Below are positions 1 to 64,000 of a stretch of DNA of 64,000 nt, piece after piece. This DNA is from Schmidtea polychroa (Eukaryota). The position numbers and the translations under genes were made by a program. Every line of letters starts with the position of its first letter. Positions within the stretch are counted from its first letter, which is position 1. The notes below the pieces were generated by a model, which made no database searches, had not been told where the DNA came from, and saw only the letters and a list, made by a program, of their open reading frames with translations. The stretch spans positions 105,688,397 to 105,752,396 of the forward strand of contig CM097887.1 in assembly GCA_044892525.1 (NCBI GenBank). The letters run 5' to 3'.

Positions 1-385
1 TTTGTTGGACACTATAGGTCTAATTTTGATACCAGGACCCTCTTTGTGAGTTTTAATTAGGTGGTAGAAGTTAGGAAGATCAGAATATTTTGTGACGAAG
101 CTGTTGGTTATTCTGTTGTTGAGCCTCATTTCCAAAGCTATGGCTTTCCATACTTTGTTGATCTTCATTTCGATGGTGTTTGGTGACATGCGGCTGACTT
201 TCTTGTATGTTTCGATGTTGCCGAGGTGTTCGTAACCAGCTTCACAGTAACGATTCTTCTCTATAATGCAAAATTCTCCCCCTTTGTCACTTGGTAAGTA
301 AACGTACGGTTTCTTTTTAAGGGATTTTAATATTGCCTGTTCGTCTTTCATTAGGTTTGAGAGATATGGTTTTCTTCTTTCCTTG
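1..385 (-). mobile_element. Penelope-like element (PLE) reverse transcriptase, N-terminal fragment running off the window start
   Basis: Minus strand reads ...SNLMKDEQAILKSLKKKPYVYLPSDKGGEFCII...DLPNFYHLIKTHKEGPGIKIRPIVSNK, matching the PLE RT motifs (P/K)ADKG and LPKIHK...RPIVS; open to position 1. Confidence 0.85.
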
Positions 386-387
386 TA

Positions 388-663
388 TGCAATGAAATCT
401 ACATTGGAAGTACCCTCAGGACATTGCACCAAAGAGTTAAAGAACATCTAGATCCTGGTGGAACATCCTCGTTGGGCAGACATCTCCGGCAGTGTCAGCC
501 AACAGAAGAAAGAAAAAATATTTCAATAGAAATCATAGCTAATGGAAACATCCAAAAGAAAAATGTCAGAATCAAATAAGCAATTCTCATCATAAACAGA
601 CAGCCAAAGATCAACACTAAAGAAGAAATCAATGAAATCATGAATTTGATCTGTTGTCATTGA
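388..663 (+). mobile_element. PLE GIY-YIG endonuclease fragment, inverted relative to the adjacent RT fragment
   Basis: CNEIYIGSTLRTLHQRVKEHL...RHL...RIK*AILIINRQPKINTKEE: YIG-x-T, R-x-x-EH and EA-x-x-I-x-x-x-x-P-x-I/LN motifs, with one in-frame TAA replacing the catalytic Glu. Confidence 0.85.
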
Positions 664-1145
664 CTTTGAGAATAACTGACAATATATAAAGAAATTAAAA
701 AAAATAGAATAAATTAAAAAGTAATAATTAGAATAATATAAAAAAAAAATTTTAAAAAATAGGGTTTGAAAATCAAAATTGACACATTTATTGAAATATT
801 TAAATAGCATATATAAGTAGTTATTGGAGGCTTTATTTAAAATATTTTCAAATATTTTATTAGGCTGCTAGAAGCTAATTATAGAAGCTGTAAAAAAATT
901 TAAAAATTTTTAGTTTGTGTCATTTTGAAATTTTAAATGTAAAAAATTTTAAAAGTTTTTAGTAAAACAATTCATTATATTTACAACCAATGAGAATTAA
1001 GAGAAAGGAAATCAAAGAAAGATTGAAAGGTATTTTGGGGAAGAACATTGCTAAATTCCAGGAGATTGACAAGGACTATCGTATAGTCGAAAATTCTTTC
1101 ATTAAATACATTATTTGCAGCAAAAGGCTTAAATTATCATTTTAT

Positions 1146-1147
1146 TG

Positions 1148-1195
<48 letters not shown>
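1146..1195. repeat. (TTA)n microsatellite
   Basis: Continuous ttattatta run; explains the poly-Leu tail of ORF 990..1199. Confidence 0.9.
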
Positions 1196-4100
1196 TTGAT
1201 TATTTTTATTATTATTATAAAGTGATGATTTCTTGGTAGCAACTTTAATTAAATTTTAAACAATTAAATGATAATTTAAGCATTTTGCTACGAATAATAT
1301 ATTTATTACAAATGAAAATTTTTCATTTGTATTAAATATATTATTCGTAGCAAAAGACTTAAATTTTAATTGTTTAATATTATTATTATTATTTTTATTT
1401 CTATGTCAAATAAAAACAAACACAAATATGATATGAGACCGGGCGATGTGTATATACGTTTGAGACTTTTTCATTAAATCCTGGAACGTACGTAAAAAAT
1501 ACATCATTATTATCGACTTTATATCCTTGAATAGTAATTGATAAATACCAATTTCCTGGTTCCTTAAAGCTTATTTCTGCAAAAGCATCATAATATCTTG
1601 CATATCGATTATTGAAGAAATTTTGATCTCATTTTGATCTCATCTTGAAAACTTCATCAATAGTTTTAATATCTATCGTTGAGAGTGTCACTGATAGGTA
1701 TTGGAACTGAGTTTGGTGTTGTTTGATAGGAATTACGAATTTCATATTGATTTCTTCTTTTAAAAAAATGCATTTTGTAATTGTGAAACATCTGGCCAGG
1801 TTGCTCAAGCTGTTCAAAATCTTTAACCGCTCAACAATAACAGCAACATATTCATCTGAAAATGAAATATTAAAAATTAAAATAATAAATCATTTTTCAA
1901 ATATAGTTTTGTGTCCTTTCATTTGTTTGTTAATATACGATGACCTTTGTTTTTTAATTTTTGAGCATGTGATGGTACTGTTGTTGGTTTTGTATCTTTT
2001 TGAAACATACTCAAAACACCAGGTAAAACTTATCCTAATTCGGATAATTCATTTTTTTCAGAGATTGGCAATGTTTTCTGATCTCTTATTATCACATCTT
2101 TAGCAGTCATACCTAAAATTCCTATGCGTTTAAGAATCGGGATTGCAAATCTACGAATTGTTCACAACCAACCGGGCCTATATGTTTACTAATAAATTAT
2201 CGTAATTCACCACCAGCTTGGCTACCACTATATATTAAAATAATATCTGAACTAGCCATCTATTTTACGAAAATGTAATGTCAAATGAGTTTTTGAATAT
2301 TTTTCAAATTTGATTAATTTACCTGAATCGTCGCGTATATATATTTCTATATTGTTTATACATGAGGTTGAAACATATAAAAATATGGGATTTTCTATTT
2401 TGGAAAAAATGTAAGTGGAGAAACGGTGTGACAGGGAATAAAGAAATCAACCAGAAATTAAAATTAACAGACGATTGAGACAATCATATCAAGGAAGTTC
2501 GATTGAAATAGAAGTTTAGCGATCATTAATTTGAACTATTGCTAATTGTCTGTCGAACTAACTCCTGCGTTTCGAGTTTTGAGTATTGCAATTGTGTTAA
2601 ATTCGAAAAATAATAAACTATACAATTCTCTGAATATTTAAACAAATTGAAAATTTACTGAATTTAAGAATTACAATTTCATTAATTAATTTCCAATCTT
2701 AATTTAAAATAATTTGTTATTTCAATGAAGTTAATTTAATAATTAAAAATTTTTAAAAATGAAGTAATATATTCACGAATTTTCGGCACAGGCCTTTTCA
2801 ACTGATTCATAGTTAAATTCGTTTTATAAATACTTGAAAAGAAATCAGAGGTGAAAATTGAAAAGTTCTTAAAATAAATTTGTGTTTTTACTTGCTCGAT
2901 ATTTTTCGAAAATTGAGGTTCGGCCAATAGTATTATCAGCAGAAGTATTCCGACGGCCGCGAAAAGTTGAAGACCGCTGACTTAAATTATTAAAATAAAA
3001 TTTTATTCAAACAAAAAATTCAATTCTTCCTATTGACACGCTATTTGTAATAAAATGAATGATCTACTAAAAATTATTTTACCCTTTAAATCAGTGTTTT
3101 TAAGACCTAATTTTATTATTATTATTATTATTATAATTTTAACAAGATAATAAAAATTGGGGTATCGAGGATATATACCTTTGATGAGATCATAACAAAT
3201 AATGAACAAATGAAAAGCATATAAATCAACATATTTACGGACAAGGATATAGAACACAAATAGCAAATAAAAATATAAATGTAAAATAAATAATTTTAAA
3301 TTAATCTATTTGGGTGTAATGATGATGATAATTCATTAATTAATAAAAATTTGTTTATCATTAATGAAAAACATCTTTTATTTTTTTGACAAGTTAGTGA
3401 AAAGTAGAATAAAATTGTTTTGTGAATTTAATGAAGTTTCAATGCCATTCGGTCTTAGCGATTTGACATGAAGTAAATGGAGTCAAATTTACATGGTATT
3501 GCCACCGATAATCATAAACCTAACAAATGTTATTAGGCATTTAATTTTTATAATTTTGAGGTTTCTTATCTATTCAATAAAAATAAAAGAGAAATGAAAT
3601 ACTGAATATTTTTCAAAAAAATTTTATTATTTAAAGTATTTAAAACGGCATTTCAAAGTCAGTTTGAAGTTAAAGATGTAATATTTTTAGTGAATTCAAA
3701 ACAACACATTTAATAAAGATATGCTGATGAGAAAATAACGACATTTGGCTATTTCATCACAATATTTTTTGAGTGCTCAGCACTGTATAAATCAATAAAT
3801 TTCAACATTTTAATTTTGTATTGAAGTCAGTGCGGCCTTTTAAATTAACTTTTATTAATTACATTTTTAACTATCGAGAAAATTTGACTTCTTTTGGTTA
3901 TTTTTAAAATTCAAACATCAATAACTTTAATTTTAAATTAACCAATTACATTATTTNNNNNNNNNNNNNNNNNNNNNNNNNNNNNNNNNNNNNNNNNNNN
4001 NNNNNNNNNNNNNNNNNNNNNNNNNNNNNNNNNNNNNNNNNNNNNNNNNNNNNNNNNNNNNNNNNNNNNNNNNNNNNNNNNNNNNNNNNNNNNNNNNNNN

Positions 4101-4494
4101 NNNNNNNNNNNNNNNNNNNNNNNNNNNNNNNNNNNNNNNNNNNNNNNNNNNNNNNNNNNNNNNNNNNNNNNNNTGTTTTATCAAATAAAATTCTATAAAT
4201 TGTATATATTATAATATATGTTTTAAAAAATAATTTTAATTAAAAAGAAATTTTAAATTTACACATATTTTTGGAATTAATTTTTTAAATTATTAAAATT
4301 AATTTGATAATTCTTTTTTAATTGAAATGAAATAACAGTTTTTTTTTAATTTTGACCTAAGTGAACCTGATATTGATCACATAAGAGTGATGCACAATTC
4401 ATCATTGGTTGTAAAATTGTAAAAAAAATATGTGAGTAGGCTGTATATAAATGCATATTATTTTAAGTAGTTTTTAGAATTTAATCGGATTAAA

Positions 4495-5409
4495 ATGTCG
4501 GAACTAGAGGATTTTAATTACGAAAGTTTACATTCACATAATGGGTCAGATAAAGAAAACTTTTTAATTTTTATAAATTAATTTTTTAGTCTGCGTAAAG
4601 CACACAATGTCCCTCTATTGAGGTATAATAAACAGTTGAGTTTGGAAGCTCAACGGTATGCAGAATTAATAGCAGCAAGAGATTTAATGGAGCACAGTAA
4701 GAAAGAAGATCGAAACAATGCTGGTGAAAATCTAGCTATGTGCATGAGACCGTTTGTAGACTATAAGTATTCCGGTTGAATTTTAATTTTTGATTTATTA
4801 TATTAAATATTTGTTTCATTTAGGATTAGGAGCAAGTGTTAGCTGGTATTCAGAAATTAAGGATTATGATTTTACCAAAGAAGCTCAGCCACCAAACAAT
4901 CCGGCGACAGGTAAAACTGAAAGTTACTAATTAAATTTTTAACATAAAATTTAGGACATTTTACTCAATTGATTTGGAAAGATTCTAAAGAAGCCGGTTT
5001 TGGTCGAGCGAAAAATCCTGAATCAAATTGTTGGTACATTGTTGGAAGATATCAACCGGCTGGAAACTTTGTTGGCAAATATTTAGAAAATGTACCCTCA
5101 TTGCCTAGAGGACGTTAGATATTTTGAATTCAACAATATAATTCTATCTATTAAATCACAGAGAAATGGGATGAAGTGCAAATTGTTAAGGAATATCTCG
5201 AAGAACTGCGAACGATGGAATACACTCAAGTAAGAAAACACATTCTGGATGATTGGAAAGCTAACTGGATGTCGGGAACAAGAGGTGGTGTTTTCTACTG
5301 TGATGTTGTTGAAACATTTACCACACCAACCGGGTCGACATATACAGGAGAAAATCATTTTACCGAAGATCCTAGACAATTAGTTTGTTTAAATTATATG
5401 TTTTTGTAA
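4495..5409 (+). CDS. CAP/SCP/TAPS domain protein (GLIPR2/GAPR-1-like), first CAP domain plus an ~75-aa extension exon
   Basis: Exons 4495-4544, 4590-4774, 4824-4910, 4955-5113 and 5162-5382/5409 with 44-49 nt GT-AG introns in matching phase. Protein MSELEDFNYESLHSHNGLRKAHNV...MEHS...GENLA...WYSEIKDYDF...GHFTQLIWKDSKEAGFG...VGRYQPAGNFVG has the full His-Glu-Glu-His tetrad and no signal peptide. Confidence 0.9.
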
Positions 5410-6462
5410 CATGAAAATAAATGATGATTAAATTAATCAGATATAAATTTTTTAAGAATCCCTAAATTTAATAAACATTTTTTTATTATCATTTAGAAAT
5501 AGTTTATGTTAGTAAGAAACTATTTTTAAAAGAATTGAGCTTTATCTTTTAGTTATTCTGTTTTTTCGTGTTTTAATTTGTATGTTTATAAGTATCATCA
5601 TCTTTTATATCTCTGTCTACAGTTTCTTTCTGTTGGAGGTACTTTTGTATACATCACATATAGCATTCCTGAGAAAACTTTGAAAGCTTTCCATCCGGCA
5701 ACTTTTATTTACGAGTTTTATTTGCCTAATGTGTGTTTACGCCTATTTACACCGGGGAAGATTAAAATAATATTATTGAGGTTATCTACGAATTAATCAA
5801 TTAATTAATTAAAATAGTTGAGGTAATAAATGGAACATAAATTGGAATATGATCAATGATTACGCAATTGTAAAATTTAAAGAAAATGTTGGAAGAAAGT
5901 TAGGAAACAAAAAAAATCACTTATAAATAAGGTGAAATTTATGAAATATTAAATTAGTGTAAACCAACAAATTAGAATATTGAAAAAATTATTATTATTT
6001 ATTTTATTATATCTTTTATATAATAAAAAGATAAATACTATATATTTCATGAGACTTGATAACTGTAAGTCTTTGAAGTTCCAAGAGCCGCATAAAGAAT
6101 TAAATGATTGACAGACTGTTGCCGTAATTAACAATAAATTATATAAATATTTTTTACATAATTTCTTAAGCAAAGGTAGAGTAAGTAATAATAATAGTAA
6201 TAAAATAATAAAACANNNNNNNNNNNNNNNNNNNNNNNNNNNNNNNNNNNNNNNNNNNNNNNNNNNNNNNNNNNNNNNNNNNNNNNNNNNNNNNNNNNNN
6301 NNNNNNNNNNNNNNNNNNNNNNNNNNNNNNNNNNNNNNNNNNNNNNNNNNNNNNNNNNNNNNNNNNNNAATTTACAAGAAAAATTGCAGAAAATTAATAC
6401 AATAGCTATTGTACAATTTGATTTAATCAATAAATATTAAAATTAAAATTATTTTCTTTTAG

Positions 6463-9400
6463 CCGAGACCAATTTTTGAAGGTTCATTGGATGACAGCGT
6501 ATATGATATTGGTGATGATCAACTGAATGGATATACCAGTGGTTAGTTTGGTTGCTATTGTTTGATCTATTGAATATAGTGAATAAAATTTTTATGAATA
6601 TAATAATAATATTATAAAGTAAAGGTGTAAAATTTTTTTGTCGGATGTCTCACTTGAATAAAATAAACAGTACAAGCTTTGTGATACCCAGTGCAAATCC
6701 CAATAGTAAACTAGTTTCGAGCTTTTGGCTCTCATCAGTACTATGCAGGAGACGCGAAGATTTTTTTCGCGTCAGGTAAGTATACAATATTGCTGATTCA
6801 ACTCTATTGCATACTTTCCCCGGTACACTGGAAATCACATCGCTTGCAAATTAGCTTGGTCACAGAAAAAATCTGTAAACTTGTAAACATGGCGTATGAA
6901 AAATCATAATCACCTCTGCGGATTAAAAATTTTTTTAATTTGCAAGCGATGTGAACTATCGAACTTTTGCCCAGGGTCATAGTTTTATAACATCCTGGAT
7001 CGAAACTAGTCTACTATTGGAATTTGCACTGGGTATCACAAATCTTGTACTGTTTTGTTTTATAATAATAATATTATTATTGTATTTATTAAAAAGAGCT
7101 TGAAGACTATAAATCAGTAAATATATCGATGTTTTTGATATTCAAGAATTTTCGGCACTGCCTTTTTAAAGTGAATTTGATCAAATTAGATTTTTTTTTT
7201 CAAATTTCACTACTGATTTCTTNNNNNNNNNNNNNNNNNNNNNNNNNNNNNNNNNNNNNNNNNNNNNNNNNNNNNNNNNNNNNNNNNNNNNNNNNNNNNN
7301 NNNNNNNNNNNNNNNNNNNNNNNNNNNNNNNNNNNNNNNNNNNNNNNNNNNNNNNNNNNNNNNNNNNNNNNAATTTTAATTTATAATCATTTTGTACTTT
7401 TAATATAAAACTCGTTAAATTTATTCATTTGAATATTAAAAATAAATTGAAAAATTAACTCATTTAATTCCCAGGCCCTTCATAATGCCATATGGGATAT
7501 GAAATACGATATTAAAATGAGATAAAATTCAATTTGGTAGGTTGAAATATTGAATAGAATATTTTTATTATCTTTTTAAGCGATTTATCAATTTAATGAT
7601 CAAATGGAATATAGACTCCTAATTAAAATATAATAAAAATTATATTAGGCAAAAGTTTAAAGATTTAATGACAATTTTTTAATCAGCTATGCGACCTTTT
7701 AACCCTTTATATGCTGCTGGCGCTTATAAACATGTCCATTTCTATTTTAACCCCTTTGTTGCTGAACATCTTACATTCATTTTTATTTTACTAGGCGTCT
7801 ACTTCCTTTGCTTATTCATAGGGCCTTGGCGAAGTATTTTTGGTAAGAATATCTACAACCCTAATATGTTGCTATTTAAATTATATGTAAGCAAGTATAA
7901 GTATTGACGAGGGCCTATTAGCGACAAAGAAGGGAAAGACTTATCTCAATTTAATACGTCTTTGTAAAATGTTCCTAATAAAGTGAAATATTGAGTTTAA
8001 GTATTCCCATTGTATTTGTTTCATTTTGATGAGACATTTAGAAGATTTGTTGACTAAAATACATTTCTGTGGAATATTAACAATATTTATGAAAAGGGTT
8101 TACTTATTAACCAAACTAGGAGCATGAAGCAGATTCATTATTTTCTAAACTAATTTTTAGAATAGTTTGTGTAAAAGCACAATTGATTTTCGGTTGGGAA
8201 ATTGGAGTTCTCGAACTATTTTAGATATCCTATAGTGGGATTGATGTTATCTTAAACTGCAAACTGTTGAGTGTAGTTTAAAATAATACAGTTCCGTAAA
8301 AATTAATTTTGGATCCAATTTCTAATAATTTCGATTGAATATCCGGAAAACTAAAAACCAATGAAATCAAAGAACCAATAAGAAACTAACCGTGTATGTT
8401 AACAATAAGCAAATGTATTTTTGTATTTATTCCTTTATTGTATAAAAGGTATAATAAAGAAATAATAAACAATCAAGTTTATTAAACTTAAATTACAAAG
8501 TTCTCTTAATATTTTTTCAATATCGCTTTTTATTATCATTATTTTATACTTTTGGTTGGACATTTATGGAATTATGTTTTTGACTGACTTCTACGAAAAA
8601 TCGAGAAATGTAATATAGATCTTATCTTGTTTTTTGCCTGGGGCTTATTTACTTTTTCTTCTGCTTCATATTAGTATGAACACATTTTCTACTTTCCTGT
8701 AACTCTGAGTTTTAATAATGCTCTCCTAAAATTTAATTTAATTATATCAAAATAGCTTCACATTAAATATTAATAAGAGTAACATTTTATTAAGATAAAT
8801 TGATGTTTTTAAACATTTATATCAGAATATTATATTTTTTAAGCAAATTAATTTTTTTAATTTTTAAATTATCTTAATTTCTTAATCATATATCTAATTT
8901 AGACAAAGATTCAGATAAAGGAGAAAATGAAGAGATTAAAAGTTTCATTGAAGCAGTTGTATCTCAGCACAATTATTATCGAAGGAATCATAATGTTGCA
9001 ACTTTGAATTTGGACAAGGTAAATTATTTTTATTTAATTAATTTAAATTAATTAAATTTAATTAGCATTCGTAGTTATTAATCAAATTAAATTTTGGGAT
9101 AGCTTTTACTAAATGTTTATTCTAAACCTAACATAACTAGCTTATCAATTGTATCATCTTATAAAAATATACGTAATTCCAAAATAAAATTTGAAATATT
9201 GTCATCGAATAATACATTTAGAAAAGTTATATTACTTTCGATCAATGTTGAAAATGAAAGATTTTATTTATTATTTATTTTTAATATAACACTTTGATTT
9301 ATGATTAATTACTCGTATGTTTATTTTTATTGTAACTAATTGCACAAAATTAATAANNNNNNNNNNNNNNNNNNNNNNNNNNNNNNNNNNNNNNNNNNNN

Positions 9401-10805
9401 NNNNNNNNNNNNNNNNNNNNNNNNNNNNNNNNNNNNNNNNNNNNNNNNNNNNNNNNNNNNNNNNNNNNNNNNNNNNNNNNNNNNNNNNNNNNNNNNNNNN
9501 NNNNNNNNNNNNNNNNNNNNNNNNNNNNNNNNNNNNNNNNNNNNNNNNNNNNNNNNNNNNNNNNNNNNNNNNNNNNNNNNNNNNNNNNNNNNNNNNNNNN
9601 NNNNNNNNNNNNNNNNNNNNNNNNNNNNNNNNNNNNNNNNNNNNNNNNNNNNNNNNNNNNNNNNNNNNNNNNNNNNNNNGATATTTTGAACATTTAGCAG
9701 CTAAATACCTATGCTCAGGACTGGGCGGATGAATTGGCGATAGAAAATAAGATGTCATTCAGTAATTACATATTTGAAAATCAACACATAGGTGAAAATA
9801 TTACTACGAAAAAAGGAAATGTTACTGAAGATTCAGGTGAAAATAATGTTGCTTTGATTTTACTCTCATTATTGTTAATTATGATACAAACTTTGGACAG
9901 CACAATGCAATTAAAATATCTTTGAAACGTCAGTGAGTTTTTTTCAAAACATTTTAGAATTTATCATGATAGATAGAGACAATGTAAAGTTATTGTTTTT
10001 CTAGTTGCCGTGATAATTACCTGGTAATAAAAACCAAAATGGTTTACATTTCACGTTGTTTGTGGAGAATTTTATCTTAAAATTCAAGATATTATATTGT
10101 TCTATACTATTCTATTGTTGGTAAATATAGGCCAGTCACTATGAACACAAAATTGGTATTTGCATTCTAAATTCTTTCAGCAATTTGAAAAAATAGTTCC
10201 ATGTAAACATTTTAGAAAGCTTTTAAAAATGTTTTTAAAAAATAAGAGTTTTTTATAGGAAGTTATTGCTATTGCAAATTTTTTAGTCTTTCCACATTAT
10301 TATATAAGTACAATGAAATTTTACCATCATTCGAAATATTTTCAGAGTTGCATATAGTCGAAAGATTGAACGAATATAAAGACCAATCTGTATTTTAGTT
10401 GTGAATAGCAATCAAACTTTTAATATTGGGAGACAAATAGCCATATGGTTTCCCAAACCTCAAACATGTTTAAGGGAAATATATATATTGTCGGACACTA
10501 TTAATAGACACTTTATCTTTCAGCCAAAGTTCTTGTTGACAGCTGGTATAGCGAAGGCAAAAATTACAATTATAGAAAAGAACCAGACAATTTTAAGAAT
10601 GTTGGTAAGTAAATGTTAATATATAAAAAATAGTAAAATATGTAACATATTTTTAGGACATTTTACGCAAATGTTATGGAAAAGGTCCAAGAAAATAGGA
10701 GTCGGAGTGGGACGAAATTCAAACGGAAAATCTTTTATTGTTTGTTTTTATAGTCCCGCTGGAAATAAAAAGAATGAATTTATTCAAAATGTTTTAAAAT
10801 CATGA
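6463..10805 (+). CDS. Second CAP/SCP domain (probably the 3' half of the same gene as 4495-5382)
   Basis: Exons 6463-6541, 8903-9018, 9698-9836, 10524-10604 and 10657-10805, phases compatible: ...QHNYYRRNHNV...YAQDWADELA...GENIT...VDSWYSEGKNYNY...GHFTQMLWKRSKKIGVG...VCFYSPAGN...QNVLKS*. Confidence 0.85.
6703..6744 (-). ncRNA. Minimal type I hammerhead ribozyme
   Basis: Minus strand reads AUAGUA-CUGAUGA-GAGC(CAAAA)GCUC-GAAA-C-UA-G-U-U-UACUAU: 6-bp stem I, intact CUGAUGA and GAAA cores, 4-bp stem II, palindromic stem III (ACUAGU), cleavage triplet GUU. Confidence 0.8.
6979..7017 (+). ncRNA. Degenerate hammerhead ribozyme copy
   Basis: AUAGU-UUUAUAA-CAUC(CUG)GAUC-GAAAC-UA-GUC-UACUAU: 3' half canonical with GUC, but the CUGAUGA core has decayed. 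Confidence 0.55.
7703..7965 (+). mobile_element. piggyBac-like remnant
   Basis: TTAA|CCCTTT left end at 7699-7708; downstream FGKNIYNP.. and SIDEGLLATKKGK resemble the piggyBac Y-x-P...SIDE...KG motif; no matching right end found. Confidence 0.4.
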
Positions 10806-11399
10806 AGATTGAAACAAAGATTTATCCAACAATAATTGTCTACTTTGATTTATTTGAATTTAAATTCTGATTTTTATTAATGTTTTTAATTGTAGTTTAA
10901 TGCTATTACCTTTGATTACTTTCGATTACCTTGATTCCCAAACTTATTTTATCTACCGCCCCCCTTTCCACAAAAAATATTAATCAGTGCCCCTTGGATT
11001 TTTTTCAATTTTAATAGCATTTAAGCAGAAATATATATTAGTTGCATATTCTAAAAGAATCTGATTGATCAGAAAAGGAAAGTGATTCCCAGATGCGGAA
11101 TAATTAACAAATATGGAAAGTGATGATCAAGATAGGTAATGATGGTACTGATAAGGAAGTTAGTGATTAGTAAAAAAGGAGGTTATATAATATATAAATA
11201 TCTCTTTCGGCCCAGAAAAAAATGGGGGGCGTTGTCGAGGGTTAAGAGGGCGATGGTAGATTTGTAATTTCATTTACTTTATATTTTAAACTTCTCTAAA
11301 ATTAAAACCTACCTACTACACAATAACGAATAATTAGTTTATATTTCTACCCTGTATGATGGTATAAAAACTTAAAATACTTAACATAAATTTCGTGGG

Positions 11400-11830
11400 A
11401 TAGCCCCCACGCCGTATGCAATCAAGTTGTAACAAGTTTCTGTTAAATAACGCTATTGGAGCAACCCGGTAGCAATCGACTGGTGGATCGATATTTTTCC
11501 TAAATTCCTCAGTACGATTGAGCGTCTTTCAGGATCTTGAAGTCGAGTATGTCACTGATGAATGGGATATTCAGATAGAAATATTTCTGATAATTTTGTG
11601 TTATTTCCCTAGATCTCTTTGAGATAGAATTCATTCTTTCAATGTCTTTACCTTGATATCCGTTTTTGTGTAGGATTTCATTGAAGCTTAATTGTTGTTT
11701 ACAGTTCTCGTTTTCTTCAGTACATCGATTGGCTATCCTTTGTTTCTCGTCTTTTATGACGTGTACTTTCTGTAAGTATAGAAGCGCTGATCTTTGGTGC
11801 ATACATATTTCTTTGCGAGCTGGTTTTTAT
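11400..11830 (-). mobile_element. PLE fragment (RT thumb/linker region)
   Basis: ORF 11509..11802 contains EILHKNGYQ...YLNIPFISDILDFKI, typical of PLE L-x-x-NGYP and Y-x-x-IPY/F segments, followed by a Cys-containing linker with stops. Confidence 0.65.
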
Positions 11831-14076
11831 TTTAATTTTATTCTTCATATAGAGAGAGATTTAGATACATGTTATATATGATGTATAATTAAAATATTAA
11901 AAAAATTATAATTTTAAACTAATTTACTAAAATAGTTCATAATAATTAATTTCTTATTAAAACAAATCACTATTCGAATTCTCAAAGGGAAAATAAAAGA
12001 TTTTCAATTATTAAAAACTGCGATTAATTTAATTATCAAATCTTATTTTCTTTATAAATTATTTTTAATAATGCACTTTTCCAATATAGCTCTACAAATT
12101 TTTATTTCTTAATTTAATAATCCCAAAAGGCATTTATTCAATTATCCGCAGAAAGCAGATTAAAACAATTCAGAAAATCCCAGTGATGCCAATCATTGAA
12201 AATTATTTTAATTAACAAATCTGATTTTCAGAGATTTTCGTTTTATTGATAAAATTTTTACTGTTTTGTAAATCATTTTCTTTTTATTTTCTGATGGATT
12301 TCTAATAAAAAAATTTATTTGATATTGAGATTATTCAAATCAGATTTATATTTGTGACTTTTATGACAATTTTAATAGCTTTTGGAAATTGAAATACTGG
12401 GGTAAATAAAATTCTAATTAAAATATTGAATTTATTTTGTTTAAACTGGTTGTATTTTTTTATAAATTTATTTACAATATTTTTTAGTTATGAATATATT
12501 TATATTTTTAATTTCTTTAATCTTCATTTGTTTTCAAATCAAAAGAAATCAGTTAAAGATCAAAATTTTTATATATAAAAATATTTTAGACAACCTTTGT
12601 CAAATTAAAAAATAAATAAATAAACGGAAAAAAATTATGAACTTTACTGATAAAAAGTAATTTTTATTAACAAATCTTAGATAAGCAAATTTTCGATGTG
12701 TGATCAAAATGAGACAAAATGTTTGGTGCATTTTTTAAAATGATTTGTTGAAATGTGGATTTTGTGAAAACTTTTAATGTATTTTGTTTTAATAAAGTCT
12801 TGAAAGTTATTTTAAATGTTTAACTTGTTTTTTAAATAAATTTTGTTTAAATATTGGTGCGTTACAGGTTATCTACATTTACACTTTTGTGCTGTTTCCA
12901 GTGTAATCCAGAATGCAAGCATGTTGTACCGCTCGATACCCGTTGAGTGACCAACGTTGATAATGTATCGAATGGGTGAGTGCAGCTAAAATTGAGTATA
13001 CCATTGTATGCTATTATTGGCAAGTACTCAAGGGGGCTCGCGGACTGTCGATTGAAGGCTTGTGTTCGACTTTCATGTAGATCCTTTTTCTCTGTGATCA
13101 CTTGTACCTAAGGTTCGGCTCCCTCCATGATATTACCATTTAATCAGTGGAAAGTCAGCATATCCCTGCTTTTTCAACTAAAACAACTATCTAAATACTC
13201 GAACAGATTTATTGAAATAAAACACGACATCATGCATTGTTTGTCTTTGATTGTGATCGGTTTTCTTGACCCGTGCTCGTTCAGCTTTTCCAGGACGTTT
13301 TTTCTTTTGGGTCGTGGGTCGTTCCTTGATTTTAACGAATTTTAGTCCTAAATTTTTCTATATATAATATTTGATATAACTAATGACAGAAGTTTGGTTT
13401 AGCATGTGCAATTTCTGAAATGATTTTCAATCCTTTGATAAGAATCATGATTGGGAATTTTAAATGGATAACTTATTTTCATGTTATAAATCTTTTAGTT
13501 ATTTAGACAAACTCGACCTTTCAAAGGATGGATTGCTTAAAACGAAAATTTACTTCTTGAAATAGTTATAATCGCTAAAATAAAACAAAACAAGTTTCTT
13601 CGATTTCTAATGAAATAGTTGTGTAATAAATACCATTCTTCCTTCTTTTTCATAGTATTTTTCATGAGAATTTCACATAAATCGGTGGAAATTTCGGTTA
13701 TTTCTGTGTTAATACTATTCTTTAGCTCGTAGTTATCGATGTATTTTCCTCATTATTAGATGCTTGATTTCTTGAATTAATTACATCCATATTTCAAAAA
13801 CAAAACAAAACTATATTTTTAAAAACAACTCATAATAATGATCTCATAATTATATAAAATCAAAATTCAAGCCTTAAAAGTTACTTAAATTAAAAAAAAC
13901 TTACTTGAAAACCATTTAAAAAATTGAATGAATGAAGTAAATAACTTCCCACTCTCATAAATGGTGATTCATCTACTGATGCACACACCAACGTGTATTA
14001 TAGAAACTTTTATATTTCGGATTTAGGTGTAGCGTTTTTCCCCCGCAAATTTACTTTAATTATCTAGACTCTAGAG

Positions 14077-14914
14077 CAGTGGTTCTTAACCGGGCCACCA
14101 GCGCCCCCTTGTGGGCGTTTTAAAAGTCTGGCTGAGCGTTTATACATTATCAACAATTATCAGCATCAACTAGATCAGTTTCCTTCATTACAACAATTAA
14201 AGCAAGATATGCTCAAGTATTCTGATTTGGAAAGATACTGTAGCCCCATTACCGCCCTTATTGAAGATATGATAATACAATTCAAAGACTTGCGTGAACT
14301 TTCAATACCGGATTGGATAATTAAACCATTTTTATCAGATGTAGAAAGTGTCAGTCAACATTTAAAAAAGCAGTTTATTGAGCTATAAAATGACTGTGAA
14401 GCTAAAATAATATTTAATCAATGTGATTATGATGCTTACAAGGTCCGTTTTCGCTATCAATACCCTGTTCTGTGGAAAGAGGTAAAATTACCCATCACAG
14501 CATTTCCTTCATCGTATTTAGTAGAAAGGGTTTTAGCGCAGTAACGTATATATTAAAAAAATTACGTAATCGATTAGAGATGAGCCAGAGAGAAGATTTG
14601 AGAATGTATTTAACTAAGCTTGAACCTAATATTACGAAAATAGAGCAGTCACATGAGGCTCAAGGATCTCATTGATTTTTGTAATGTAATTGATTTTATT
14701 GTATGTAATGTTTATATGACAATAAATACGTAATGTTTATAAACATGTGTTTTATTTATATTTCTTATACTTATTGTTTTAGAAAATCTATAGTATGAAA
14801 TACATGCATAGAGAAGAGTGTAATTTTAAAATTTCGTTTTTTGTGTGTGGGGGGCGCTGGGTGATTTTACTATGGTAAAGGGGACGATTCTTTCAATGTG
14901 GTTACGAAACACTG
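14077..14914 (+). mobile_element. Internally deleted Buster/SPIN-type hAT transposon
   Basis: TIRs CAGTGGTTCTTAACC / CAGTGTTTCGTAACC and a perfect 8-bp TSD CTCTAGAG (14069-76, 14915-22). Carries a frameshifted transposase C-terminus: WIIKPF...AFPSSYLVERGFSAV...KLRNRL...DLRMYLTKLEPNI...HEAQGSH. Confidence 0.92.
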
Positions 14915-14981
14915 CTCTAGAGGATAATTATAGTTTAATTAAATTTAATAAACCTAATTTTGAAAAAAACTTTTGATTCAG

Positions 14982-15354
14982 AATCTGACAGCTCTACAGA
15001 GAAAAAGAAGAAAAAACATCGTTAGATTTAATTATAAAATAATTTTGAATTTAACATTTCTTTAGATTTTCAGATATTTCTCAGGATAAACTGCCTTTTC
15101 GCGAAGGTGAAGATCTGACAATGTAAGATTTATTCATTAAATTGCAAAAAATTAAAATATTTTATAGTATAACAGATATGTCTTGTCAAGCGCTGCCTTT
15201 GTGTGAAGGTAGCATTTCAAATATTGAAGAATGTCCTTCGACATCTTTGGATTTGCCGAAAAAAATCGCAAATCGTAAATTTTAATAAATTATTATATCA
15301 AATTAATATTTTCATATAATTACAGAAAATGACAAAATTCGGCTTCTTTCCTAA
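14982..15354 (+). CDS. Spliced gene fragment of unknown function (four small exons)
   Basis: Exons 14982-15020, 15074-15122, 15168-15274 and 15326-15354 joined by 45-53 nt GT-AG introns in frame: ESDSSTEKKKKKHHISQDKLPFREGEDLTIITDMSCQALPLCEGSISNIEECPSTSLDLPKKIANQNDKIRLLS*. 5' exon not located. Confidence 0.55.
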
Positions 15355-15526
15355 TTGTATTAAAAAAATTAATGTCTTTGGTGATTACTTTATTTGTTTA
15401 TAGTTAAAAATATTTTTGACTTACATTATATCGAAATAATTCCAATTAATTTCATAAAATTCCTAAAAAAACACCTGAAATTTAATAAAAAAAAATTTAT
15501 ATTATAAATGCTGACTAAAAGTAATA

Positions 15527-17057
15527 CACCCAACTCTTTTTTTACACGGTCTTTTTTTACACGATTTTGAAATAACACGGTCCACAAAAAAGGAACAAAT
15601 CTTCTTTTTTTGCACGAAATATTCAGTTTAACACTATTTCCAAAAAAATTTTATGTTTTAATTTTGTTTTTATTGTTATTTTGACAAATATTTTTTTAGA
15701 AAATTTTACTTATATAAGAAAGTTTTAATAAACTGGTAATGTTATTTTTTTTAAATTTTAAATTTTTTACTTATTATTTTATTTTACTAAAGGAAATTTT
15801 AATAAACTGGTATTTTCCTGCAAAAATTATTATTTTTAAGAAGTTTTACTTACACAAGGAAATGTTAATAAACTGACAATGTTATTTTTTTTAGATTTAA
15901 AAATTTTTATTAAGTGTTTTTATTTTAATTTTTATTATAGCCGATTAATAAGATGCCTAAACGAACGAAAAATAATCGGAAGCGACAAGCGATTTCTTTG
16001 GAAACTAAAATAAAAATCTTAGACAGTCTTGAGAGAGGCGTAGGTCCCACATCTGTTGGCAAAGATTTTAGTTTAAGTGAAGTGACTATCAGAATTATAA
16101 AAAAAAGTGAGGATTTCATTCGACGATCAGTAATTTCTGGACCGAACATCAGTTCCAAAGCATCGTCATATAGCCGAAACATTATCTCGGAGAAAATGGA
16201 AAAAAGTTTAGTGGTTTGGATAGAGGATTTCCTGCAGAAAAAAATACCTATAGATGGAAAAATTATAAAGGAAAAGGCCCTTAGAATATACAAACGACTT
16301 CGGGAATTGGAGCCACCAACAAGTGTCAATGCAATAAAGACAATGACATTTAATGCAAGTGAAGGATGACTGACAGGATTCCTAAAAAGGCAAGCATTTC
16401 ATAATGTAAAAATAAAAGGAGAAGTAGCATCAGCAGATGAAAATGTTGCAAAGAGTTTTCCAGAAAAACTCATAAAAATAATTGAACACGGTGGCTATAC
16501 GCCAGACCAGGTAAAATTGCCCTCCAGGACCTACATTGCTAAATCAGAAAAATCTGATGGCGGTTTCAAAGCCGCTAAGGATCGAGTAACGTTTTTATTG
16601 TGTAGTAACGCATCTGGAGTTAAGATTTTAAAGCCACTGTTAATCAACAGGTCATTAATGCCACGAGCTTTGAAATGCAAGAATATTAAACAGCTGCAGT
16701 CCATTGGAAAGAAAGGCATGGATGACAGGAGAATTTTTTACAAAATGGTTCCAAGAATGCTTCGTTCCTGAAGTTCAAAAATATATGGAACAAAAGGGTC
16801 TTCAATTCAAAGTACTCTTGCACCCAGCCATTCTGTACTACACCATCCAAAACTTATATAATATGGTTTCAAGATTTACTATTTTTTTTGCACGGTTTTT
16901 TAGAACAACTAATGGTTCTTTTTTCTATTTTACACGGTTTTCTATAATTGTAGAACACATCCTCAATTTTACTATGGTTAACGTGTCTTTTTTTACACGA
17001 TTTTTTTATGCGATTTTCGTTCGAACGTATCTACCGAGTCAAAAAAAGAGTTGGGTG
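15527..17057 (+). mobile_element. Tigger/pogo DNA transposon with pseudogenised transposase
   Basis: TIR CACCCAACTCTTTTTTT at both ends with TA TSDs. 15953-16800 encodes HTH_psq (KRQAISLETKIKIL), CENP-B HTH, FNASEG*L (TGG>TGA), a deleted DETG motif, PSRTYIAKSEK..GFKAAKDRVT and AWMT; 3' part truncated. Confidence 0.92.
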
Positions 17058-17072
17058 TATTTAAGAACTTGA

Positions 17073-17226
17073 ATAATGATCTCATAATTATATAAAATCA
17101 AAATTCAATTCTTAAAAGTTACTTACAATTAAAAAGCTTACCTGAAAACCATTTTTAAAAATTGAATAAACTGGTGTGTACACCAACGTATATTATAGAC
17201 AATGTTTAATTTCGGAATTAGGTGTA
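17073..17226 (+). repeat. Direct duplication of segment 13833-14030
   Basis: AATAATGATCTCATAATTATATAAAATCAAAATTCAA...CTTAC(T/C)TGAAAACCATTT...ACACCAACGT(G/A)TATTATAGA..TTTCGGA(T/A)TTAGGTGTA occurs at both sites; a third partial copy lies near 17312-17347. Confidence 0.75.
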
Positions 17227-17545
17227 TAAAAACTTTTAACTTTCGGAACATTAAATTTTTACACGCAGGTAAGTTTTGTATTCCTCTATTATAATTTTAT
17301 CGATTTTTTTAGATTATAGAAACTGTTATATTTCGGATTTAGGTGTATAGGGTATATTTATTTTCATAATTTTCATAATATAAATATACCCTAAATATAC
17401 CCTATTAATTTCATGCATATTGCCGATGCATGTGAATTATCTTTCAAATAAGACTTACCTTCATAAAAATAATAAAGCGGTTTGATTAAATACATTTTTC
17501 ATTAAAAAATTCCAGGCAATTTAACTTTGCTTACAAGGTAGTGCA

Positions 17546-18148
17546 CAGGAGCGCTCCAAGCGGGTGTGCAACGCGTGCGTTGCACGCAGGCGGCGTTTGA
17601 AAGGGCGGCATATTTAAAAAAAAACCATTTACAAAAAAATTTCATTTTGTAAATTAAAAAAAATTACGACTATTTTGTCATTGAACACATCCATTGTGTG
17701 TGTGGTGTCATTGAACGCACTCCAGCTTAATTTTCATGTCTCCCATTATCTTGTCAAAGTCATTTAGTGTTTTAATTTTTGAATTAAATCAATATTTCAA
17801 GTTTTAAAATTTGTAAAAATCAATAAGAAATTTTTATGTAAAAAATATTAGAGATATACATTACAATTTTTTATATTAGAAAGCAGGATTATATTATAGA
17901 ATTTTTAAGTATAAATCAATGTTTTCTATATTTTTGTTGACCAATATTGTTGTGATGTACGTTAGGTATTTATTATTTGAATGATTTGCACCATTAGATA
18001 TGCCCGGAAGAAAAATTTAACGTTTATTTTTTATTCTAATTAAAATGTTATTTTTATGTTGGATTATAGAAATTTTTTTAAAGAAAGGATGGGGAGCGGC
18101 AGGAAATTATTTTGCACGCAGGCGGCCTAACTGCTCGGCGCACCTCTG
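17546..18148. mobile_element. hAT-type MITE
   Basis: Perfect 8-bp TSD GTAGTGCA (17538-45, 18149-56); imperfect TIRs CAGGAGCGCTCCAAGC / CAGAGGTGCGCCGAGC; subterminal TTGCACGCAGGCGGC repeated near both ends. Confidence 0.8.
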
Positions 18149-18578
18149 GTAGTGCAATAATTATTAACTGTACTGGTGTTGATACAATGGATAGTTTTTT
18201 AATTTTTCATTTTTATTATAAATTTTTATTAATTTAAATTATAAGTTGTAATAAAAAAATATTTGAAGTCTGTTAAATCAGATAAATTTTAATTTATTCA
18301 ATTTCATGGATTTTTCACGAAGACTGCAATTTTAATTTACGTGTAATCTGAGGACACAGCTACCATTTGAATAGGGCCATTTGTCTCTTAATAAATACTC
18401 ATAAAATTAAAAAAAATATTAAATTAATATTTTTAATTAAAATATCTCAATTTATTTATTTTAAACGTTTTCAATGACATTAATTTTGTTTAAATATTCG
18501 AAATATATTTTAAAAATATCACATATTGTTAAAATGGTAATTCTATTTTTATTTTGATAATTAAAAAATTTTTTAAAG

Positions 18579-20867
18579 CCACCCAAACGTAATATTGAAA
18601 TGGATAAAATACTTTCTCGAACGCTTGCTTCAAGCATGAAAGATGCAGAAGTAAAACCTTTTTTTAGATATTAAATAATCTATTCCTTTAAAGAAGTTAT
18701 TTTCTATCCAAGATGAAAACGAAATAAAAAGTTATATCAATCAATTACAATTCAGTGATGAAATTTTGCGTTTCGCTGGAATTTTATATAAAATAATAAC
18801 ATCTGATTCTAAGGTATCGATACCCGCCACAAAATGGTTAGAAATATTTATAAAAATAAAAACAATTGCAATTTTAAGTTCACCGGTTCTTCAAGTAATA
18901 AAGTAAATTTATTGATAAATGATTATTTGCCAATACAGAACATTTTGCGCCAGTTTGTCATTTACAATATGATGTGGCGGAAACCGTCCAAATATATGAA
19001 TGAAATATTAATCCAAATGAAACACGATGAAGCAATAATGAAATATAAAAATGATGAGGAATCTGACGACGAAAAAGAAAAGAAAATGTTGCTAGACGGT
19101 AAATGATTATTCTAAATTAATGTTTTCCTCTATCATAACAGAATATATTGCTTTTAATTGAGAAAAAAGTAGTATGAATGTGATAAATCTGTATATTTCT
19201 AGTCACTATGCCTGTAAATCATTTATTTAAGATCGATACCAATTATGGGAACACTATTCATATACCGCATTATGCAAAATAGTATGTAGCTACTCTATGA
19301 AATTGAACGATATCTTTCTTTTAATTTCTTACTTCAAATTTTGACCAAATGTTATATTAACCACTTATTGGTCCCCTAATTACCACTTTATATTGGTCCC
19401 CTAATTACACTTTATATTGGTCCCTATTTGTCACTTTATATTGGCCCCATTTGTCACTTTATATTGGCCCCATTTGTCACTTTATATTGGCCCCATTTGT
19501 CACTTTATATTGGCTCCATTTATATCAGTCCTCATTTGTCACTTTATATCAGTCCTCATTTGTCACTTTATATTGGCCCCATTTATCACTTTATATTGGC
19601 CCCATTTATCACTTTATATTGGCCCCATTTATCACTATATCAGTCCTCATTTGTCACTTTATATTGGCCCCATTTGTCACTTTATATTGTCCCCATTTAT
19701 CACTTTATATTGTCCCCATTTATCACTTTATATTGGCCCCATTTATCACTATATTGGCCCCATTTGTCACTTTATATTGGCCCCATTTATCACTTTATAT
19801 TGGCCCCATTTGTCACTTTATATTGGCCCCATTTGTCACTTTATATTGGCCACATTTATCACTTTATATTGGCCCCATTTATCACTATATCAGTCCTCAT
19901 TTGTCACTTTATATTGGCCCCATTTGTCACTTTATATTGTCCCCATTTATCACTTTATATTGTCCCCATTTATCACTTTATATTGGCCCCATTTATCACT
20001 ATATTGGCCCCATTTGTCACTTTATATTGGCCCCATTTATCACTTTATATTGGCCCCATTTATCACTTTATATTGGCCCCATTTGTCACTTTATATTGGC
20101 CCCATTTGTCACTTTATATTGGCCACATTTGTCACTTTATATTGTCCCCATTTATCACTTTATATTGTCCCCATTTATCACTTTATATTGGCCCCATTTA
20201 TCACTATATCAGTCCTCATTTGTCACTTTATATTGGCCCCATTTGTCACTTTATATTGTCCCCATTTATCACTTTATATTGTCCCCATTTATCACTTTAT
20301 ATTGGCCCCATTTATCACTATATTGGCCCCATTTGTCACTTTATATTGGCCCCATTTATCACTTTATATTGGCCCCATTTGTCACTTTATATTGGCCCCA
20401 TTTGTCACTTTATATTGGCCCCATTTGTCACTTTATATTGGCCACATTTATCACTTTATATTGGCTCCATTTGTCACTTTATACTGGCTCCATTTGTCAC
20501 TTTATATTGGCCACATTTATCACTTTATATTGGCCACATTTATCACTTTTTGTTGCTTTAGATAAAGTAGCAACTGTTATTGCTATTATAATTGAAATTA
20601 CATTTATTTATCTCAGAATCCGAAGATGAAGACTTAAATGAATCGATGGAAGATTCAAATGAAGAGGCATCAAATAGTGACGAAGACGAAGAAGACCTTG
20701 ATAATGTAGACAATGAAAAATCATTCTTTTTGGAAAATATGGAATCAGAGGTGTGACGATGATGTTATTCTTAGATTGAATTTTATTTGATTTTGTATTA
20801 GGATGATGAAGACGATGAAGGCGAAGAGTTGCCTATGGATAGTGATGAGGATGATGATGATGAATAA
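18579..20867 (+). CDS. Utp12/Dip2-domain protein with acidic tail (WDR43/UTP5-like), 3' exons
   Basis: Exons 18579-18650, 18694-18894, 18939-19098, 20617-20750 and 20802-20867 in phase: PPKRNIEMDKILSRTLASSMKDAEKLFSIQDENEIKSYINQL...KWLEIFI...ILSSPVLQNIL... then a D/E-rich tail ending MDSDEDDDDE*. Family call is by motif recall; exon structure is more certain than identity. Confidence 0.6.
19361..20548. repeat. Intronic 23-bp minisatellite (consensus TTT(G/A)TCACTTTATATTGGCCCCA), about 50 monomers
   Basis: Directly visible; includes 21- and 22-bp variant monomers; lies in intron 19099-20616. Confidence 0.97.
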
Positions 20868-20945
20868 AATTTATATATTTTTTGTTTTTTTGTCTATGAA
20901 GATTTTACACGTTCAGAACAATAATCCAATTAAATAATTAAGTAA

Positions 20946-22177
20946 TGGCTTGTATTTACACACGAAGGAGCTATGACAAAATTACCAAATTCAATAAATT
21001 ATTTATTGACAACTATTCATAATAATTAGAAACATTTCTATAAAATTTACAGAAGGATGAGTGAGTTAAATTAAAAGAAATACTAATGAAATTAGTGGTT
21101 TAAAGTGACTAATTCGCGATAACACCGAATACGACCAAGTGATAAGACAAAGCTGATGTTATCGTGATAAAAATAATTCCATCTAACAAAGTATGTGTAA
21201 AATGGTAGTGGTGGGTTGCAGATAATGTACATTTTAACCTTTCGTATGGTTTCTGGAGAAACCAGAGAATTAATTGTTTACTCTACCATCCGACAACCGT
21301 TGAGAAATCAATGTGTCACGTGGGGGAATACTCGGAAAAAGTGATGGTACATTTGAACATTATTGAAGAGCATTCGACTGATGAGGGAATGTTTATGTCC
21401 GACATTAAAAGATCCCATTATTCTATAATTTGTTAACGGTTATTGGGTTCCTTAGAGGGTAAAATATTAGTCTTATTCGTAAAAGACTCAAACGTAGACA
21501 AACTAGATTTATTCGGCATTGCATTTGATATGCCTTCATGATTATTTTACTTTATACTATCTGCGTACCCATGGCAACAATCATGTTGGTAATGTACCCA
21601 GTGACTGAAAATCAATGAGCAGATGAACTCCACTATGAGAACTCTCATTTCATTTTCGATCCTGGACTGCCGATAGAAGGTCTTACATCACTTTTCATTA
21701 TCTATCCATTCCTTAGATTATTGTCCATCCTTATTCAATTAGTTATTGTCCTTTTAACTGGATGTTTTTCTATGCTACTTTCGACGATTTTGCACAGGAA
21801 TCCGCCCTTATTTCTCAGTTCATAAATGTTGTCCTAGAGCAATTTAATCACAAGTGATTTTGTGTTGTGTTCTTTCAAATGAATTTTCCGTCGGTATTTA
21901 TACGGATTTTAGTTGTCCGCCTACACATTAATTACTACTATATTCAATCGGAATGCGGATAATTTTGATTTGCTATCCACACATACACGAGTGCATGCTT
22001 TTCACATTTAATTGATTGATTTAAACCATCGAACTATTTAATAATTTTATTGTTTATTTCATTTTATTATCTCTTAATCCATTTGATTGGAAATTTTTTT
22101 TTTAAATAAATTTTTCCTGTTTTTTCCTTAAATTCTGCACTCTTTGCCATAGCTCCTTCGTATGTAAATATGAGCCA
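20946..22177. mobile_element. PIF/Harbinger-like non-autonomous element
   Basis: ~35-bp TIRs TGGCT(TG/CA)TATTTACA(C/T)ACGAAGGAGCTATG(A/G)CAAA with a TAA 3-bp TSD on both sides (20943-45, 22178-80); no recognisable transposase inside. Confidence 0.65.
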
Positions 22178-22421
22178 TAACATCCCTTATTATTTTTATT
22201 ATGGTTCTTCATATGTAAATACGACCTAAAATCATTCTTAATCTTTTATATGATTAATTATTTATTTTATTTTCGAGTTGCAGAATTTTGAAGTGCGTTA
22301 TTTCTATTTTAATTATGTCGGTGATTGCAACTTCTCGTATTTCTCAACTTTATCATACGTGCTTTATTTATTCTCAATGTGTTTTGTACTTTACTTTGTA
22401 TTATTCGGTGTATTATCATAG

Positions 22422-22870
22422 GATAACCTCAGCCACCCAGGAAACAGGGCCACGTACGAAATAATCCATAATAAATACGTATATGAGTGCAAAAAAAAAC
22501 TTCGTAAAAACGTTCAAAAATTGCCAGATCAACAAAACATCAAAAAAGCTAACAACACAAAAAGTAAATTTTCCAATGACTCAACCATTTAAAATGGTAC
22601 ATATCGATATAGTAGGACCACTAGCACCTAACAACGACAATCACTACCTGCTTACCATAATAGACAGGAAAACAAGCTAGTTCGAAGTGGTCCCAATCAA
22701 AGAAATAACAGCAAAAAATATATGCAACAACTTAGAATTCAATTGGATAGCCCGCTACGGTCAACCAAAAACCATTGTCACTGACCAAGGAAGACAATTC
22801 GAATCACAGCTTTTCGAAATACTTTGTAAAAAATACATCATCAAAAGAAATAGAACTACTGCTTACAATT
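22422..22870 (+). mobile_element. Ty3/Gypsy retrotransposon integrase fragment (degenerate)
   Basis: LSHPG..ATY...CQINK (HHCC), VHIDIVGPL, YLLTIIDRKTS*FEVVPIK, WIARYGQPKTIVTDQGRQFES, RTTAYN; contains a stop and a frameshift; no LTR seen. Confidence 0.9.
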
Positions 22871-23256
22871 TATTAAACATATAAAAGGTTTGTTTTTCAT
22901 GATTAAATGATGGACACTTATCTTATTTCGATTTATTTTGTTAATCATTTATTATTTTTTCAATTTCCACTGATTATAAATACATCAGCAAAATAAATTT
23001 CTCTACAAAAAGTTTATTAATAAAAAGTGTCAATTATATTTGTGATAAAATTTATCAAGCAAGTAATAGATTTTTAATTTTTAATTTATTTTTATGATTA
23101 TCCAATTGTTTAAAATAAGCAAACCTATTTAAATAAATAAGAACGTCATATTTTAATTTTGTCAATCCTGAATTCAGTTATCAAATTAATTTGAAGTATA
23201 TAACTTTATTGAATTTCACGGTTACATTTTCTATTTTTATCATTTAGATTTATTTA

Positions 23257-26200
23257 ATGATATTTATCATTTCATTAATTGTAACCTTCCTTGCTTTACT
23301 GCTATCCGCATATTTCTTTTATTTTTATTTGAAACCTAAAAAAGATCCACTAATCTCGAGTAAATCTACAGTCACCAAGCATCAAGCAGAACCAAGTGCT
23401 ACTCAATCCAAGAAAAGTAAGAAGCAAAAGAAATCACAGAAAAGTGAGATTAAAGTAGCCCACGAAGAAGTTACTGAGTCTATCAATGAAGTACAAACAG
23501 ATGAAAATGTAAACACAGAAACATTAATTGCTCCTGTTATTTCTATTCCACAAGAAAGCGCGATTTCAACTGATGTTTTGAATAGAAGTTAAATATTTTT
23601 TATTTAACAAACTTTATCAATATATATTTTTTTTCACAGATTTATCAGAAATTGAATATCTTAAAACAGAAATTAAGAAATTTGAAGACGAAAAACAAAC
23701 ACTAAACTATGAGGTTTGCTAATATAAATTTTATTTAAATTAAAGTTATTTTTGATACATTTTAATTTGAAAGGTTGCTTAAATTTAAATAAAAGTTTAT
23801 ATTAAAATCAAGTTTTTTTTCCATGAAATCACAATTTTAAAATAAAAACTGATAGTTTTTACTTTGAATAAAATTAAAAATATTGTGTTGTATTATTAAT
23901 TATTTTCGATTATTTATTATTAACTTCTATACCGTGAATTAAATTGTTGTACATAGATTACAATTCGTTGCAATGATGCAATTGGTTTCATTTTATATTA
24001 TGTAATATAGGCAATGTTTTCTTTATTAGCTAATTTATGTTCAGGAAATTAATCTTATTTTAAAAGACTCTAAATAGAGCATAATTTTCATATGGAAACT
24101 TTGCTAACTGAATGATTTTTATTTTTATTTGACTTTTGTATTTATTAATCAAAATTTTGTTCAAAGGAAAAATAATTTATATTAACGTTATCAAATGACA
24201 ATAGACCAATAACATTTTATTTAACGATTCTCATCTAACAGCACAAATTCTATTTTCAATTAATGGTAAACAAGATAAATCACTTTCTCTAAATATGATA
24301 TTTAATTGCGTTCATATTAGTGGAATTTAAAATACTTTACTTAATTTCTTTGAATATTATATTTTTATGCATTCAAAATATATATATTTCAAGACTTATT
24401 CAATTCTAATTTTCCTCATGTCGCTTTTTCAATATTTTTTACATATATTTTTGAAGTACCTAACTAAACACGAGAACAAGGTAAATGACTTTCCAGAATG
24501 GAAAATCACTTAGTATCAAGGGTATCATTTAAAATGTTTTTTGGGATCCAATATTCATCCTATTATTTAAGTTTAACTAACAAATTTCACAATAAATATA
24601 GTAGTGCTTGTAGAAAAATGTTTAACGACAACATTTTTGATTCGAGTAACTATTATTGCTGATTTATTTTAATCCTTAATAAAAGACTTATTAAAAATTA
24701 GAATGTACACTTTAAACCGGTGCTTCTCATCTGGGGCCCAAGTTGGGGCAACTTCGAAATTAATGGATTTTTAAAATTTGATAGATAATAATTTTTCTCA
24801 AGTATATGAGTCGTATTTTATGTATATTATGATAGAAAAAATTTCTTAAAACTGAAGATATAGTTTTAACCAAGATCTATAAGCAAAATTGAAATTTTTA
24901 AGTAAGGGTTTGTAAAATAATTTGTTAATTAATTCAAAAACTGGGGCAATTTGACCTTTAAACTATTGTTGGGGACATAGAACATAATATGACGAGATGC
25001 ACTGTTTTAAACATTAATTTATTCGAATACTAAAACTACGATTACATCATATATGACATTTCAAAATAGAATGAAGTTAGTTTCGTGGGAAATTTTGAAT
25101 ATTTACATAGAAATATATATTTTAACGGTTGTATCTTTATAGATACGATGGATATTTAAGGGGTAAGGGACACGAACAATAATTGATTTTTAGTAATTTC
25201 ATTTAAAAATCAAAATATGAAAAACATTTGGTGCTGTGATCCCTTGAAAAAATTTCCAAGTTGCGGCAATAAAATTTATCGGTTTTCTCCTTATGTATTT
25301 GACTTCTAAAATATCTGTTTTTTAGTTACAAATTTTATATAATTGAATCATAATTATTTATCTATCGAATAAATACGTCACTACAATGTAATTAGAGTCG
25401 TGGTAGTAGTAGTAATATTGCTTAAATTTAAATGATAGTAAGAAACCACAAAAGAGTAGTCTAATCACAGTAGAATCTAGTAACTTGCAAATTAGAAATT
25501 GTAAACATTTAACCCAAAAACACGGGTTTTAATTTAAAATTTGCAAGTTACTAGATTCTACTGTGATTAGACTACTCTTTTGTGGCCTGGGGTGCGACAC
25601 TCAGGTTGGGAACAACTGATCCATTACATTTTGATTTACTTTATAATCGCAAAATTAAAAATTTATGTTGCATATAATTAATTTGTGATTTTTTGTCAAA
25701 TTGAAAATCAATTTTTATGTTTATAAATTATGGAAATAATTATTATTAAGCGATGCCATATTTTCGCTACTTATTATTTATTCGATACATTCCGTATGGG
25801 AATTATATTCTGTTTATTTGTGTTTTTGGAAACATGGGATATTCTATTTTTGACAATATGCCATATAATTAATTTTTTTTATCTTGGTTCGAATAGTTAG
25901 AAATAAAATCCTTTAGTCAAGCATAGCGCCAAAGTTTTTAATTTTTTATATTGACTAGAAATTTCTAAACATAATGGATATCTTCTGATAGGTGTATCAT
26001 TAATGTAAGATCTCTAATTTGGATTATTCCTCACTTTTGATTGAAAGTATATCTTTAGTTTTTCAATGACAAATTTACGGTATAGCATTTATCAAGTCTA
26101 TTTGATGTATATTTTGATTCAATTTAACTCATTGATCTATTTCCATTGAATTTTTTTATATAATTGTGATAAAGTCAATATTAAATAGTTTTATTGAAAA

Positions 26201-29200
26201 GCGGTATTTATTTTGATAAGATCTGAATTGTATTTTAATTATTTAAAGAACTTTCAAAAATTAAGTCTTTATTATTAACAAGTGGTTTAAATTGCTAGGT
26301 TTATTGAAATTAAGCGCTAAGTGTTATATTTTATTTACTTTTCTGTTATTATATTTCATTGTAGAAAATATTCTTTTAAAAAATAAATTTTCCTTGAATA
26401 TATGATGTCAATATCTGCTAACATTCACATTATCGAATTTTAACTGCAATTTGAAAGCTTTTAGATTTGTGCAAAACATTTAACCGACCTTATTAATTTG
26501 TTTTTCAATTTTTATAATTTAATATGAATGAAAGGTAGCTGTCTGATATTCTATTGTCTCTTATACAATAGAGATCATTACTGTTCCATATCATTGCGAC
26601 AAGCAGATTATCTCGTCTAGAATATTAACATTTAACTTGGCTGTTGATTGATTCACTGGTTATTAGCTACATTTCTAGATTTAACAATTATTAATTAAAA
26701 GTTTAAATACGACCATTTTAATTTATTAACCTCAATAATTACATTAAAATTATTTTTTGTAGGACTATAATATAAATCGTGTTATATATTAATCTCGTTA
26801 GAATCATCAAAATGTTTCAGACTTTCAAAATTTGTGAAATTTAATTAGAATTTGCTATTCTAATTAGATATAATTAAAATAAATCTACAATTTAAAAATT
26901 TTTATCTTGAAATCGAAATGCAGTCGATTTTTATAATCCTATTAAAGAGTGTACATATTGGAAATTAAATGAATTCGATTCAAATATCATCAGAAATGAA
27001 AATATGAACTATTTGAGGTTTAACTTTTCTAACAATTATAAAATTATTATGTTATACATTAAACATTTATGTAATCAAATACTACAGTTAGTTAGCTTCT
27101 GACATCTATAAAATACAAAAATTACGTAAATATAAAAAATTAGTACAGTTTATTTTATTCAACGTATTAGAGTACCAATAGATTAGTGAAAGTAATTTGT
27201 TAATAGCAGATGTTGAATCTGTCACTCAAATTTCATTTGATATAATAATTTTCACCTGCATAAAAATTAATATTACCAAATTAAAAATTCCATAAAAAAT
27301 TTAAAAAAAATCATTACAACCATAGAGATGCTAATTTGTTAACTTTTGGACGAAGTTTAATTGAACTGTTTTAGGAATTTTTAAACCTATTTGACTAAAT
27401 ATTCCATGTCTATATGTCGTAAATGGATATTTTTATATATTTTTGTTGAATTAACAATAACATTCAAGTATCTAATTACTTGAAGATATGTAATTATTAT
27501 TTATCATATCAAATGTATCAACTACATTTTTAGATCCACTTAATCTGGTCCAAGATCTATCCATTAAAAAATTTAAATAAGTTTTTGAAAATAGATATAA
27601 ATAGAACTTTAATAATGAGGTATATTATTTATACTATAGTCATTATAATTACTGAGATGCAAATCACCAAAAAGGCTAGGTTAAAATCTCAATATCAATA
27701 AATTTTTTATTTCCCCCTTAGAAATGATTAACATTGTCGTATTTTAATTAATTATTTTGACAATCGACTCAAGATCACTTCATAGTCAACTGGTAGATTG
27801 CGATCCATTTTCTTGAAACTTTAATTAACTACTATATTTGGCCTTCTATTGTTTGATAGACCGGTACAAATTACTAGAATTCTTAAGGATAACTAGAAAT
27901 TTGTGACAATCTTAATAAAATTTTAGTCAACCTTAAACTTATTTATTATACACGATAATAAATAATTAAATTTTAATGATTTTTAAAAGTAGTGTTGATG
28001 GAAATTTTTTATTTATAGCTAATTAACATCTTATATCCTCATCTTTTATTTACAATCTCGTTTATCTAATTCGATTATTGATCAATATGGTAAATAAAAT
28101 CCACACATCGATCTGTAGTCTGATAGAATGGAGATAAATTAGATAGTTTATCAATAGAATTAAAAGTTTTACTGATAATAAAATATAGAATTTTAAGCCA
28201 ATTCATTTTTCGATTTTTTATTGAACTCTGAACAGGAATTTCCAATTAATAAAACTGCCGTAAATTAGCATACAAATCGGAGAATGTTTTATGCTATTGA
28301 TAGTTTCTAATTATGATTAAATTGTTTATCACTGCACACTGAGTTTGTAATTTCGTTCTTTTTATTTATTTACAGTTAGCTATGTGTGTATGGCCTGTAA
28401 AAATTATTATAAAACTGATTAATTTAATTAAATGTTTCATATTTTGTATATTATTGTTGGATGTGCTTTAAAAGTATTTATCGTCAACAGCTAGAAGAAG
28501 CCCAAGAAAGGATCGCCAAATATAGAGAAGACACTGAAAAACTTGCCGAAGAAAATAAAACTATAAAATCTAATTTTACAAAATTAGAACGTTCAAAGGC
28601 CAAGGTAAGATAGTAAAACCTTTTTTGTTTTGTTTTCTTATCCAGTTTCAATAGACCGATGAACATCTAAGAACAATAGAAAATTCTAACGCAGAATCAA
28701 TAGCTAAAATTGAAGAGATAGAAAGAAAATTAACCCAAAACAATTCCGAAAATGTAGAACTGAAACAAAAGTTTGAAATATCCTCACAAAAACTCCATAA
28801 ATCAAAAATTGAATTGAAATCAGAACAAGAAAAATTGAAATTAGTTCAATGTGAAAAAGACAATGCTATTAAAAACCAAGAAGAAATTACTAGAAAATTC
28901 AATGAATTATTTGAAAAGAACAAAAGTGACAATTCAAATCACGTTGAAATGTATCGTCAATATGAACATAAAATTTCCCAAATTAATAATGATTATAAAC
29001 AGGTGAAGATCGAAACTGTTAATTTGAATAATTTATTGCAAGCGAAAGAAAAAGAAATCAATAATTTAAATAAGGAATTGAACAATTTAAATATTCAATT
29101 AACTAAAAGTAAAGAAGAAAACCACAATCTCTCGTTTAATTTTAATAAAATTTCTAAAGATTTGAACTCAAGAGAATCTCAAACATCTCAAATCTCTAAT

Positions 29201-32200
29201 GAAAACCGACGTTTATCAGAAGATCTTGACAATTTAAAAACCGAAATAAGTTTTACAAAAGTGGACAATGAATTGAAATTAAAAAAGATGTCGGAAGATT
29301 TAAAGGAAAAGGATGCCATGCTTCATGATCTTGAAAACGATAAGAGTTTAATGGAAGAAGAAATCGACAGATTAAGAAAAGAATTCGAAAATTTAAGAGA
29401 AATTAATGAAAAAACTTTGTCTAATGTATTAGAATCGAAAGCCAATTTAGAAGAAACTAATAGAGAATTACACAAACAAATAGAAATTGCAAAGAAAGAA
29501 TTTACAGATGAGAATATTAAATTGATGAACGAAATCGAACGTTTACAACTTGATTGTAGTGATAAAATTGGAATTTTTAATGATAAATCTTGTCTCCAGG
29601 AAGAAATCACTCTTTTGAAGACATCTTGTTCAAACAAAGAAGAAGAGTTAAGCAAACTTCATGCAATTTCTGAAGAATTGAAAGAAAAAAATAATGATTT
29701 ACGAGTATTACAAGATCAAAAAATGGATTTTTTGAAAGAAATTGATCATTTGAAAAAAGAAATCAATTCCAGAGATTTTTCAAACAATGAGAAAGTTATC
29801 GAGTTATCTCAGAGTGTAAAAACAAACGAAATCGTTATTTCTGAACTTTTAAATGAAAAGAAACAATTAGAGAAAAAGTTAGAAGATTTGAAAAAGTCAA
29901 TCGGTGAAAGGGAAATTTATTTCCAGAATTCCAAACCAAAAGTCGAGTTTGAAGAACTTTCCAAAAAGTTGGAACAGAAAAATGAGGAGCTTTTGAAAGT
30001 TCAACACGAAAAACGAGAATTGAAATCCGAGATAAACAAAGCCAATGAATATTACAAACGCCAAATGGCTGATTTAAATGAAAATCTTGAAAGGAAAATC
30101 AAAGAATTGGACTTTCAAAATGATTTCTGCATAGCTTGGAAAGATAAATGTGAACAGTTGGAAAAGATGTTACAAGAAGCACTCAATTCAAATCGTCAAG
30201 TCGAGAGCATTATTCAAGAAACCCGTGTTGAACCAATCGAATCTTTTGCCAGTTCTTGTCGCACTGCTGAAGAAATGAAGTCCCACATTGTTAAACTTGA
30301 ATCGGAATTGTTAGCTCTTCAACGCAAATATTACGAATTGAAGACTACTGCCATTGTGAGTAAATAGATTTATATTTTAGTATCAATTTTTTATTAAATT
30401 AGTTAATTATTATTTTGTTTTAAATAATTACTATTGATTATATTGATTTTAATACTAATTTATTCATTTTTTTTATATTGATTTTATTTAATACTGATTT
30501 ATTCATTTATTATATTGACTTTATTCAATATCGATTTATTCATTTCCCATCATTATTGATTTATTCAGAACCTTTATTTTCAAAATGTTAAAATAAAATT
30601 TTCCATTAACATGATGAATTAATATATTGATAAATAATTTTAAAAAAAATTCAAAAATGACGTATAAAATCTAAACATTTATGAAAATTCAAATTAATTT
30701 CTAAAATTAAATATTAATTAATATAATTTTTGTGCAAAAAAATTATTTAAAACATTATTTTTACAAAAATAAATAAGATTTTTAAATAATTTTCTGAAAT
30801 TGCAAAAATAATACATTGTTACATAGAAAATTTATTTACAATTGATATTGAAATAAAATGTCATATTGTCGATAAAAGTGAAAGTTACGGAGATTTTTTA
30901 ACTTTTAAATAATGAATCGCAAACATAAGTACAGATCTAGTAAATTATATATACTATATTAGAAAAGTAATTCACGAAGTGTAATATTGTGTTGTCTGGA
31001 AGTGTTACAACTATTGTTACATATTTGCTACCAAAACTACTTTCTGTGCTCATGAAACGAATTTTTATTCGTTTTACTTTAAAAATAACTGCTTAGGTTG
31101 TTTAGGTGTAACTTTTCTCTATAAATTATTTATTGAGTTTTACAATTTGATTTTTAAAGATCGCCTTACATTCCGAGAATTCGGTATATAGCAAAATATG
31201 AATGTTTTTGTGTATAATATAAAAATAGTCTCTATGATTTGACTCTTACCGAAAAATTATATTATATTGCCCAAAAAGTTTAGAGACCCATACAAACTAG
31301 TTACTGCACTGATTCATTATATTATTCTTTTCTATTATCCACGATTTGAATACAAATAGTAGTCTATTTCTGATTTTTTGTTAATTTTCATAAATTAAGA
31401 TTTTGAATTTTTAGAAACTAAAATTTAAAATAAATTCAATATTAATTTTACTCGTGTGAAAAATTAGTTTGAAATTTGAACTATTATAATTATTAAATTT
31501 TTGCCTGTTTCCAAAGGTCAAGTTATTTCATTTATAAAAAATTAATCAAATTAAAAATGCCAATTTAATTGTTTAAATCGATATTATTATTAGTAAAATA
31601 AAAAAATACAAAAGCTAAAAATAAAAATTCTCCCAGTTACATTTGACATTTACTCATTGAAATTTATTGATGAATTATGGCTGATTTTATACCACGACTC
31701 TTATTAAAACTTAATATTTTGAACTTAGATCTTTTAAATGAGAGATTTTTTTCCGAAGGTCATTTATAAAAACTAATCATATTTAGGATGTTAATTTAAT
31801 TCTTTAAATTGATATTATTATGGATTTTACCCTTTAGATGCGGATAAATCATTTCTTATGGTTCTCAATTGCGAAATCCAGATTTATCCCACGCTCTATA
31901 TATTTTTTAATTTAACTTTGAAAGTGAATAAAAGTGCAGCAGAGAATTAAATCGCAATTAAATCTTTAATTTTTATTGTATAATTGACTCATTAGTGACG
32001 CTTTATGAAATTTATCAGCGCTTAAAGGGTTAAACAAAAAGCAATGTTAAATTAAATCATTTCAACTTCTAAGAATGGAATTTTATCAATCACATGTTAC
32101 ATAATATATCCATGTAGTTGATTTTACACTCATTCGTTCGCAAGTTTCATAAATCCAATATCGACTGAATTATTTTATTTTTATTTATAAATGGCGTGAT

Positions 32201-35200
32201 CAACGACAATATCCAGAAAAATAGACTACTAGTTCAAAAACTTAAAAATTTCTATAATTTTTCAGATGGCTCGAGGTCCCCTCAAATTTCAGATATGAAT
32301 CATCATATTCCATTTGTTTTTTGAAGCATTATGATTCTCGAAAGAAACTTTTATAAATTAAGTAGTGATTTATAATTTTTAAGTTAACAATCAAAAGAAT
32401 TCTCGTGACAATTCTATTGCTGTTTGTAATTTGTGATATTTTTTTAAAAAATACTAATACAGATACTAAATGGCCTATAACTGGATTCTAATAGGTTTAA
32501 ATTATGCAAAATAAAATCACTGAATTGTTACGATTAAAGGGAAATTGTTCATATTAATAATTCAAAAGTTATTATTTAAGCATAAAAAGACTCCAAATCT
32601 AAAATTTTTATTCAAAATATTTTTACTAAAAATCTGTTTGCGGTCCCCAAACGGGAACCGCTGATCCAGACTATTTAATTTGTAAGAAATTGACAAATTT
32701 TTTATTCCCAGGCAAGTAATGATATTCCTGAATCTAATTCGAAAAGCCCAGCAAACGTTAATATTTACCAATCAGATATCATTAGTATTCCACCAGCAGA
32801 CGCGACAATTGAAGCGGAAACTATTTCCGATATTAAGATTGATCAGTAATTATTCGATATTTCATAACTGCTATAGAAAAAAAATATTTTCATTAGATCT
32901 TATTCTGCCAGTCACCTCCTTGATTCCATTGAAAAGTTGAACATTGAAATTTCCGAGCAGCGATTGAAAAATCAAGTATATATTATTTTAAGATTTGTTA
33001 TTTCATAGTACCTTGTAATTAATTATTTATCTACTTATTTTTTTATAACCTATTGATTTTGCCTATTTCTAACAATTTCCTCGAGTTCTGAGTGCTAAGA
33101 TAATTGAGTATCACATTTATTCGTATTTGTAGATTCGAATTACTCATCAAATCGTTTTTAAAATCTACAAGTCATAAAAATCAATAATTGTAAAAATATT
33201 TGAACCATTGCTAAAAATAATCTAAAAGATTATTATCTAATCAATAATTCAATTCTTTTTTAATATCTACGAATCTCTTTGAAAATCAAACCAATAGAAT
33301 TCCAAATATTCGGTGTTATTAAAAACGCATCTAATTCATCGTAATTTAAATCAGAAATATTTATTGTAACATTTATTCATAATTTTTAAGGCATAAAATT
33401 GTCATTCATGCCAAAATTTGTCTAGATATTGATTGAAGATTTAATATTCTTTGGCTCCAACTTTTTTTAGCTAAATTAATCGATTGATTACATAGACATC
33501 TTTTTTATTACAATTTTCAAATATAATTCAATTTTGTATATTTTATAGTATAAACAAATATTTCATATCTGCCAAAATTAATATAAATTAAAAAAAATTG
33601 AAATTAAATTTAAAATAATTGGTTAACCCATTAGTTACTGTAAACCTCAAATGAGGATTATTATGTTTTACAGTTCTAATTTTAAAAGTTGGCATCACTG
33701 AATAATTGCAGTTGCTAGATACTATCAATATATCCTAACTTATCAGTTCCCAGTCACAGCCGCTTAAACACATGATTTTATTTGATTAAAATAGGGCATA
33801 CTATCCATAACCCTAACCCTTTTTTATTTTTTATTTTGACTTTTATAGATTTTAATAACATTTATCATCATCTAATTATAATAAATGTAAAGCGATGTTG
33901 AACAATGTATCACAAAGATGTAATACGGGGTCAGTTTCAGTTGATTTTGTACAAGAAATAGTTAAAATACGTCAACAAAATTGCTGTCAAATTAGATATC
34001 AATTGACAAATGGTTGTTGTCTGTAAGAAATAATTTCTGATTATTTATTTTTTTCTGTTACTATATAGAACCATATAAAATAGTAATGGACTAGCGGAAT
34101 TTTGAAAAAAAAATCGATTCATTTTATAACAGGGCTTCCAATCTTTTGAATAATCTATCTTTGAGAATTACTACAAACTCTAGTTGAGCGAATTTAGATT
34201 TCAGTATGTCGAATAAATGAAAGAAAACAGATATTATAAGAAAAAAATAAGCAACATTAGTTTTTAATTAATATGGAAGACGATGATTTTACACAATAAA
34301 CATACATGGAGGTGCTACAGTGCATTATCGGGCTGTTGAACACGTGATAGTAAGTGAAAGTTGCTTTAAATGAAAAATATTTGTTCGCAAAAAAGTAATT
34401 ACACTCTTCAGACGGTACAACGGACTTGAAACCGCTTTTTTGACCTTAGTGATACGCATGTAATATTAGATTTTGAAATCATATAATGAATATATTCTTT
34501 GGCCTATTGAGATCTTTCTGTATTTTATGGTATATCATTATTTTAGCAAGTGATTCTAAAATACTTTTTGGTTAATTTTTTGTCATTATTGAATTCTAAA
34601 TTTCCTATTAAATTCTTTTAATCAGATTTTCAATTATCCAATTTGCATTGACACTTTGATTCTTCAACGCTTAACTATTGTTGAAAAAGCTTCGAATTAG
34701 TATTTTGATAACTTTCCAACATTTTCTATAACGCATTCTATTTAATCACCAAGGAGAAATTTTCAAAATGCATAAATCATAGACAAGTGCATTTTAAATT
34801 TGTCTCAAGTCTTCGCCATTCAACAAATATTTGATCTGTGAAGTACTGGTTGTCGAATTACTTGCACTAGAAATCCATTATAAATGAATAATTAGTCAAG
34901 TTGTGCTTTCCTAATCAAATGAAAATCTCTTAATTAAGCAACATTTTTTGTGTAGTGAAATATCGATTTTAATAACCGATTTGACTCTGTTTCACTGTTT
35001 TAGACCTTAGACAAACAGTCAATTGACAAAAATATTGAAGTAAATGCCTTAAAGCAATGCTTGTATGGATTAGACGGTGATCTGCTTTCTATTGAACATT
35101 TGGCGCTTGTACATATTTATATTTCTTTATACTTTTATTTCTAATTGTTGTTGCTTATTGTTTAAGTTACCTTAAACATATCTATGTTTTGTATTTGTGT

Positions 35201-38200
35201 TATATTGGAATCATAGCAAATTGATAACAAAGACTTTTATCAATTTAGGATTTACAGAAATCATTTTCTGAATCATCATCAGAGAAAAATAAACTCAAAA
35301 CCGACTATAATAAATTGATGAAAGAACATGAAGTAACGCAAATTTTTACTAACTGCCTAAATTTTGATTTCTCTATGTGCAGTCTGTCAAGGCAAAATAT
35401 GACTCGCTAGCTGAGGAATTTTATGTGTTGAGAAATGCGACAGAAATTCAGGACAATAATGAAACGATTCAACTATTGGAAGAGCAATTAAAAAGGTAAT
35501 TTTTAAAAATCAAATATTGTTTAATAAGTTCTAATTTGAATTATTCACACTTAGAAATAATTCTATTAATTTTCCAAAAGTAATAATTTTCTAGTTTATT
35601 ATTTAATTTTTCTTCATAATTTTCTTCATAATAAATAAAAGTTAAATATTACGTCGGTTTTTGGAAAGCTAAAAATAAATACATAGTTGAAAATTATTTA
35701 TGAATATTATTACATTACCGAATCAGTTGAACATATCAATTGGTGTATATCATGCCAAAATTTGTATTTAAATTTGATGATATTAAATGTCAGTCGTTCG
35801 TTCTCCGGTAAAAATACATTATGACATATGCAGACAATGTCAATGATACTTATAATTCAATCATATTTTATATTAATCTGTTTCATTTGCAGACATGATT
35901 GTTTTATTCTATTTTTTTATTTATTATAATANNNNNNNNNNNNNNNNNNNNNNNNNNNNNNNNNNNNNNNNNNNNNNNNNNNNNNNNNNNNNNNNNNNNN
36001 NNNNNNNNNNNNNNNNNNNNNNNNNNNNNNNNNNNNNNNNNNNNNNNNNNNNNNNNNNNNNNNNNNNNNNNNNNNNNNNNNNNNNTTGTATAATGGTTTT
36101 TCCAATACAGAAACCACTAAACTTATGTCATATGATGGAGTAACAAATGGAAACCATGCTTTTGGAGGGCCTTGCAAACACCCATTCTAGAAATAAAATC
36201 ACCAAAATAGACTTTGAAAAGGCTAGGAAAAAACTTTAAATTATATTTTATTATAAATTTAAAATGTAGAATTTTATTGGTTTAAATAATAAAAAACTAG
36301 TTAAATATTGCATTTTATTTCTTATATAAACATCTATTTAAACTTGCTCAAATCATTTCGTTATCTATTTCATCCGTAAAAAATATTTAGCTGCCAGAAG
36401 GGTATTAGAATAAATCTTGTGCGTAAACCTTAAGTTTGTAGTTAATTTCCGTGCAAAAAATAAAAACCAATTTTAATTTTTACATACAATTCATTCGTGC
36501 ACTTTTTAATGCACTATTTTATTTCAATAAATTTTTTCAATTTTGAACTAATAATACTGAAATTTAAAATAGAATAAAATCTGGAATTTATTGAACTAAG
36601 AAAATCCATTTGGAATTATAGAGGATTTTATTGTTATCTTTTTCTTAAACACAATAGATATATAACTTTTTCAAATATTTATTCAATACAACAAACAATT
36701 AATAAAGATTGATTAATCAACAAATTGTCACTATGTTATTTTGTTGCCATGTCTACTAGATTTGTGTGCATTAGCATATTTTAGTTTATTAATATTGTCC
36801 TAGGAAATACCATTGTTATTAATTCGTAATTACACTTTCACAATTTTCTTATAAAATCTATAAATTCCACAAATAATATCGATATACTGTAACTTTTCCA
36901 ATTTATTAATTTACCATGTTCTGTTAGTGTATATTTGACAATAAATTGGTTATAAATTTTTATATTAACATGTTATTTTGCTGCTCAGTTGTGGCTGAAA
37001 TATTGCTGCAGGTTTGATCTGAAACGCAACTAGTTCAATTAATATCTTTTAACAGAATTTTTTATTTTTCCTATTCGATAATGTTTTCCCCACATGTTTG
37101 ACCTAGTTGAATGTAACAAATATTGGCTTTGTTTTAGATGTCAAGAAGAAAATTATCATTTGAAAATTCAATTGGATCATTATAGAGAAACACTTGAAAA
37201 AACAGAAAACTGCCTACAAAATATCCAGGCATCTGTTGACCAGGAAGAAAATAACTGGAAGATTTGCTTAAAATCATCTGAGCAAGAACAAGAACGAGTA
37301 AATTGTTTATAATCTATTTTTAAATCAATCATATGAAAATCAGCTCGAAGAAAAAATCAAAGAACTTCTTAATCAAATCGAGGAATTAAGAACTAAACAG
37401 CAATCGGATTCACCGACGATGGTATGTATTAAACTGTTTTTAAAAAGGGTTATGCAATGATTGTTTGATTGAGTCTTTTAGTTTTATATTGAAATTTTGT
37501 CAAAAATCTTAGCGGTTTAATAAAAATTTTATAAAATAATAAATATTATTATAAACCAATTATATTCATTTACCAATTGATTTTTGATTATTAATTTAAA
37601 TTATAATAAAATTCTTTTTATATCTATGGTTAAAAATGTTTAATTATTATTATTACTATTTCTCTAAAAATTGTACTAGTAAAATATTTGTGATATTAAT
37701 TAATAAAAATTTGGAATAATTAATAATAATAATATTATTAAATGATAATTAATTAAAATAATAATAACTTTTTATATAAGTGTCTGTGATTACCAGATCA
37801 GAATTATTATCGATAAGTTTTTCCGCATAATTGATCAACTATTATATTTTTTCTACTCGAATTGATTTTTTTATCAAAATAATTTCGAAATCAAAATTCA
37901 TGTTAATCTGTATTATAATTATATTATAATTGGAAATTTAAAATTATTTGTTTTAATTCTAAAAAAAAATGATTTTGGAAAATTGTTATCATGAATTTAA
38001 AATAAATTAGCTTTGCTGCTTTGAAAGAGCTTTTTAAAATAATGCTTGCTCTAATTTTATTGACTTTTGAGTGCCTGATATTGATTTTTTATGATTACGG
38101 TTTTCGAGGATTTGTTTTTATTATTTTCACTGGAACAACAAGTTATTATCAATGTGTTCTGTCTAATTAGATCTCTATGGAAACCCCACCCATTGCAAAC

Positions 38201-38272
38201 GGGTCGCTATCTTCTGAAACGAAAAAGAAAAGAAAGCGTAAAAACAGAAAGAAGAAGAATAAAAATCGTTAG
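23257..38272 (+). CDS. Kinectin / ribosome receptor p180 (KTN1/RRBP1 family) ER membrane coiled-coil protein, 12 exons, 1024 aa
   Basis: Exons 23257-23587, 23640-23713, 28491-28604, 28655-30355, 32712-32845, 32897-32975, 35004-35108, 35249-35332, 35383-35495, 37138-37297, 37344-37421 and 38171-38272 (3075 nt, all phases match). N-terminal signal-anchor followed by a Lys-rich stretch, long heptad region, and LDHYRETLEKTENCLQNIQASVDQEENNWK matching the KTN1/RRBP1 motif Y(R/K)S(I/V)LAETEG(M/I)L..LQ.SVE.EE..W. Confidence 0.82.
24718..25004. mobile_element. hAT-type MITE
   Basis: Ends CGGTGCTTCTCATC / CAGTGCATCTCGTC; 8-bp TSD CTTTAAAC / TTTTAAAC (7/8). Confidence 0.7.
25446..25585. repeat. Perfect 48-bp inverted repeat with 44-nt spacer
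   Basis: 25446-25493 is the exact reverse complement of 25538-25585; immediately followed by a hAT-like right end (..CAGGTTGGGAACAACTG, to 25618). Confidence 0.92.
31830..32029. mobile_element. piggyBac-like MITE
   Basis: Ends CCCTTTAGATGCGGATAAAT / CCCTTTAAGCGCTGATAAAT; flanks TTTA and TTAA. Confidence 0.5.
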
Positions 38273-40686
38273 TAAAGGAAAAGATATTTCCATATTTGAT
38301 GTTGTCAATATTTATTTAGTTATGCCTTGTACACCTCTATATTATTTATTATTGGATTTTAGTTATATTACTAACAAGTGCCGACATTTATGAATCCATT
38401 GTTTAAATTCGATTTTTTAAAATATTTTAAAAATTGGCCTATTACAGTTTAAATTATAAAAATTAATAAAAAATTTGTAATTTTTCTTTGCATTGCTATT
38501 GGATACTTTAAACGACACGAGCAATGATTTTGATGTAACAGAATTTGTTTTCTTTCATATTTCCTTTTATTAAATAATGAAATAAACACAGCAAAGATTT
38601 TATTAGAATGCACACCACTCAGACATCCATTTTACGATATATTTTTCCATTATCTCTCCTTTGTACGAACTTGTTGAACAGTAAAATGTGTATAGGAAAT
38701 AAAATTCTCGCATCACGCCAATGCTCAATTAATAATATAAGCGAATAGAATAATTTAATAAAAATAGAGAGAATTAATTGGCTACACAAAAGAACAACAT
38801 TTCAATAATAATAATAATTTTAGGATTTTTTGACTTTAATTTTAACACAGAAATTATAAATATATTTTTCATGTTTTTACATTAACTATTCAATACATGC
38901 CAAATTTATGTTTGAAATTAAAATAAAGGTTTGCACAGTTTTAAAAGAAATTAAATCATAGAACTGGAGGTTATTGATTTAATTTAAATTTCCGCGTTTT
39001 GAAATAAACTAAATTTATTCACAACGTTGCTGGAATATAAATCATGAATACTATAGAAAAGTTAACAAAACAAAAAACATAGAAATAAACTTTAAATTCG
39101 AAATTAAATCAAGATCCAATCAAAAGGCAGATAATTCATATAAAAAGATTAAAATCTTCAAATTGATTTTCAAAATATTCCATAGTTGAAAATTCGCATT
39201 TTTGCACCCTCTTGTCACTATTACATCACAGCGCTTCAATCTCCTCCAAAAAGTATGACGGGATTGTAACAAAAATGTAAATTATCAATAAATTAAGAAC
39301 TAATTAATCATTATTATTGTTGTTGTTTAATTGTGCCAACCACTACCGTTATTAAATTAATCTTCGAAGTCATATTCCTAAAATTCAAATATATACAAAT
39401 ATGAATTACTGTTGGATTTCACTAATGTCTGCATTCATTTGTTTTTAAGTGTCGCATGTGTCATTGTTTAAGTGGATGTATTTTTAACATTTAACCAATA
39501 TTAATTTATGTTTTATTTTCAGGAGTAACACAGCAGTAGAAAGAACTAGTTTTTTATTAAAAAAAATAATATTATTCCAATTTATGTGTGTTATTATTTA
39601 TTATTATTAGTAATGACTAGATTCTGTAAATGTATCTTGTTTTCATTATTCACAGAGATGAAAGTATGAGATGGAATTCCACTTTTCACGCAGACTATCT
39701 TCAATATATTATATTATTACGTCACTGTTATTATAGTTTCATTTTTATTGGCTGAGTTGGCCTGACACAAAAATTTTTATTCAATAATCTAACTTATTAT
39801 TTTTATTGTTATGTTTAGTATTTCTGATGGGAAATTTTTTTGTTTTTTATATTTTATTGTTATAGACATTATTTCTATATTCATTTGATTTCATTTGATT
39901 TAGATGAGTTGTGAGTGATTTGAAAGATGTGAATGATTTTTATCATCAAATGGAAGTTGTTAGCTTCTTGTAAACAAATAGATATTTCATTGAAAGGAAT
40001 TTTTGTTGTTTTATTTATTAATGAAAAGTTTATTTTAAGAGAATTGAAAATGAATGAATATACATATATATTGAATGAAAGTACTTTTTATTTAACATGC
40101 ACTATTTTGTCTGAAGTTAGGATATCTTTTTAGTTTAAAAACCAAATAGATATTTTGATTTTGAGCTTGCATTAATAAAAAATTAATTTTGTTTAACATA
40201 ATGCTCGTTAATTAATATTTATTAGAATTTTTTAATAATGTTTTAAGCAATCTAAACTTGTATTTATGTGCTAATTTTATTGAATTTAGGGAAGTATAAA
40301 TTTCGTAATGTCAAACTAAATTGTAAAATCTAATTCACATTTGGTCTTTGTTCAATTTTCTCTATCTTCATTATTTGGACACGATTAAAAGATTTTTCTA
40401 TATTTTAACACTTATAAAAATGCATTGAAGCACATTATTTCATAAATACTTTTGATACTAAATAATAGATATTAAAAATAATATTTTATTTCTATCTTAC
40501 AAAATTAATGTTATGAGAAACCCATCTCCAATTTTCTTTACATTTAATTCAATGGTAAAATCTAATATTCATATCAATGTTTTAATCGTAATATAATATT
40601 GTTAAATTAACTATAACAAAACCTTGTTTTAAATACATTTAAGAAAATTATTTATTTACTATTGAGATTTGCTTCATAGTTATAAC

Positions 40687-41179
40687 CAGTGGTGGCATTC
40701 AGCCGGTTCGCACGAACCGTTTCTATTCTACCGCTTATTAACAAAAAAAAATTGGAAATATTTACAATAATTTTAAACACATTATAATATATCGTCGGTT
40801 TAAAAGCAGAAATCACTAAGTCAAAAATCAACTTAGGAATTTCTGATTGTATTATAATAGCACGATTGACATAGTGCAATAAATGTCCGCCTAAAAACCT
40901 CAACAATATCAATTTACGACTTATAAGATTTTGCCCAAATAAAGTTGGCATTATAATGATTTAATTTAGTACAAAAAATCAAAATCTTGGAAAATGTACT
41001 TAGTGAATTTTGCTTGTAAACCAACGATATATATGTATATATTTGAAAAAGGCAGTGCCTAAAATTCGTGAGTATCAACAAACATCGATATATTACTGAT
41101 TTATAGTCTTCAAGCTCTCTTTTTATTTCAATGGATAAAATAATCAGTGGTGAAATTGGAAGAAATAAAAGTTATTACA

Positions 41180-41226
<47 letters not shown>

Positions 41227-41384
41227 TAATAAGAAATATAGATATATCTGTTTCTATTATCTTTTTTTATTGAAATCTTTTAAAATAATTTATGAAAAAA
41301 GTTTAATTTTTGGTTGAGTGCGATCCGGTTCTCAAATTTTTGAGGGTGCGAACCGGTTATTAAATATTTTGAATCACACCACTG
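40687..41384. mobile_element. hAT-type MITE containing a (TA)n run
   Basis: TIRs CAGTGGTGGCATTCA / CAGTGGTGTGATTCA; perfect TSD GTTATAAC (40679-86, 41385-92); subterminal CGAACCG(G/T)TT motifs; (TA)n at about 41180-41222. Confidence 0.85.
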
Positions 41385-42317
41385 GTTATAACTTTTCTTG
41401 TCATAGGATTTAAGACTGCAATACATTATTGCGACTTATAAAGTCCAACAACATAAGATTATTGATTATTTTAAGTCATAATTGAAAAAAAACTTGAAAA
41501 TCAATTAGATTTTAGAACTATAAATATGACCTTGAAAAACTTTTAATACGCTGAGATTTTTTATCATTTCAAATAAGAACTTGTAATTTCTAACATAGTA
41601 TACATGATGCTATAGAAAATTTAATTATGGTTAACAACTAAATGTATTTTGAAAACAATCGAATAGATTTCTTGCGAAATCGAAAATTTGTAAAAAGATA
41701 ATGACTCATAATTTCAGTGAAATTTATTTCTCGTAAATCAAAATAATTGTTCTTATATACACTTCATAATCTCAAATATTTATATAACACAAATATCCAA
41801 TAAAGATTCCAACTATTATAACCTTAACATGCATTTTTTGAAAAAAAAAGCCGGCAAAGAAATAATTGTAGAAGAATGTTTATTTGAACTTTATTTAACA
41901 ATACAAAATTACTCAATTTTTATTTTCATAGTATGAGACAGCTCTCGACCAATCACGTTAAGGCGGTTGTTATCATATAAAATCAGTCTATTTCTGTTGA
42001 TTTAACAAATCTTTAAATTAAGTATCATTAATTCAAAAAACAATAAATTATAATATTTTACTAAAATCTTATTTTTTGTTTATTTAAACACATGCAACTA
42101 AGATGAATTTATTGCGTGCATATATATTGCAAATATTTATAACTGAATTAGTGTTACCCACTATTTAATTATCCCACGAAAAGGTTTGCCGAAGACTAAT
42201 ATAAGACTAGAATATTCCTGCAATTTAAAGAAAGTATCTGAATCTAACTGAATATATTTTTTAAAATGGTGAAGGTTAAAAGTGAAGGACCAAATGTTTC
42301 TACGTGTTTGTTTAAAC

Positions 42318-42653
42318 CAGGGGTTTCAAACTCAAACTGGCCTGCGGGCCGCATTAGACTAGTATTATGAGCCGGCGGGCCGCAACATAAATAATTGTTT
42401 TTCAGAACATGTGGAGTCTGAAACTCCGACGTTAATATTTATTTAATTAAAAACTCAACAAAACTAAAAAACATTTTTTTATTATTAAGAATAATAATAA
42501 TAATAATATGTATAACGTCATATGTATAAATAAAAATAATTAAAAAGATAAGTTTTAATTTATACAGCCAAATATGATTTTAATTGTTAAATAAGTTTGG
42601 TTAAATTACAAAACTATGTTTTTTCGTTGCGGGCCGCGTGTTTGAGACCCCTG
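42318..42653. mobile_element. Buster/Charlie-type hAT MITE
   Basis: TIRs CAGGGGTTTCAAAC / CAGGGGTCTCAAAC; TSD GTTTAAAC / GTCTAAAC; three subterminal GCGGGCCGC motifs. Confidence 0.88.
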
Positions 42654-43218
42654 GTCTAAACTTTCTGCTTGTCGAATTAGATTTGTCAACAGTATTGAAA
42701 TAAAAATTGCAATAAAAATTTTTCAATTAAACCGATTTTTAGAAATATTTGATCAATAAAACTTGCTATTTGTGCGGTATTCTATTATGAGGACCACATC
42801 TCAATAAAGAATTATTCACAGGGGTTTCCTAGAGCTTCACACATCTAATTTTAATTTATATCATAATTGTATTTCATGTTAAAGAATTTATCCTTACTTA
42901 TTTTGTAAAAAATCATTCATGAGAAAGTTTATAGGCCAAAACTGGATCCAGTTAACCACAGTAGTGAACCATTTGAATGTTATTATGCACCTTTTGATAA
43001 ATGAACATATGGTCGCATTTCTCACAATTCATCCACCTTATGCTGAATTTACTTTTACCGTTTTTAATATATTGAACTAAAATTACAAAAAAATATTTTA
43101 ATATTAGTAAAAGTGAAATTTTTAGCAATTTATAGGTACTAATATTCATAGAAATGATGACTTGTATTGTCATTTATTAGCTTAATAGTTATGTTAGTTT
43201 TATTACTATATATATATA

Positions 43219-43612
43219 CAGTGCTTCTTTTCTGACGGAACGCTCCGGAACCTTTTTTCGCTGAATCATTTTATTAAATTGACATAAGTTTTGGTTTTTT
43301 GTCATATTTCTATTTCTAACATTTCAAATAGTCCACTACAATCAAATTAAAAGTAATAGTCGTACACCAAATAGAGTGAATCATTACTCCGTGCTTCCTA
43401 TGTGTTATTACTATTATATAAAACACGCTCACGGTGAATATACGCAATTAATATACTACGTCATTAAAATCGTTTCCTGTCGTCGGTAAAAAGTGTAAAT
43501 TTTGTGTCCTGCATAATTATTTTATTTGTTAGCTAATTTCAGCGTCATTTTTTGCATATAAAGGATAGTACAGATTCGTTCCGGCACCTTTTTTTCCAGA
43601 AGAAACGCACTC
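43219..43612. mobile_element. hAT-type MITE
   Basis: Ends CAGTGCTTCTTTTCTG / GAGTGCGTTTCTTCTG with subterminal CGGAACG; flanked on both sides by TATATATA. Confidence 0.65.
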
Positions 43613-45409
43613 TATATATATAATGGGGTAATGGGGATATTTTCTACTCAATATTATGAATTCCACCGTGAAATGTGGGGTATCCTTTAACTTTTTTCTT
43701 TATATAGTTCTAAAATCTATCAAAAAAAATACGAGTGTGAATCTCTTGAGGAGAAGTGTAGTGAAATCCCGACTAGAAATAAAATGAAGAAATTTCGCTA
43801 CTCTAATCAGTCAATCATTAAACATATTTGAAATCGCATCATTACAATGTTTATTACTTGGTTATGACAACATAAAATGTTAACTTTTCTATAGTTGACT
43901 TCGTGGTAACAGAATGTTCCATCCAGTGTTGCATAACTGTGTTTGATATTTATCATTGGTATGTAGCTTATTGTGCTGTTACATCCGTGGTCTTCTTTGT
44001 TATTAACTACTCTGTGGCAGTGAATACTTGCTCTGATGAACTCGTATTCATTGTTATTCTCCAATTGCTCAATAATTTTATGAAGGATGACTGACTGAAA
44101 TTCAGAGATGGCAAAAAATCTGTGAGTAATATATTGTAACAACAATTTTGTTCCCAACTGTTTGCGAACCAGAAAAATCTGCTTCGTTACATGCTATACT
44201 GTTGGAGTTTGTAGAAATTGCAACATGTTCTGTTTTCATTTGTGACATCATCTAAAAGAGTCAATGTTACTTTTCCTTCAGATAGATACGAATGATGACG
44301 CAGGAACTTTTCAAAGCAACACTGAAAATATTTTCATTTTCCTCTGCATATTTGTCAATTTCTGAGAAGCAGAACTCCTTGTCCCCGTTTATTTTAATCA
44401 TTTGTAATGTCTTTGTGGCTAGAATATCGAAGAAATCTTCCAGCTCTTCCTAACACCTATATTCATTTTGCCGTAATTAGGGTCTGCAATAATCTTGGAA
44501 ATCGTCAATCTGATTTTTTAGCCCATTTTTTGATCTATTTTCAAAATCTTTCCAACTTCATCATCCATTATCCATTTGTCATAGTACAAACCATGCTACT
44601 GTCGATATTATTTTAAACATTGAAAGTCGTCTTTTTGAATAGTAAATTTTCACTTTTCATTTTTTGCACTTTTTAAATTAAAAATTTTTGAGATTATAAT
44701 ACTGTATAAATTTTGTATAATTTGTCAAGGAATTCGTTATTTTTAGATTTTAAAAATTATTCATTTGTATTCTTTTTTAGTTTATATTGTAATCCCAAAA
44801 TCATGTGAATATTTTAGTATGATAACTGGATTCCTTTTTCAGTAATTTATACAAGATTCCGGGATTACTAACTTTAGATGGAATACCAGAGAATGTTTGA
44901 CTTTGTTTTTCCATATTTTTCTCTAATTTACCCTATTCCCTGAATACGTTTGTTATGTTATGTATTATAATTGTTATATTAGAATTGTTATAGTATGAAG
45001 AGGAATTTATAGTGCCAAGTAGAGTCACCTTTAAAATCTGTATTGAGTCTGATTAAATTAATATTTAATTATAGGATAAGGTTATAACAAAATGATAAAA
45101 TTTTTACAACTTTTATTAAACTAAAAAATAATAACACGCACCAGACTGATTCCATAAAATCATTCTTCCTGCATTCTTTGCATATTTTTCGATCGTTAGT
45201 TTTTTCAATTTTCTTTATTATAAGAACTTTTTTTCCAAATTTCACCACTGATTTCTTTTCCATTGACATTGTATTTAGTTTGTAGATTTTAAGTGAGTTG
45301 CCCTTTTACACATTTTCCTATTCTCAACTATATGACTCACGCTTTTCAATCCTCAATTTCTAAGGAAATTCATTTCAATTCGTTGATTTTATAACAAAGC
45401 ATACCATTG

Positions 45410-46590
45410 ATCTTTCTGACTATATTATGTCTTGATGAAACTAGTTTATTTACACATGTTCCATTAAATGAAACTATAGATCTTTGCTCAGTATTGTGGA
45501 ATGATAATATGTTGAATAATCAGATTTTAGATGAAGTTGCATTTCGTGAATTGTTGATTTTTGCCACTTCTAATGGTGCATTTCTTTTTAATGATAATTT
45601 GTTTCAACAAGTTGTTGGTGTAATAACGGGATCACTATTAGCTCCAACTCTTACATCAATTTTTCTTTAAAAAAATTTGAGAAAAAATTTCAGATTATCC
45701 TCTTGTAGGTCTTATGATATATTAACGTTACGTCGATGATATTCTTTTAGTATTTTATAGTTCTGATGATGTCCTTTCTTTTTCAAATCATATGAACGGG
45801 ATTCATTCAAATATAAAGCTTACAATGAAAGAAGAAGCTAATTCTTTTCTACCAATTTTAGATTTGTGAGTGGAAAAAAGAGTTAATGGTTTTTAAACAT
45901 AAATGTACACAAAGCCAACGGATACAGGCATATACGCTACCTCTAAAAGCTTTTGTGACTTTAAATATAATAAAAATATGATTAAGGGTTTGATTTTTAG
46001 ATATACATACGCTCGTTTCTCTTTTGAATAAAAATGATAATTCAAAGGGTTTTGTATAAAGATCGACTAAGGAAACCATTAATCATCTTTTGATTGCACC
46101 TGACGAAAATAATGAAAATTGCACTTCATTTAATGACGATAAACCTTTAAAATCTCATGTTTTAGTTATTCTATATTCTGAAGGCTTTAAAAGTGTTAAG
46201 TTTTCTGTAATGAAATCATTAGTCAATTCTAATTTATTTAAAATAGTATCAAAATCTTTAAAATCATTAAATATATCTAAAAATAAATTTCAAGCCCAAT
46301 AGGTTTAGTGTTTGTTCTAATGTATAAGTTTTCATGTAAAAGGATCAATAACATTGGAGAGACTTACCGTTATCTCCACAAACGGGTTCAGGAACATAGA
46401 CTATTGAAAGACGAGAGTCATATATATTGAACATAGGAAAATTTGTAAAGAGGCAAATAACTTAAAATCTTAAAGTTTTATATAAAAACTTTAACAATAT
46501 ACTGGAAAGAATTTTATGGGAGGCACTGTCAATTTATTCACAATCTCCCACAATTATCATTCAACCAGCAACAAATTTATTGAGATTATT
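45410..46590 (+). mobile_element. Degenerate PLE: RT core through GIY-YIG endonuclease
   Basis: LDETSLFTHVPLNETI, GVITGSLLAPTL, RYVDDIL, NGIHSNIKLTMKEE..LPILD, YTKPTDTG, and later YKFSC...IGETYRYLHKRVQEH; multiple stops and frameshifts. Confidence 0.9.
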
Positions 46591-47968
46591 TAATTAACTC
46601 ATTTAATCATATTACATCATTGTTTCCGCATTTCCGTTAACATAGGTTACTATCGAAAACGGATGATGAGGGTATATATTTCGTTTGCTGGGCGTTTCCG
46701 AGTTTTCATTAAAAACTGGCCATCGTTTATAGATATATGTGTGTGTATTTAATTTTACAATTTATTAAAATAAAATTTATTATAAAATATTTTTCAAATT
46801 TAAATTAGAAAGTACTAAAAATATAAAAACAATCTCAGAACTTAAGCAGTATGATAAGCAATATTATATTGGTTTCATATTTTGATACGTTGGTTATGCC
46901 ATGACTGAAATATTGAACACTTACGTACCAAACGTTTATAATTATAACATTTATAATAATATTATTATCATTGGATTTACGCGTGTGAAAATTTATAAGT
47001 CTCTCAAATATGTGGAAATAGGTCAAAATTAGATTGCAAAATTTGATTCTATCAAACAAATCAAGTTAAATAGAATTTTGTATAAAATATTATTAGTATT
47101 CGTTAAAAATACAAAATGAATGCATTAGTTAATCCTTTCACACCGAGAACAGTATATTTTGGCACTAAAAATATTGACCAACAGAAAAAACAAAAATTTT
47201 TCAAGTATTTTTTCCATCGAAACGGAGTAGATTTGGAAAAAATATTTATAAATAAGCAATTGATATTAGACTGATGATGAAGATAAATGTCATTGATTGC
47301 AATTTTTTATTTACGATTAATATATATTTTATATACATATAATGATATTATAAATTAATAAATGTTAAATATTTACCTAGTCATTGTTATTTTACTCTTA
47401 TAATATTTATATGTTTGTGCGTGAAATGTTGTGTTAAAGAGAATTTGTAGAGCCCAGTCGAGTTTCCTTTAAAATCTGTCAGGACAGCTTGGATGCTTGT
47501 ATCTACGCCATTGCGACTGTGATATTAAAAATAAAATAACAATAATAACTTTTAACAAAATCTTTATTAAAATTTATTAAAACCTTTATCAAATATTTTA
47601 AATTCCAGTCTTCTTCCTTTCTAAGTGTTTTACTTCATTTCCGATTTCCAGCAAAATTTATAATTTCTTCCATAAATTTAATTTATTGATTCCGGATCTC
47701 TATAGTACAACTACAGATATCTTGTTTGTTTCCTTTTGAGCGAAAGGAAAGGGGAAAAATTAAACTTGATAAGAAAAAATACAGTCAAAAAAATAAATAT
47801 TATAAATACGACTTATTTATTAGCGAAAAATAATATTATTATAATTATTATATTACTATTAGAAATATAAATTTAAAAAAAAGGTTCTTAAAATGATAAC
47901 AAATTATCCCTGTATGAAATAATAGGAATAAAATTTCAAAATATAATATTAAATATTTCTCATTATAG

Positions 47969-50900
47969 ACGGAGAAAATTGAAAATATAATAAATTCAAT
48001 TAAAGGATTTTCGGATAAATTGCAAAATACAGTTCAAATAATAGAAAACAGACAAAGAGAAATATTCATACAAAGGCAAACGGTAAATGATTATGTAATC
48101 AACAGATGTAATTAAAGATTTTAGATGAAAACAGTTATAACCTACAACATTGAGGAATTACAATTAATGAAAAACGAAAAAGAGAAAATAAAAAGAGTAG
48201 ATGAAAATTTAACGATACAAGAAAAACTAAAAGAGAAAATAAACAAATTGAAAAAAGAAAGAGAAAAACTAAAGAAAATTATAATAAATCTTAAGGAAGA
48301 AAATCAACAAGGAAAATATGAAAGTGAAAGAAAAAGTAAGAGACAAAGGAATGAAAACCGATCTGAGGATAAACAAATAAAAGGTTTGATTAAAGAGAAT
48401 AGCGAACTATTAAAACAAGTAAATGTCACAAAAGAAATAACGCAATCTATAAACGAAAGATTACAAATAGAAATTACAAATAGTGAAAATTTATATAGAG
48501 AAAAGGAAAAATACAAGAATGCAGAAAATGTATTAAGAAATGAAAATATAAAATTATTAGAAGAAATCGATATATTGCGTAAAGAAATGCATCAGAAATA
48601 CGAAGGGTTCACTTTGACTTTGAAAGAGAAAGAAACAATTATCAGTGAATTGCATTCAATCAAAGTATCTCTCGAATCAAACATTGATCAAATGGCTCGA
48701 AGAGTGAGAGAAACAACAGAAATATCTGGTCTTGAGAGTGAGCTTGATGTCAAATTAGTGGAGTTATACCAAGAAATCGACACAAAGAATCTGGATATTG
48801 TCACTCTTAAAAATGAGAAACTGGCGCTGTTGACAAATATTGAAAGATTGCAAACGGAATTGCGTGAAAGTAAAGAAAAGTACGTAGATTCATTCGAACA
48901 GATGACAAGGACAGTCGTTCATAAATCCTTCGCTACCCAAGACGATGTTGAAGTTATTGAAAATGTAATCAAACCGGAAATTGCTTCTCAAATTTCGGCA
49001 ATCAGTGTGACTGACGATGCAAAACTCATTGAAGAATTGCAAACGAGAATCGAAGATCTTTTGAAAGAAATTCAACAACTTCGCAATGAGAAATTGGATT
49101 CTAAATTCACTACAACAGATCAAACAAGAATTCTTGAAACTTCTAAGTCTTCAGAAATGACTTCGATTGTAGTTCACGAAACAGCAACAGATGGGTCTGA
49201 CGGCATTTTGAATGAGATTTTCCAGGAATTAGAGGAAAAGAATCGAGAAATTTCAATGCTTCAAGACCAGAAAAGCTCTCTGATACATGAAATTGATCAA
49301 ATGAAACGAGAACTTATTAACAAAGACGCAGATGTAGAATTGAAATTGAAAGAAAAGAACAGTTTCATTATTGAATTGAAAAGGCAGAAAACGGAGTTGG
49401 AACAAAATGTCGAATATTTGACAAAGGAAATGAGCGAATGCGTGATTTACCGAAAGGATGGAGACGCGAATGAGAAACTTGTTGAGTTGTATAAAGAACT
49501 AGAGATTATGAACCACGATTTGATGTTGTTGAGAAATGAAAAAGTTACACTCTTAGAGGATATCGATAATATGCGCAGGGAAACGCATCAGAAATACGAA
49601 AGGTTCACTTTGACTTTGAAAGAGAAAGAAACAATTATCAGTGAATTGCATTCAATCAAAGTATCTCTCGAATCAAACATTGATCAAATGGCTCGAAGAG
49701 TGAGAGAAACAACAGAAATATCTGGTCTTGAGAGTGAGCTTGATGTCAAATTAGTGGAGTTATACCAAGAAATCGACACAAAGAATCTGGATATTGTCAC
49801 TCTTAAAAATGAGAAACTGGCGCTGTTGACAAATATTGAAAGATTGCAAACGGAATTGCGTGAAAGTAAAGAAAAGTACGTAGATTCATTCGAACAGATG
49901 ACAAGGACAGTCGTTCATAAATCCTTCGCTACCCAAGACGATGTTGAAGTTGATGAAAATGTAATCAAACCGGAAATTGCTTCTCAAATTTCGGCAATCA
50001 GTGTGACTGACGATGCAAAACTCATTGAAGAATTGCAAACGAGAATCGAAGATCTTTTGAAAGAAATTCAACAACTTCGCAATGAGAAATTGGATTCAAA
50101 ATTCACTACAACAGATCAAACAAGAATTCTTGAAACTTCTACGTCTTCAGAAATGACTTCGATTGTAGTTCACGAAACAGCAACAGATGGGTCTGACGGC
50201 ATTTTGAATGAGATTTTCCAGGAATTAGAGGAAAAGAATCGAGAAATTTCAATGCTTCAAGACCAGAAAAGCTCTCTGATACATGAAATTGATCAAATGA
50301 AACGAGAACTTATTAACAAAGACGCAGATGTAGAATTGAAATTGAAAGAAAAGAACAGTTTCATTATTGAATTGAAAAGGCAGAAAACGGAGTTGGAACA
50401 AAATGTCGAATATTTGACAAAGGAAATGAGCGAATGCGTGATTTACCGAAAGGATGGAGACGCGAATGAGAAACTTGTTGAGTTGTATAAAGAACTAGAG
50501 ATTAAGAACCACGATTTGATGTTGTTGAGAAATGAAAAAGTTACACTCTTAGAGGATATCGATAATATGCGCAGGGAAACGCATCAGAAATACGAAAGGT
50601 TCACTTTGACTTTGAAAGAGAAAGAAACAATTATCAGTGAATTGCATTCAATCAAAGTATCTCTCGAATCAAACATTGATCAAATGGCTCGAAGAGTGAG
50701 AGAAACAACAGAAATATCTGGTCTTGAGAGTGAGCTTGATGTCAAATTAGTGGAGTTATACCAAGAAATCGACACAAAGAATCTGGATATTGTCACTCTT
50801 AAAAATGAGAAACTGGCGCTGTTGACAAATATTGAAAGATTGCAAACGGAATTGCGTGAAAGTAAAGAAAAGTACGTAGATTCATTCGAACAGATGACAA

Positions 50901-53900
50901 GGACAGTCGTTCATAAATCCTTCGCTACCCAAGACGATGTTGAAGTTGATGAAAATGTAATCAAACCGGAAATTGCTTCTCAAATTTCGGCAATCAGTGT
51001 GACTGACGATGCAAAACTCATTGAAGAATTGCAAACGAGAATCGAAGATCTTTTGAAAGAAATTCAACAACTTCGCAATGAGAAATTGGATTCAAAATTC
51101 ACTACAACAGATCAAACAAGAATTCTTGAAACTTCTACGTCTTCAGAAATGACTTCGATTGTAGTTCACGAAACAGCAACAGATGGGTCTGACGGCATTT
51201 TGAATGAGATTTTCCAGGAATTAGAGGAAAAGAATCGAGAAATTTCAATGCTTCAAGACCAGAAAAGCTCTCTGATACATGAAATTGATCAAATGAAACG
51301 AGAACTTATTAACAAAGACGCAGATGTAGAATTGAAATTGAAAGAAAAGAACAGTTTCATTATTGAATTGAAAAGGCAGAAAACGGAGTTGGAACAAAAT
51401 GTCGAATATTTGACAAAGGAAATGAGCGAATGCGTGATTTACCGAAAGGATGGAGACGCGAATGAGAAACTTGTTGAGTTGTATAAAGAACTAGAGATTA
51501 AGAACCACGATTTGATGTTGTTGAGAAATGAAAAAGTTACACTCTTAGAGGATATCGATAATATGCGCAGGGAAACGCATCAGAAATACGAAAGGTTCAC
51601 TTTGACTTTGAAAGAGAAAGAAACAATTATCAGTGAATTGCATTCAATCAAAGTATCTCTCGAATCAAACATTGATCAAATGGCTCGAAGAGTGAGAGAA
51701 ACAACAGAAATATCTGGTCTTGAGAGTGAGCTTGATGTCAAATTAGTGGAGTTATACCAAGAAATCGACACAAAGAATCTGGATATTGTCACTCTTAAAA
51801 ATGAGAAACTGGCGCTGTTGACAAATATTGAAAGATTGCAAACGGAATTGCGTGAAAGTAAAGAAAAGTACGTAGATTCATTCGAACAGATGACAAGGAC
51901 AGTCGTTCATAAATCCTTCGCTACCCAAGACGATGTTGAAGTTGATGAAAATGTAATCAAACCGGAAATTGCTTCTCAAATGACGGCAATCAGTGTGACT
52001 GACGATGCAAAACTCATTGAAGAATTGCAAACGAGAATCGAAGATCTTTTGAAAGAAATTCAACAACTTCGCAATGAGAAATTGGATTCTAAATTCACTA
52101 CAACAGATCAAACAAGAATTCTTGAAACTTCTACGTCTTCAGAAATGACTTCGATTGTAGTTCACGAAACAGCAACAGGTGGGTCTGACGGCATTTTGAA
52201 TGAGATTTTCCAGGAATTAGAGGAAAAGAATCGAGAAATTTCAATGCTTCAAGACCACAAAAGCTCTCTGATACATGAAATTGATCAAATGAAACGAGAA
52301 CTTATTAACAAAGACGCAGATGTAGAATTGAAATTGAAAGAAAAGAACAGTTTCATTATTGAATTGGAAAGGCAGAAAACGGAGTTGGAACAAAATGTCG
52401 AATATTTGACAAAGGAAATGAGCGAATGCGTGATTTACCGAAAGGATGGAGACGCGAATGAGAAACTTGTTGAGTTGTATAAAGAACTAGAGATTAAGAA
52501 CCACGATTTGATGTTGTTGAGAAATGAAAAAGTTACACTCTTAGAGGATATCGATAATATGCGTAGGGAAATGCATCAGAAATACGAAAGGTTCACTTTG
52601 ACTTTGAAAGAGAAAGAAACAATTATCAGTGAATTGCATTCAATCAAAGTATCTCTCGAATCAAACATTGATCAAATGGCTCGAAGAGTGAGAGAAACAA
52701 CAGAAATATCTGGTCTTGAGAGTGAGCTTGATGTCAAATTAGTGGAGTTATACCAAGAAATCGACACAAAGAATCTGGATATTGTCACTCTTAAAAATGA
52801 GAAACTGGCGCTGTTGACAAATATTGAAAGATTGCAAACGGAATTGCGTGAAAGTAAAGAAAAGTACGTAGATTCATTCGAACAGATGACAAGGACAGTC
52901 GTTCATAAATCCTTCGCTACCCAAGACGATGTTGAATTTGATGAAAATGTAATCAAACCGGAAATTGCTTCTCAAATGACGGCAATCAGTGTGACTGACG
53001 ATGCAAAACTCATTGAAGAATTGCAAACGAGAATCGAAGATCTTTTGAAAGAAATTCAACAACTTCGCAATGAGAAATTGGATTCTAAATTCACTACAAC
53101 AGATCAAACAAGAATTCTTGAAACTTCTACGTCTTCAGAAATGACTTCGATTGTAGTTCACGAAACAGCAACAGATGGGTCTGACGGCATTTTGAATGAG
53201 ATTTTCCAGGAATTAGAGGAAAAGAATCGAGAAATTTCAATGCTTCAAGACCACAAAAGCTCTCTGATACATGAAATTGATCAAATGAAACGAGAACTTA
53301 TTAACAAAGACGCAGATGTAGAATTGAAATTGAAAGAAAAGAACAGTTTCATTATTGAATTGGAAAGGCAGAAAACGGAGTTGGAACAAAATGTCGAATA
53401 TTTGACAAAGGAAATGAGCGAATGCGTGATTTACCGAAAGGATGGAGACGCGAATGAGAAACTTGTTGAGTTGTATAAAGAACTAGAGATTAAGAACCAC
53501 GATTTGATGTTGTTGAGAAATGAAAAAGTTACACTCTTAGAGGATATCGATAATATGCGTAGGGAAATGCATCAGAAATACGAAAGGTTCACTTTGACTT
53601 TGAAAGAGAAAGAAACAATTATCAGTGAATTGCATTCAATCAAAGTATCTCTCGAATCAAACATTGATCAAATGGCTCGAAGAGTGAGAGAAACAACAGA
53701 AATATCTGGTCTTGAGAGTGAGCTTGATGTCAAATTAGTGGAGTTATACCAAGAAATCGACACAAAGAATCTGGATATTGTCACTCTTAAAAATGAGAAA
53801 CTGGCGCTGTTGACAAATATTGAAAGATTGCAAACGGAATTGCGTGAAAGTAAAGAAAAGTACGTAGATTCATTCGAACAGATGACAAGGACAGTCGTTC

Positions 53901-56900
53901 ATAAATCCTTCGCTACCCAAGACGATGTTGAAGTTGATGAAAATGTAATCAAACCGGAAATTGCTTCTCAAATGACGGCAATCAGTGTGACTGACGATGC
54001 AAAACTCATTGAAGAATTGCAAACGAGAATCGAAGATCTTTTGAAAGAAATTCAACAACTTCGCAATGAGAAATTGGATTCTAAATTCACTACAACAGAT
54101 CAAACAAGAATTCTTGAAACTTCTACGTCTTCAGAAATGACTTCGATTGTAGTTCACGAAACAGCAACAGGTGGGTCTGACGGCATTTTGAATGAGATTT
54201 TCCAGGAATTAGAGGAAAAGAATCGAGAAATTTCAATGCTTCAAGACCACAAAAGCTCTCTGATACATGAAATTGATCAAATGAAACGAGAACTTATTAA
54301 CAAAGACGCAGATGTAGAATTGAAATTGAAAGAAAAGAACAGTTTCATTATTGAATTGGAAAGGCAGAAAACGGAGTTGGAACAAAATGTCGAATATTTG
54401 ACAAAGGAAATGAGCGAATGCGTGATTTACCGAAAGGATGGAGACGCGAATGAGAAACTTGTTGAGTTGTATAAAGAACTAGAGATTAAGAACCACGATT
54501 TGATGTTGTTGAGAAATGAAAAAGTTACACTCTTAGAGGATATCGATAATATGCGTAGGGAAATGCATCAGAAATACGAAAGGTTCACTTTGACTTTGAA
54601 AGAGAAAGAAACAATTATCAGTGAATTGCATTCAATCAAAGTATCTCTCGAATCAAACATTGATCAAATGGCTCGAAGAGTGAGAGAAACAACAGAAATA
54701 TCTGGTCTTGAGAGTGAGCTTGATGTCAAATTAGTGGAGTTATACCAAGAAATCGACACAAAGAATCTGGATATTGTCACTCTTAAAAATGAGAAACTGG
54801 CGCTGTTGACAAATATTGAAAGATTGCAAACGGAATTGCGTGAAAGTAAAGAAAAGTACGTAGATTCATTCGAACAGATGACAAGGACAGTCGTTCATAA
54901 ATCCTTCGCTACCCAAGACGATGTTGAATTTGATGAAAATGTAATCAAACCGGAAATTGCTTCTCAAATGACGGCAATCAGTGTGACTGACGATGCAAAA
55001 CTCATTGAAGAATTGCAAACGAGAATCGAAGATCTTTTGAAAGAAATTCAACAACTTCGCAATGAGAAATTGGATTCTAAATTCACTACAACAGATCAAA
55101 CAAGAATTCTTGAAACTTCTACGTCTTCAGAAATGACTTCGATTGTAGTTCACGAAACAGCAACAGATGGGTCTGACGGCATTTTGAATGAGATTTTCCA
55201 GGAATTAGAGGAAAAGAATCGAGAAATTTCAATGCTTCAAGACCAGAAAAGCTCTCTGATACATGGAATTGATCAAATGAAACGAGAACTTATTAACAAA
55301 GACGCAGATGTAGAATTGAAATTGAAAGAAAAGAACAGTTTCATTATTGAATTGGAAAGGCAGAAAACGGAGTTGGAACAAAATGTCGAATATTTGACAA
55401 AGGAAATGAGCGAATGCGTGATTTACCGAAAGGATGGAGACGCGAATGAGAAACTTGTTGAGTTGTATAAAGAACTAGAGATTAAGAACCACGATTTGAT
55501 GTTGTTGAGAAATGAAAAAGTTACACTCTTAGAGGATATCGATAATATGCGTAGGGAAATGCATCAGAAATACGAAAGGTTCACTTTGACTTTGAAAGAG
55601 AAAGAAACAATTATCAGTGAATTGCATTCAATCAAAGTATCTCTCGAATCAAACATTGATCAAATGGCTCGAAGAGTGAGAGAAACAACAGAAATATCTG
55701 GTCTTGAGAGTGAGCTTGATGTCAAATTAGTGGAGTTATACCAAGAAATCGACACAAAGAATCTGGATATTGTCACTCTTAAAAATGAGAAACTGGCGCT
55801 GTTGACAAATATTGAAAGATTGCAAACGGAATTGCGTGAAAGTAAAGAAAAGTACGTAGATTCATTCGAACAGATGACAAGGACAGTCGTTCATAAATCC
55901 TTCGCTACCCAAGACGATGTTGAATTTGATGAAAATGTAATCAAACCGGAAATTGCTTCTCAAATGACGGCAATCAGTGTGACTGACGATGCAAAACTCA
56001 TTGAAGAATTGCAAACGAGAATCGAAGATCTTTTGAAAGAAATTCAACAACTTCGCAATGAGAAATTGGATTCTAAATTCACTACAACAGATCAAACAAG
56101 AATTCTTGAAACTTCTACGTCTTCAGAAATGACTTCGATTGTAGTTCACGAAACAGCAACAGATGGGTCTGACGGCATTTTGAATGAGATTTTCCAGGAA
56201 TTAGAGGAAAAGAATCGAGAAATTTCAATGCTTCAAGACCACAAAAGCTCTCTGATACATGGAATTGATCAAATGAAACGAGAACTTATTAACAAAGACG
56301 CAGATGTAGAATTGAAATTGAAAGAAAAGAACAGTTTCATTATTGAATTGGAAAGGCAGAAAACGGAGTTGGAACAAAATGTCGAATATTTGACAAAGGA
56401 AATGAGCGAATGCGTGATTTACCGAAAGGATGGAGACGCGAATGAGAAACTTGTTGAGTTGTATAAAGAACTAGAGATTAAGAACCACGATTTGATGTTG
56501 TTGAGAAATGAAAAAGTTACACTCTTAGAGGATATCGATAATATGCGTAGGGAAATGCATCAGAAATACGAAAGGTTCACTTTGACTTTGAAAGAGAAAG
56601 AAACAATTATCAGTGAATTGCATTCAATCAAAGTATCTCTCGAATCAAACATTGATCAAATGGCTCGAAGAGTGAGAGAAACAACAGAAATATCTGGTCT
56701 TGAGAGTGAGCTTGATGTCAAATTAGTGGAGTTATACCAAGAAATCGACACAAAGAATCTGGATATTGTCACTCTTAAAAATGAGAAACTGGCGCTGTTG
56801 ACAAATATTGAAAGATTGCAAACGGAATTGCGTGAAAGTAAAGAAAAGTACGTAGATTCATTCGAACAGATGACAAGGACAGTCGTTCATAAATCCTTCG

Positions 56901-59900
56901 CTACCCAAGACGATGTTGAAGTTGATGAAAATGTAATCAAACCGGAAATTGCTTCTCAAATGACGGCAATCAGTGTGACTGACGATGCAAAACTCATTGA
57001 AGAATTGCAAACGAGAATCGAAGATCTTTTGAAAGAAATTCAACAACTTCGCAATGAGAAATTGGATTCTAAATTCACTACAACAGATCAAACAAGAATT
57101 CTTGAAACTTCTACGTCTTCAGAAATGACTTCGATTGTAGTTCACGAAACAGCAACAGATGGGTCTGACGGCATTTTGAATGAGATTTTCCAGGAATTAG
57201 AGGAAAAGAATCGAGAAATTTCAATGCTTCAAGACCACAAAAGCTCTCTGATACATGAAATTGATCAAATGAAACGAGAACTTATTAACAAAGACGCAGA
57301 TGTAGAATTGAAATTGAAAGAAAAGAACAGTTTCATTATTGAATTGGAAAGGCAGAAAACGGAGTTGGAACAAAATGTCGAATATTTGACAAAGGAAATG
57401 AGCGAATGCGTGATTTACCGAAAGGATGGAGACGCGAATGAGAAACTTGTTGAGTTGTATAAAGAACTAGAGATTAAGAACCACGATTTGATGTTGTTGA
57501 GAAATGAAAAAGTTACACTCTTAGAGGATATCGATAATATGCGTAGGGAAATGCATCAGAAATACGAAAGGTTCACTTTGACTTTGAAAGAGAAAGAAAC
57601 AATTATCAGTGAATTGCATTCAATCAAAGTATCTCTCGAATCAAACATTGATCAAATGGCTCGAAGAGTGAGAGAAACAACAGAAATATCTGGTCTTGAG
57701 AGTGAGCTTGATGTCAAATTAGTGGAGTTATACCAAGAAATCGACACAAAGAATCTGGATATTGTCACTCTTAAAAATGAGAAACTGGCGCTGTTGACAA
57801 ATATTGAAAGATTGCAAACGGAATTGCGTGAAAGTAAAGAAAAGTACGTAGATTCATTCGAACAGATGACAAGGACAGTCGTTCATAAATCCTTCGCTAC
57901 CCAAGACGATGTTGAAGTTGATGAAAATGTAATCAAACCGGAAATTGCTTCTCAAATGACGGCAATCAGTGTGACTGACGATGCAAAACTCATTGAAGAA
58001 TTGCAAACGAGAATCGAAGATCTTTTGAAAGAAATTCAACAACTTCGCAATGAGAAATTGGATTCTAAATTCACTACAACAGATCAAACAAGAATTCTTG
58101 AAACTTCTACGTCTTCAGAAATGACTTCGATTGTAGTTCAAGAAACAGCAACAGATGGGTCTGACGGCATTTTGAATGAGATTTTCCAGGAATTAGAGGA
58201 AAAGAATCGAGAAATTTCAATGCTTCAAGACCACAAAAGCTCTCTGATACATGAAATTGATCAAATGAAACGAGAACTTATTAACAAAGACGCAGATGTA
58301 GAATTGAAATTGAAAGAAAAGAACAGTTTCATTATTGAATTGGAAAGGCAGAAAACGGAGTTGGAACAAAATGTCGAATATTTGACAAAGGAAATGAGCG
58401 AATGCGTGATTTACCGAAAGGATGGAGACGCGAATGAGAAACTTGTTGAGTTGTATAAAGAACTAGAGATTAAGAACCACGATTTGATGTTGTTGAGAAA
58501 TGAAAAAGTTACACTCTTAGAGGATATCGATAATATGCGTAGGGAAATGCATCAGAAATACGAAAGGTTCACTTTGACTTTGAAAGAGAAAGAAACAATT
58601 ATCAGTGAATTGCATTCAATCAAAGTATCTCTCGAATCAAACATTGATCAAATGGCTCGAAGAGTGAGAGAAACAACAGAAATATCTGGTCTTGAGAGTG
58701 AGCTTGATGTCAAATTAGTGGAGTTATACCAAGAAATCGACACAAAGAATCTGGATATTGTCACTCTTAAAAATGAGAAACTGGCGCTGTTGACAAATAT
58801 TGAAAGATTGCAAACGGAATTGCGTGAAAGTAAAGAAAAGTACGTAGATTCATTCGAACAGATGACAAGGACAGTCGTTCATAAATCCTTCGCTACCCAA
58901 GACGATGTTGAAGTTGATGAAAATGTAATCAAACCGGAAATTGCTTCTCAAATGACGGCAATCAGTGTGACTGACGATGCAAAACTCATTGAAGAATTGC
59001 AAACGAGAATCGAAGATCTTTTGAAAGAAATTCAACAACTTCGCAATGAGAAATTGGATTCTAAATTCACTACAACAGATCAAACAAGAATTCTTGAAAC
59101 TTCTACGTCTTCAGAAATGACTTCGATTGTAGTTCACGAAACAGCAACAGATGGGTCTGACGGCATTTTGAATGAGATTTTCCAGGAATTAGAGGAAAAG
59201 AATCGAGAAATTTCAATGCTTCAAGACCACAAAAGCTCTCTGATACATGAAATTGATCAAATGAAACGAGAACTTATTAACAAAGACGCAGATGTAGAAT
59301 TGAAATTGAAAGAAAAGAACAGTTTCATTATTGAATTGGAAAGGCAGAAAACGGAGTTGGAACAAAATGTCGAATATTTGACAAAGGAAATGAGCGAATG
59401 CGTGATTTACCGAAAGGATGGAGACGCGAATGAGAAACTTGTTGAGTTGTATAAAGAACTAGAGATTAAGAACCACGATTTGATGTTGTTGAGAAATGAA
59501 AAAGTTACACTCTTAGAGGATATCGATAATATGCGTAGGGAAATGCATCAGAAATACGAAAGGTTCACTTTGACTTTGAAAGAGAAAGAAACAATTATCA
59601 GTGAATTGCATTCAATCAAAGTATCTCTCGAATCAAACATTGATCAAATGGCTCGAAGAGTGAGAGAAACAACAGAAATATCTGGTCTTGAGAGTGAGCT
59701 TGATGTCAAATTAGTGGAGTTATACCAAGAAATCGACACAAAGAATCTGGATATTGTCACTCTTAAAAATGAGAAACTGGCGCTGTTGACAAATATTGAA
59801 AGATTGCAAACGGAATTGCGTGAAAGTAAAGAAAAGTACGTAGATTCATTCGAACAGATGACAAGGACAGTCGTTCATAAATCCTTCGCTACCCAAGACG

Positions 59901-62900
59901 ATGTTGAAGTTGATGAAAATGTAATCAAACCGGAAATTGCTTCTCAAATGACGGCAATCAGTGTGACTGACGATGCAAAACTCATTGAAGAATTGCAAAC
60001 GAGAATCGAAGATCTTTTGAAAGAAATTCAACAACTTCGCAATGAGAAATTGGATTCTAAATTCACTACAACAGATCAAACAAGAATTCTTGAAACTTCT
60101 ACGTCTTCAGAAATGACTTCGATTGTAGTTCAAGAAACAGCAACAGATGGGTCTGACGGCATTTTGAATGAGATTTTCCAGGAATTAGAGGAAAAGAATC
60201 GAGAAATTTCAATGCTTCAAGACCACAAAAGCTCTCTGATACATGAAATTGATCAAATGAAACGAGAACTTATTAACAAAGACGCAGATGTAGAATTGAA
60301 ATTGAAAGAAAAGAACAGTTTCATTATTGAATTGGAAAGGCAGAAAACGGAGTTGGAACAAAATGTCGAATATTTGACAAAGGAAATGAGCGAATGCGTG
60401 ATTTACCGAAAGGATGGAGACGCGAATGAGAAACTTGTTGAGTTGTATAAAGAACTAGAGATTAAGAACCACGATTTGATGTTGTTGAGAAATGAAAAAG
60501 TTACACTCTTAGAGGATATCGATAATATGCGTAGGGAAATGCATCAGAAATACGAAAGGTTCACTTTGACTTTGAAAGAGAAAGAAACAATTATCAGTGA
60601 ATTGCATTCAATCAAAGTATCTCTCGAATCAAACATTGATCAAATGGCTCGAAGAGTGAGAGAAACAACAGAAATATCTGGTCTTGAGAGTGAGCTTGAT
60701 GTCAAATTAGTGGAGTTATACCAAGAAATCGACACAAAGAATCTGGATATTGTCACTCTTAAAAATGAGAAACTGGCGCTGTTGACAAATATTGAAAGAT
60801 TGCAAACGGAATTGCGTGAAAGTAAAGAAAAGTACGTAGATTCATTCGAACAGATGACAAGGACAGTCGTTCATAAATCCTTCGCTACCCAAGACGATGT
60901 TGAAGTTGATGAAAATGTAATCAAACCGGAAATTGCTTCTCAAATGACGGCAATCAGTGTGACTGACGATGCAAAACTCATTGAAGAATTGCAAACGAGA
61001 ATCGAAGATCTTTTGAAAGAAATTCAACAACTTCGCAATGAGAAATTGGATTCTAAATTCACTACAACAGATCAAACAAGAATTCTTGAAACTTCTACGT
61101 CTTCAGAAATGACTTCGATTGTAGTTCACGAAACAGCAACAGATGGGTCTGACGGCATTTTGAATGAGATTTTCCAGGAATTAGAGGAAAAGAATCGAGA
61201 AATTTCAATGCTTCAAGACCACAAAAGCTCTCTGATACATGAAATTGATCAAATGAAACGAGAACTTATTAACAAAGACGCAGATGTAGAATTGAAATTG
61301 AAAGAAAAGAACAGTTTCATTATTGAATTGGAAAGGCAGAAAACGGAGTTGGAACAAAATGTCGAATATTTGACAAAGGAAATGAGCGAATGCGTGATTT
61401 ACCGAAAGGATGGAGACGCGAATGAGAAACTTGTTGAGTTGTATAAAGAACTAGAGATTAAGAACCACGATTTGATGTTGTTGAGAAATGAAAAAGTTAC
61501 ACTCTTAGAGGATATCGATAATATGCGTAGGGAAATGCATCAGAAATACGAAAGGTTCACTTTGACTTTGAAAGAGAAAGAAACAATTATCAGTGAATTG
61601 CATTCAATCAAAGTATCTCTCGAATCAAACATTGATCAAATGGCTCGAAGAGTGAGAGAAACAACAGAAATATCTGGTCTTGAGAGTGAGCTTGATGTCA
61701 AATTAGTGGAGTTATACCAAGAAATCGACACAAAGAATCTGGATATTGTCACTCTTAAAAATGAGAAACTGGCGCTGTTGACAAATATTGAAAGATTGCA
61801 AACGGAATTGCGTGAAAGTAAAGAAAAGTACGTAGATTCATTCGAACCGATGACAAGGACAGTCGTTCATAAATCCTTCGCTACCCAAGACGATGTTGAA
61901 GTTGATGAAAATGTAATCAAACCGGAAATTGCTTCTCAAATGACGGCAATCAGTGTGACTGACGATGCAAAACTCATTGAAGAATTGCAAACGAGAATCG
62001 AAGATCTTTTGAAAGAAATTCAACAACTTCGCAATGAGAAATTGGATTCTAAATTCACTACAACAGATCAAACAAGAATTCTTGAAACTTCTACGTCTTC
62101 AGAAATGACTTCGATTGTAGTTCACGAAACAGCAACAGATGGGTCTGACGGCATTTTGAATGAGATTTTCCAGGAATTAGAGGAAAAGAATCGAGAAATT
62201 TCAATGCTTCAAGACCAGAAAAGCTCTCTGATACATGGAATTGATCAAATGAAACGAGAACTTATTAACAAAGACGCAGATGTAGAATTGAAATTGAAAG
62301 AAAAGAACAGTTTCATTATTGAATTGGAAAGGCAGAAAACGGAGTTGGAACAAAATGTCGAATATTTGACAAAGGAAATGAGCGAATGCGTGATTTACCG
62401 AAAGGATGGAGACGCGAATGAGAAACTTGTTGAGTTGTATAAAGAACTAGAGATTAAGAACCACGATTTGATGTTGTTGAGAAATGAAAAAGTTACACTC
62501 TTAGAGGATATCGATAATATGCGTAGGGAAATGCATCAGAAATACGAAAGGTTCACTTTGACTTTGAAAGAGAAAGAAACAATTATCAGTGAATTGCATT
62601 CAATCAAAGTATCTCTCGAATCAAACATTGATCAAATGGCTCGAAGAGTGAGAGAAACAACAGAAATATCTGGTCTTGAGAGTGAGCTTGATGTCAAATT
62701 AGTGGAGTTATACCAAGAAATCGACACAAAGAATCTGGATATTGTCACTCTTAAAAATGAGAAACTGGCGCTGTTGACAAATATTGAAAGATTGCAAACG
62801 GAATTGCGTGAAAGTAAAGAAAAGTACGTAGATTCATTCGAACAGATGACAAGGACAGTCGTTCATAAATCCTTCGCTACCCAAGACGATGTTGAAGTTG

Positions 62901-64000
62901 ATGAAAATGTAATCAAACCGGAAATTGCTTCTCAAATGACGGCAATCAGTGTGACTGACGATGCAAAACTCATTGAAGAATTGCAAACGAGAATCGAAGA
63001 TCTTTTGAAAGAAATTCAACAACTTCGCAATGAGAAATTGGATTCTAAATTCACTACAACAGATCAAACAAGAATTCTTGAAACTTCTACGTCTTCAGAA
63101 ATGACTTCGATTGTAGTTCACGAAACAGCAACAGATGGGTCTGACGGCATTTTGAATGAGATTTTCCAGGAATTAGAGGAAAAGAATCGAGAAATTTCAA
63201 TGCTTCAAGACCACAAAAGCTCTCTGATACATGAAATTGATCAAATGAAACGAGAACTTATTAACAAAGACGCAGATGTAGAATTGAAATTGAAAGAAAA
63301 GAACAGTTTCATTATTGAATTGGAAAGGCAGAAAACGGAGTTGGAACAAAATGTCGAATATTTGACAAAGGAAATGAGCGAATGCGTGATTTACCGAAAG
63401 GATGGAGACGCGAATGAGAAACTTGTTGAGTTGTATAAAGAACTAGAGATTAAGAACCACGATTTGATGTTGTTGAGAAATGAAAAAGTTACACTCTTAG
63501 AGGATATCGATAATATGCGTAGGGAAATGCATCAGAAATACGAAAGGTTCACTTTGACTTTGAAAGAGAAAGAAACAATTATCAGTGAATTGCATTCAAT
63601 CAAAGTATCTCTCGAATCAAACATTGATCAAATGGCTCGAAGAGTGAGAGAAACAACAGAAATATCTGGTCTTGAGAGTGAGCTTGATGTCAAATTAGTG
63701 GAGTTATACCAAGAAATCGACACAAAGAATCTGGATATTGTCACTCTTAAAAATGAGAAACTGGCGCTGTTGACAAATATTGAAAGATTGCAAACGGAAT
63801 TGCGTGAAAGTAAAGAAAAGTACGTAGATTCATTCGAACAGATGACAAGGACAGTCGTTCATAAATCCTTCGCTACCCAAGACGATGTTGAAGTTGATGA
63901 AAATGTAATCAAACCGGAAATTGCTTCTCAAATGACGGCAATCAGTGTGACTGACGATGCAAAACTCATTGAAGAATTGCAAACGAGAATCGAAGATCTT
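47969..64000 (+). CDS. Giant repetitive coiled-coil protein coding region, 3'-incomplete: small exon 47969-48082 plus giant exon 48125 to beyond 64000
   Basis: Exon 47969-48082 (38 codons, phase 0), 42-nt GT-AG intron, then an open frame from ATG 48125 to 64000 (15876 nt = 5292 codons, last codons ..RIEDL) with no stop or frameshift. E/K/L-rich heptads. Missing from the ORF track, presumably because it has no stop in the window. Confidence 0.88.
48584..64000 (+). repeat. Coding tandem array, 996-bp (332-aa) unit, about 15.5 copies
   Basis: Antisense ORFs recur exactly every 996 bp (48890, 49886 ... 62834). Units differ only by a few point substitutions and no indels. Confidence 0.98.

Follow-up and report, generated by a model that had tools for sequence, protein, structure and literature searches.

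A hammerhead-bearing repeat with a short inverted partner in a Schmidtea polychroa intron: a probable Penelope-type insertion

Described relatives and the layout of the insertion

Endonuclease-bearing Penelope-like elements (PLEs) and the non-LTR retrozymes of metazoans are the closest described counterparts of the locus reported here. As far as the available text of the sources goes, PLE insertions have an inverted 5'-truncated copy at their 5' end, together with a tail of 30-40 bp on one side (PMC8557442), and the rotifer examples have 8-10-bp duplications (PMC3846280). According to the accessible part of PMC11167929, the Anolis PLE protein acts on AT-rich DNA, where it cuts and extends both strands, and starts reverse transcription inside the RNA; this start lies 111-118 nt into the ORF and, with the hammerhead cut 26 bp from the ORF start, falls ~85-92 nt past the cut. 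The formation of the inverted ends of PLEs is still debated in the accessible portions of PMC3846280 and PMC11167929. PLE mobilisation of metazoan retrozymes has been proposed from co-occurrence and sequence relatedness (PMC7229834 and bioRxiv 10.64898/2026.07.22.740005, both in their available text), and the action of such hammerhead motifs as dimers has been described (PMC4209133; available part of PMC7229834). In Schistosoma mansoni, dual min-HHRs put hammerhead sequence on each of the two strands at a spacing of 100-700 bp, in an arrangement ascribed to truncated PLEs (PMC4209133). Every ingredient of the present locus is already published, including these opposite-strand pairs.

The window, i.e. 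the whole stretch of DNA that was analysed, comprises 64,000 nt of the planarian S. polychroa (contig CM097887.1 of assembly GCA_044892525.1, positions 105,688,397 to 105,752,396 of the forward strand). It contains a 445-bp insertion at 6616-7060, lying between 17-nt direct repeats. We read this insertion, with a probability of about three in four, as one copy of a hammerhead-bearing repeat whose 3' part is present a second time as a short inverted copy, likely the work of PLE enzymes in an AT-rich intron and predicted to be inactive. Between two candidate source RNAs, a non-coding tandem unit of the retrozyme type is somewhat more likely, the terminal part of an autonomous PLE on its own somewhat less. 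For comparison with public data, 4 of 23 listed runs (X1, X7, X13 and X19, all consisting of assembled contigs, with X19 from a second organism, here organism B) were aligned to 6369-7222 at 80% likeness. The features of the locus are, in window positions:

6542-8902, plus strand: host intron (GT..AG) of a CAP/SCP-domain gene, holding the insertion; spliced contigs in X7 and X19
6599-6615, plus strand: left 17-nt direct repeat, AT only, likely target-site duplication; exact match to 7061-7077
6616-6929, minus strand: main copy of an abundant self-pairing hammerhead repeat family, which extends past both ends
6616-6659, minus strand: 44-nt extension at one end only (PLE-type tail); the right arm ends at the equivalent of 6660
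6744-6739 and 6708-6703, minus strand: helix I (AUAGUA/UACUAU), 6 bp
6738-6732, minus strand: hammerhead core CUGAUGA
6731-6719, minus strand: helix II (GAGC/GCUC), 4 bp, with loop CAAAA
6718-6715, minus strand: hammerhead GAAA
6711-6709, minus strand: cleavage triplet GUU, predicted cut after 6709
6930-6957, plus strand: 5' junction, made of T6, an inverted 19-nt copy of 6835-6853 (at 6936-6954) and 3 further nt; family contigs depart at 6929
6958-6998, no strand assigned: 41 nt best read as filler from another repeated sequence; exact X13 match, own hairpin
7000-7060, plus strand: inverted 5'-truncated second copy, 56/61 nt identical to 6720-6660
7061-7077, plus strand: right 17-nt direct repeat; exact match to 6599-6615

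With canonical endonuclease-bearing PLE insertions, as portrayed in the available text of PMC8557442, PMC3846280 and PMC11167929, the insertion shares the head-to-head layout, the inverted truncated 3' copy, the extension at one end, the AT-rich target, the flanking direct repeat and the mosaic 5' junction. The inverted 5'-truncated copy is here represented by 7000-7060, with like joints in other contigs, and the one-sided tail by 44 nt, slightly above the published 30-40 bp. A hammerhead ~90 nt upstream of the outer end is also common to both, the distance being 93 nt in the present case and ~85-92 nt in Anolis. Unlike those PLE insertions, the one studied here is without coding sequence and unlinked to the PLE remnants elsewhere in the window, and its likely duplication measures 17 nt as opposed to the 8-10 bp of rotifers. 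Neither an ORF with RT and GIY-YIG domains nor, in a comparison with 107 proteins, any similarity to PLE proteins was found within the insertion.

The likeness to metazoan non-LTR retrozymes, as these appear in the available text of PMC7229834 and bioRxiv 10.64898/2026.07.22.740005, extends to the canonical type I hammerhead with its short palindromic helix III, a GC content below 50%, a likely duplication of more than 4 bp and the presence of PLEs in the same genome. The repeat family is, moreover, non-coding, multi-copy, very abundant and highly self-paired, as retrozymes are. Retrozymes form tandem 150-450-bp units, whereas the locus at hand holds a truncated monomer accompanied by its inverted partner, and a tandem order of the family is suggested by three contigs. 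The repeat unit of the family is probably 375-450 nt long, judging from the 314 nt present here and two loose ends whose 30-nt stretches do not overlap, one of the ends being 73 nt long. The word 'inverted' occurs 0 times in the available text of PMC7229834 and once, in a reference title, in that of bioRxiv 10.64898/2026.07.22.740005.

The original prediction had set the inverted layout of the element against the direct repeats of retrozymes. That contrast dissolves, with three contigs suggesting head-to-tail units and inverted ends being known for PLE insertions (PMC8557442 and PMC3846280 in their accessible parts; PMC4209133). Its notion of a non-autonomous, PLE-derived unit survives insofar as the insertion is PLE-related, non-coding and hammerhead-bearing with inverted ends; the two back-to-back hammerheads it included fall away, the right arm having no 5' half. 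On this last count the locus also differs from the dual min-HHRs of S. mansoni (PMC4209133), as it has one complete motif only, with canonical 6/4-bp helices.

Boundaries, hammerhead motif and right arm

The family contigs of X7 and X13 depart from the window sequence exactly at 6616. Among 3000 position pairs drawn at random there was no direct repeat of at least 16 nt, and among 3000 AT-matched pairs there were 3. Together, the flanking 17-nt repeat and the family edge fix the insertion at 6616-7060, and the bounds of 6655-7060 that had been proposed are hence too narrow on the left. The 17-nt repeat, read from one allele, is likely a target-site duplication; no empty site was seen among the X1 contigs, which leave 6485-6571 in the unique flank uncovered. 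Left of 6659 the summed contig depth, itself a rough measure, drops ~5-fold in X1 and ~4-fold in X7, and the two outward ends lie 93 nt and 49 nt past the ribozyme cut, 44 nt apart. A second, very abundant repeat (7079-7222), unrelated to the insertion, starts 2 nt past the right-hand direct repeat.

The insertion sits in an intron of a host gene on the plus strand, antisense to which the hammerhead is oriented, as had been claimed. The exon at 6463-6541 is joined to an exon ending at 5382 and to one starting at 8903 (one contig each, X7 and X19), the intron borders in the window sequence are GT and AG, and the upstream host exons match P0001, a CAP-domain protein with PF00188. In the host CAP/SCP gene as a whole (4585-9018, plus strand), the first CAP domain (P0001, PF00188) is connected in RNA contigs, by way of exon 6463-6541, to a second CAP-like stretch at 8903, and further CAP exons occur at 10511-10793.

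The minus strand of the window sequence carries a complete type I hammerhead with a palindromic helix III at 6744-6703, bearing out the original prediction of such a motif with a GUU site. A hammerhead descriptor finds it as its sole match in 1-48000, and none of 300 dinucleotide shuffles gives one. Only the left copy combines the CUGANGA and GAAA core, an NUH site and helices I-III in order. Its 6-bp helix I, 4-bp helix II and palindromic helix III are those of the canonical metazoan type I form of PMC4209133 and not the helix sizes of the min-HHR in the same paper, and the earlier label 'minimal' is accordingly dropped. An Rfam search, which had been proposed as a check, does return a match of the HH9 model to 6688-6756 on the minus strand, at 21.5 bits (E 0.047) as opposed to a gathering score of 52; nowhere within the window is an Rfam hammerhead gathering score reached. 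We infer that forms with a short helix III suit the HH9 model poorly. In the predicted folds, helix III cannot close in the monomer, which attains -6.7 kcal/mol with helices I and II only, compared to -18.8 kcal/mol for a double-hammerhead dimer. In the source family, the ribozyme would cleave as a dimer via its palindromic helix III.

The claimed fold-back of the element is likewise borne out, 6660-6720 and 7000-7060 forming an inverted repeat identical at 56 of 61 nt, with 5 differing sites. In the right arm, homology sets in at 7000, two bases ahead of GAAA, and comprises the 3' half only: the last 2 nt of helix II, GAAA, helix III, a GUC site at 7009-7011, the 3' strand of helix I and 43 nt downstream. 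The hammerhead 5' half (helix I strand, CUGANGA and helix II) was looked for in the right arm and is absent. When a candidate 5' half of 41 nt was aligned to the real one, 989 of 2000 shuffles matched or beat it, and 133 of 2000 still reached the alignment score of its most favourable 25 nt, picked by hand. The stretch at 6958-6998 recurs with 0 differences in an X13 contig of 678 nt, where the sequence to either side does not resemble the locus; it is also covered in X1, X7 and X19, at a summed depth far below that of the hammerhead family, and is best read as filler derived from another repeat. In view of the shuffle scores and this foreign context, we reject a degenerate 5' half in that arm, and the decayed plus-strand hammerhead that had been placed at 6979-7017 is not supported. 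The impression of a second hammerhead is traceable to a chance CATAGT at 6978-6983, which resembles the 5' strand of helix I at roughly the right distance. The filler is itself a repeated hairpin-forming sequence, present in all four runs (X1, X7, X13 and X19).

Both arms had also been said to start with a shared 19-mer. An exact pair exists, 6835-6853 recurring inverted at 6936-6954, but the arm starts are not homologous: the first copy precedes the real hammerhead by ~90 nt, the second precedes the GAAA half by 45 nt, and the intervening sequences are unrelated. The right arm carries GUC, the family majority, and the complete left copy carries GUU. The suggestion that the sense copy had been disabled by selection against self-cleavage of host RNA is unsupported, the right arm giving no sign of a 5' half. 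Being a single locus, the insertion cannot show an orientation bias or selection on orientation.

Pairing of the inverted arms is predicted with a probability of 0.96 in the minus-strand RNA and 0.91 in the plus-strand RNA, i.e. the host pre-mRNA. The resulting 61-bp hairpin would bury the 3' half of the ribozyme in the former and the GUC site in the latter. GUU sites are cut less efficiently than GUC sites; from the arm-arm pairing and the GUU site, the copy is predicted to be inert.

The repeat family in public contigs

The main copy at 6616-6929 belongs to a very abundant, strongly self-pairing repeat family. In X1, 30,816 contigs aligned on 6369-7222, including those on the separate repeat at 7079-7222, and the summed depth, whose figures are not copy numbers, ranged from 1.2 to 3.5 million over 6659-6919 and fell to 0.62 million on one side (6630-6658) and 0.085 million on the other (6920-6948). 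The whole of 6616-6929 is matched by a single X13 contig, which has 10 differences and extends on both sides, and loose contig ends occur at 6616 and 6929 in X7 and X13. The stretch folds at -96.4 kcal/mol (z -7.1), with 0 of 200 shuffles as low, and no stop-free frame runs across it. No further family copies were found inside the window. Pattern scans of JGI metagenomes and of IMG/VR gave 1 and 13 loci, respectively, all of them short matches lacking an upstream hammerhead core, which we read as chance. A search by title and abstract start found no publication on the family; it may be listed in Repbase or in the supplementary material of PMC4209133 and PMC7229834.

At 6709, the letter that makes the triplet GUC accounts for 93% of the depth in X1, more than 99% in X7 and the one contig in X13 (1/1). 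In organism B (X19) it makes up ~11% of the summed depth, with no other letter listed, such that GUU apparently prevails in that organism; GUU at the hammerhead site may not be simply decay. The depth in X19 is 3700-7550 over 6688-6745 and less than 500 in the remaining intronic bins, with loop II changes common; the ribozyme is the best-kept part of the repeat family in organism B. The catalytic core is without common variants, which is weak when taken alone, as the 27 variant rows over 314 nt predict ~1 in the 13 core positions. Set against the fold, 14 of these 27 fall at unpaired sites, 7 keep a pair and 6 break one; such tests of variants against structure are weak (p ~0.08 for transitions, ~0.05 for the excess of unpaired sites).

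Joints between distant parts of the locus were taken from the contigs of one run, with 1-2 contigs per row and sides of 24-51 nt (15 rows listed, 81 further). Among the 15 rows listed, at least three (4 contigs) lead from 6698, 6812 or 6850 to 6999-7005, at least two (3 contigs) switch strand inside the repeat unit, and at least two (3 contigs) return from 6869 or 6918 to 6612, as would be expected of head-to-tail units. Inverted junctions are thus found repeatedly, at points that vary, alongside head-to-tail joints; the three returning contigs suggest that the family has head-to-tail units elsewhere. In the unrelated repeat at 7079-7222, contig joints return from ~7220 to 7079 and suggest a tandem unit near 150 nt; a partial copy of it lies at 41043-41122.

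Spliced host contigs and hammerhead-family contigs are both present in X7 and X19, though contigs can show neither level nor strand. As the unrelated neighbouring repeat is equally deep in X7, the family contigs give no evidence on expression.

Origin of the insertion and its neighbours

For the PLE-type insertion that we favour, the following course may be envisaged. The PLE endonuclease would nick the two strands ~17 nt apart. One end would prime reverse transcription 93 nt downstream of the ribozyme cut and copy 314 nt, while the other, priming 44 nt nearer the ribozyme, would copy 61 nt and halt at the base of helix II. Short templated pieces, namely the 19-mer and the 41-mer, would then link both products head to head. 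Inverted arms starting near the base of helix II are seen at the present locus and in 4 contigs, at 6999-7005. We tentatively entertain, as possible if somewhat doubtful, the fuller version in which the source is a true non-coding tandem retrozyme, its dispersed copies bear PLE-specific scars and its inverted arms show a preference for starting at the base of helix II. If true, a retrozyme family with PLE scars would be direct genomic evidence of PLE enzymes moving retrozymes in trans, and the arm starts would mark a structure-dependent stop of the reverse transcriptase, offering a handle on the formation of PLE inverted ends. The single locus is likely a dead by-product of known architecture, and the useful part is the family: an abundant non-coding family with countable scars would permit a genome-wide test of both retrozyme mobilisation and the origin of inverted ends.

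The same mechanism might have acted on the terminal pLTR or 3' end of an autonomous PLE, leaving an ordinary 5'-truncated stump and no retrozyme family, which we consider less likely. Truncation at the 5' end is usual in PLE copies, the Schistosoma opposite-strand pairs 100-700 bp apart have been ascribed to just such truncated elements (PMC4209133), and partial tandems of PLEs likewise produce head-to-tail joints. The ATG within CUGAUGA, furthermore, opens 40 codons to 6616, in the geometry of the Anolis PLE as given in the available text of PMC11167929. However, a stop-free run of 40 codons arises by chance with p ~0.065, and against nine PLE N-termini 1589 of 2000 shuffles score as well as the 40-aa peptide, on which ground a PLE N-terminus starting inside the hammerhead core was rejected. 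Also at odds with a stump are the lack of PLE protein similarity in the comparison with 107 proteins, the retrozyme-like combination of the fold z of -7.1 with canonical helix sizes, and the loose end past 6929, which, judged by eye, is complementary to the unit and not coding-like. Considerably less probable is a fixed palindromic element with two hammerheads, the sense copy of which decayed under selection sparing the host pre-mRNA. While the intact motif is indeed antisense to the host and CATAGT could pass for a helix I 5' strand at about the right distance, the supposed 5' half does not rise above shuffles and lies inside the 41-nt exact match to another context. The 61-nt arms, too, differ at 5 sites only, and the core would need several changes plus a different helix II. 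Coverage of the family drops away at 6929, and the contigs that lead into the inverted arm elsewhere do so from various points. The shuffle result, the foreign 41-nt context and the collapse in coverage largely refute the two-hammerhead palindrome.

Target duplications of MITE superfamilies are short and of fixed length, making the likely 17-nt duplication a poor fit for a MITE-like DNA transposon or a foldback generated by repair, in which 61-nt terminal inverted repeats would include part of a hammerhead by chance. We hold this to be very improbable, notwithstanding the long inverted repeat near both ends, the direct flanking repeat, the AT-rich target and a Tc5/CENP-B transposase remnant in the window: the left inverted repeat is not terminal, having a 44-nt overhang, and the right arm is missing from most of the family coverage. 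Family copies, in other words, do not have inverted repeats in common at their very ends. Most improbable of all is a role of the sense half-site as a target, with family RNA supplying the catalytic half in trans and cutting the host pre-mRNA at the GUC ending at 7011. The minus-strand 6744-6710 and plus-strand 7004-7017 are predicted to fold as a complete trans hammerhead at -11.5 kcal/mol, and the arm does bear the family-majority GUC; yet the site in the pre-mRNA is predicted to be paired with the left arm (probability 0.91), which is transcribed first, and correctly spliced host contigs occur.

Also in favour of a PLE-type origin of the insertion, decayed PLE coding remnants related to RT and GIY-YIG proteins lie at 1-657, 11476-11868 and 45395-46427, and both domains are present in 5 of 6 scanned relatives of these remnants. 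From three remnants in the window it follows that PLE enzymes exist or existed in the genome. The insertion has no significant DNA or protein similarity to the PLE remnants of the window, and the hammerhead descriptor has no match near those at 11476-11868 and 45395-46427. For the PLE fragment at 11512-11826, relatives were found by phmmer only, with Pfam, a word-index search and Atlas all blank.

The remnant at 1-657 has its RT-upstream part on the minus strand (360 to 7, 57% to P0005) and its GIY-YIG end on the plus strand (388-657), with a head-to-head junction of its own, i.e. the same inverted layout in a coding element. The relatives of the remnants at 11476-11868 (minus strand) and 45395-46427 (plus strand) are ~850-aa RT and GIY-YIG proteins. 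Elsewhere in the window, a coding-looking, coiled-coil-like array of near-identical ~1-kb repeats (period by eye) runs on the plus strand from ~48500 to the window end at 64000. A broken transposase of the Tc5/CENP-B type (pogo/Tigger-like) occupies 15941-17072 on the plus strand, and a 23-nt minisatellite of ~51 copies lies at 19384-20549.

What the first reader, a model, noticed from the sequence alone, without database searches (positions are those of the whole stretch)
28655..64000. The giant repeat derives from the kinectin/p180-like gene and may be its alternative giant 3' end
Seen: each 332-aa unit holds three copies of a ~34-aa motif (KLVELYQEIDTKNLDIVTLKNEKLALLTNIERLQ; ILNEIFQELEEKNREISMLQDHKSSLIHEIDQMK; KLVELYKELEIKNHDLMLLRNEKVTLLEDIDNMR). 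The same motif recurs in exon 4 of the upstream gene (KLHAISEELKEKNNDLRVLQDQKMDFLKEIDHLK; KLKKMSEDLKEKDAMLHDLENDKSLMEEEIDRLR). Exon 11 ends in phase 0 at 37421, and both 47969 and 48125 begin in phase 0; I found no separate first exon for the giant frame. Inference: either alternative splicing yields a 1024-aa isoform with a polybasic tail versus a >6,300-aa ER-anchored giant, or a tandem paralog starts near 48 kb. The first would resemble giant-exon isoforms of ankyrins or nesprins, but in the KTN1/RRBP1 family.
Basis: partly seen in the sequence, partly recalled or inferred. Interest (0 to 1): 0.72.

Follow-up and report, generated by a model that had tools for sequence, protein, structure and literature searches.

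The report
Giant repeat exon extends upstream gene
A 23.6-kb exon of near-identical 332-residue coiled-coil repeats is spliced in frame onto the membrane-anchored coiled-coil gene upstream, so one locus can encode a 1,024-residue protein or one of about 9,100 residues.

Summary

- **Repeat:** it is real, with a 996-bp period and 23 units that differ at 0-24 of 996 nt. The open frame runs from 48125 past the window end to 71695.
- **Origin:** one unit aligns colinearly with exon 4 (aa 127-471) of the upstream gene. In the 781-Mb genome, exon 4 matches almost nothing else.
- **RNA evidence:** one RNA-derived public contig lacks the 42-nt intron 48083-48124. It also carries, in front of 47969, the last 28 nt of the exon ending at 37421.
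- **Correction:** the giant exon is not a 3' end. Exons follow it that are paralogous to upstream exons 5-12, with the same phases and with 79-, 84- and 160-nt exon sizes repeated. They include a second polybasic tail exon.
- **Reading:** the locus is an old duplication of exon block 3-12 that lacks its own membrane-anchor exons 1-2. The second block is reached by skipping terminal exon 12. The modelled long open frame is 9,148 aa.
- **Not supported:** the kinectin/p180 family label. Pfam and HMMER against 1.84 billion proteins give no such match.
- **Limits:** one contig in one run. Nothing shows that exon 1 and the giant exon sit on one molecule, and translation is untested.

The scan noted this same exon in overlapping windows of this genome, not on other DNA.

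The parts
23257..23587 (+). Exon 1: start codon, about 25 hydrophobic residues (predicted N-terminal membrane anchor), then a lysine-rich stretch
   Evidence: Read from the sequence. In frame in the 12-exon GT-AG model. No Pfam family, including PF05104. Its link to exon 3 onward is inferred and was not seen in RNA.
23640..23713 (+). Exon 2
   Evidence: AG/GT borders and phase consistent with the model; inferred.
28491..28604 (+). Exon 3 (114 nt, phase 0 to 0, followed by a 50-nt intron)
   Evidence: The orthologue fragment P0001 joins this exon directly to exon 4.
28655..30355 (+). Exon 4 (567 aa of coiled coil), the source-like paralogue of the giant exon
   Evidence: Orthologues P0001 (76% identity) and P0002 (34%) are the only HMMER hits among 1.84 billion proteins.
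32712..32845 (+). Exon 5
   Evidence: Counterpart 5' lies at 73130-73239 with the same phases.
32897..32975 (+). Exon 6 (79 nt)
   Evidence: 67% aa identity to 73276-73365. Exon 6' is also 79 nt.
35004..35108 (+). Exon 7; no counterpart found in block 2
35249..35332 (+). Exon 8 (84 nt)
   Evidence: Exon 8' at 73401-73484 is also 84 nt; the similarity is weak (score 39 against a control of 31).
35383..35495 (+). Exon 9 (ends in phase 2)
35932..36085 (.). Assembly gap, inside intron 9 of the model
   Evidence: Exons 9 and 10 join in frame across it.
37138..37297 (+). Exon 10 (160 nt)
   Evidence: Paralogous to 93076-93235 and 96391-96550, each also 160 nt.
37344..37421 (+). Exon 11, with a GTATGT donor after 37421. 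This is the branch point between the two isoforms.
   Evidence: Its last 28 nt are carried by the RNA contig in front of 47969 and are unique in the genome.
38171..38272 (+). Exon 12: 33 codons ending in a polybasic tail plus TAG. Terminal exon of the 1,024-aa isoform; skipped in the long one.
   Evidence: The paralogous polybasic exon at 98275-98367 scores 59 against a control of 37. Its use in RNA is only inferred, from where the contig begins.
37422..47968 (+). 10.5-kb intron of the long isoform. It contains exon 12 and transposon debris.
   Evidence: Junction 37421 to 47969. Run X1 has no RNA depth on its unique parts (table 2).
47969..48082 (+). Mini-exon of 114 nt (38 codons, no ATG in the reference, preceded by an in-frame TAG). 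Same size and phase as exon 3.
48083..48124 (+). 42-nt GT..AG intron
   Evidence: Removed in contigs of runs X1 and X2; retained in DNA runs X10 and X11 (tables 5 and 8).
48125..48589 (+). Unique 155-aa head of the giant exon
   Evidence: Covered by the X1 contig.
48590..64000 (+). Array of 996-bp units. Units 1-15 and part of unit 16 lie in the window; the array and a unique 86-aa tail run on to 71695 (23 units in all).
   Evidence: Very high k-mer depth in both RNA and DNA runs.

Best explanation
The whole stretch from 23.2 kb to at least 98.4 kb (window coordinates carried on beyond the window end) is one transcription unit.

Origin of the layout (inferred). An old tandem duplication copied exon block 3-12 but not exons 1-2, which hold the start codon and the N-terminal membrane anchor. 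In the second block, a roughly 340-aa middle section of the exon-4 copy was later amplified into at least 23 near-identical 332-aa units. That produced a 23.6-kb exon.

Two products.
- If the exon-11 donor at 37421 pairs with exon 12 (38171), the mRNA ends in a polybasic tail and stop codon and encodes 1,024 aa. This is inferred.
- If it pairs with the mini-exon at 47969, exon 12 is skipped and the frame runs on through the mini-exon, the giant exon and exons 5'-12'. This junction is shown in RNA. The modelled open frame is 9,148 aa.

Likely form and role (inferred). Both products keep the same plan: membrane anchor, lysine-rich stretch, coiled-coil rod and a polybasic exon near the end. The rod is predicted to be long helices broken by two flexible acidic Ser/Thr-rich linkers per unit, roughly 40 nm per unit if extended. 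I therefore read the locus as encoding a membrane-anchored tether or spacer made in a short and a very long form. The protein belongs to a lineage-restricted coiled-coil family, not demonstrably to kinectin/p180.
For: RNA junction:
- X1 contig record 6 (586 nt, k-mer depth 24) lies on 47971-48081 and 48124-48568 with the 42-nt GT..AG intron removed.
- It carries a 30-nt overhang in front of 47971. That overhang equals 37394-37421 plus the first two mini-exon bases, one of which differs from the reference.
- The 28-mer is unique in the window and in the 781-Mb genome.
- Both sides of the junction have canonical GT/AG borders and the junction is in frame.

X1 behaves as RNA. It covers exons and dispersed repeats only, with zero depth on unique intron or intergenic bins. 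X10 and X11 cover all 30 bins and are colinear through the intron. X2, under a different organism label, also removes the 42-nt intron.

No second predecessor. The contig runs through the acceptor into exon 11, so in X1 no other assembled upstream partner converges on 47969. Logan contigs break at graph branches and overlap by k-1 = 30 nt (PMC12424806).

Block duplication:
- Exon 6 and exon 6' share 67% aa identity, and exon 10 has paralogues.
- Exon sizes 79, 84 and 160 nt and all intron phases recur. The mini-exon is 114 nt, the same as exon 3.
- There is a second polybasic exon.
- No copy of exons 1-2 lies between 38.3 and 48.1 kb.

Origin of the unit: colinear alignment with exon 4 aa 127-471. 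z = 10.5 for the unit and 13.9 for the last unit plus tail. Genome-wide, exon 4 matches only itself, the units and one small fragment.

Fold: an AlphaFold2 model of one unit (single sequence, mean pLDDT 77) has helices at 11-115, 140-181, 203-286 and 291-331, with low-confidence linkers.
Against: - The junction rests on one contig in one run whose RNA nature is deduced, not on record. X2 does not reach 47969.
- Contigs cannot show that exon 1 and the giant exon sit on the same molecule. They also cannot show how abundant the long form is, or rule out a weaker independent start.
- The giant frame opens with ATG immediately after its acceptor, so an internal start is possible.
- In X1 the k-mer depth ratio of repeat to head is about 105, against 35-40 in the DNA runs. 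That could mean extra transcripts that do not pass through the head, although the tool warns that depth is a poor measure.
- There is no sign of purifying selection. Variants between units are 4 synonymous to 15 non-synonymous, which is the neutral expectation. Of 10 differences between X1 and the reference, 1 is synonymous.
- The open frame could therefore simply reflect the youth of the array. Translation is untested.
- Exons 1-2, 5-9 and 5'-12' are models without RNA support here.
Confidence: 0.7

Rival explanations
1. The second block is a separate tandem paralogue with its own promoter near 48 kb. Translation would start at the ATG at 48125 and give a soluble giant protein. The 37421-to-47969 junction would then be a minor read-through chimera between neighbouring genes.
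For: - Read-through chimeras between tandem duplicates are common (general knowledge).
- The ATG is the first codon after the acceptor.
- Only one contig supports the junction.
- In X1 the repeat-to-head depth ratio is higher than in the DNA runs.
Against: - No paralogue of the 5' exons and no RNA depth on unique sequence upstream of 47969 in X1.
- The mini-exon has no ATG in the reference and is preceded by an in-frame stop, yet it is spliced into the RNA in two runs.
- The X1 contig is not broken at the acceptor, as it would be if a second upstream partner of similar abundance existed.
Confidence: 0.17
2. The long transcript is made but is not a functional protein-coding product. The array would be a very young, neutrally expanding satellite inside a decaying duplicated block, and the long RNA would be by-product splicing.
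For: - The synonymous to non-synonymous ratio among unit variants equals the random expectation.
- The head differs from X1 mostly by amino-acid changes.
- No homologue of the unit was found in a search limited to proteins of 183-581 aa.
Against: - A modelled frame of 9,148 codons stays open through 20 exons in a genome of about 25% GC. All borders are GT-AG and the phases are conserved.
- The downstream exons 5'-12' are old and still open.
- The tail of the giant exon keeps the conserved end of exon 4.
- With only 19 distinct variants the selection test has almost no power.
Confidence: 0.12
3. The upstream gene is the orthologue of kinectin (KTN1) or ribosome-binding protein p180 (RRBP1). The giant form would then be a new isoform within that family.
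For: Same layout by reading: an N-terminal hydrophobic anchor, a lysine-rich stretch just after it, then about 900 aa of coiled coil. p180 also carries a tandem-repeat region in some isoforms (general knowledge).
Against: - Exon 1 has no match to PF05104, and no part matches any Pfam family above its cut-off.
- phmmer of exon 4 against 1.84 billion representative proteins finds only two hits, both unnamed relatives.
- Language-model neighbours are a mix of unrelated coiled-coil proteins.
Confidence: 0.1

Closest known systems
Giant-exon isoforms of ankyrins (vertebrate AnkG-480/AnkB-440, Drosophila Ank2-XL, C. elegans unc-44) and giant nesprins
   Same: One gene yields a normal-sized and a giant protein through alternative use of a very large exon. 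The giant part is an extended, largely non-globular spacer (general knowledge).
   Different: - Here the giant exon lies in a duplicated copy of the gene's own exon block and is reached by skipping a terminal exon.
- It consists of at least 23 units that are more than 97% identical, mostly over 99%.
- No sequence relationship to these families was found.
Kinectin (KTN1) and ribosome-binding protein 1/p180 (RRBP1)
   Same: Predicted N-terminal membrane anchor, a basic stretch next to it, and a long coiled coil. p180 has a tandem-repeat region that varies between isoforms (general knowledge).
   Different: - No detectable sequence similarity and no PF05104 match.
- The repeats are 332-aa coiled-coil/linker units rather than basic decapeptides.
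- There is a polybasic C-terminal exon.
AHNAK and other proteins with a single giant exon of long tandem units (for example spidroins and Balbiani-ring proteins)
   Same: A single exon of more than 15 kb built from long, homogenised coding repeats (general knowledge).
   Different: The units here are mainly alpha-helical coiled coil. The array is an alternative extension of a membrane-anchored protein.
Membrane tethers with a C-terminal polybasic lipid-binding tail (yeast Ist2, STIM1)
   Same: A membrane anchor at one end and a polybasic stretch at or near the other, separated by a spacer (general knowledge).
   Different: This is an analogy of layout only. Nothing about localisation or lipid binding was tested, and there is no sequence similarity.

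Membership tests
KTN1/RRBP1 (kinectin/p180) | N-terminal membrane anchor followed by a basic region and a long coiled coil | tested here: met
   Read from the 1,024-aa model: about 25 hydrophobic residues, then a K-rich stretch, then coiled coil. Exon 1's link to the rest of the gene is a model only.
KTN1/RRBP1 (kinectin/p180) | Match to Pfam PF05104 (Rib_recp_KP_reg), the region shared after the anchor | tested here: not met
   hmmscan of exon 1 at E up to 10 lists 20 weak families, and PF05104 is not among them.
KTN1/RRBP1 (kinectin/p180) | Significant sequence similarity of the rod to KTN1/RRBP1 proteins | tested here: not met
   phmmer of exon 4 against 1.84 billion representatives gives only P0001 and P0002, both unnamed. 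Atlas neighbours are mixed coiled-coil proteins.
KTN1/RRBP1 (kinectin/p180) | ER localisation with kinesin or ribosome binding | not testable with these tools
   Needs cell biology.
Alternative giant-exon isoform of one gene | RNA junction joining an upstream exon of the shorter gene to the giant-exon block, in frame | tested here: met
   X1 contig: 37394-37421 joined to 47969..48081, joined to 48124... The upstream string is unique and the join is in frame.
Alternative giant-exon isoform of one gene | The short isoform (exon 11 to exon 12) exists in the same tissue or sample | tested here: inconclusive
   Indirect only. The contig begins exactly k-1 = 30 nt before the first base at which exon 12 (ATC...) and X1's mini-exon (ATG...) differ. 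A graph branch at that point would produce this.
Alternative giant-exon isoform of one gene | The first exon and the giant exon lie on the same molecule | not testable with these tools
   Only short contigs were available. Long-read cDNA is needed.
Tandem (segmental) duplicate of the upstream gene | Colinear paralogous exons with conserved phases | tested here: met
   Exons 3/mini, 4/giant, 5/5', 6/6', 8/8', 9/9', 10/10', 11/11' and 12/12'.
Tandem (segmental) duplicate of the upstream gene | Own 5' exons or promoter, that is, an independent gene | tested here: not met
   No paralogue of exons 1-2 in 38.3-48.1 kb. X1 has no RNA on unique sequence upstream of 47969. Absence is not proven.

The most novel reading that the evidence does not exclude
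One gene of this flatworm-like animal switches, by choice of terminal exon, between two forms of a membrane-anchored coiled-coil tether. The short form would be roughly 0.1 micrometre long. The long form would be about 1 micrometre long, built from at least 23 (by DNA depth perhaps 35-40) near-identical units. Both forms would end in a polybasic exon. The array would be young, homogenised and possibly variable in length between strains, which would make the reach of the tether an evolvable, heritable quantity.
Probability: 0.35. Interest if true: 0.7.

Novelty: new variant of a known kind. Interest (0 to 1): 0.56.

Why it matters
- **Annotation:** two apparent neighbouring genes become one locus whose products differ about nine-fold in length. 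Gene counts, expression quantification and RNAi design at this locus should take that into account.
- **A route to a giant isoform:** duplicate an exon block without its 5' end, keep the first block's terminal exon optional, then amplify part of one exon. This differs from the insertion of a novel exon seen in ankyrins.
- **Function, if translated:** the product would be one of the longest membrane-anchored coiled-coil rods described. It would be a natural test case for how the length of a tether or spacer matters in a cell.
- **Assembly:** units that are about 99.9% identical, together with the mismatch between assembled copies and DNA depth, flag a region where assembly length should not be trusted.

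Tried and rejected
- **Pfam** on exon 4, the first 1,000 aa of the giant frame, and exons 1, 3, 6 and 10: nothing above the curated cut-offs.
- **The search for homologous proteins** with exon 4 found only P0001. This search was limited to proteins of 313-997 aa.
- **The same tool with one unit** found nothing. It was limited to 183-581 aa, so the blank says little.
- **The look-up of encoding contigs:** P0001 is not on record. P0002 gives one 2-kb contig holding the exon-4 orthologue only.
- **Literature search** for kinectin in Schmidtea: no paper. I suspect a planarian because the genome is about 25% GC and 781 Mb with a few very large scaffolds, but I did not verify the organism.
- **Paralogues of exons 1-3 between the blocks:** none above control.
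- **DNA similarity between introns or flanks of the two blocks:** none except a TA-microsatellite-containing 230-bp match, which I do not trust.
- **Head of the giant exon against exon 4:** not significant, z = 1.5.
- **Selection test on unit variants:** no power.
- **A Cys-rich open frame at 33859-34023:** rejected as an exon because no acceptor fits the phase.
- **Trans-spliced leader at 47969 or 48125:** considered and rejected, because the overhang is exon 11, not a leader.
- **Genomic deletion in X1's strain:** rejected, because both missing pieces have GT..AG ends and X1 lacks unique non-exonic DNA.
Full report
**Setting.** The window is G000:C3:105688397-105752396 (+ strand) of a 781-Mb genome at about 25% GC. 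I fetched 50 kb beyond the window end. Coordinates above 64000 are window coordinates carried on into that extension.

**The repeat.**
- The + strand is open from 48125 to the window end, 5,292 codons. It stays open to 71755, and a GTGAGT donor follows 71695.
- DNA autocorrelation peaks sharply at lag 996.
- There are 23 units in register. Units 4-22 differ from the consensus at 0-3 of 996 nt, units 1-3 at 7-11, and the last unit at 24.
- The exon consists of a unique 155-aa head, the array, and a unique 86-aa tail.
- In two DNA runs the k-mer depth of the repeat is 35-40 times that of the single-copy head. The array is therefore real in DNA and may be longer than assembled. The tool warns that depth is not a copy number.

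**Relationship to the upstream gene.**
- The quoted motifs are present verbatim.
- A three-sequence motif HMM is significant for only one exon-4 copy: 18.3 bits, against a best single-match score of 11.7 among 2,000 shuffles.
- The whole unit nevertheless aligns colinearly with exon 4 aa 127-471 and places three motif pairs in register. The exon tail aligns with the end of exon 4.
- Smith-Waterman scores are 234 for the unit and 267 for the last unit plus tail. Shuffles give about 100 +/- 12 and reversed sequences 115-133.
- A six-frame search of the whole genome with exon 4 finds itself, the units (36-38% identity over aa 335-463) and one small broken fragment elsewhere.
- The giant exon is therefore a copy of exon 4 whose middle section was amplified.

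**Gene models.**
- A 12-exon GT-AG model starting at the ATG at 23257 gives exactly 1,024 aa and ends in a polybasic tail and TAG at 38270-38272.
- The assembly gap at 35932-36085 lies in intron 9. Exons 9 and 10 are in frame across it.
- Downstream of the giant exon I found counterparts of exons 5, 6, 8, 9, 10, 11 and 12 with the same intron phases. Exon sizes of 79, 84 and 160 nt are identical between the blocks.
- The mini-exon 47969-48082 is 114 nt, phase 0 to 0, and is followed by a 42-nt intron. Exon 3 is also 114 nt and is followed by a 50-nt intron.
- Nothing resembling exons 1-2 lies between the blocks.
- The duplication therefore covers exons 3-12 only, so the second block never had its own start codon or anchor.
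- Threading exons 1-11, the mini-exon, the giant exon and exons 5'-12' gives one open frame of 9,148 aa.

**RNA evidence.** The run search listed no run on record as RNA. I laid four runs on 42901-48900.
- X10 and X11 cover every bin and are colinear through the 42-nt intron, so they are DNA.
- X1 covers only exons and dispersed repeats.
- X1's 586-nt contig lies on 47971-48081 and 48124-48568 with the GT..AG intron removed. It carries 30 unaligned letters in front of 47971.
- The first 28 of those letters equal 37394-37421, the end of exon 11. They occur once in the window and once in the genome. The last two letters are the first two mini-exon bases, with one strain difference.
- X2, under another organism label, also removes the 42-nt intron but does not reach 47969.
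- Logan contigs are built with k = 31 and overlap their neighbours by 30 nt at branches (PMC12424806).
- The contig begins exactly 30 nt before the first base at which exon 12 (ATC...) and X1's mini-exon (ATG...) diverge. A branch from exon 11 to either exon 12 or the mini-exon would produce this. I take it as indirect evidence that both isoforms are present. It is an inference, not an observation.

**What the protein is.**
- No Pfam family passes its cut-off on any part, and PF05104 is not hit by exon 1.
- phmmer of exon 4 against 1.84 billion representatives returns only two unnamed proteins. One is a 76%-identical fragment and one is 34% identical.
- Language-model neighbours are unrelated coiled-coil proteins.
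- The family is therefore lineage-restricted. The kinectin/p180 label describes the layout, not membership.
- AlphaFold2 on one unit (single sequence, mean pLDDT 77) gives four long helices and two low-confidence linkers that are acidic and Ser/Thr-rich.
- If extended, about 265 helical residues per unit correspond to roughly 40 nm, so 23 units approach 1 micrometre. This is my arithmetic from the standard 0.15 nm rise per residue.
- Both isoforms end with a polybasic exon. The layout of anchor, rod and basic tail suggests a tether or spacer in two lengths. That function is inferred only.

**Constraint.**
- Variants among units are 4 synonymous to 15 non-synonymous, which is the neutral expectation. 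There are too few to test selection.
- Nine of ten differences between X1 and the reference in the mini-exon, the head and the start of the first unit change the amino acid, and none makes a stop.
- The array is very young or is being homogenised. Its open frame alone does not prove function. The old downstream exons that remain open argue weakly for function.

**Verdict.**
- The isoform model is supported by a direct junction, with the correction that the giant exon is internal to a duplicated block.
- The family assignment is not supported.
- Still open: the abundance of the long form, whether exon 1 and the giant exon share a molecule, translation, the true unit number, and function.

Noticed in passing
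extension 96391-96550 and about 96603-96653 (G000:C3, window offset 105688396): There is a third copy of exon 10, again exactly 160 nt with AG/GT borders, followed by an exon-11-like piece. It lies between exon 11' and the polybasic exon 12'. The phases do not allow both pairs in series, so the two pairs may be mutually exclusive, or one may be a relic.
   Followed up: partly
window 48606-48900 in runs X10 and X11: The DNA k-mer depth of the repeat is 35-40 times that of the adjacent single-copy head, while the assembly holds 23 units. The array may be collapsed in the assembly, or longer in those samples.
   Followed up: no
window 45395-46427, and 46000-46740: Reverse-transcriptase-like and GIY-YIG-like open frames suggest a fragment of a Penelope-like retroelement on the + strand. 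The stretch 46000-46740 has more than 40 dispersed copies at 72-84% identity across the genome.
   Followed up: partly
window 19361-20626: A stretch of about 1.2 kb is open in all three + frames. It is a short-period tandem repeat rich in T, C and A that translates to repeated PLI/LYW-type strings. It lies upstream of exon 1.
   Followed up: no
window 22422-22881 and 16001-16768: There are fragments of integrase-like and transposase-like open frames (transposon debris) just upstream of the gene's first exon.
   Followed up: no
extension 95222-95650: An open frame resembles the C-terminal dimerisation region of hAT transposases. It lies between the two exon 10/11 pairs of block 2.
   Followed up: no
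G000:C3:9637348-9637572 (- strand): An isolated fragment is 56% identical to exon 4 aa 42-124 and contains two in-frame TGA codons. It is probably a pseudogene piece.
   Followed up: no
window 47970 and 48196-48605, run X1: X1's transcript differs from the reference at 10 positions in about 640 nt, and 9 of them change the amino acid. One turns the first mini-exon codon from ACG into ATG. The run comes from a diverged strain or a sister taxon.
   Followed up: partly
window 28461-28490: The 10 residues read from the end of intron 2 just before exon 3 (MCFKSIYRQQ) are identical in the 76%-identical orthologue fragment P0001. Either the true acceptor of exon 3 lies further upstream, or the intron end is unusually conserved.
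   Followed up: no

Follow-up and report, generated by a model that had tools for sequence, protein, structure and literature searches.

The window analysed here, the whole 64,000-nt stretch of Schmidtea polychroa contig CM097887.1, ends within a giant internal exon. The in-window part of this exon (48125..64000, + strand) is a single open frame of 5,292 codons (15,876 nt) that runs off the window end; a stop codon at 48122-48124 lies directly 5′ of it, doubling as the AG of the preceding intron, and no other is met as far as position 64000. The initial annotation had proposed such a 15,876-nt frame continuing beyond the window, and this proposal was upheld. The frame is missing from the ORF track because open reading frames that run off the source go unlisted there. 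The exon opens with a non-repeated start of 153 codons (48125..48583), very A-rich and K/E-rich, which closes with a degenerate copy (45% identity) of the final 31 residues of the following repeat unit.

From 48584 to 64000 the + strand is occupied by a tandem array of 15 full 996-nt units and a 477-nt partial unit, i.e. 15.48 copies of a 332-codon unit with 0-10 differences per copy from the consensus. The ~15.5 near-identical 332-residue repeats first described were recovered in full, and the consensus translation matched the unit quoted at that time. The autocorrelation maximum fell at 996 nt exactly (97.8% identity), and the periodicity set in at ~48,550. TRF made no call for the array because its longest period is 500. 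The 996 N letters found in the window were considered as a masked unit and rejected: they fall into five separate runs (3957-36085), and their match to the period is coincidental. The unit sequence includes the stretches SFEQMTR and ILETSTSSEMTSIVVHETATDGSDGILNEIFQELEEK, and every copy repeats the same RR/RRVR sites (ARRVRE, NMRR|E) and predicted disordered linkers. In each of the remaining five frames of the array there are 154-487 stops, with longest open stretches of 31-86 codons, and at the base composition of the array the chance of a single 332-codon unit being open is ~1e-12. The codon-position composition also shows coding character. The giant open frame and the array are real features of this locus.

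The array sits in a transcribed and spliced internal exon. A 42-nt GT-AG intron (48083..48124, + strand) is removed in RNA, and one RNA contig (X7 record 19) joins 47971-48081 to 48124-48568 across it, so that exon 47969..48082 (+ strand; 38 codons, phase 0 on either side) is spliced to the giant exon. The same contig holds 30 extra letters from an exon lying further upstream. RNA contigs of both X7 and X9 cover the giant exon, and the junction into it is also covered by RNA of organism B (X9). The giant exon was present in six RNA runs and is transcribed under two organism labels. The earlier placement of the array in an exon is therefore borne out by the spliced contig, and the idea that the array might be untranscribed failed, as several RNA runs carry it. 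RNA depth over the unit was high, with a unit/unique depth ratio of ~105 in RNA compared with ~35 in DNA.

Upstream of the giant exon, an in-phase chain of + strand exons with short GT-AG introns of 52, 50, 46 and 42 nt could be followed back to 23257, although between 30.4 and 47.9 kb phase-compatible exon chains are easily found by chance. The probable first coding exon (23257..23587) encodes a methionine and a 24-residue hydrophobic segment (IFIISLIVTFLALLLSAYFFYFYL), after which come KPKK and then lysine-rich and acidic stretches. A 52-nt GT-AG intron (23588-23639) separates it from a predicted second coding exon (23640..23713), which is in phase with it and where the coiled coil starts. 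The RNA runs contained a fraction of 0.84 of the sequence words of 23257-23714, close to the exons-only expectation, and the DNA runs contained 1.00. The six RNA runs with the giant exon, perhaps whole-animal libraries, thus also contained exons 1 and 2, apparently with the intron removed. Further downstream, a 38-codon exon (28491..28604) is followed by a 50-nt GT-AG intron (28605-28654) and a large coiled-coil exon of ~567 codons (28655..30355), the donor of which lies at 30356 or 30360. These two exons are joined, with the intron absent, in the protein P0002 of a relative, to which exon 28655-30355 is 74% identical. Sequence inspection predicted two more coiled-coil exons, 37138..37297 and, after a 46-nt GT-AG intron, the 26-codon 37344..37421; the latter reaches a GTATGT donor in phase 0 before any stop, so that its gene continues downstream.

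We infer that the putative anchor exon (23257-23587) belongs to the giant-exon transcript; the two lie 25 kb apart and are linked by phase compatibility and shared RNA libraries, not by a connecting read. The hydrophobic segment of exon 1 is, judging from its sequence, probably a signal anchor, and the basic residues that follow it favour a cytosolic location for the bulk of the rod. Alternatively, the segment might possibly be cleaved as a signal peptide, at a candidate site after LSA (residue 18), which would yield a secreted product.

The unit also carries traces of its own ancestry. It is built from three copies of a 44-residue motif (ELxxKNxxLxxLxNEKxxLxxxIDxM), and an HMM of this motif matched, besides the three copies in the unit, an upstream exon (7e-9) and the unique start of the giant exon (7e-8). 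Exon 28655-30355 holds diverged copies of the motif and aligns with the C-terminal half of the unit at 35% identity over 127 residues, the homology between the unit and this upstream coding exon having an E-value of 8e-11. The 44-residue motif is older than the 332-residue unit. The locus offers a clean example of hierarchical repeat evolution, from 44-residue motif to 332-residue unit to an array of more than 20 units, in which concerted evolution takes place inside a coding exon.

Structure prediction with AlphaFold2 gave ~240 residues in long helices per unit, together with a single short helix and a pair of disordered, S/T-rich linkers. The long helices span unit residues 205-288 (84 residues) and residues 293-332 plus residues 1-117 of the next unit (157 residues), both with pLDDT of ~90; they are parted only by the turn KDGD, and the 157-residue helix is predicted with high confidence to pass from one unit into the next without a break. 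Next come a disordered S/T/V-rich linker of ~25 residues, the short helix (30-40 residues) and another linker (~30 residues). A heptad signal (3.5-residue hydrophobic periodicity) extends over the same blocks as the predicted helices, and the alternation of heptad blocks with linkers reported in the initial annotation thus reappeared as long helices alternating with low-confidence S/T-rich linkers. The unit is predicted to have the long uninterrupted helices with heptad periodicity that mark coiled-coil or long α-helical rod proteins, a structural class and not a homologous family. The product would be expected to form a paired coiled-coil rod, bearing in mind that in single-chain AlphaFold2 models a dimeric rod and intramolecular helical hairpins are indistinguishable. 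The length first suggested, hundreds of nm, was too low: ~36 nm of predicted helix per unit over 23-38 units amounts to ~0.8-1.4 micrometres, with linkers uncounted.

Searches for relatives of the unit were negative. Using phmmer with the exon start and unit 0 against 1.84 billion representative proteins, no homologue of the unit was found; the sole match, P0001, a bacterial S/T-rich repeat protein, aligned to the linker only and was rejected as spurious. Pfam searches with one unit, the exon start plus unit 0, exon 1 and the ~570-residue exon gave sub-threshold noise only at E-values up to 1, and a word-indexed search with residues 1-500 of the giant ORF gave nothing. The ESM Atlas returned generic coiled-coil clusters only, with low recognition. 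Foldseek against the PDB retrieved only long-helix chains of axonemal filaments; the best E-value was 0.02 and none was significant, so these matches are not evidence of kinship. Metagenome locus scans with P0002 or the unit gave nothing, the whole window had no match in Rfam, and a tRNA scan gave no tRNA. Literature searches on the unit size or on giant repeated coiled coils in Schmidtea produced nothing relevant.

Differences among the units comprise 15 nonsynonymous and 2 synonymous changes (site ratio 4.07; p = 0.55), and the variation looks neutral. The array is therefore young or homogenised, and the open frame in every copy may only reflect youth. Since the unit has no homologue among the representative proteins, its conservation cannot be shown. 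The 17 observed variants would be expected to bring in only ~0.9 stops, and the frame is free of stops and frameshifts over at least 15.5 kb. Divergence is greatest in units 0-2, at the 5′ edge of the array, edge units being more divergent than the core; units 8, 10, 12 and 14 equal the consensus, so that consensus and variant units alternate across units 8-12. Both features of the copies are what unequal exchange would be expected to produce.

Assembly is difficult where 1-kb units are almost identical, and a short repeat over-expanded by the assembler could in principle mimic such an array. Independent short-read data make this reading extremely improbable. DNA word depth placed the unit at ~30-38 times the single-copy flank in two DNA runs, above, not below, the 15.5 copies in the window and the ~23 assembled. 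In run X1 the flank contigs had depths of 41-48 and the unit contig 1,687, and in run X5 the flanks had depths of 34-42 and the unit 1,175-1,299, so that the unit/flank ratio differs between the two samples (~35-38 vs ~30-33). The unit-to-unit junction, at which the sequence goes back 996 nt, was present in all four runs, DNA and RNA alike. The data support an array that was not over-expanded by assembly, and the possibility of only a few copies, raised as a means of refuting the initial annotation, failed the depth check.

On balance we favour, with somewhat better than even confidence, a genuine lineage-restricted exon that encodes a jointed, ER-anchored coiled-coil rod, acting as a tether, spacer or scaffold with a copy-number-dependent length. 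Its internal exon would have grown, in an animal gene of a planarian-type genome, by recent tandem amplification of a 996-nt coding unit, with homogenisation continuing by unequal crossing-over or gene conversion to give ~23 assembled and 30-38 depth-estimated copies. The array would be translated, the most likely product being a jointed α-helical (coiled-coil) rod of 8,000-12,000 residues and micrometre scale. The first exon of the + chain would provide the N-terminal hydrophobic anchor and basic residues, with probable insertion into the ER membrane and the bulk of the chain cytosolic. The rod may then function as a long tether, spacer or scaffold, its length changing with copy number. Alternatively, the exon could be real, and perhaps translated, with a unit number that has no function and drifts because a 1-kb repeat is prone to recombination. 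Such tolerated runaway expansion fits the neutral differences among units, the divergent edge and alternating units expected from unequal exchange, and the depth ratios that vary between the two DNA samples; high RNA depth over the unit and a frame free of stops and frameshifts speak against it, the latter with the small number of expected stops in mind, and we regard it as unlikely. This alternative is compatible with a rod-like product and differs only on whether length matters.

A further possibility is a polyprotein precursor, one chain cut at its linkers or basic sites into coiled-coil monomers of ~332 residues, for which profilaggrin and the nematode polyprotein allergens are precedents. 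The layout of ~1-kb near-identical units in a giant exon matches that of filaggrin, the RR and RRVR sites and disordered linkers come once per unit, and the gene probably begins with an ER-targeting segment. However, the predicted helix crosses the unit junction unbroken where the RR site sits, the basic residues next to the hydrophobic segment speak for a chain that faces the cytosol, out of reach of furin-type proteases, and Pfam revealed no S100 or other precursor head, so that we consider cleavage into monomers quite improbable. Less probable still is a transcribed but untranslated satellite, with a frame open only through the recent descent of all copies from one open unit. Neutral variation, the lack of homologues and the unexplained excess of unit depth in RNA would suit this reading, but a unit open by chance is exceedingly rare and stops abound in the other five frames. 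Moreover, the frame runs on without interruption from 153 unique codons and, after splicing, from an upstream exon, and the unit is homologous to a coding exon that is conserved in a relative.

Returning to the favoured coiled-coil rod, a stronger version appears unlikely to us: a membrane-anchored rod of ~1 MDa or more, encoded by a single exon of 23-38 kb, would differ in length between individuals with their number of 996-nt units and set a cellular distance. If true, rod length would determine, for instance, how far apart organelles lie or how large a secretory or ciliary structure becomes, and the rod would be a naturally occurring molecular ruler that can be tuned genetically. If the product is a membrane-anchored rod, about a micrometre long, that tracks copy number, it would be a rare natural test of coiled-coil tether length against cellular geometry, and RNAi is routine in planarians. 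It is routine for protein-coding arrays of kilobase units at more than 99% identity to be collapsed, mis-annotated or passed over; in the present case, an abundantly transcribed unit is nevertheless absent from the representative protein set.

Three known systems are instructive for comparison. Profilaggrin (FLG) is encoded by a giant exon of 10-12 near-identical ~1 kb units (324 residues), the copy number of which varies between individuals. The near-identical ~1 kb units in one giant exon are shared with the present gene, but filaggrin units lack order, are rich in histidine and are cut into monomers, whereas those described here are predicted to be helical, with a helix continuous over the junction; no S100 or EF-hand head was matched by Pfam in any exon tested. 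Giant cytoskeletal coiled coils and the golgin or rootletin tethers are likewise long α-helical rods with flexible breaks that act as tethers or rulers, but they are not made of more than 20 units at >99% nucleotide identity, and golgins have a membrane anchor or a GRIP/GRAB domain at the C-terminus, whereas the candidate anchor here is N-terminal. None of the golgin Pfam families matched the exons tested, and no family-level match to giant coiled coils was obtained. The vertebrate ER-anchored proteins p180/RRBP1 and kinectin have an extreme N-terminal hydrophobic anchor, a basic lysine-rich stretch and a very long cytosolic coiled coil, an arrangement that the present product would share if the putative anchor exon is spliced to the array. 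The two proteins also have a conserved C-terminal coiled-coil domain in common; the part of our gene covered by the window stops short of its 3′ end. The tandem-repeat domain of p180 has 54 short repeats (PMC3326322); these are short basic peptides, unlike the 332-residue coiled-coil units found here. The Pfam family Rib_recp_KP_reg did not match exon 1, the ~570-residue exon, the unique start or the unit, and no sequence similarity to p180 or kinectin was detected. Taken as a whole, the gene probably encodes an ER-targeted giant coiled coil that is laid out like p180 and kinectin while differing from them in sequence.

The + strand frame starting at 48125 was found by translation to extend over 5,292 codons without a stop to the final base of the window. 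A TAG (48122-48124) directly precedes it, the same letters serving as the AG of an intron. Autocorrelation of the giant-exon DNA gave one sharp 996-nt period with 97.8% identity and an onset near 48,550. With unit 0 placed at 48584, the array comprises 15 full units and a terminal 477-nt piece; units show 0-10 differences from the consensus, the greatest divergence being found in units 0-2 at the 5' edge. The translated consensus is the 332-residue unit quoted in the initial annotation, whose description of a giant exon of about 15.5 near-identical repeats was thus borne out. In each of the array's five remaining frames there are 154-487 stops, and the chance of a 332-codon open unit is ~1e-12 at the array's base composition. 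TRF missed the array because its maximum period was 500, and the giant exon is missing from the ORF listing because ORFs running off the source were omitted. The array is real, and unusual in degree.

The initial annotation had allowed that the assembly might have over-expanded only a few copies. Logan contigs from four public runs were compared with 43600-49579, which holds the flank and exactly one unit. DNA run X1 showed no differences from the flank, with a flank contig depth of 41-48 and a unit depth of 1,687 (ratio ~35-38), while DNA run X5, with many SNPs against the flank and so from a different individual or strain, gave 34-42 and 1,175-1,299, respectively (ratio ~30-33). A unit-to-unit junction, in the form of a contig that goes back 996 nt, was present in all four runs. 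Word depth is a rough measure, which copies at other genomic sites would raise, but even so a unit depth ~30-38 times that of the flank excludes a reading of only a few copies and, together with the 996-nt back-joint, excludes an assembly artefact. If anything, the assembled copies are fewer than read depth implies.

Transcription, the other point on which the initial annotation could have failed, was evident from RNA contigs covering the giant exon in runs X7 and X9, the latter filed under another organism label. A 586-nt X7 contig matches 47971-48081 and then 48124-48568, which, read against the window sequence, indicates removal of a 42-nt GT-AG intron (48083-48124). Exon 47969-48082 (38 codons) is thereby spliced in frame to the giant exon, and an X9 contig of nearly identical sequence spans the same junction. 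The first 30 letters of the X7 contig derive from a still earlier exon, which lies either outside 43600-47968 or inside the repeat-rich 45.2-46.8 kb stretch. Unit contigs in X7 reached a depth of ~2,550, whereas the unique part reached 24. The resulting ratio of ~105 between unit (48584-49579) and unique start (48125-48583), compared with ~30-38 in DNA, possibly reflects 3' bias, transcription that starts internally or uneven contig recovery. One X7 contig exits the unit at 49544 (unit nt 961) into 72 letters (CAGCTATTCTTGTTGACTTTCATAGTTTGA…) not in the window, and could mark the exit from the array, an alternatively spliced form or a chimeric contig.

Upstream of the giant exon, the + strand carries a chain of coding-like exons with compatible phases and short GT-AG introns. 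The candidate first coding exon (23257-23587) is followed by a 52-nt intron (23588-23639) and an exon at 23640-23713. Next come an exon at 28491-28604, a 50-nt intron (28605-28654) and a large coiled-coil exon (approximately 28655-30355), then several weaker candidates between 32.7 and 36.2 kb. An exon at 37138-37297 is separated by a 46-nt intron (37298-37343) from one at 37344-37421, which ends in phase 0 at GTATGT without a stop. Phase 0 is also the starting phase of exon 47969-48082. No reads joining 37421 to 47969 were found. Exons 1-2 are present in the same six RNA runs as the giant exon. Over their region the DNA runs contain 1.00 of the sampled words and the RNA runs 0.84, about the share expected of exons 1-2 without the 52-nt intron. 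The large upstream exon resembles the unit (35% identity over 127 residues, E 8e-11). The whole chain, including the giant exon, is probably one gene, to which we infer that the anchor exon belongs. The G+C content of ~25% and the co-occurrence of 42-52-nt introns with introns of many kilobases fit a planarian-type flatworm.

Exon 1 encodes M and a hydrophobic segment of 24 residues, after which come KPKK and two further stretches, one lysine-rich and one acidic. Judged by sequence, this is the pattern of a signal anchor at the N-terminus, which would leave most of the protein cytosolic; alternatively, the hydrophobic segment may be a cleaved signal peptide.

Several other elements were observed in the window. 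A 23-nt satellite (CACTTTATATTGGCCCCATTTGT) at 19384-20549, with ~51 copies and a 250-nt higher-order period, is open in all three + frames and gives three spurious ORFs of 377-392 aa. Pogo/Tigger-type transposase remnants with HTH_Tnp_Tc5, CENP-B_N and DDE_1 matches are split across ORFs at 15953-17072 (+), and a short ORF at 22684-22863 (+), just upstream of putative exon 1, resembles a retroviral integrase core by eye (…GQPKTIVTDQGRQFES…). The 45000-47000 stretch, upstream of spliced exon 47969, is entirely multi-copy (10-200 times flank depth) with many alternative joints, and looks like nested repeats in the preceding intron. Within it, a ~60-nt segment (45215-45277) has a summed word depth of ~3.7e5 in the DNA runs against ~44 for single-copy flank, which points to several thousand copies. 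Its two sides diverge among hundreds of contigs, and it also occurs in X7 RNA. The segment probably represents the conserved core or one end of a highly abundant short mobile element. Rfam at the gathering threshold gave no family across the window, including a region of candidate back-to-back hammerhead ribozymes (6655-7060).

Pfam scans of the unit, the exon start with unit 0, exon 1 and the 570-aa upstream exon gave no family. A phmmer search of the exon start with unit 0 against 1.84 billion representatives returned a single, spurious match, a word-indexed protein search with residues 1-500 of the giant-exon product returned none, and ESM Atlas and Foldseek gave nothing beyond generic long-helix proteins. 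The sole real relative found was UniParc UPI0005FFC8E6 (635 aa), 74% identical to exons 28491-30355, which it joins with the 50-nt intron absent. It is either a paralogue or the orthologue of a related species, and the match marks the upstream exon as conserved coding sequence.

An HMM built from three 44-residue unit segments, starting at residues 53, 205 and 294, recovered all three, weaker copies at 14-43 and 255-283, and further copies in the giant exon's unique start (7e-8) and the large upstream exon (7e-9). The repeat is therefore hierarchical, from an old motif to the 332-residue unit to the array. AlphaFold2 predicted helices at 13-116, 142-183, 205-288 and 293-331 of one unit, with low confidence at 116-143 and 175-205, in keeping with the heptad blocks and S/T/V-rich linkers originally described. 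In a circularly permuted unit, the helix from 293 ran unbroken across the junction and as far as the following unit's residue 117 (157 residues, pLDDT above 90), parted from the preceding 84-residue helix by only four residues, KDGD. Each unit would thus offer ~240 helical residues (~36 nm if straight), besides one ~5-nm helix and two flexible 25-30-residue linkers rich in S, T and V. For 23-38 units, the predicted helices alone amount to roughly 0.8-1.4 micrometres, a single-chain prediction being blind to whether they form a parallel dimeric rod or folded-back hairpins.

The evidence is best read as a giant exon that is real and expressed, with a jointed alpha-helical rod as its predicted product. 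A filaggrin-like polyprotein is disfavoured, since the predicted helix is continuous through the unit junction, and in-frame splicing to the giant exon and homology to a conserved coding exon speak against a transcribed but untranslated satellite. Among the units, 17 distinct variants were found, 15 nonsynonymous and 2 synonymous; against a site ratio of 4.07, this pattern is not distinguishable from neutrality (p = 0.55). The oldest-looking units lie at the 5' edge, and consensus and H198Q units alternate through units 8-12, as would be expected if the array is young or if unequal exchange has homogenised it. In such a neutral-looking array, the intact state of all copies is by itself no evidence for selection, and copy number may drift neutrally without function. 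In the jointed-rod reading, the number of units would instead set rod length, and the rod would probably be held at the ER by the N-terminus of the same gene; a role as a putative tether or ruler is plausible.

The predicted protein is a new orphan of a kind already known, that of giant repetitive coiled-coil proteins. Neither Pfam Rib_recp_KP_reg nor family homology to p180 or kinectin was found in the exons tested. In p180/RRBP1 and kinectin, a transmembrane domain at the N-terminus precedes a basic region, a set of repeats and a long coiled coil (PMC3326322); the inferred gene chain, with its putative anchor, basic region, repeats and long coiled coil, would resemble them in layout.
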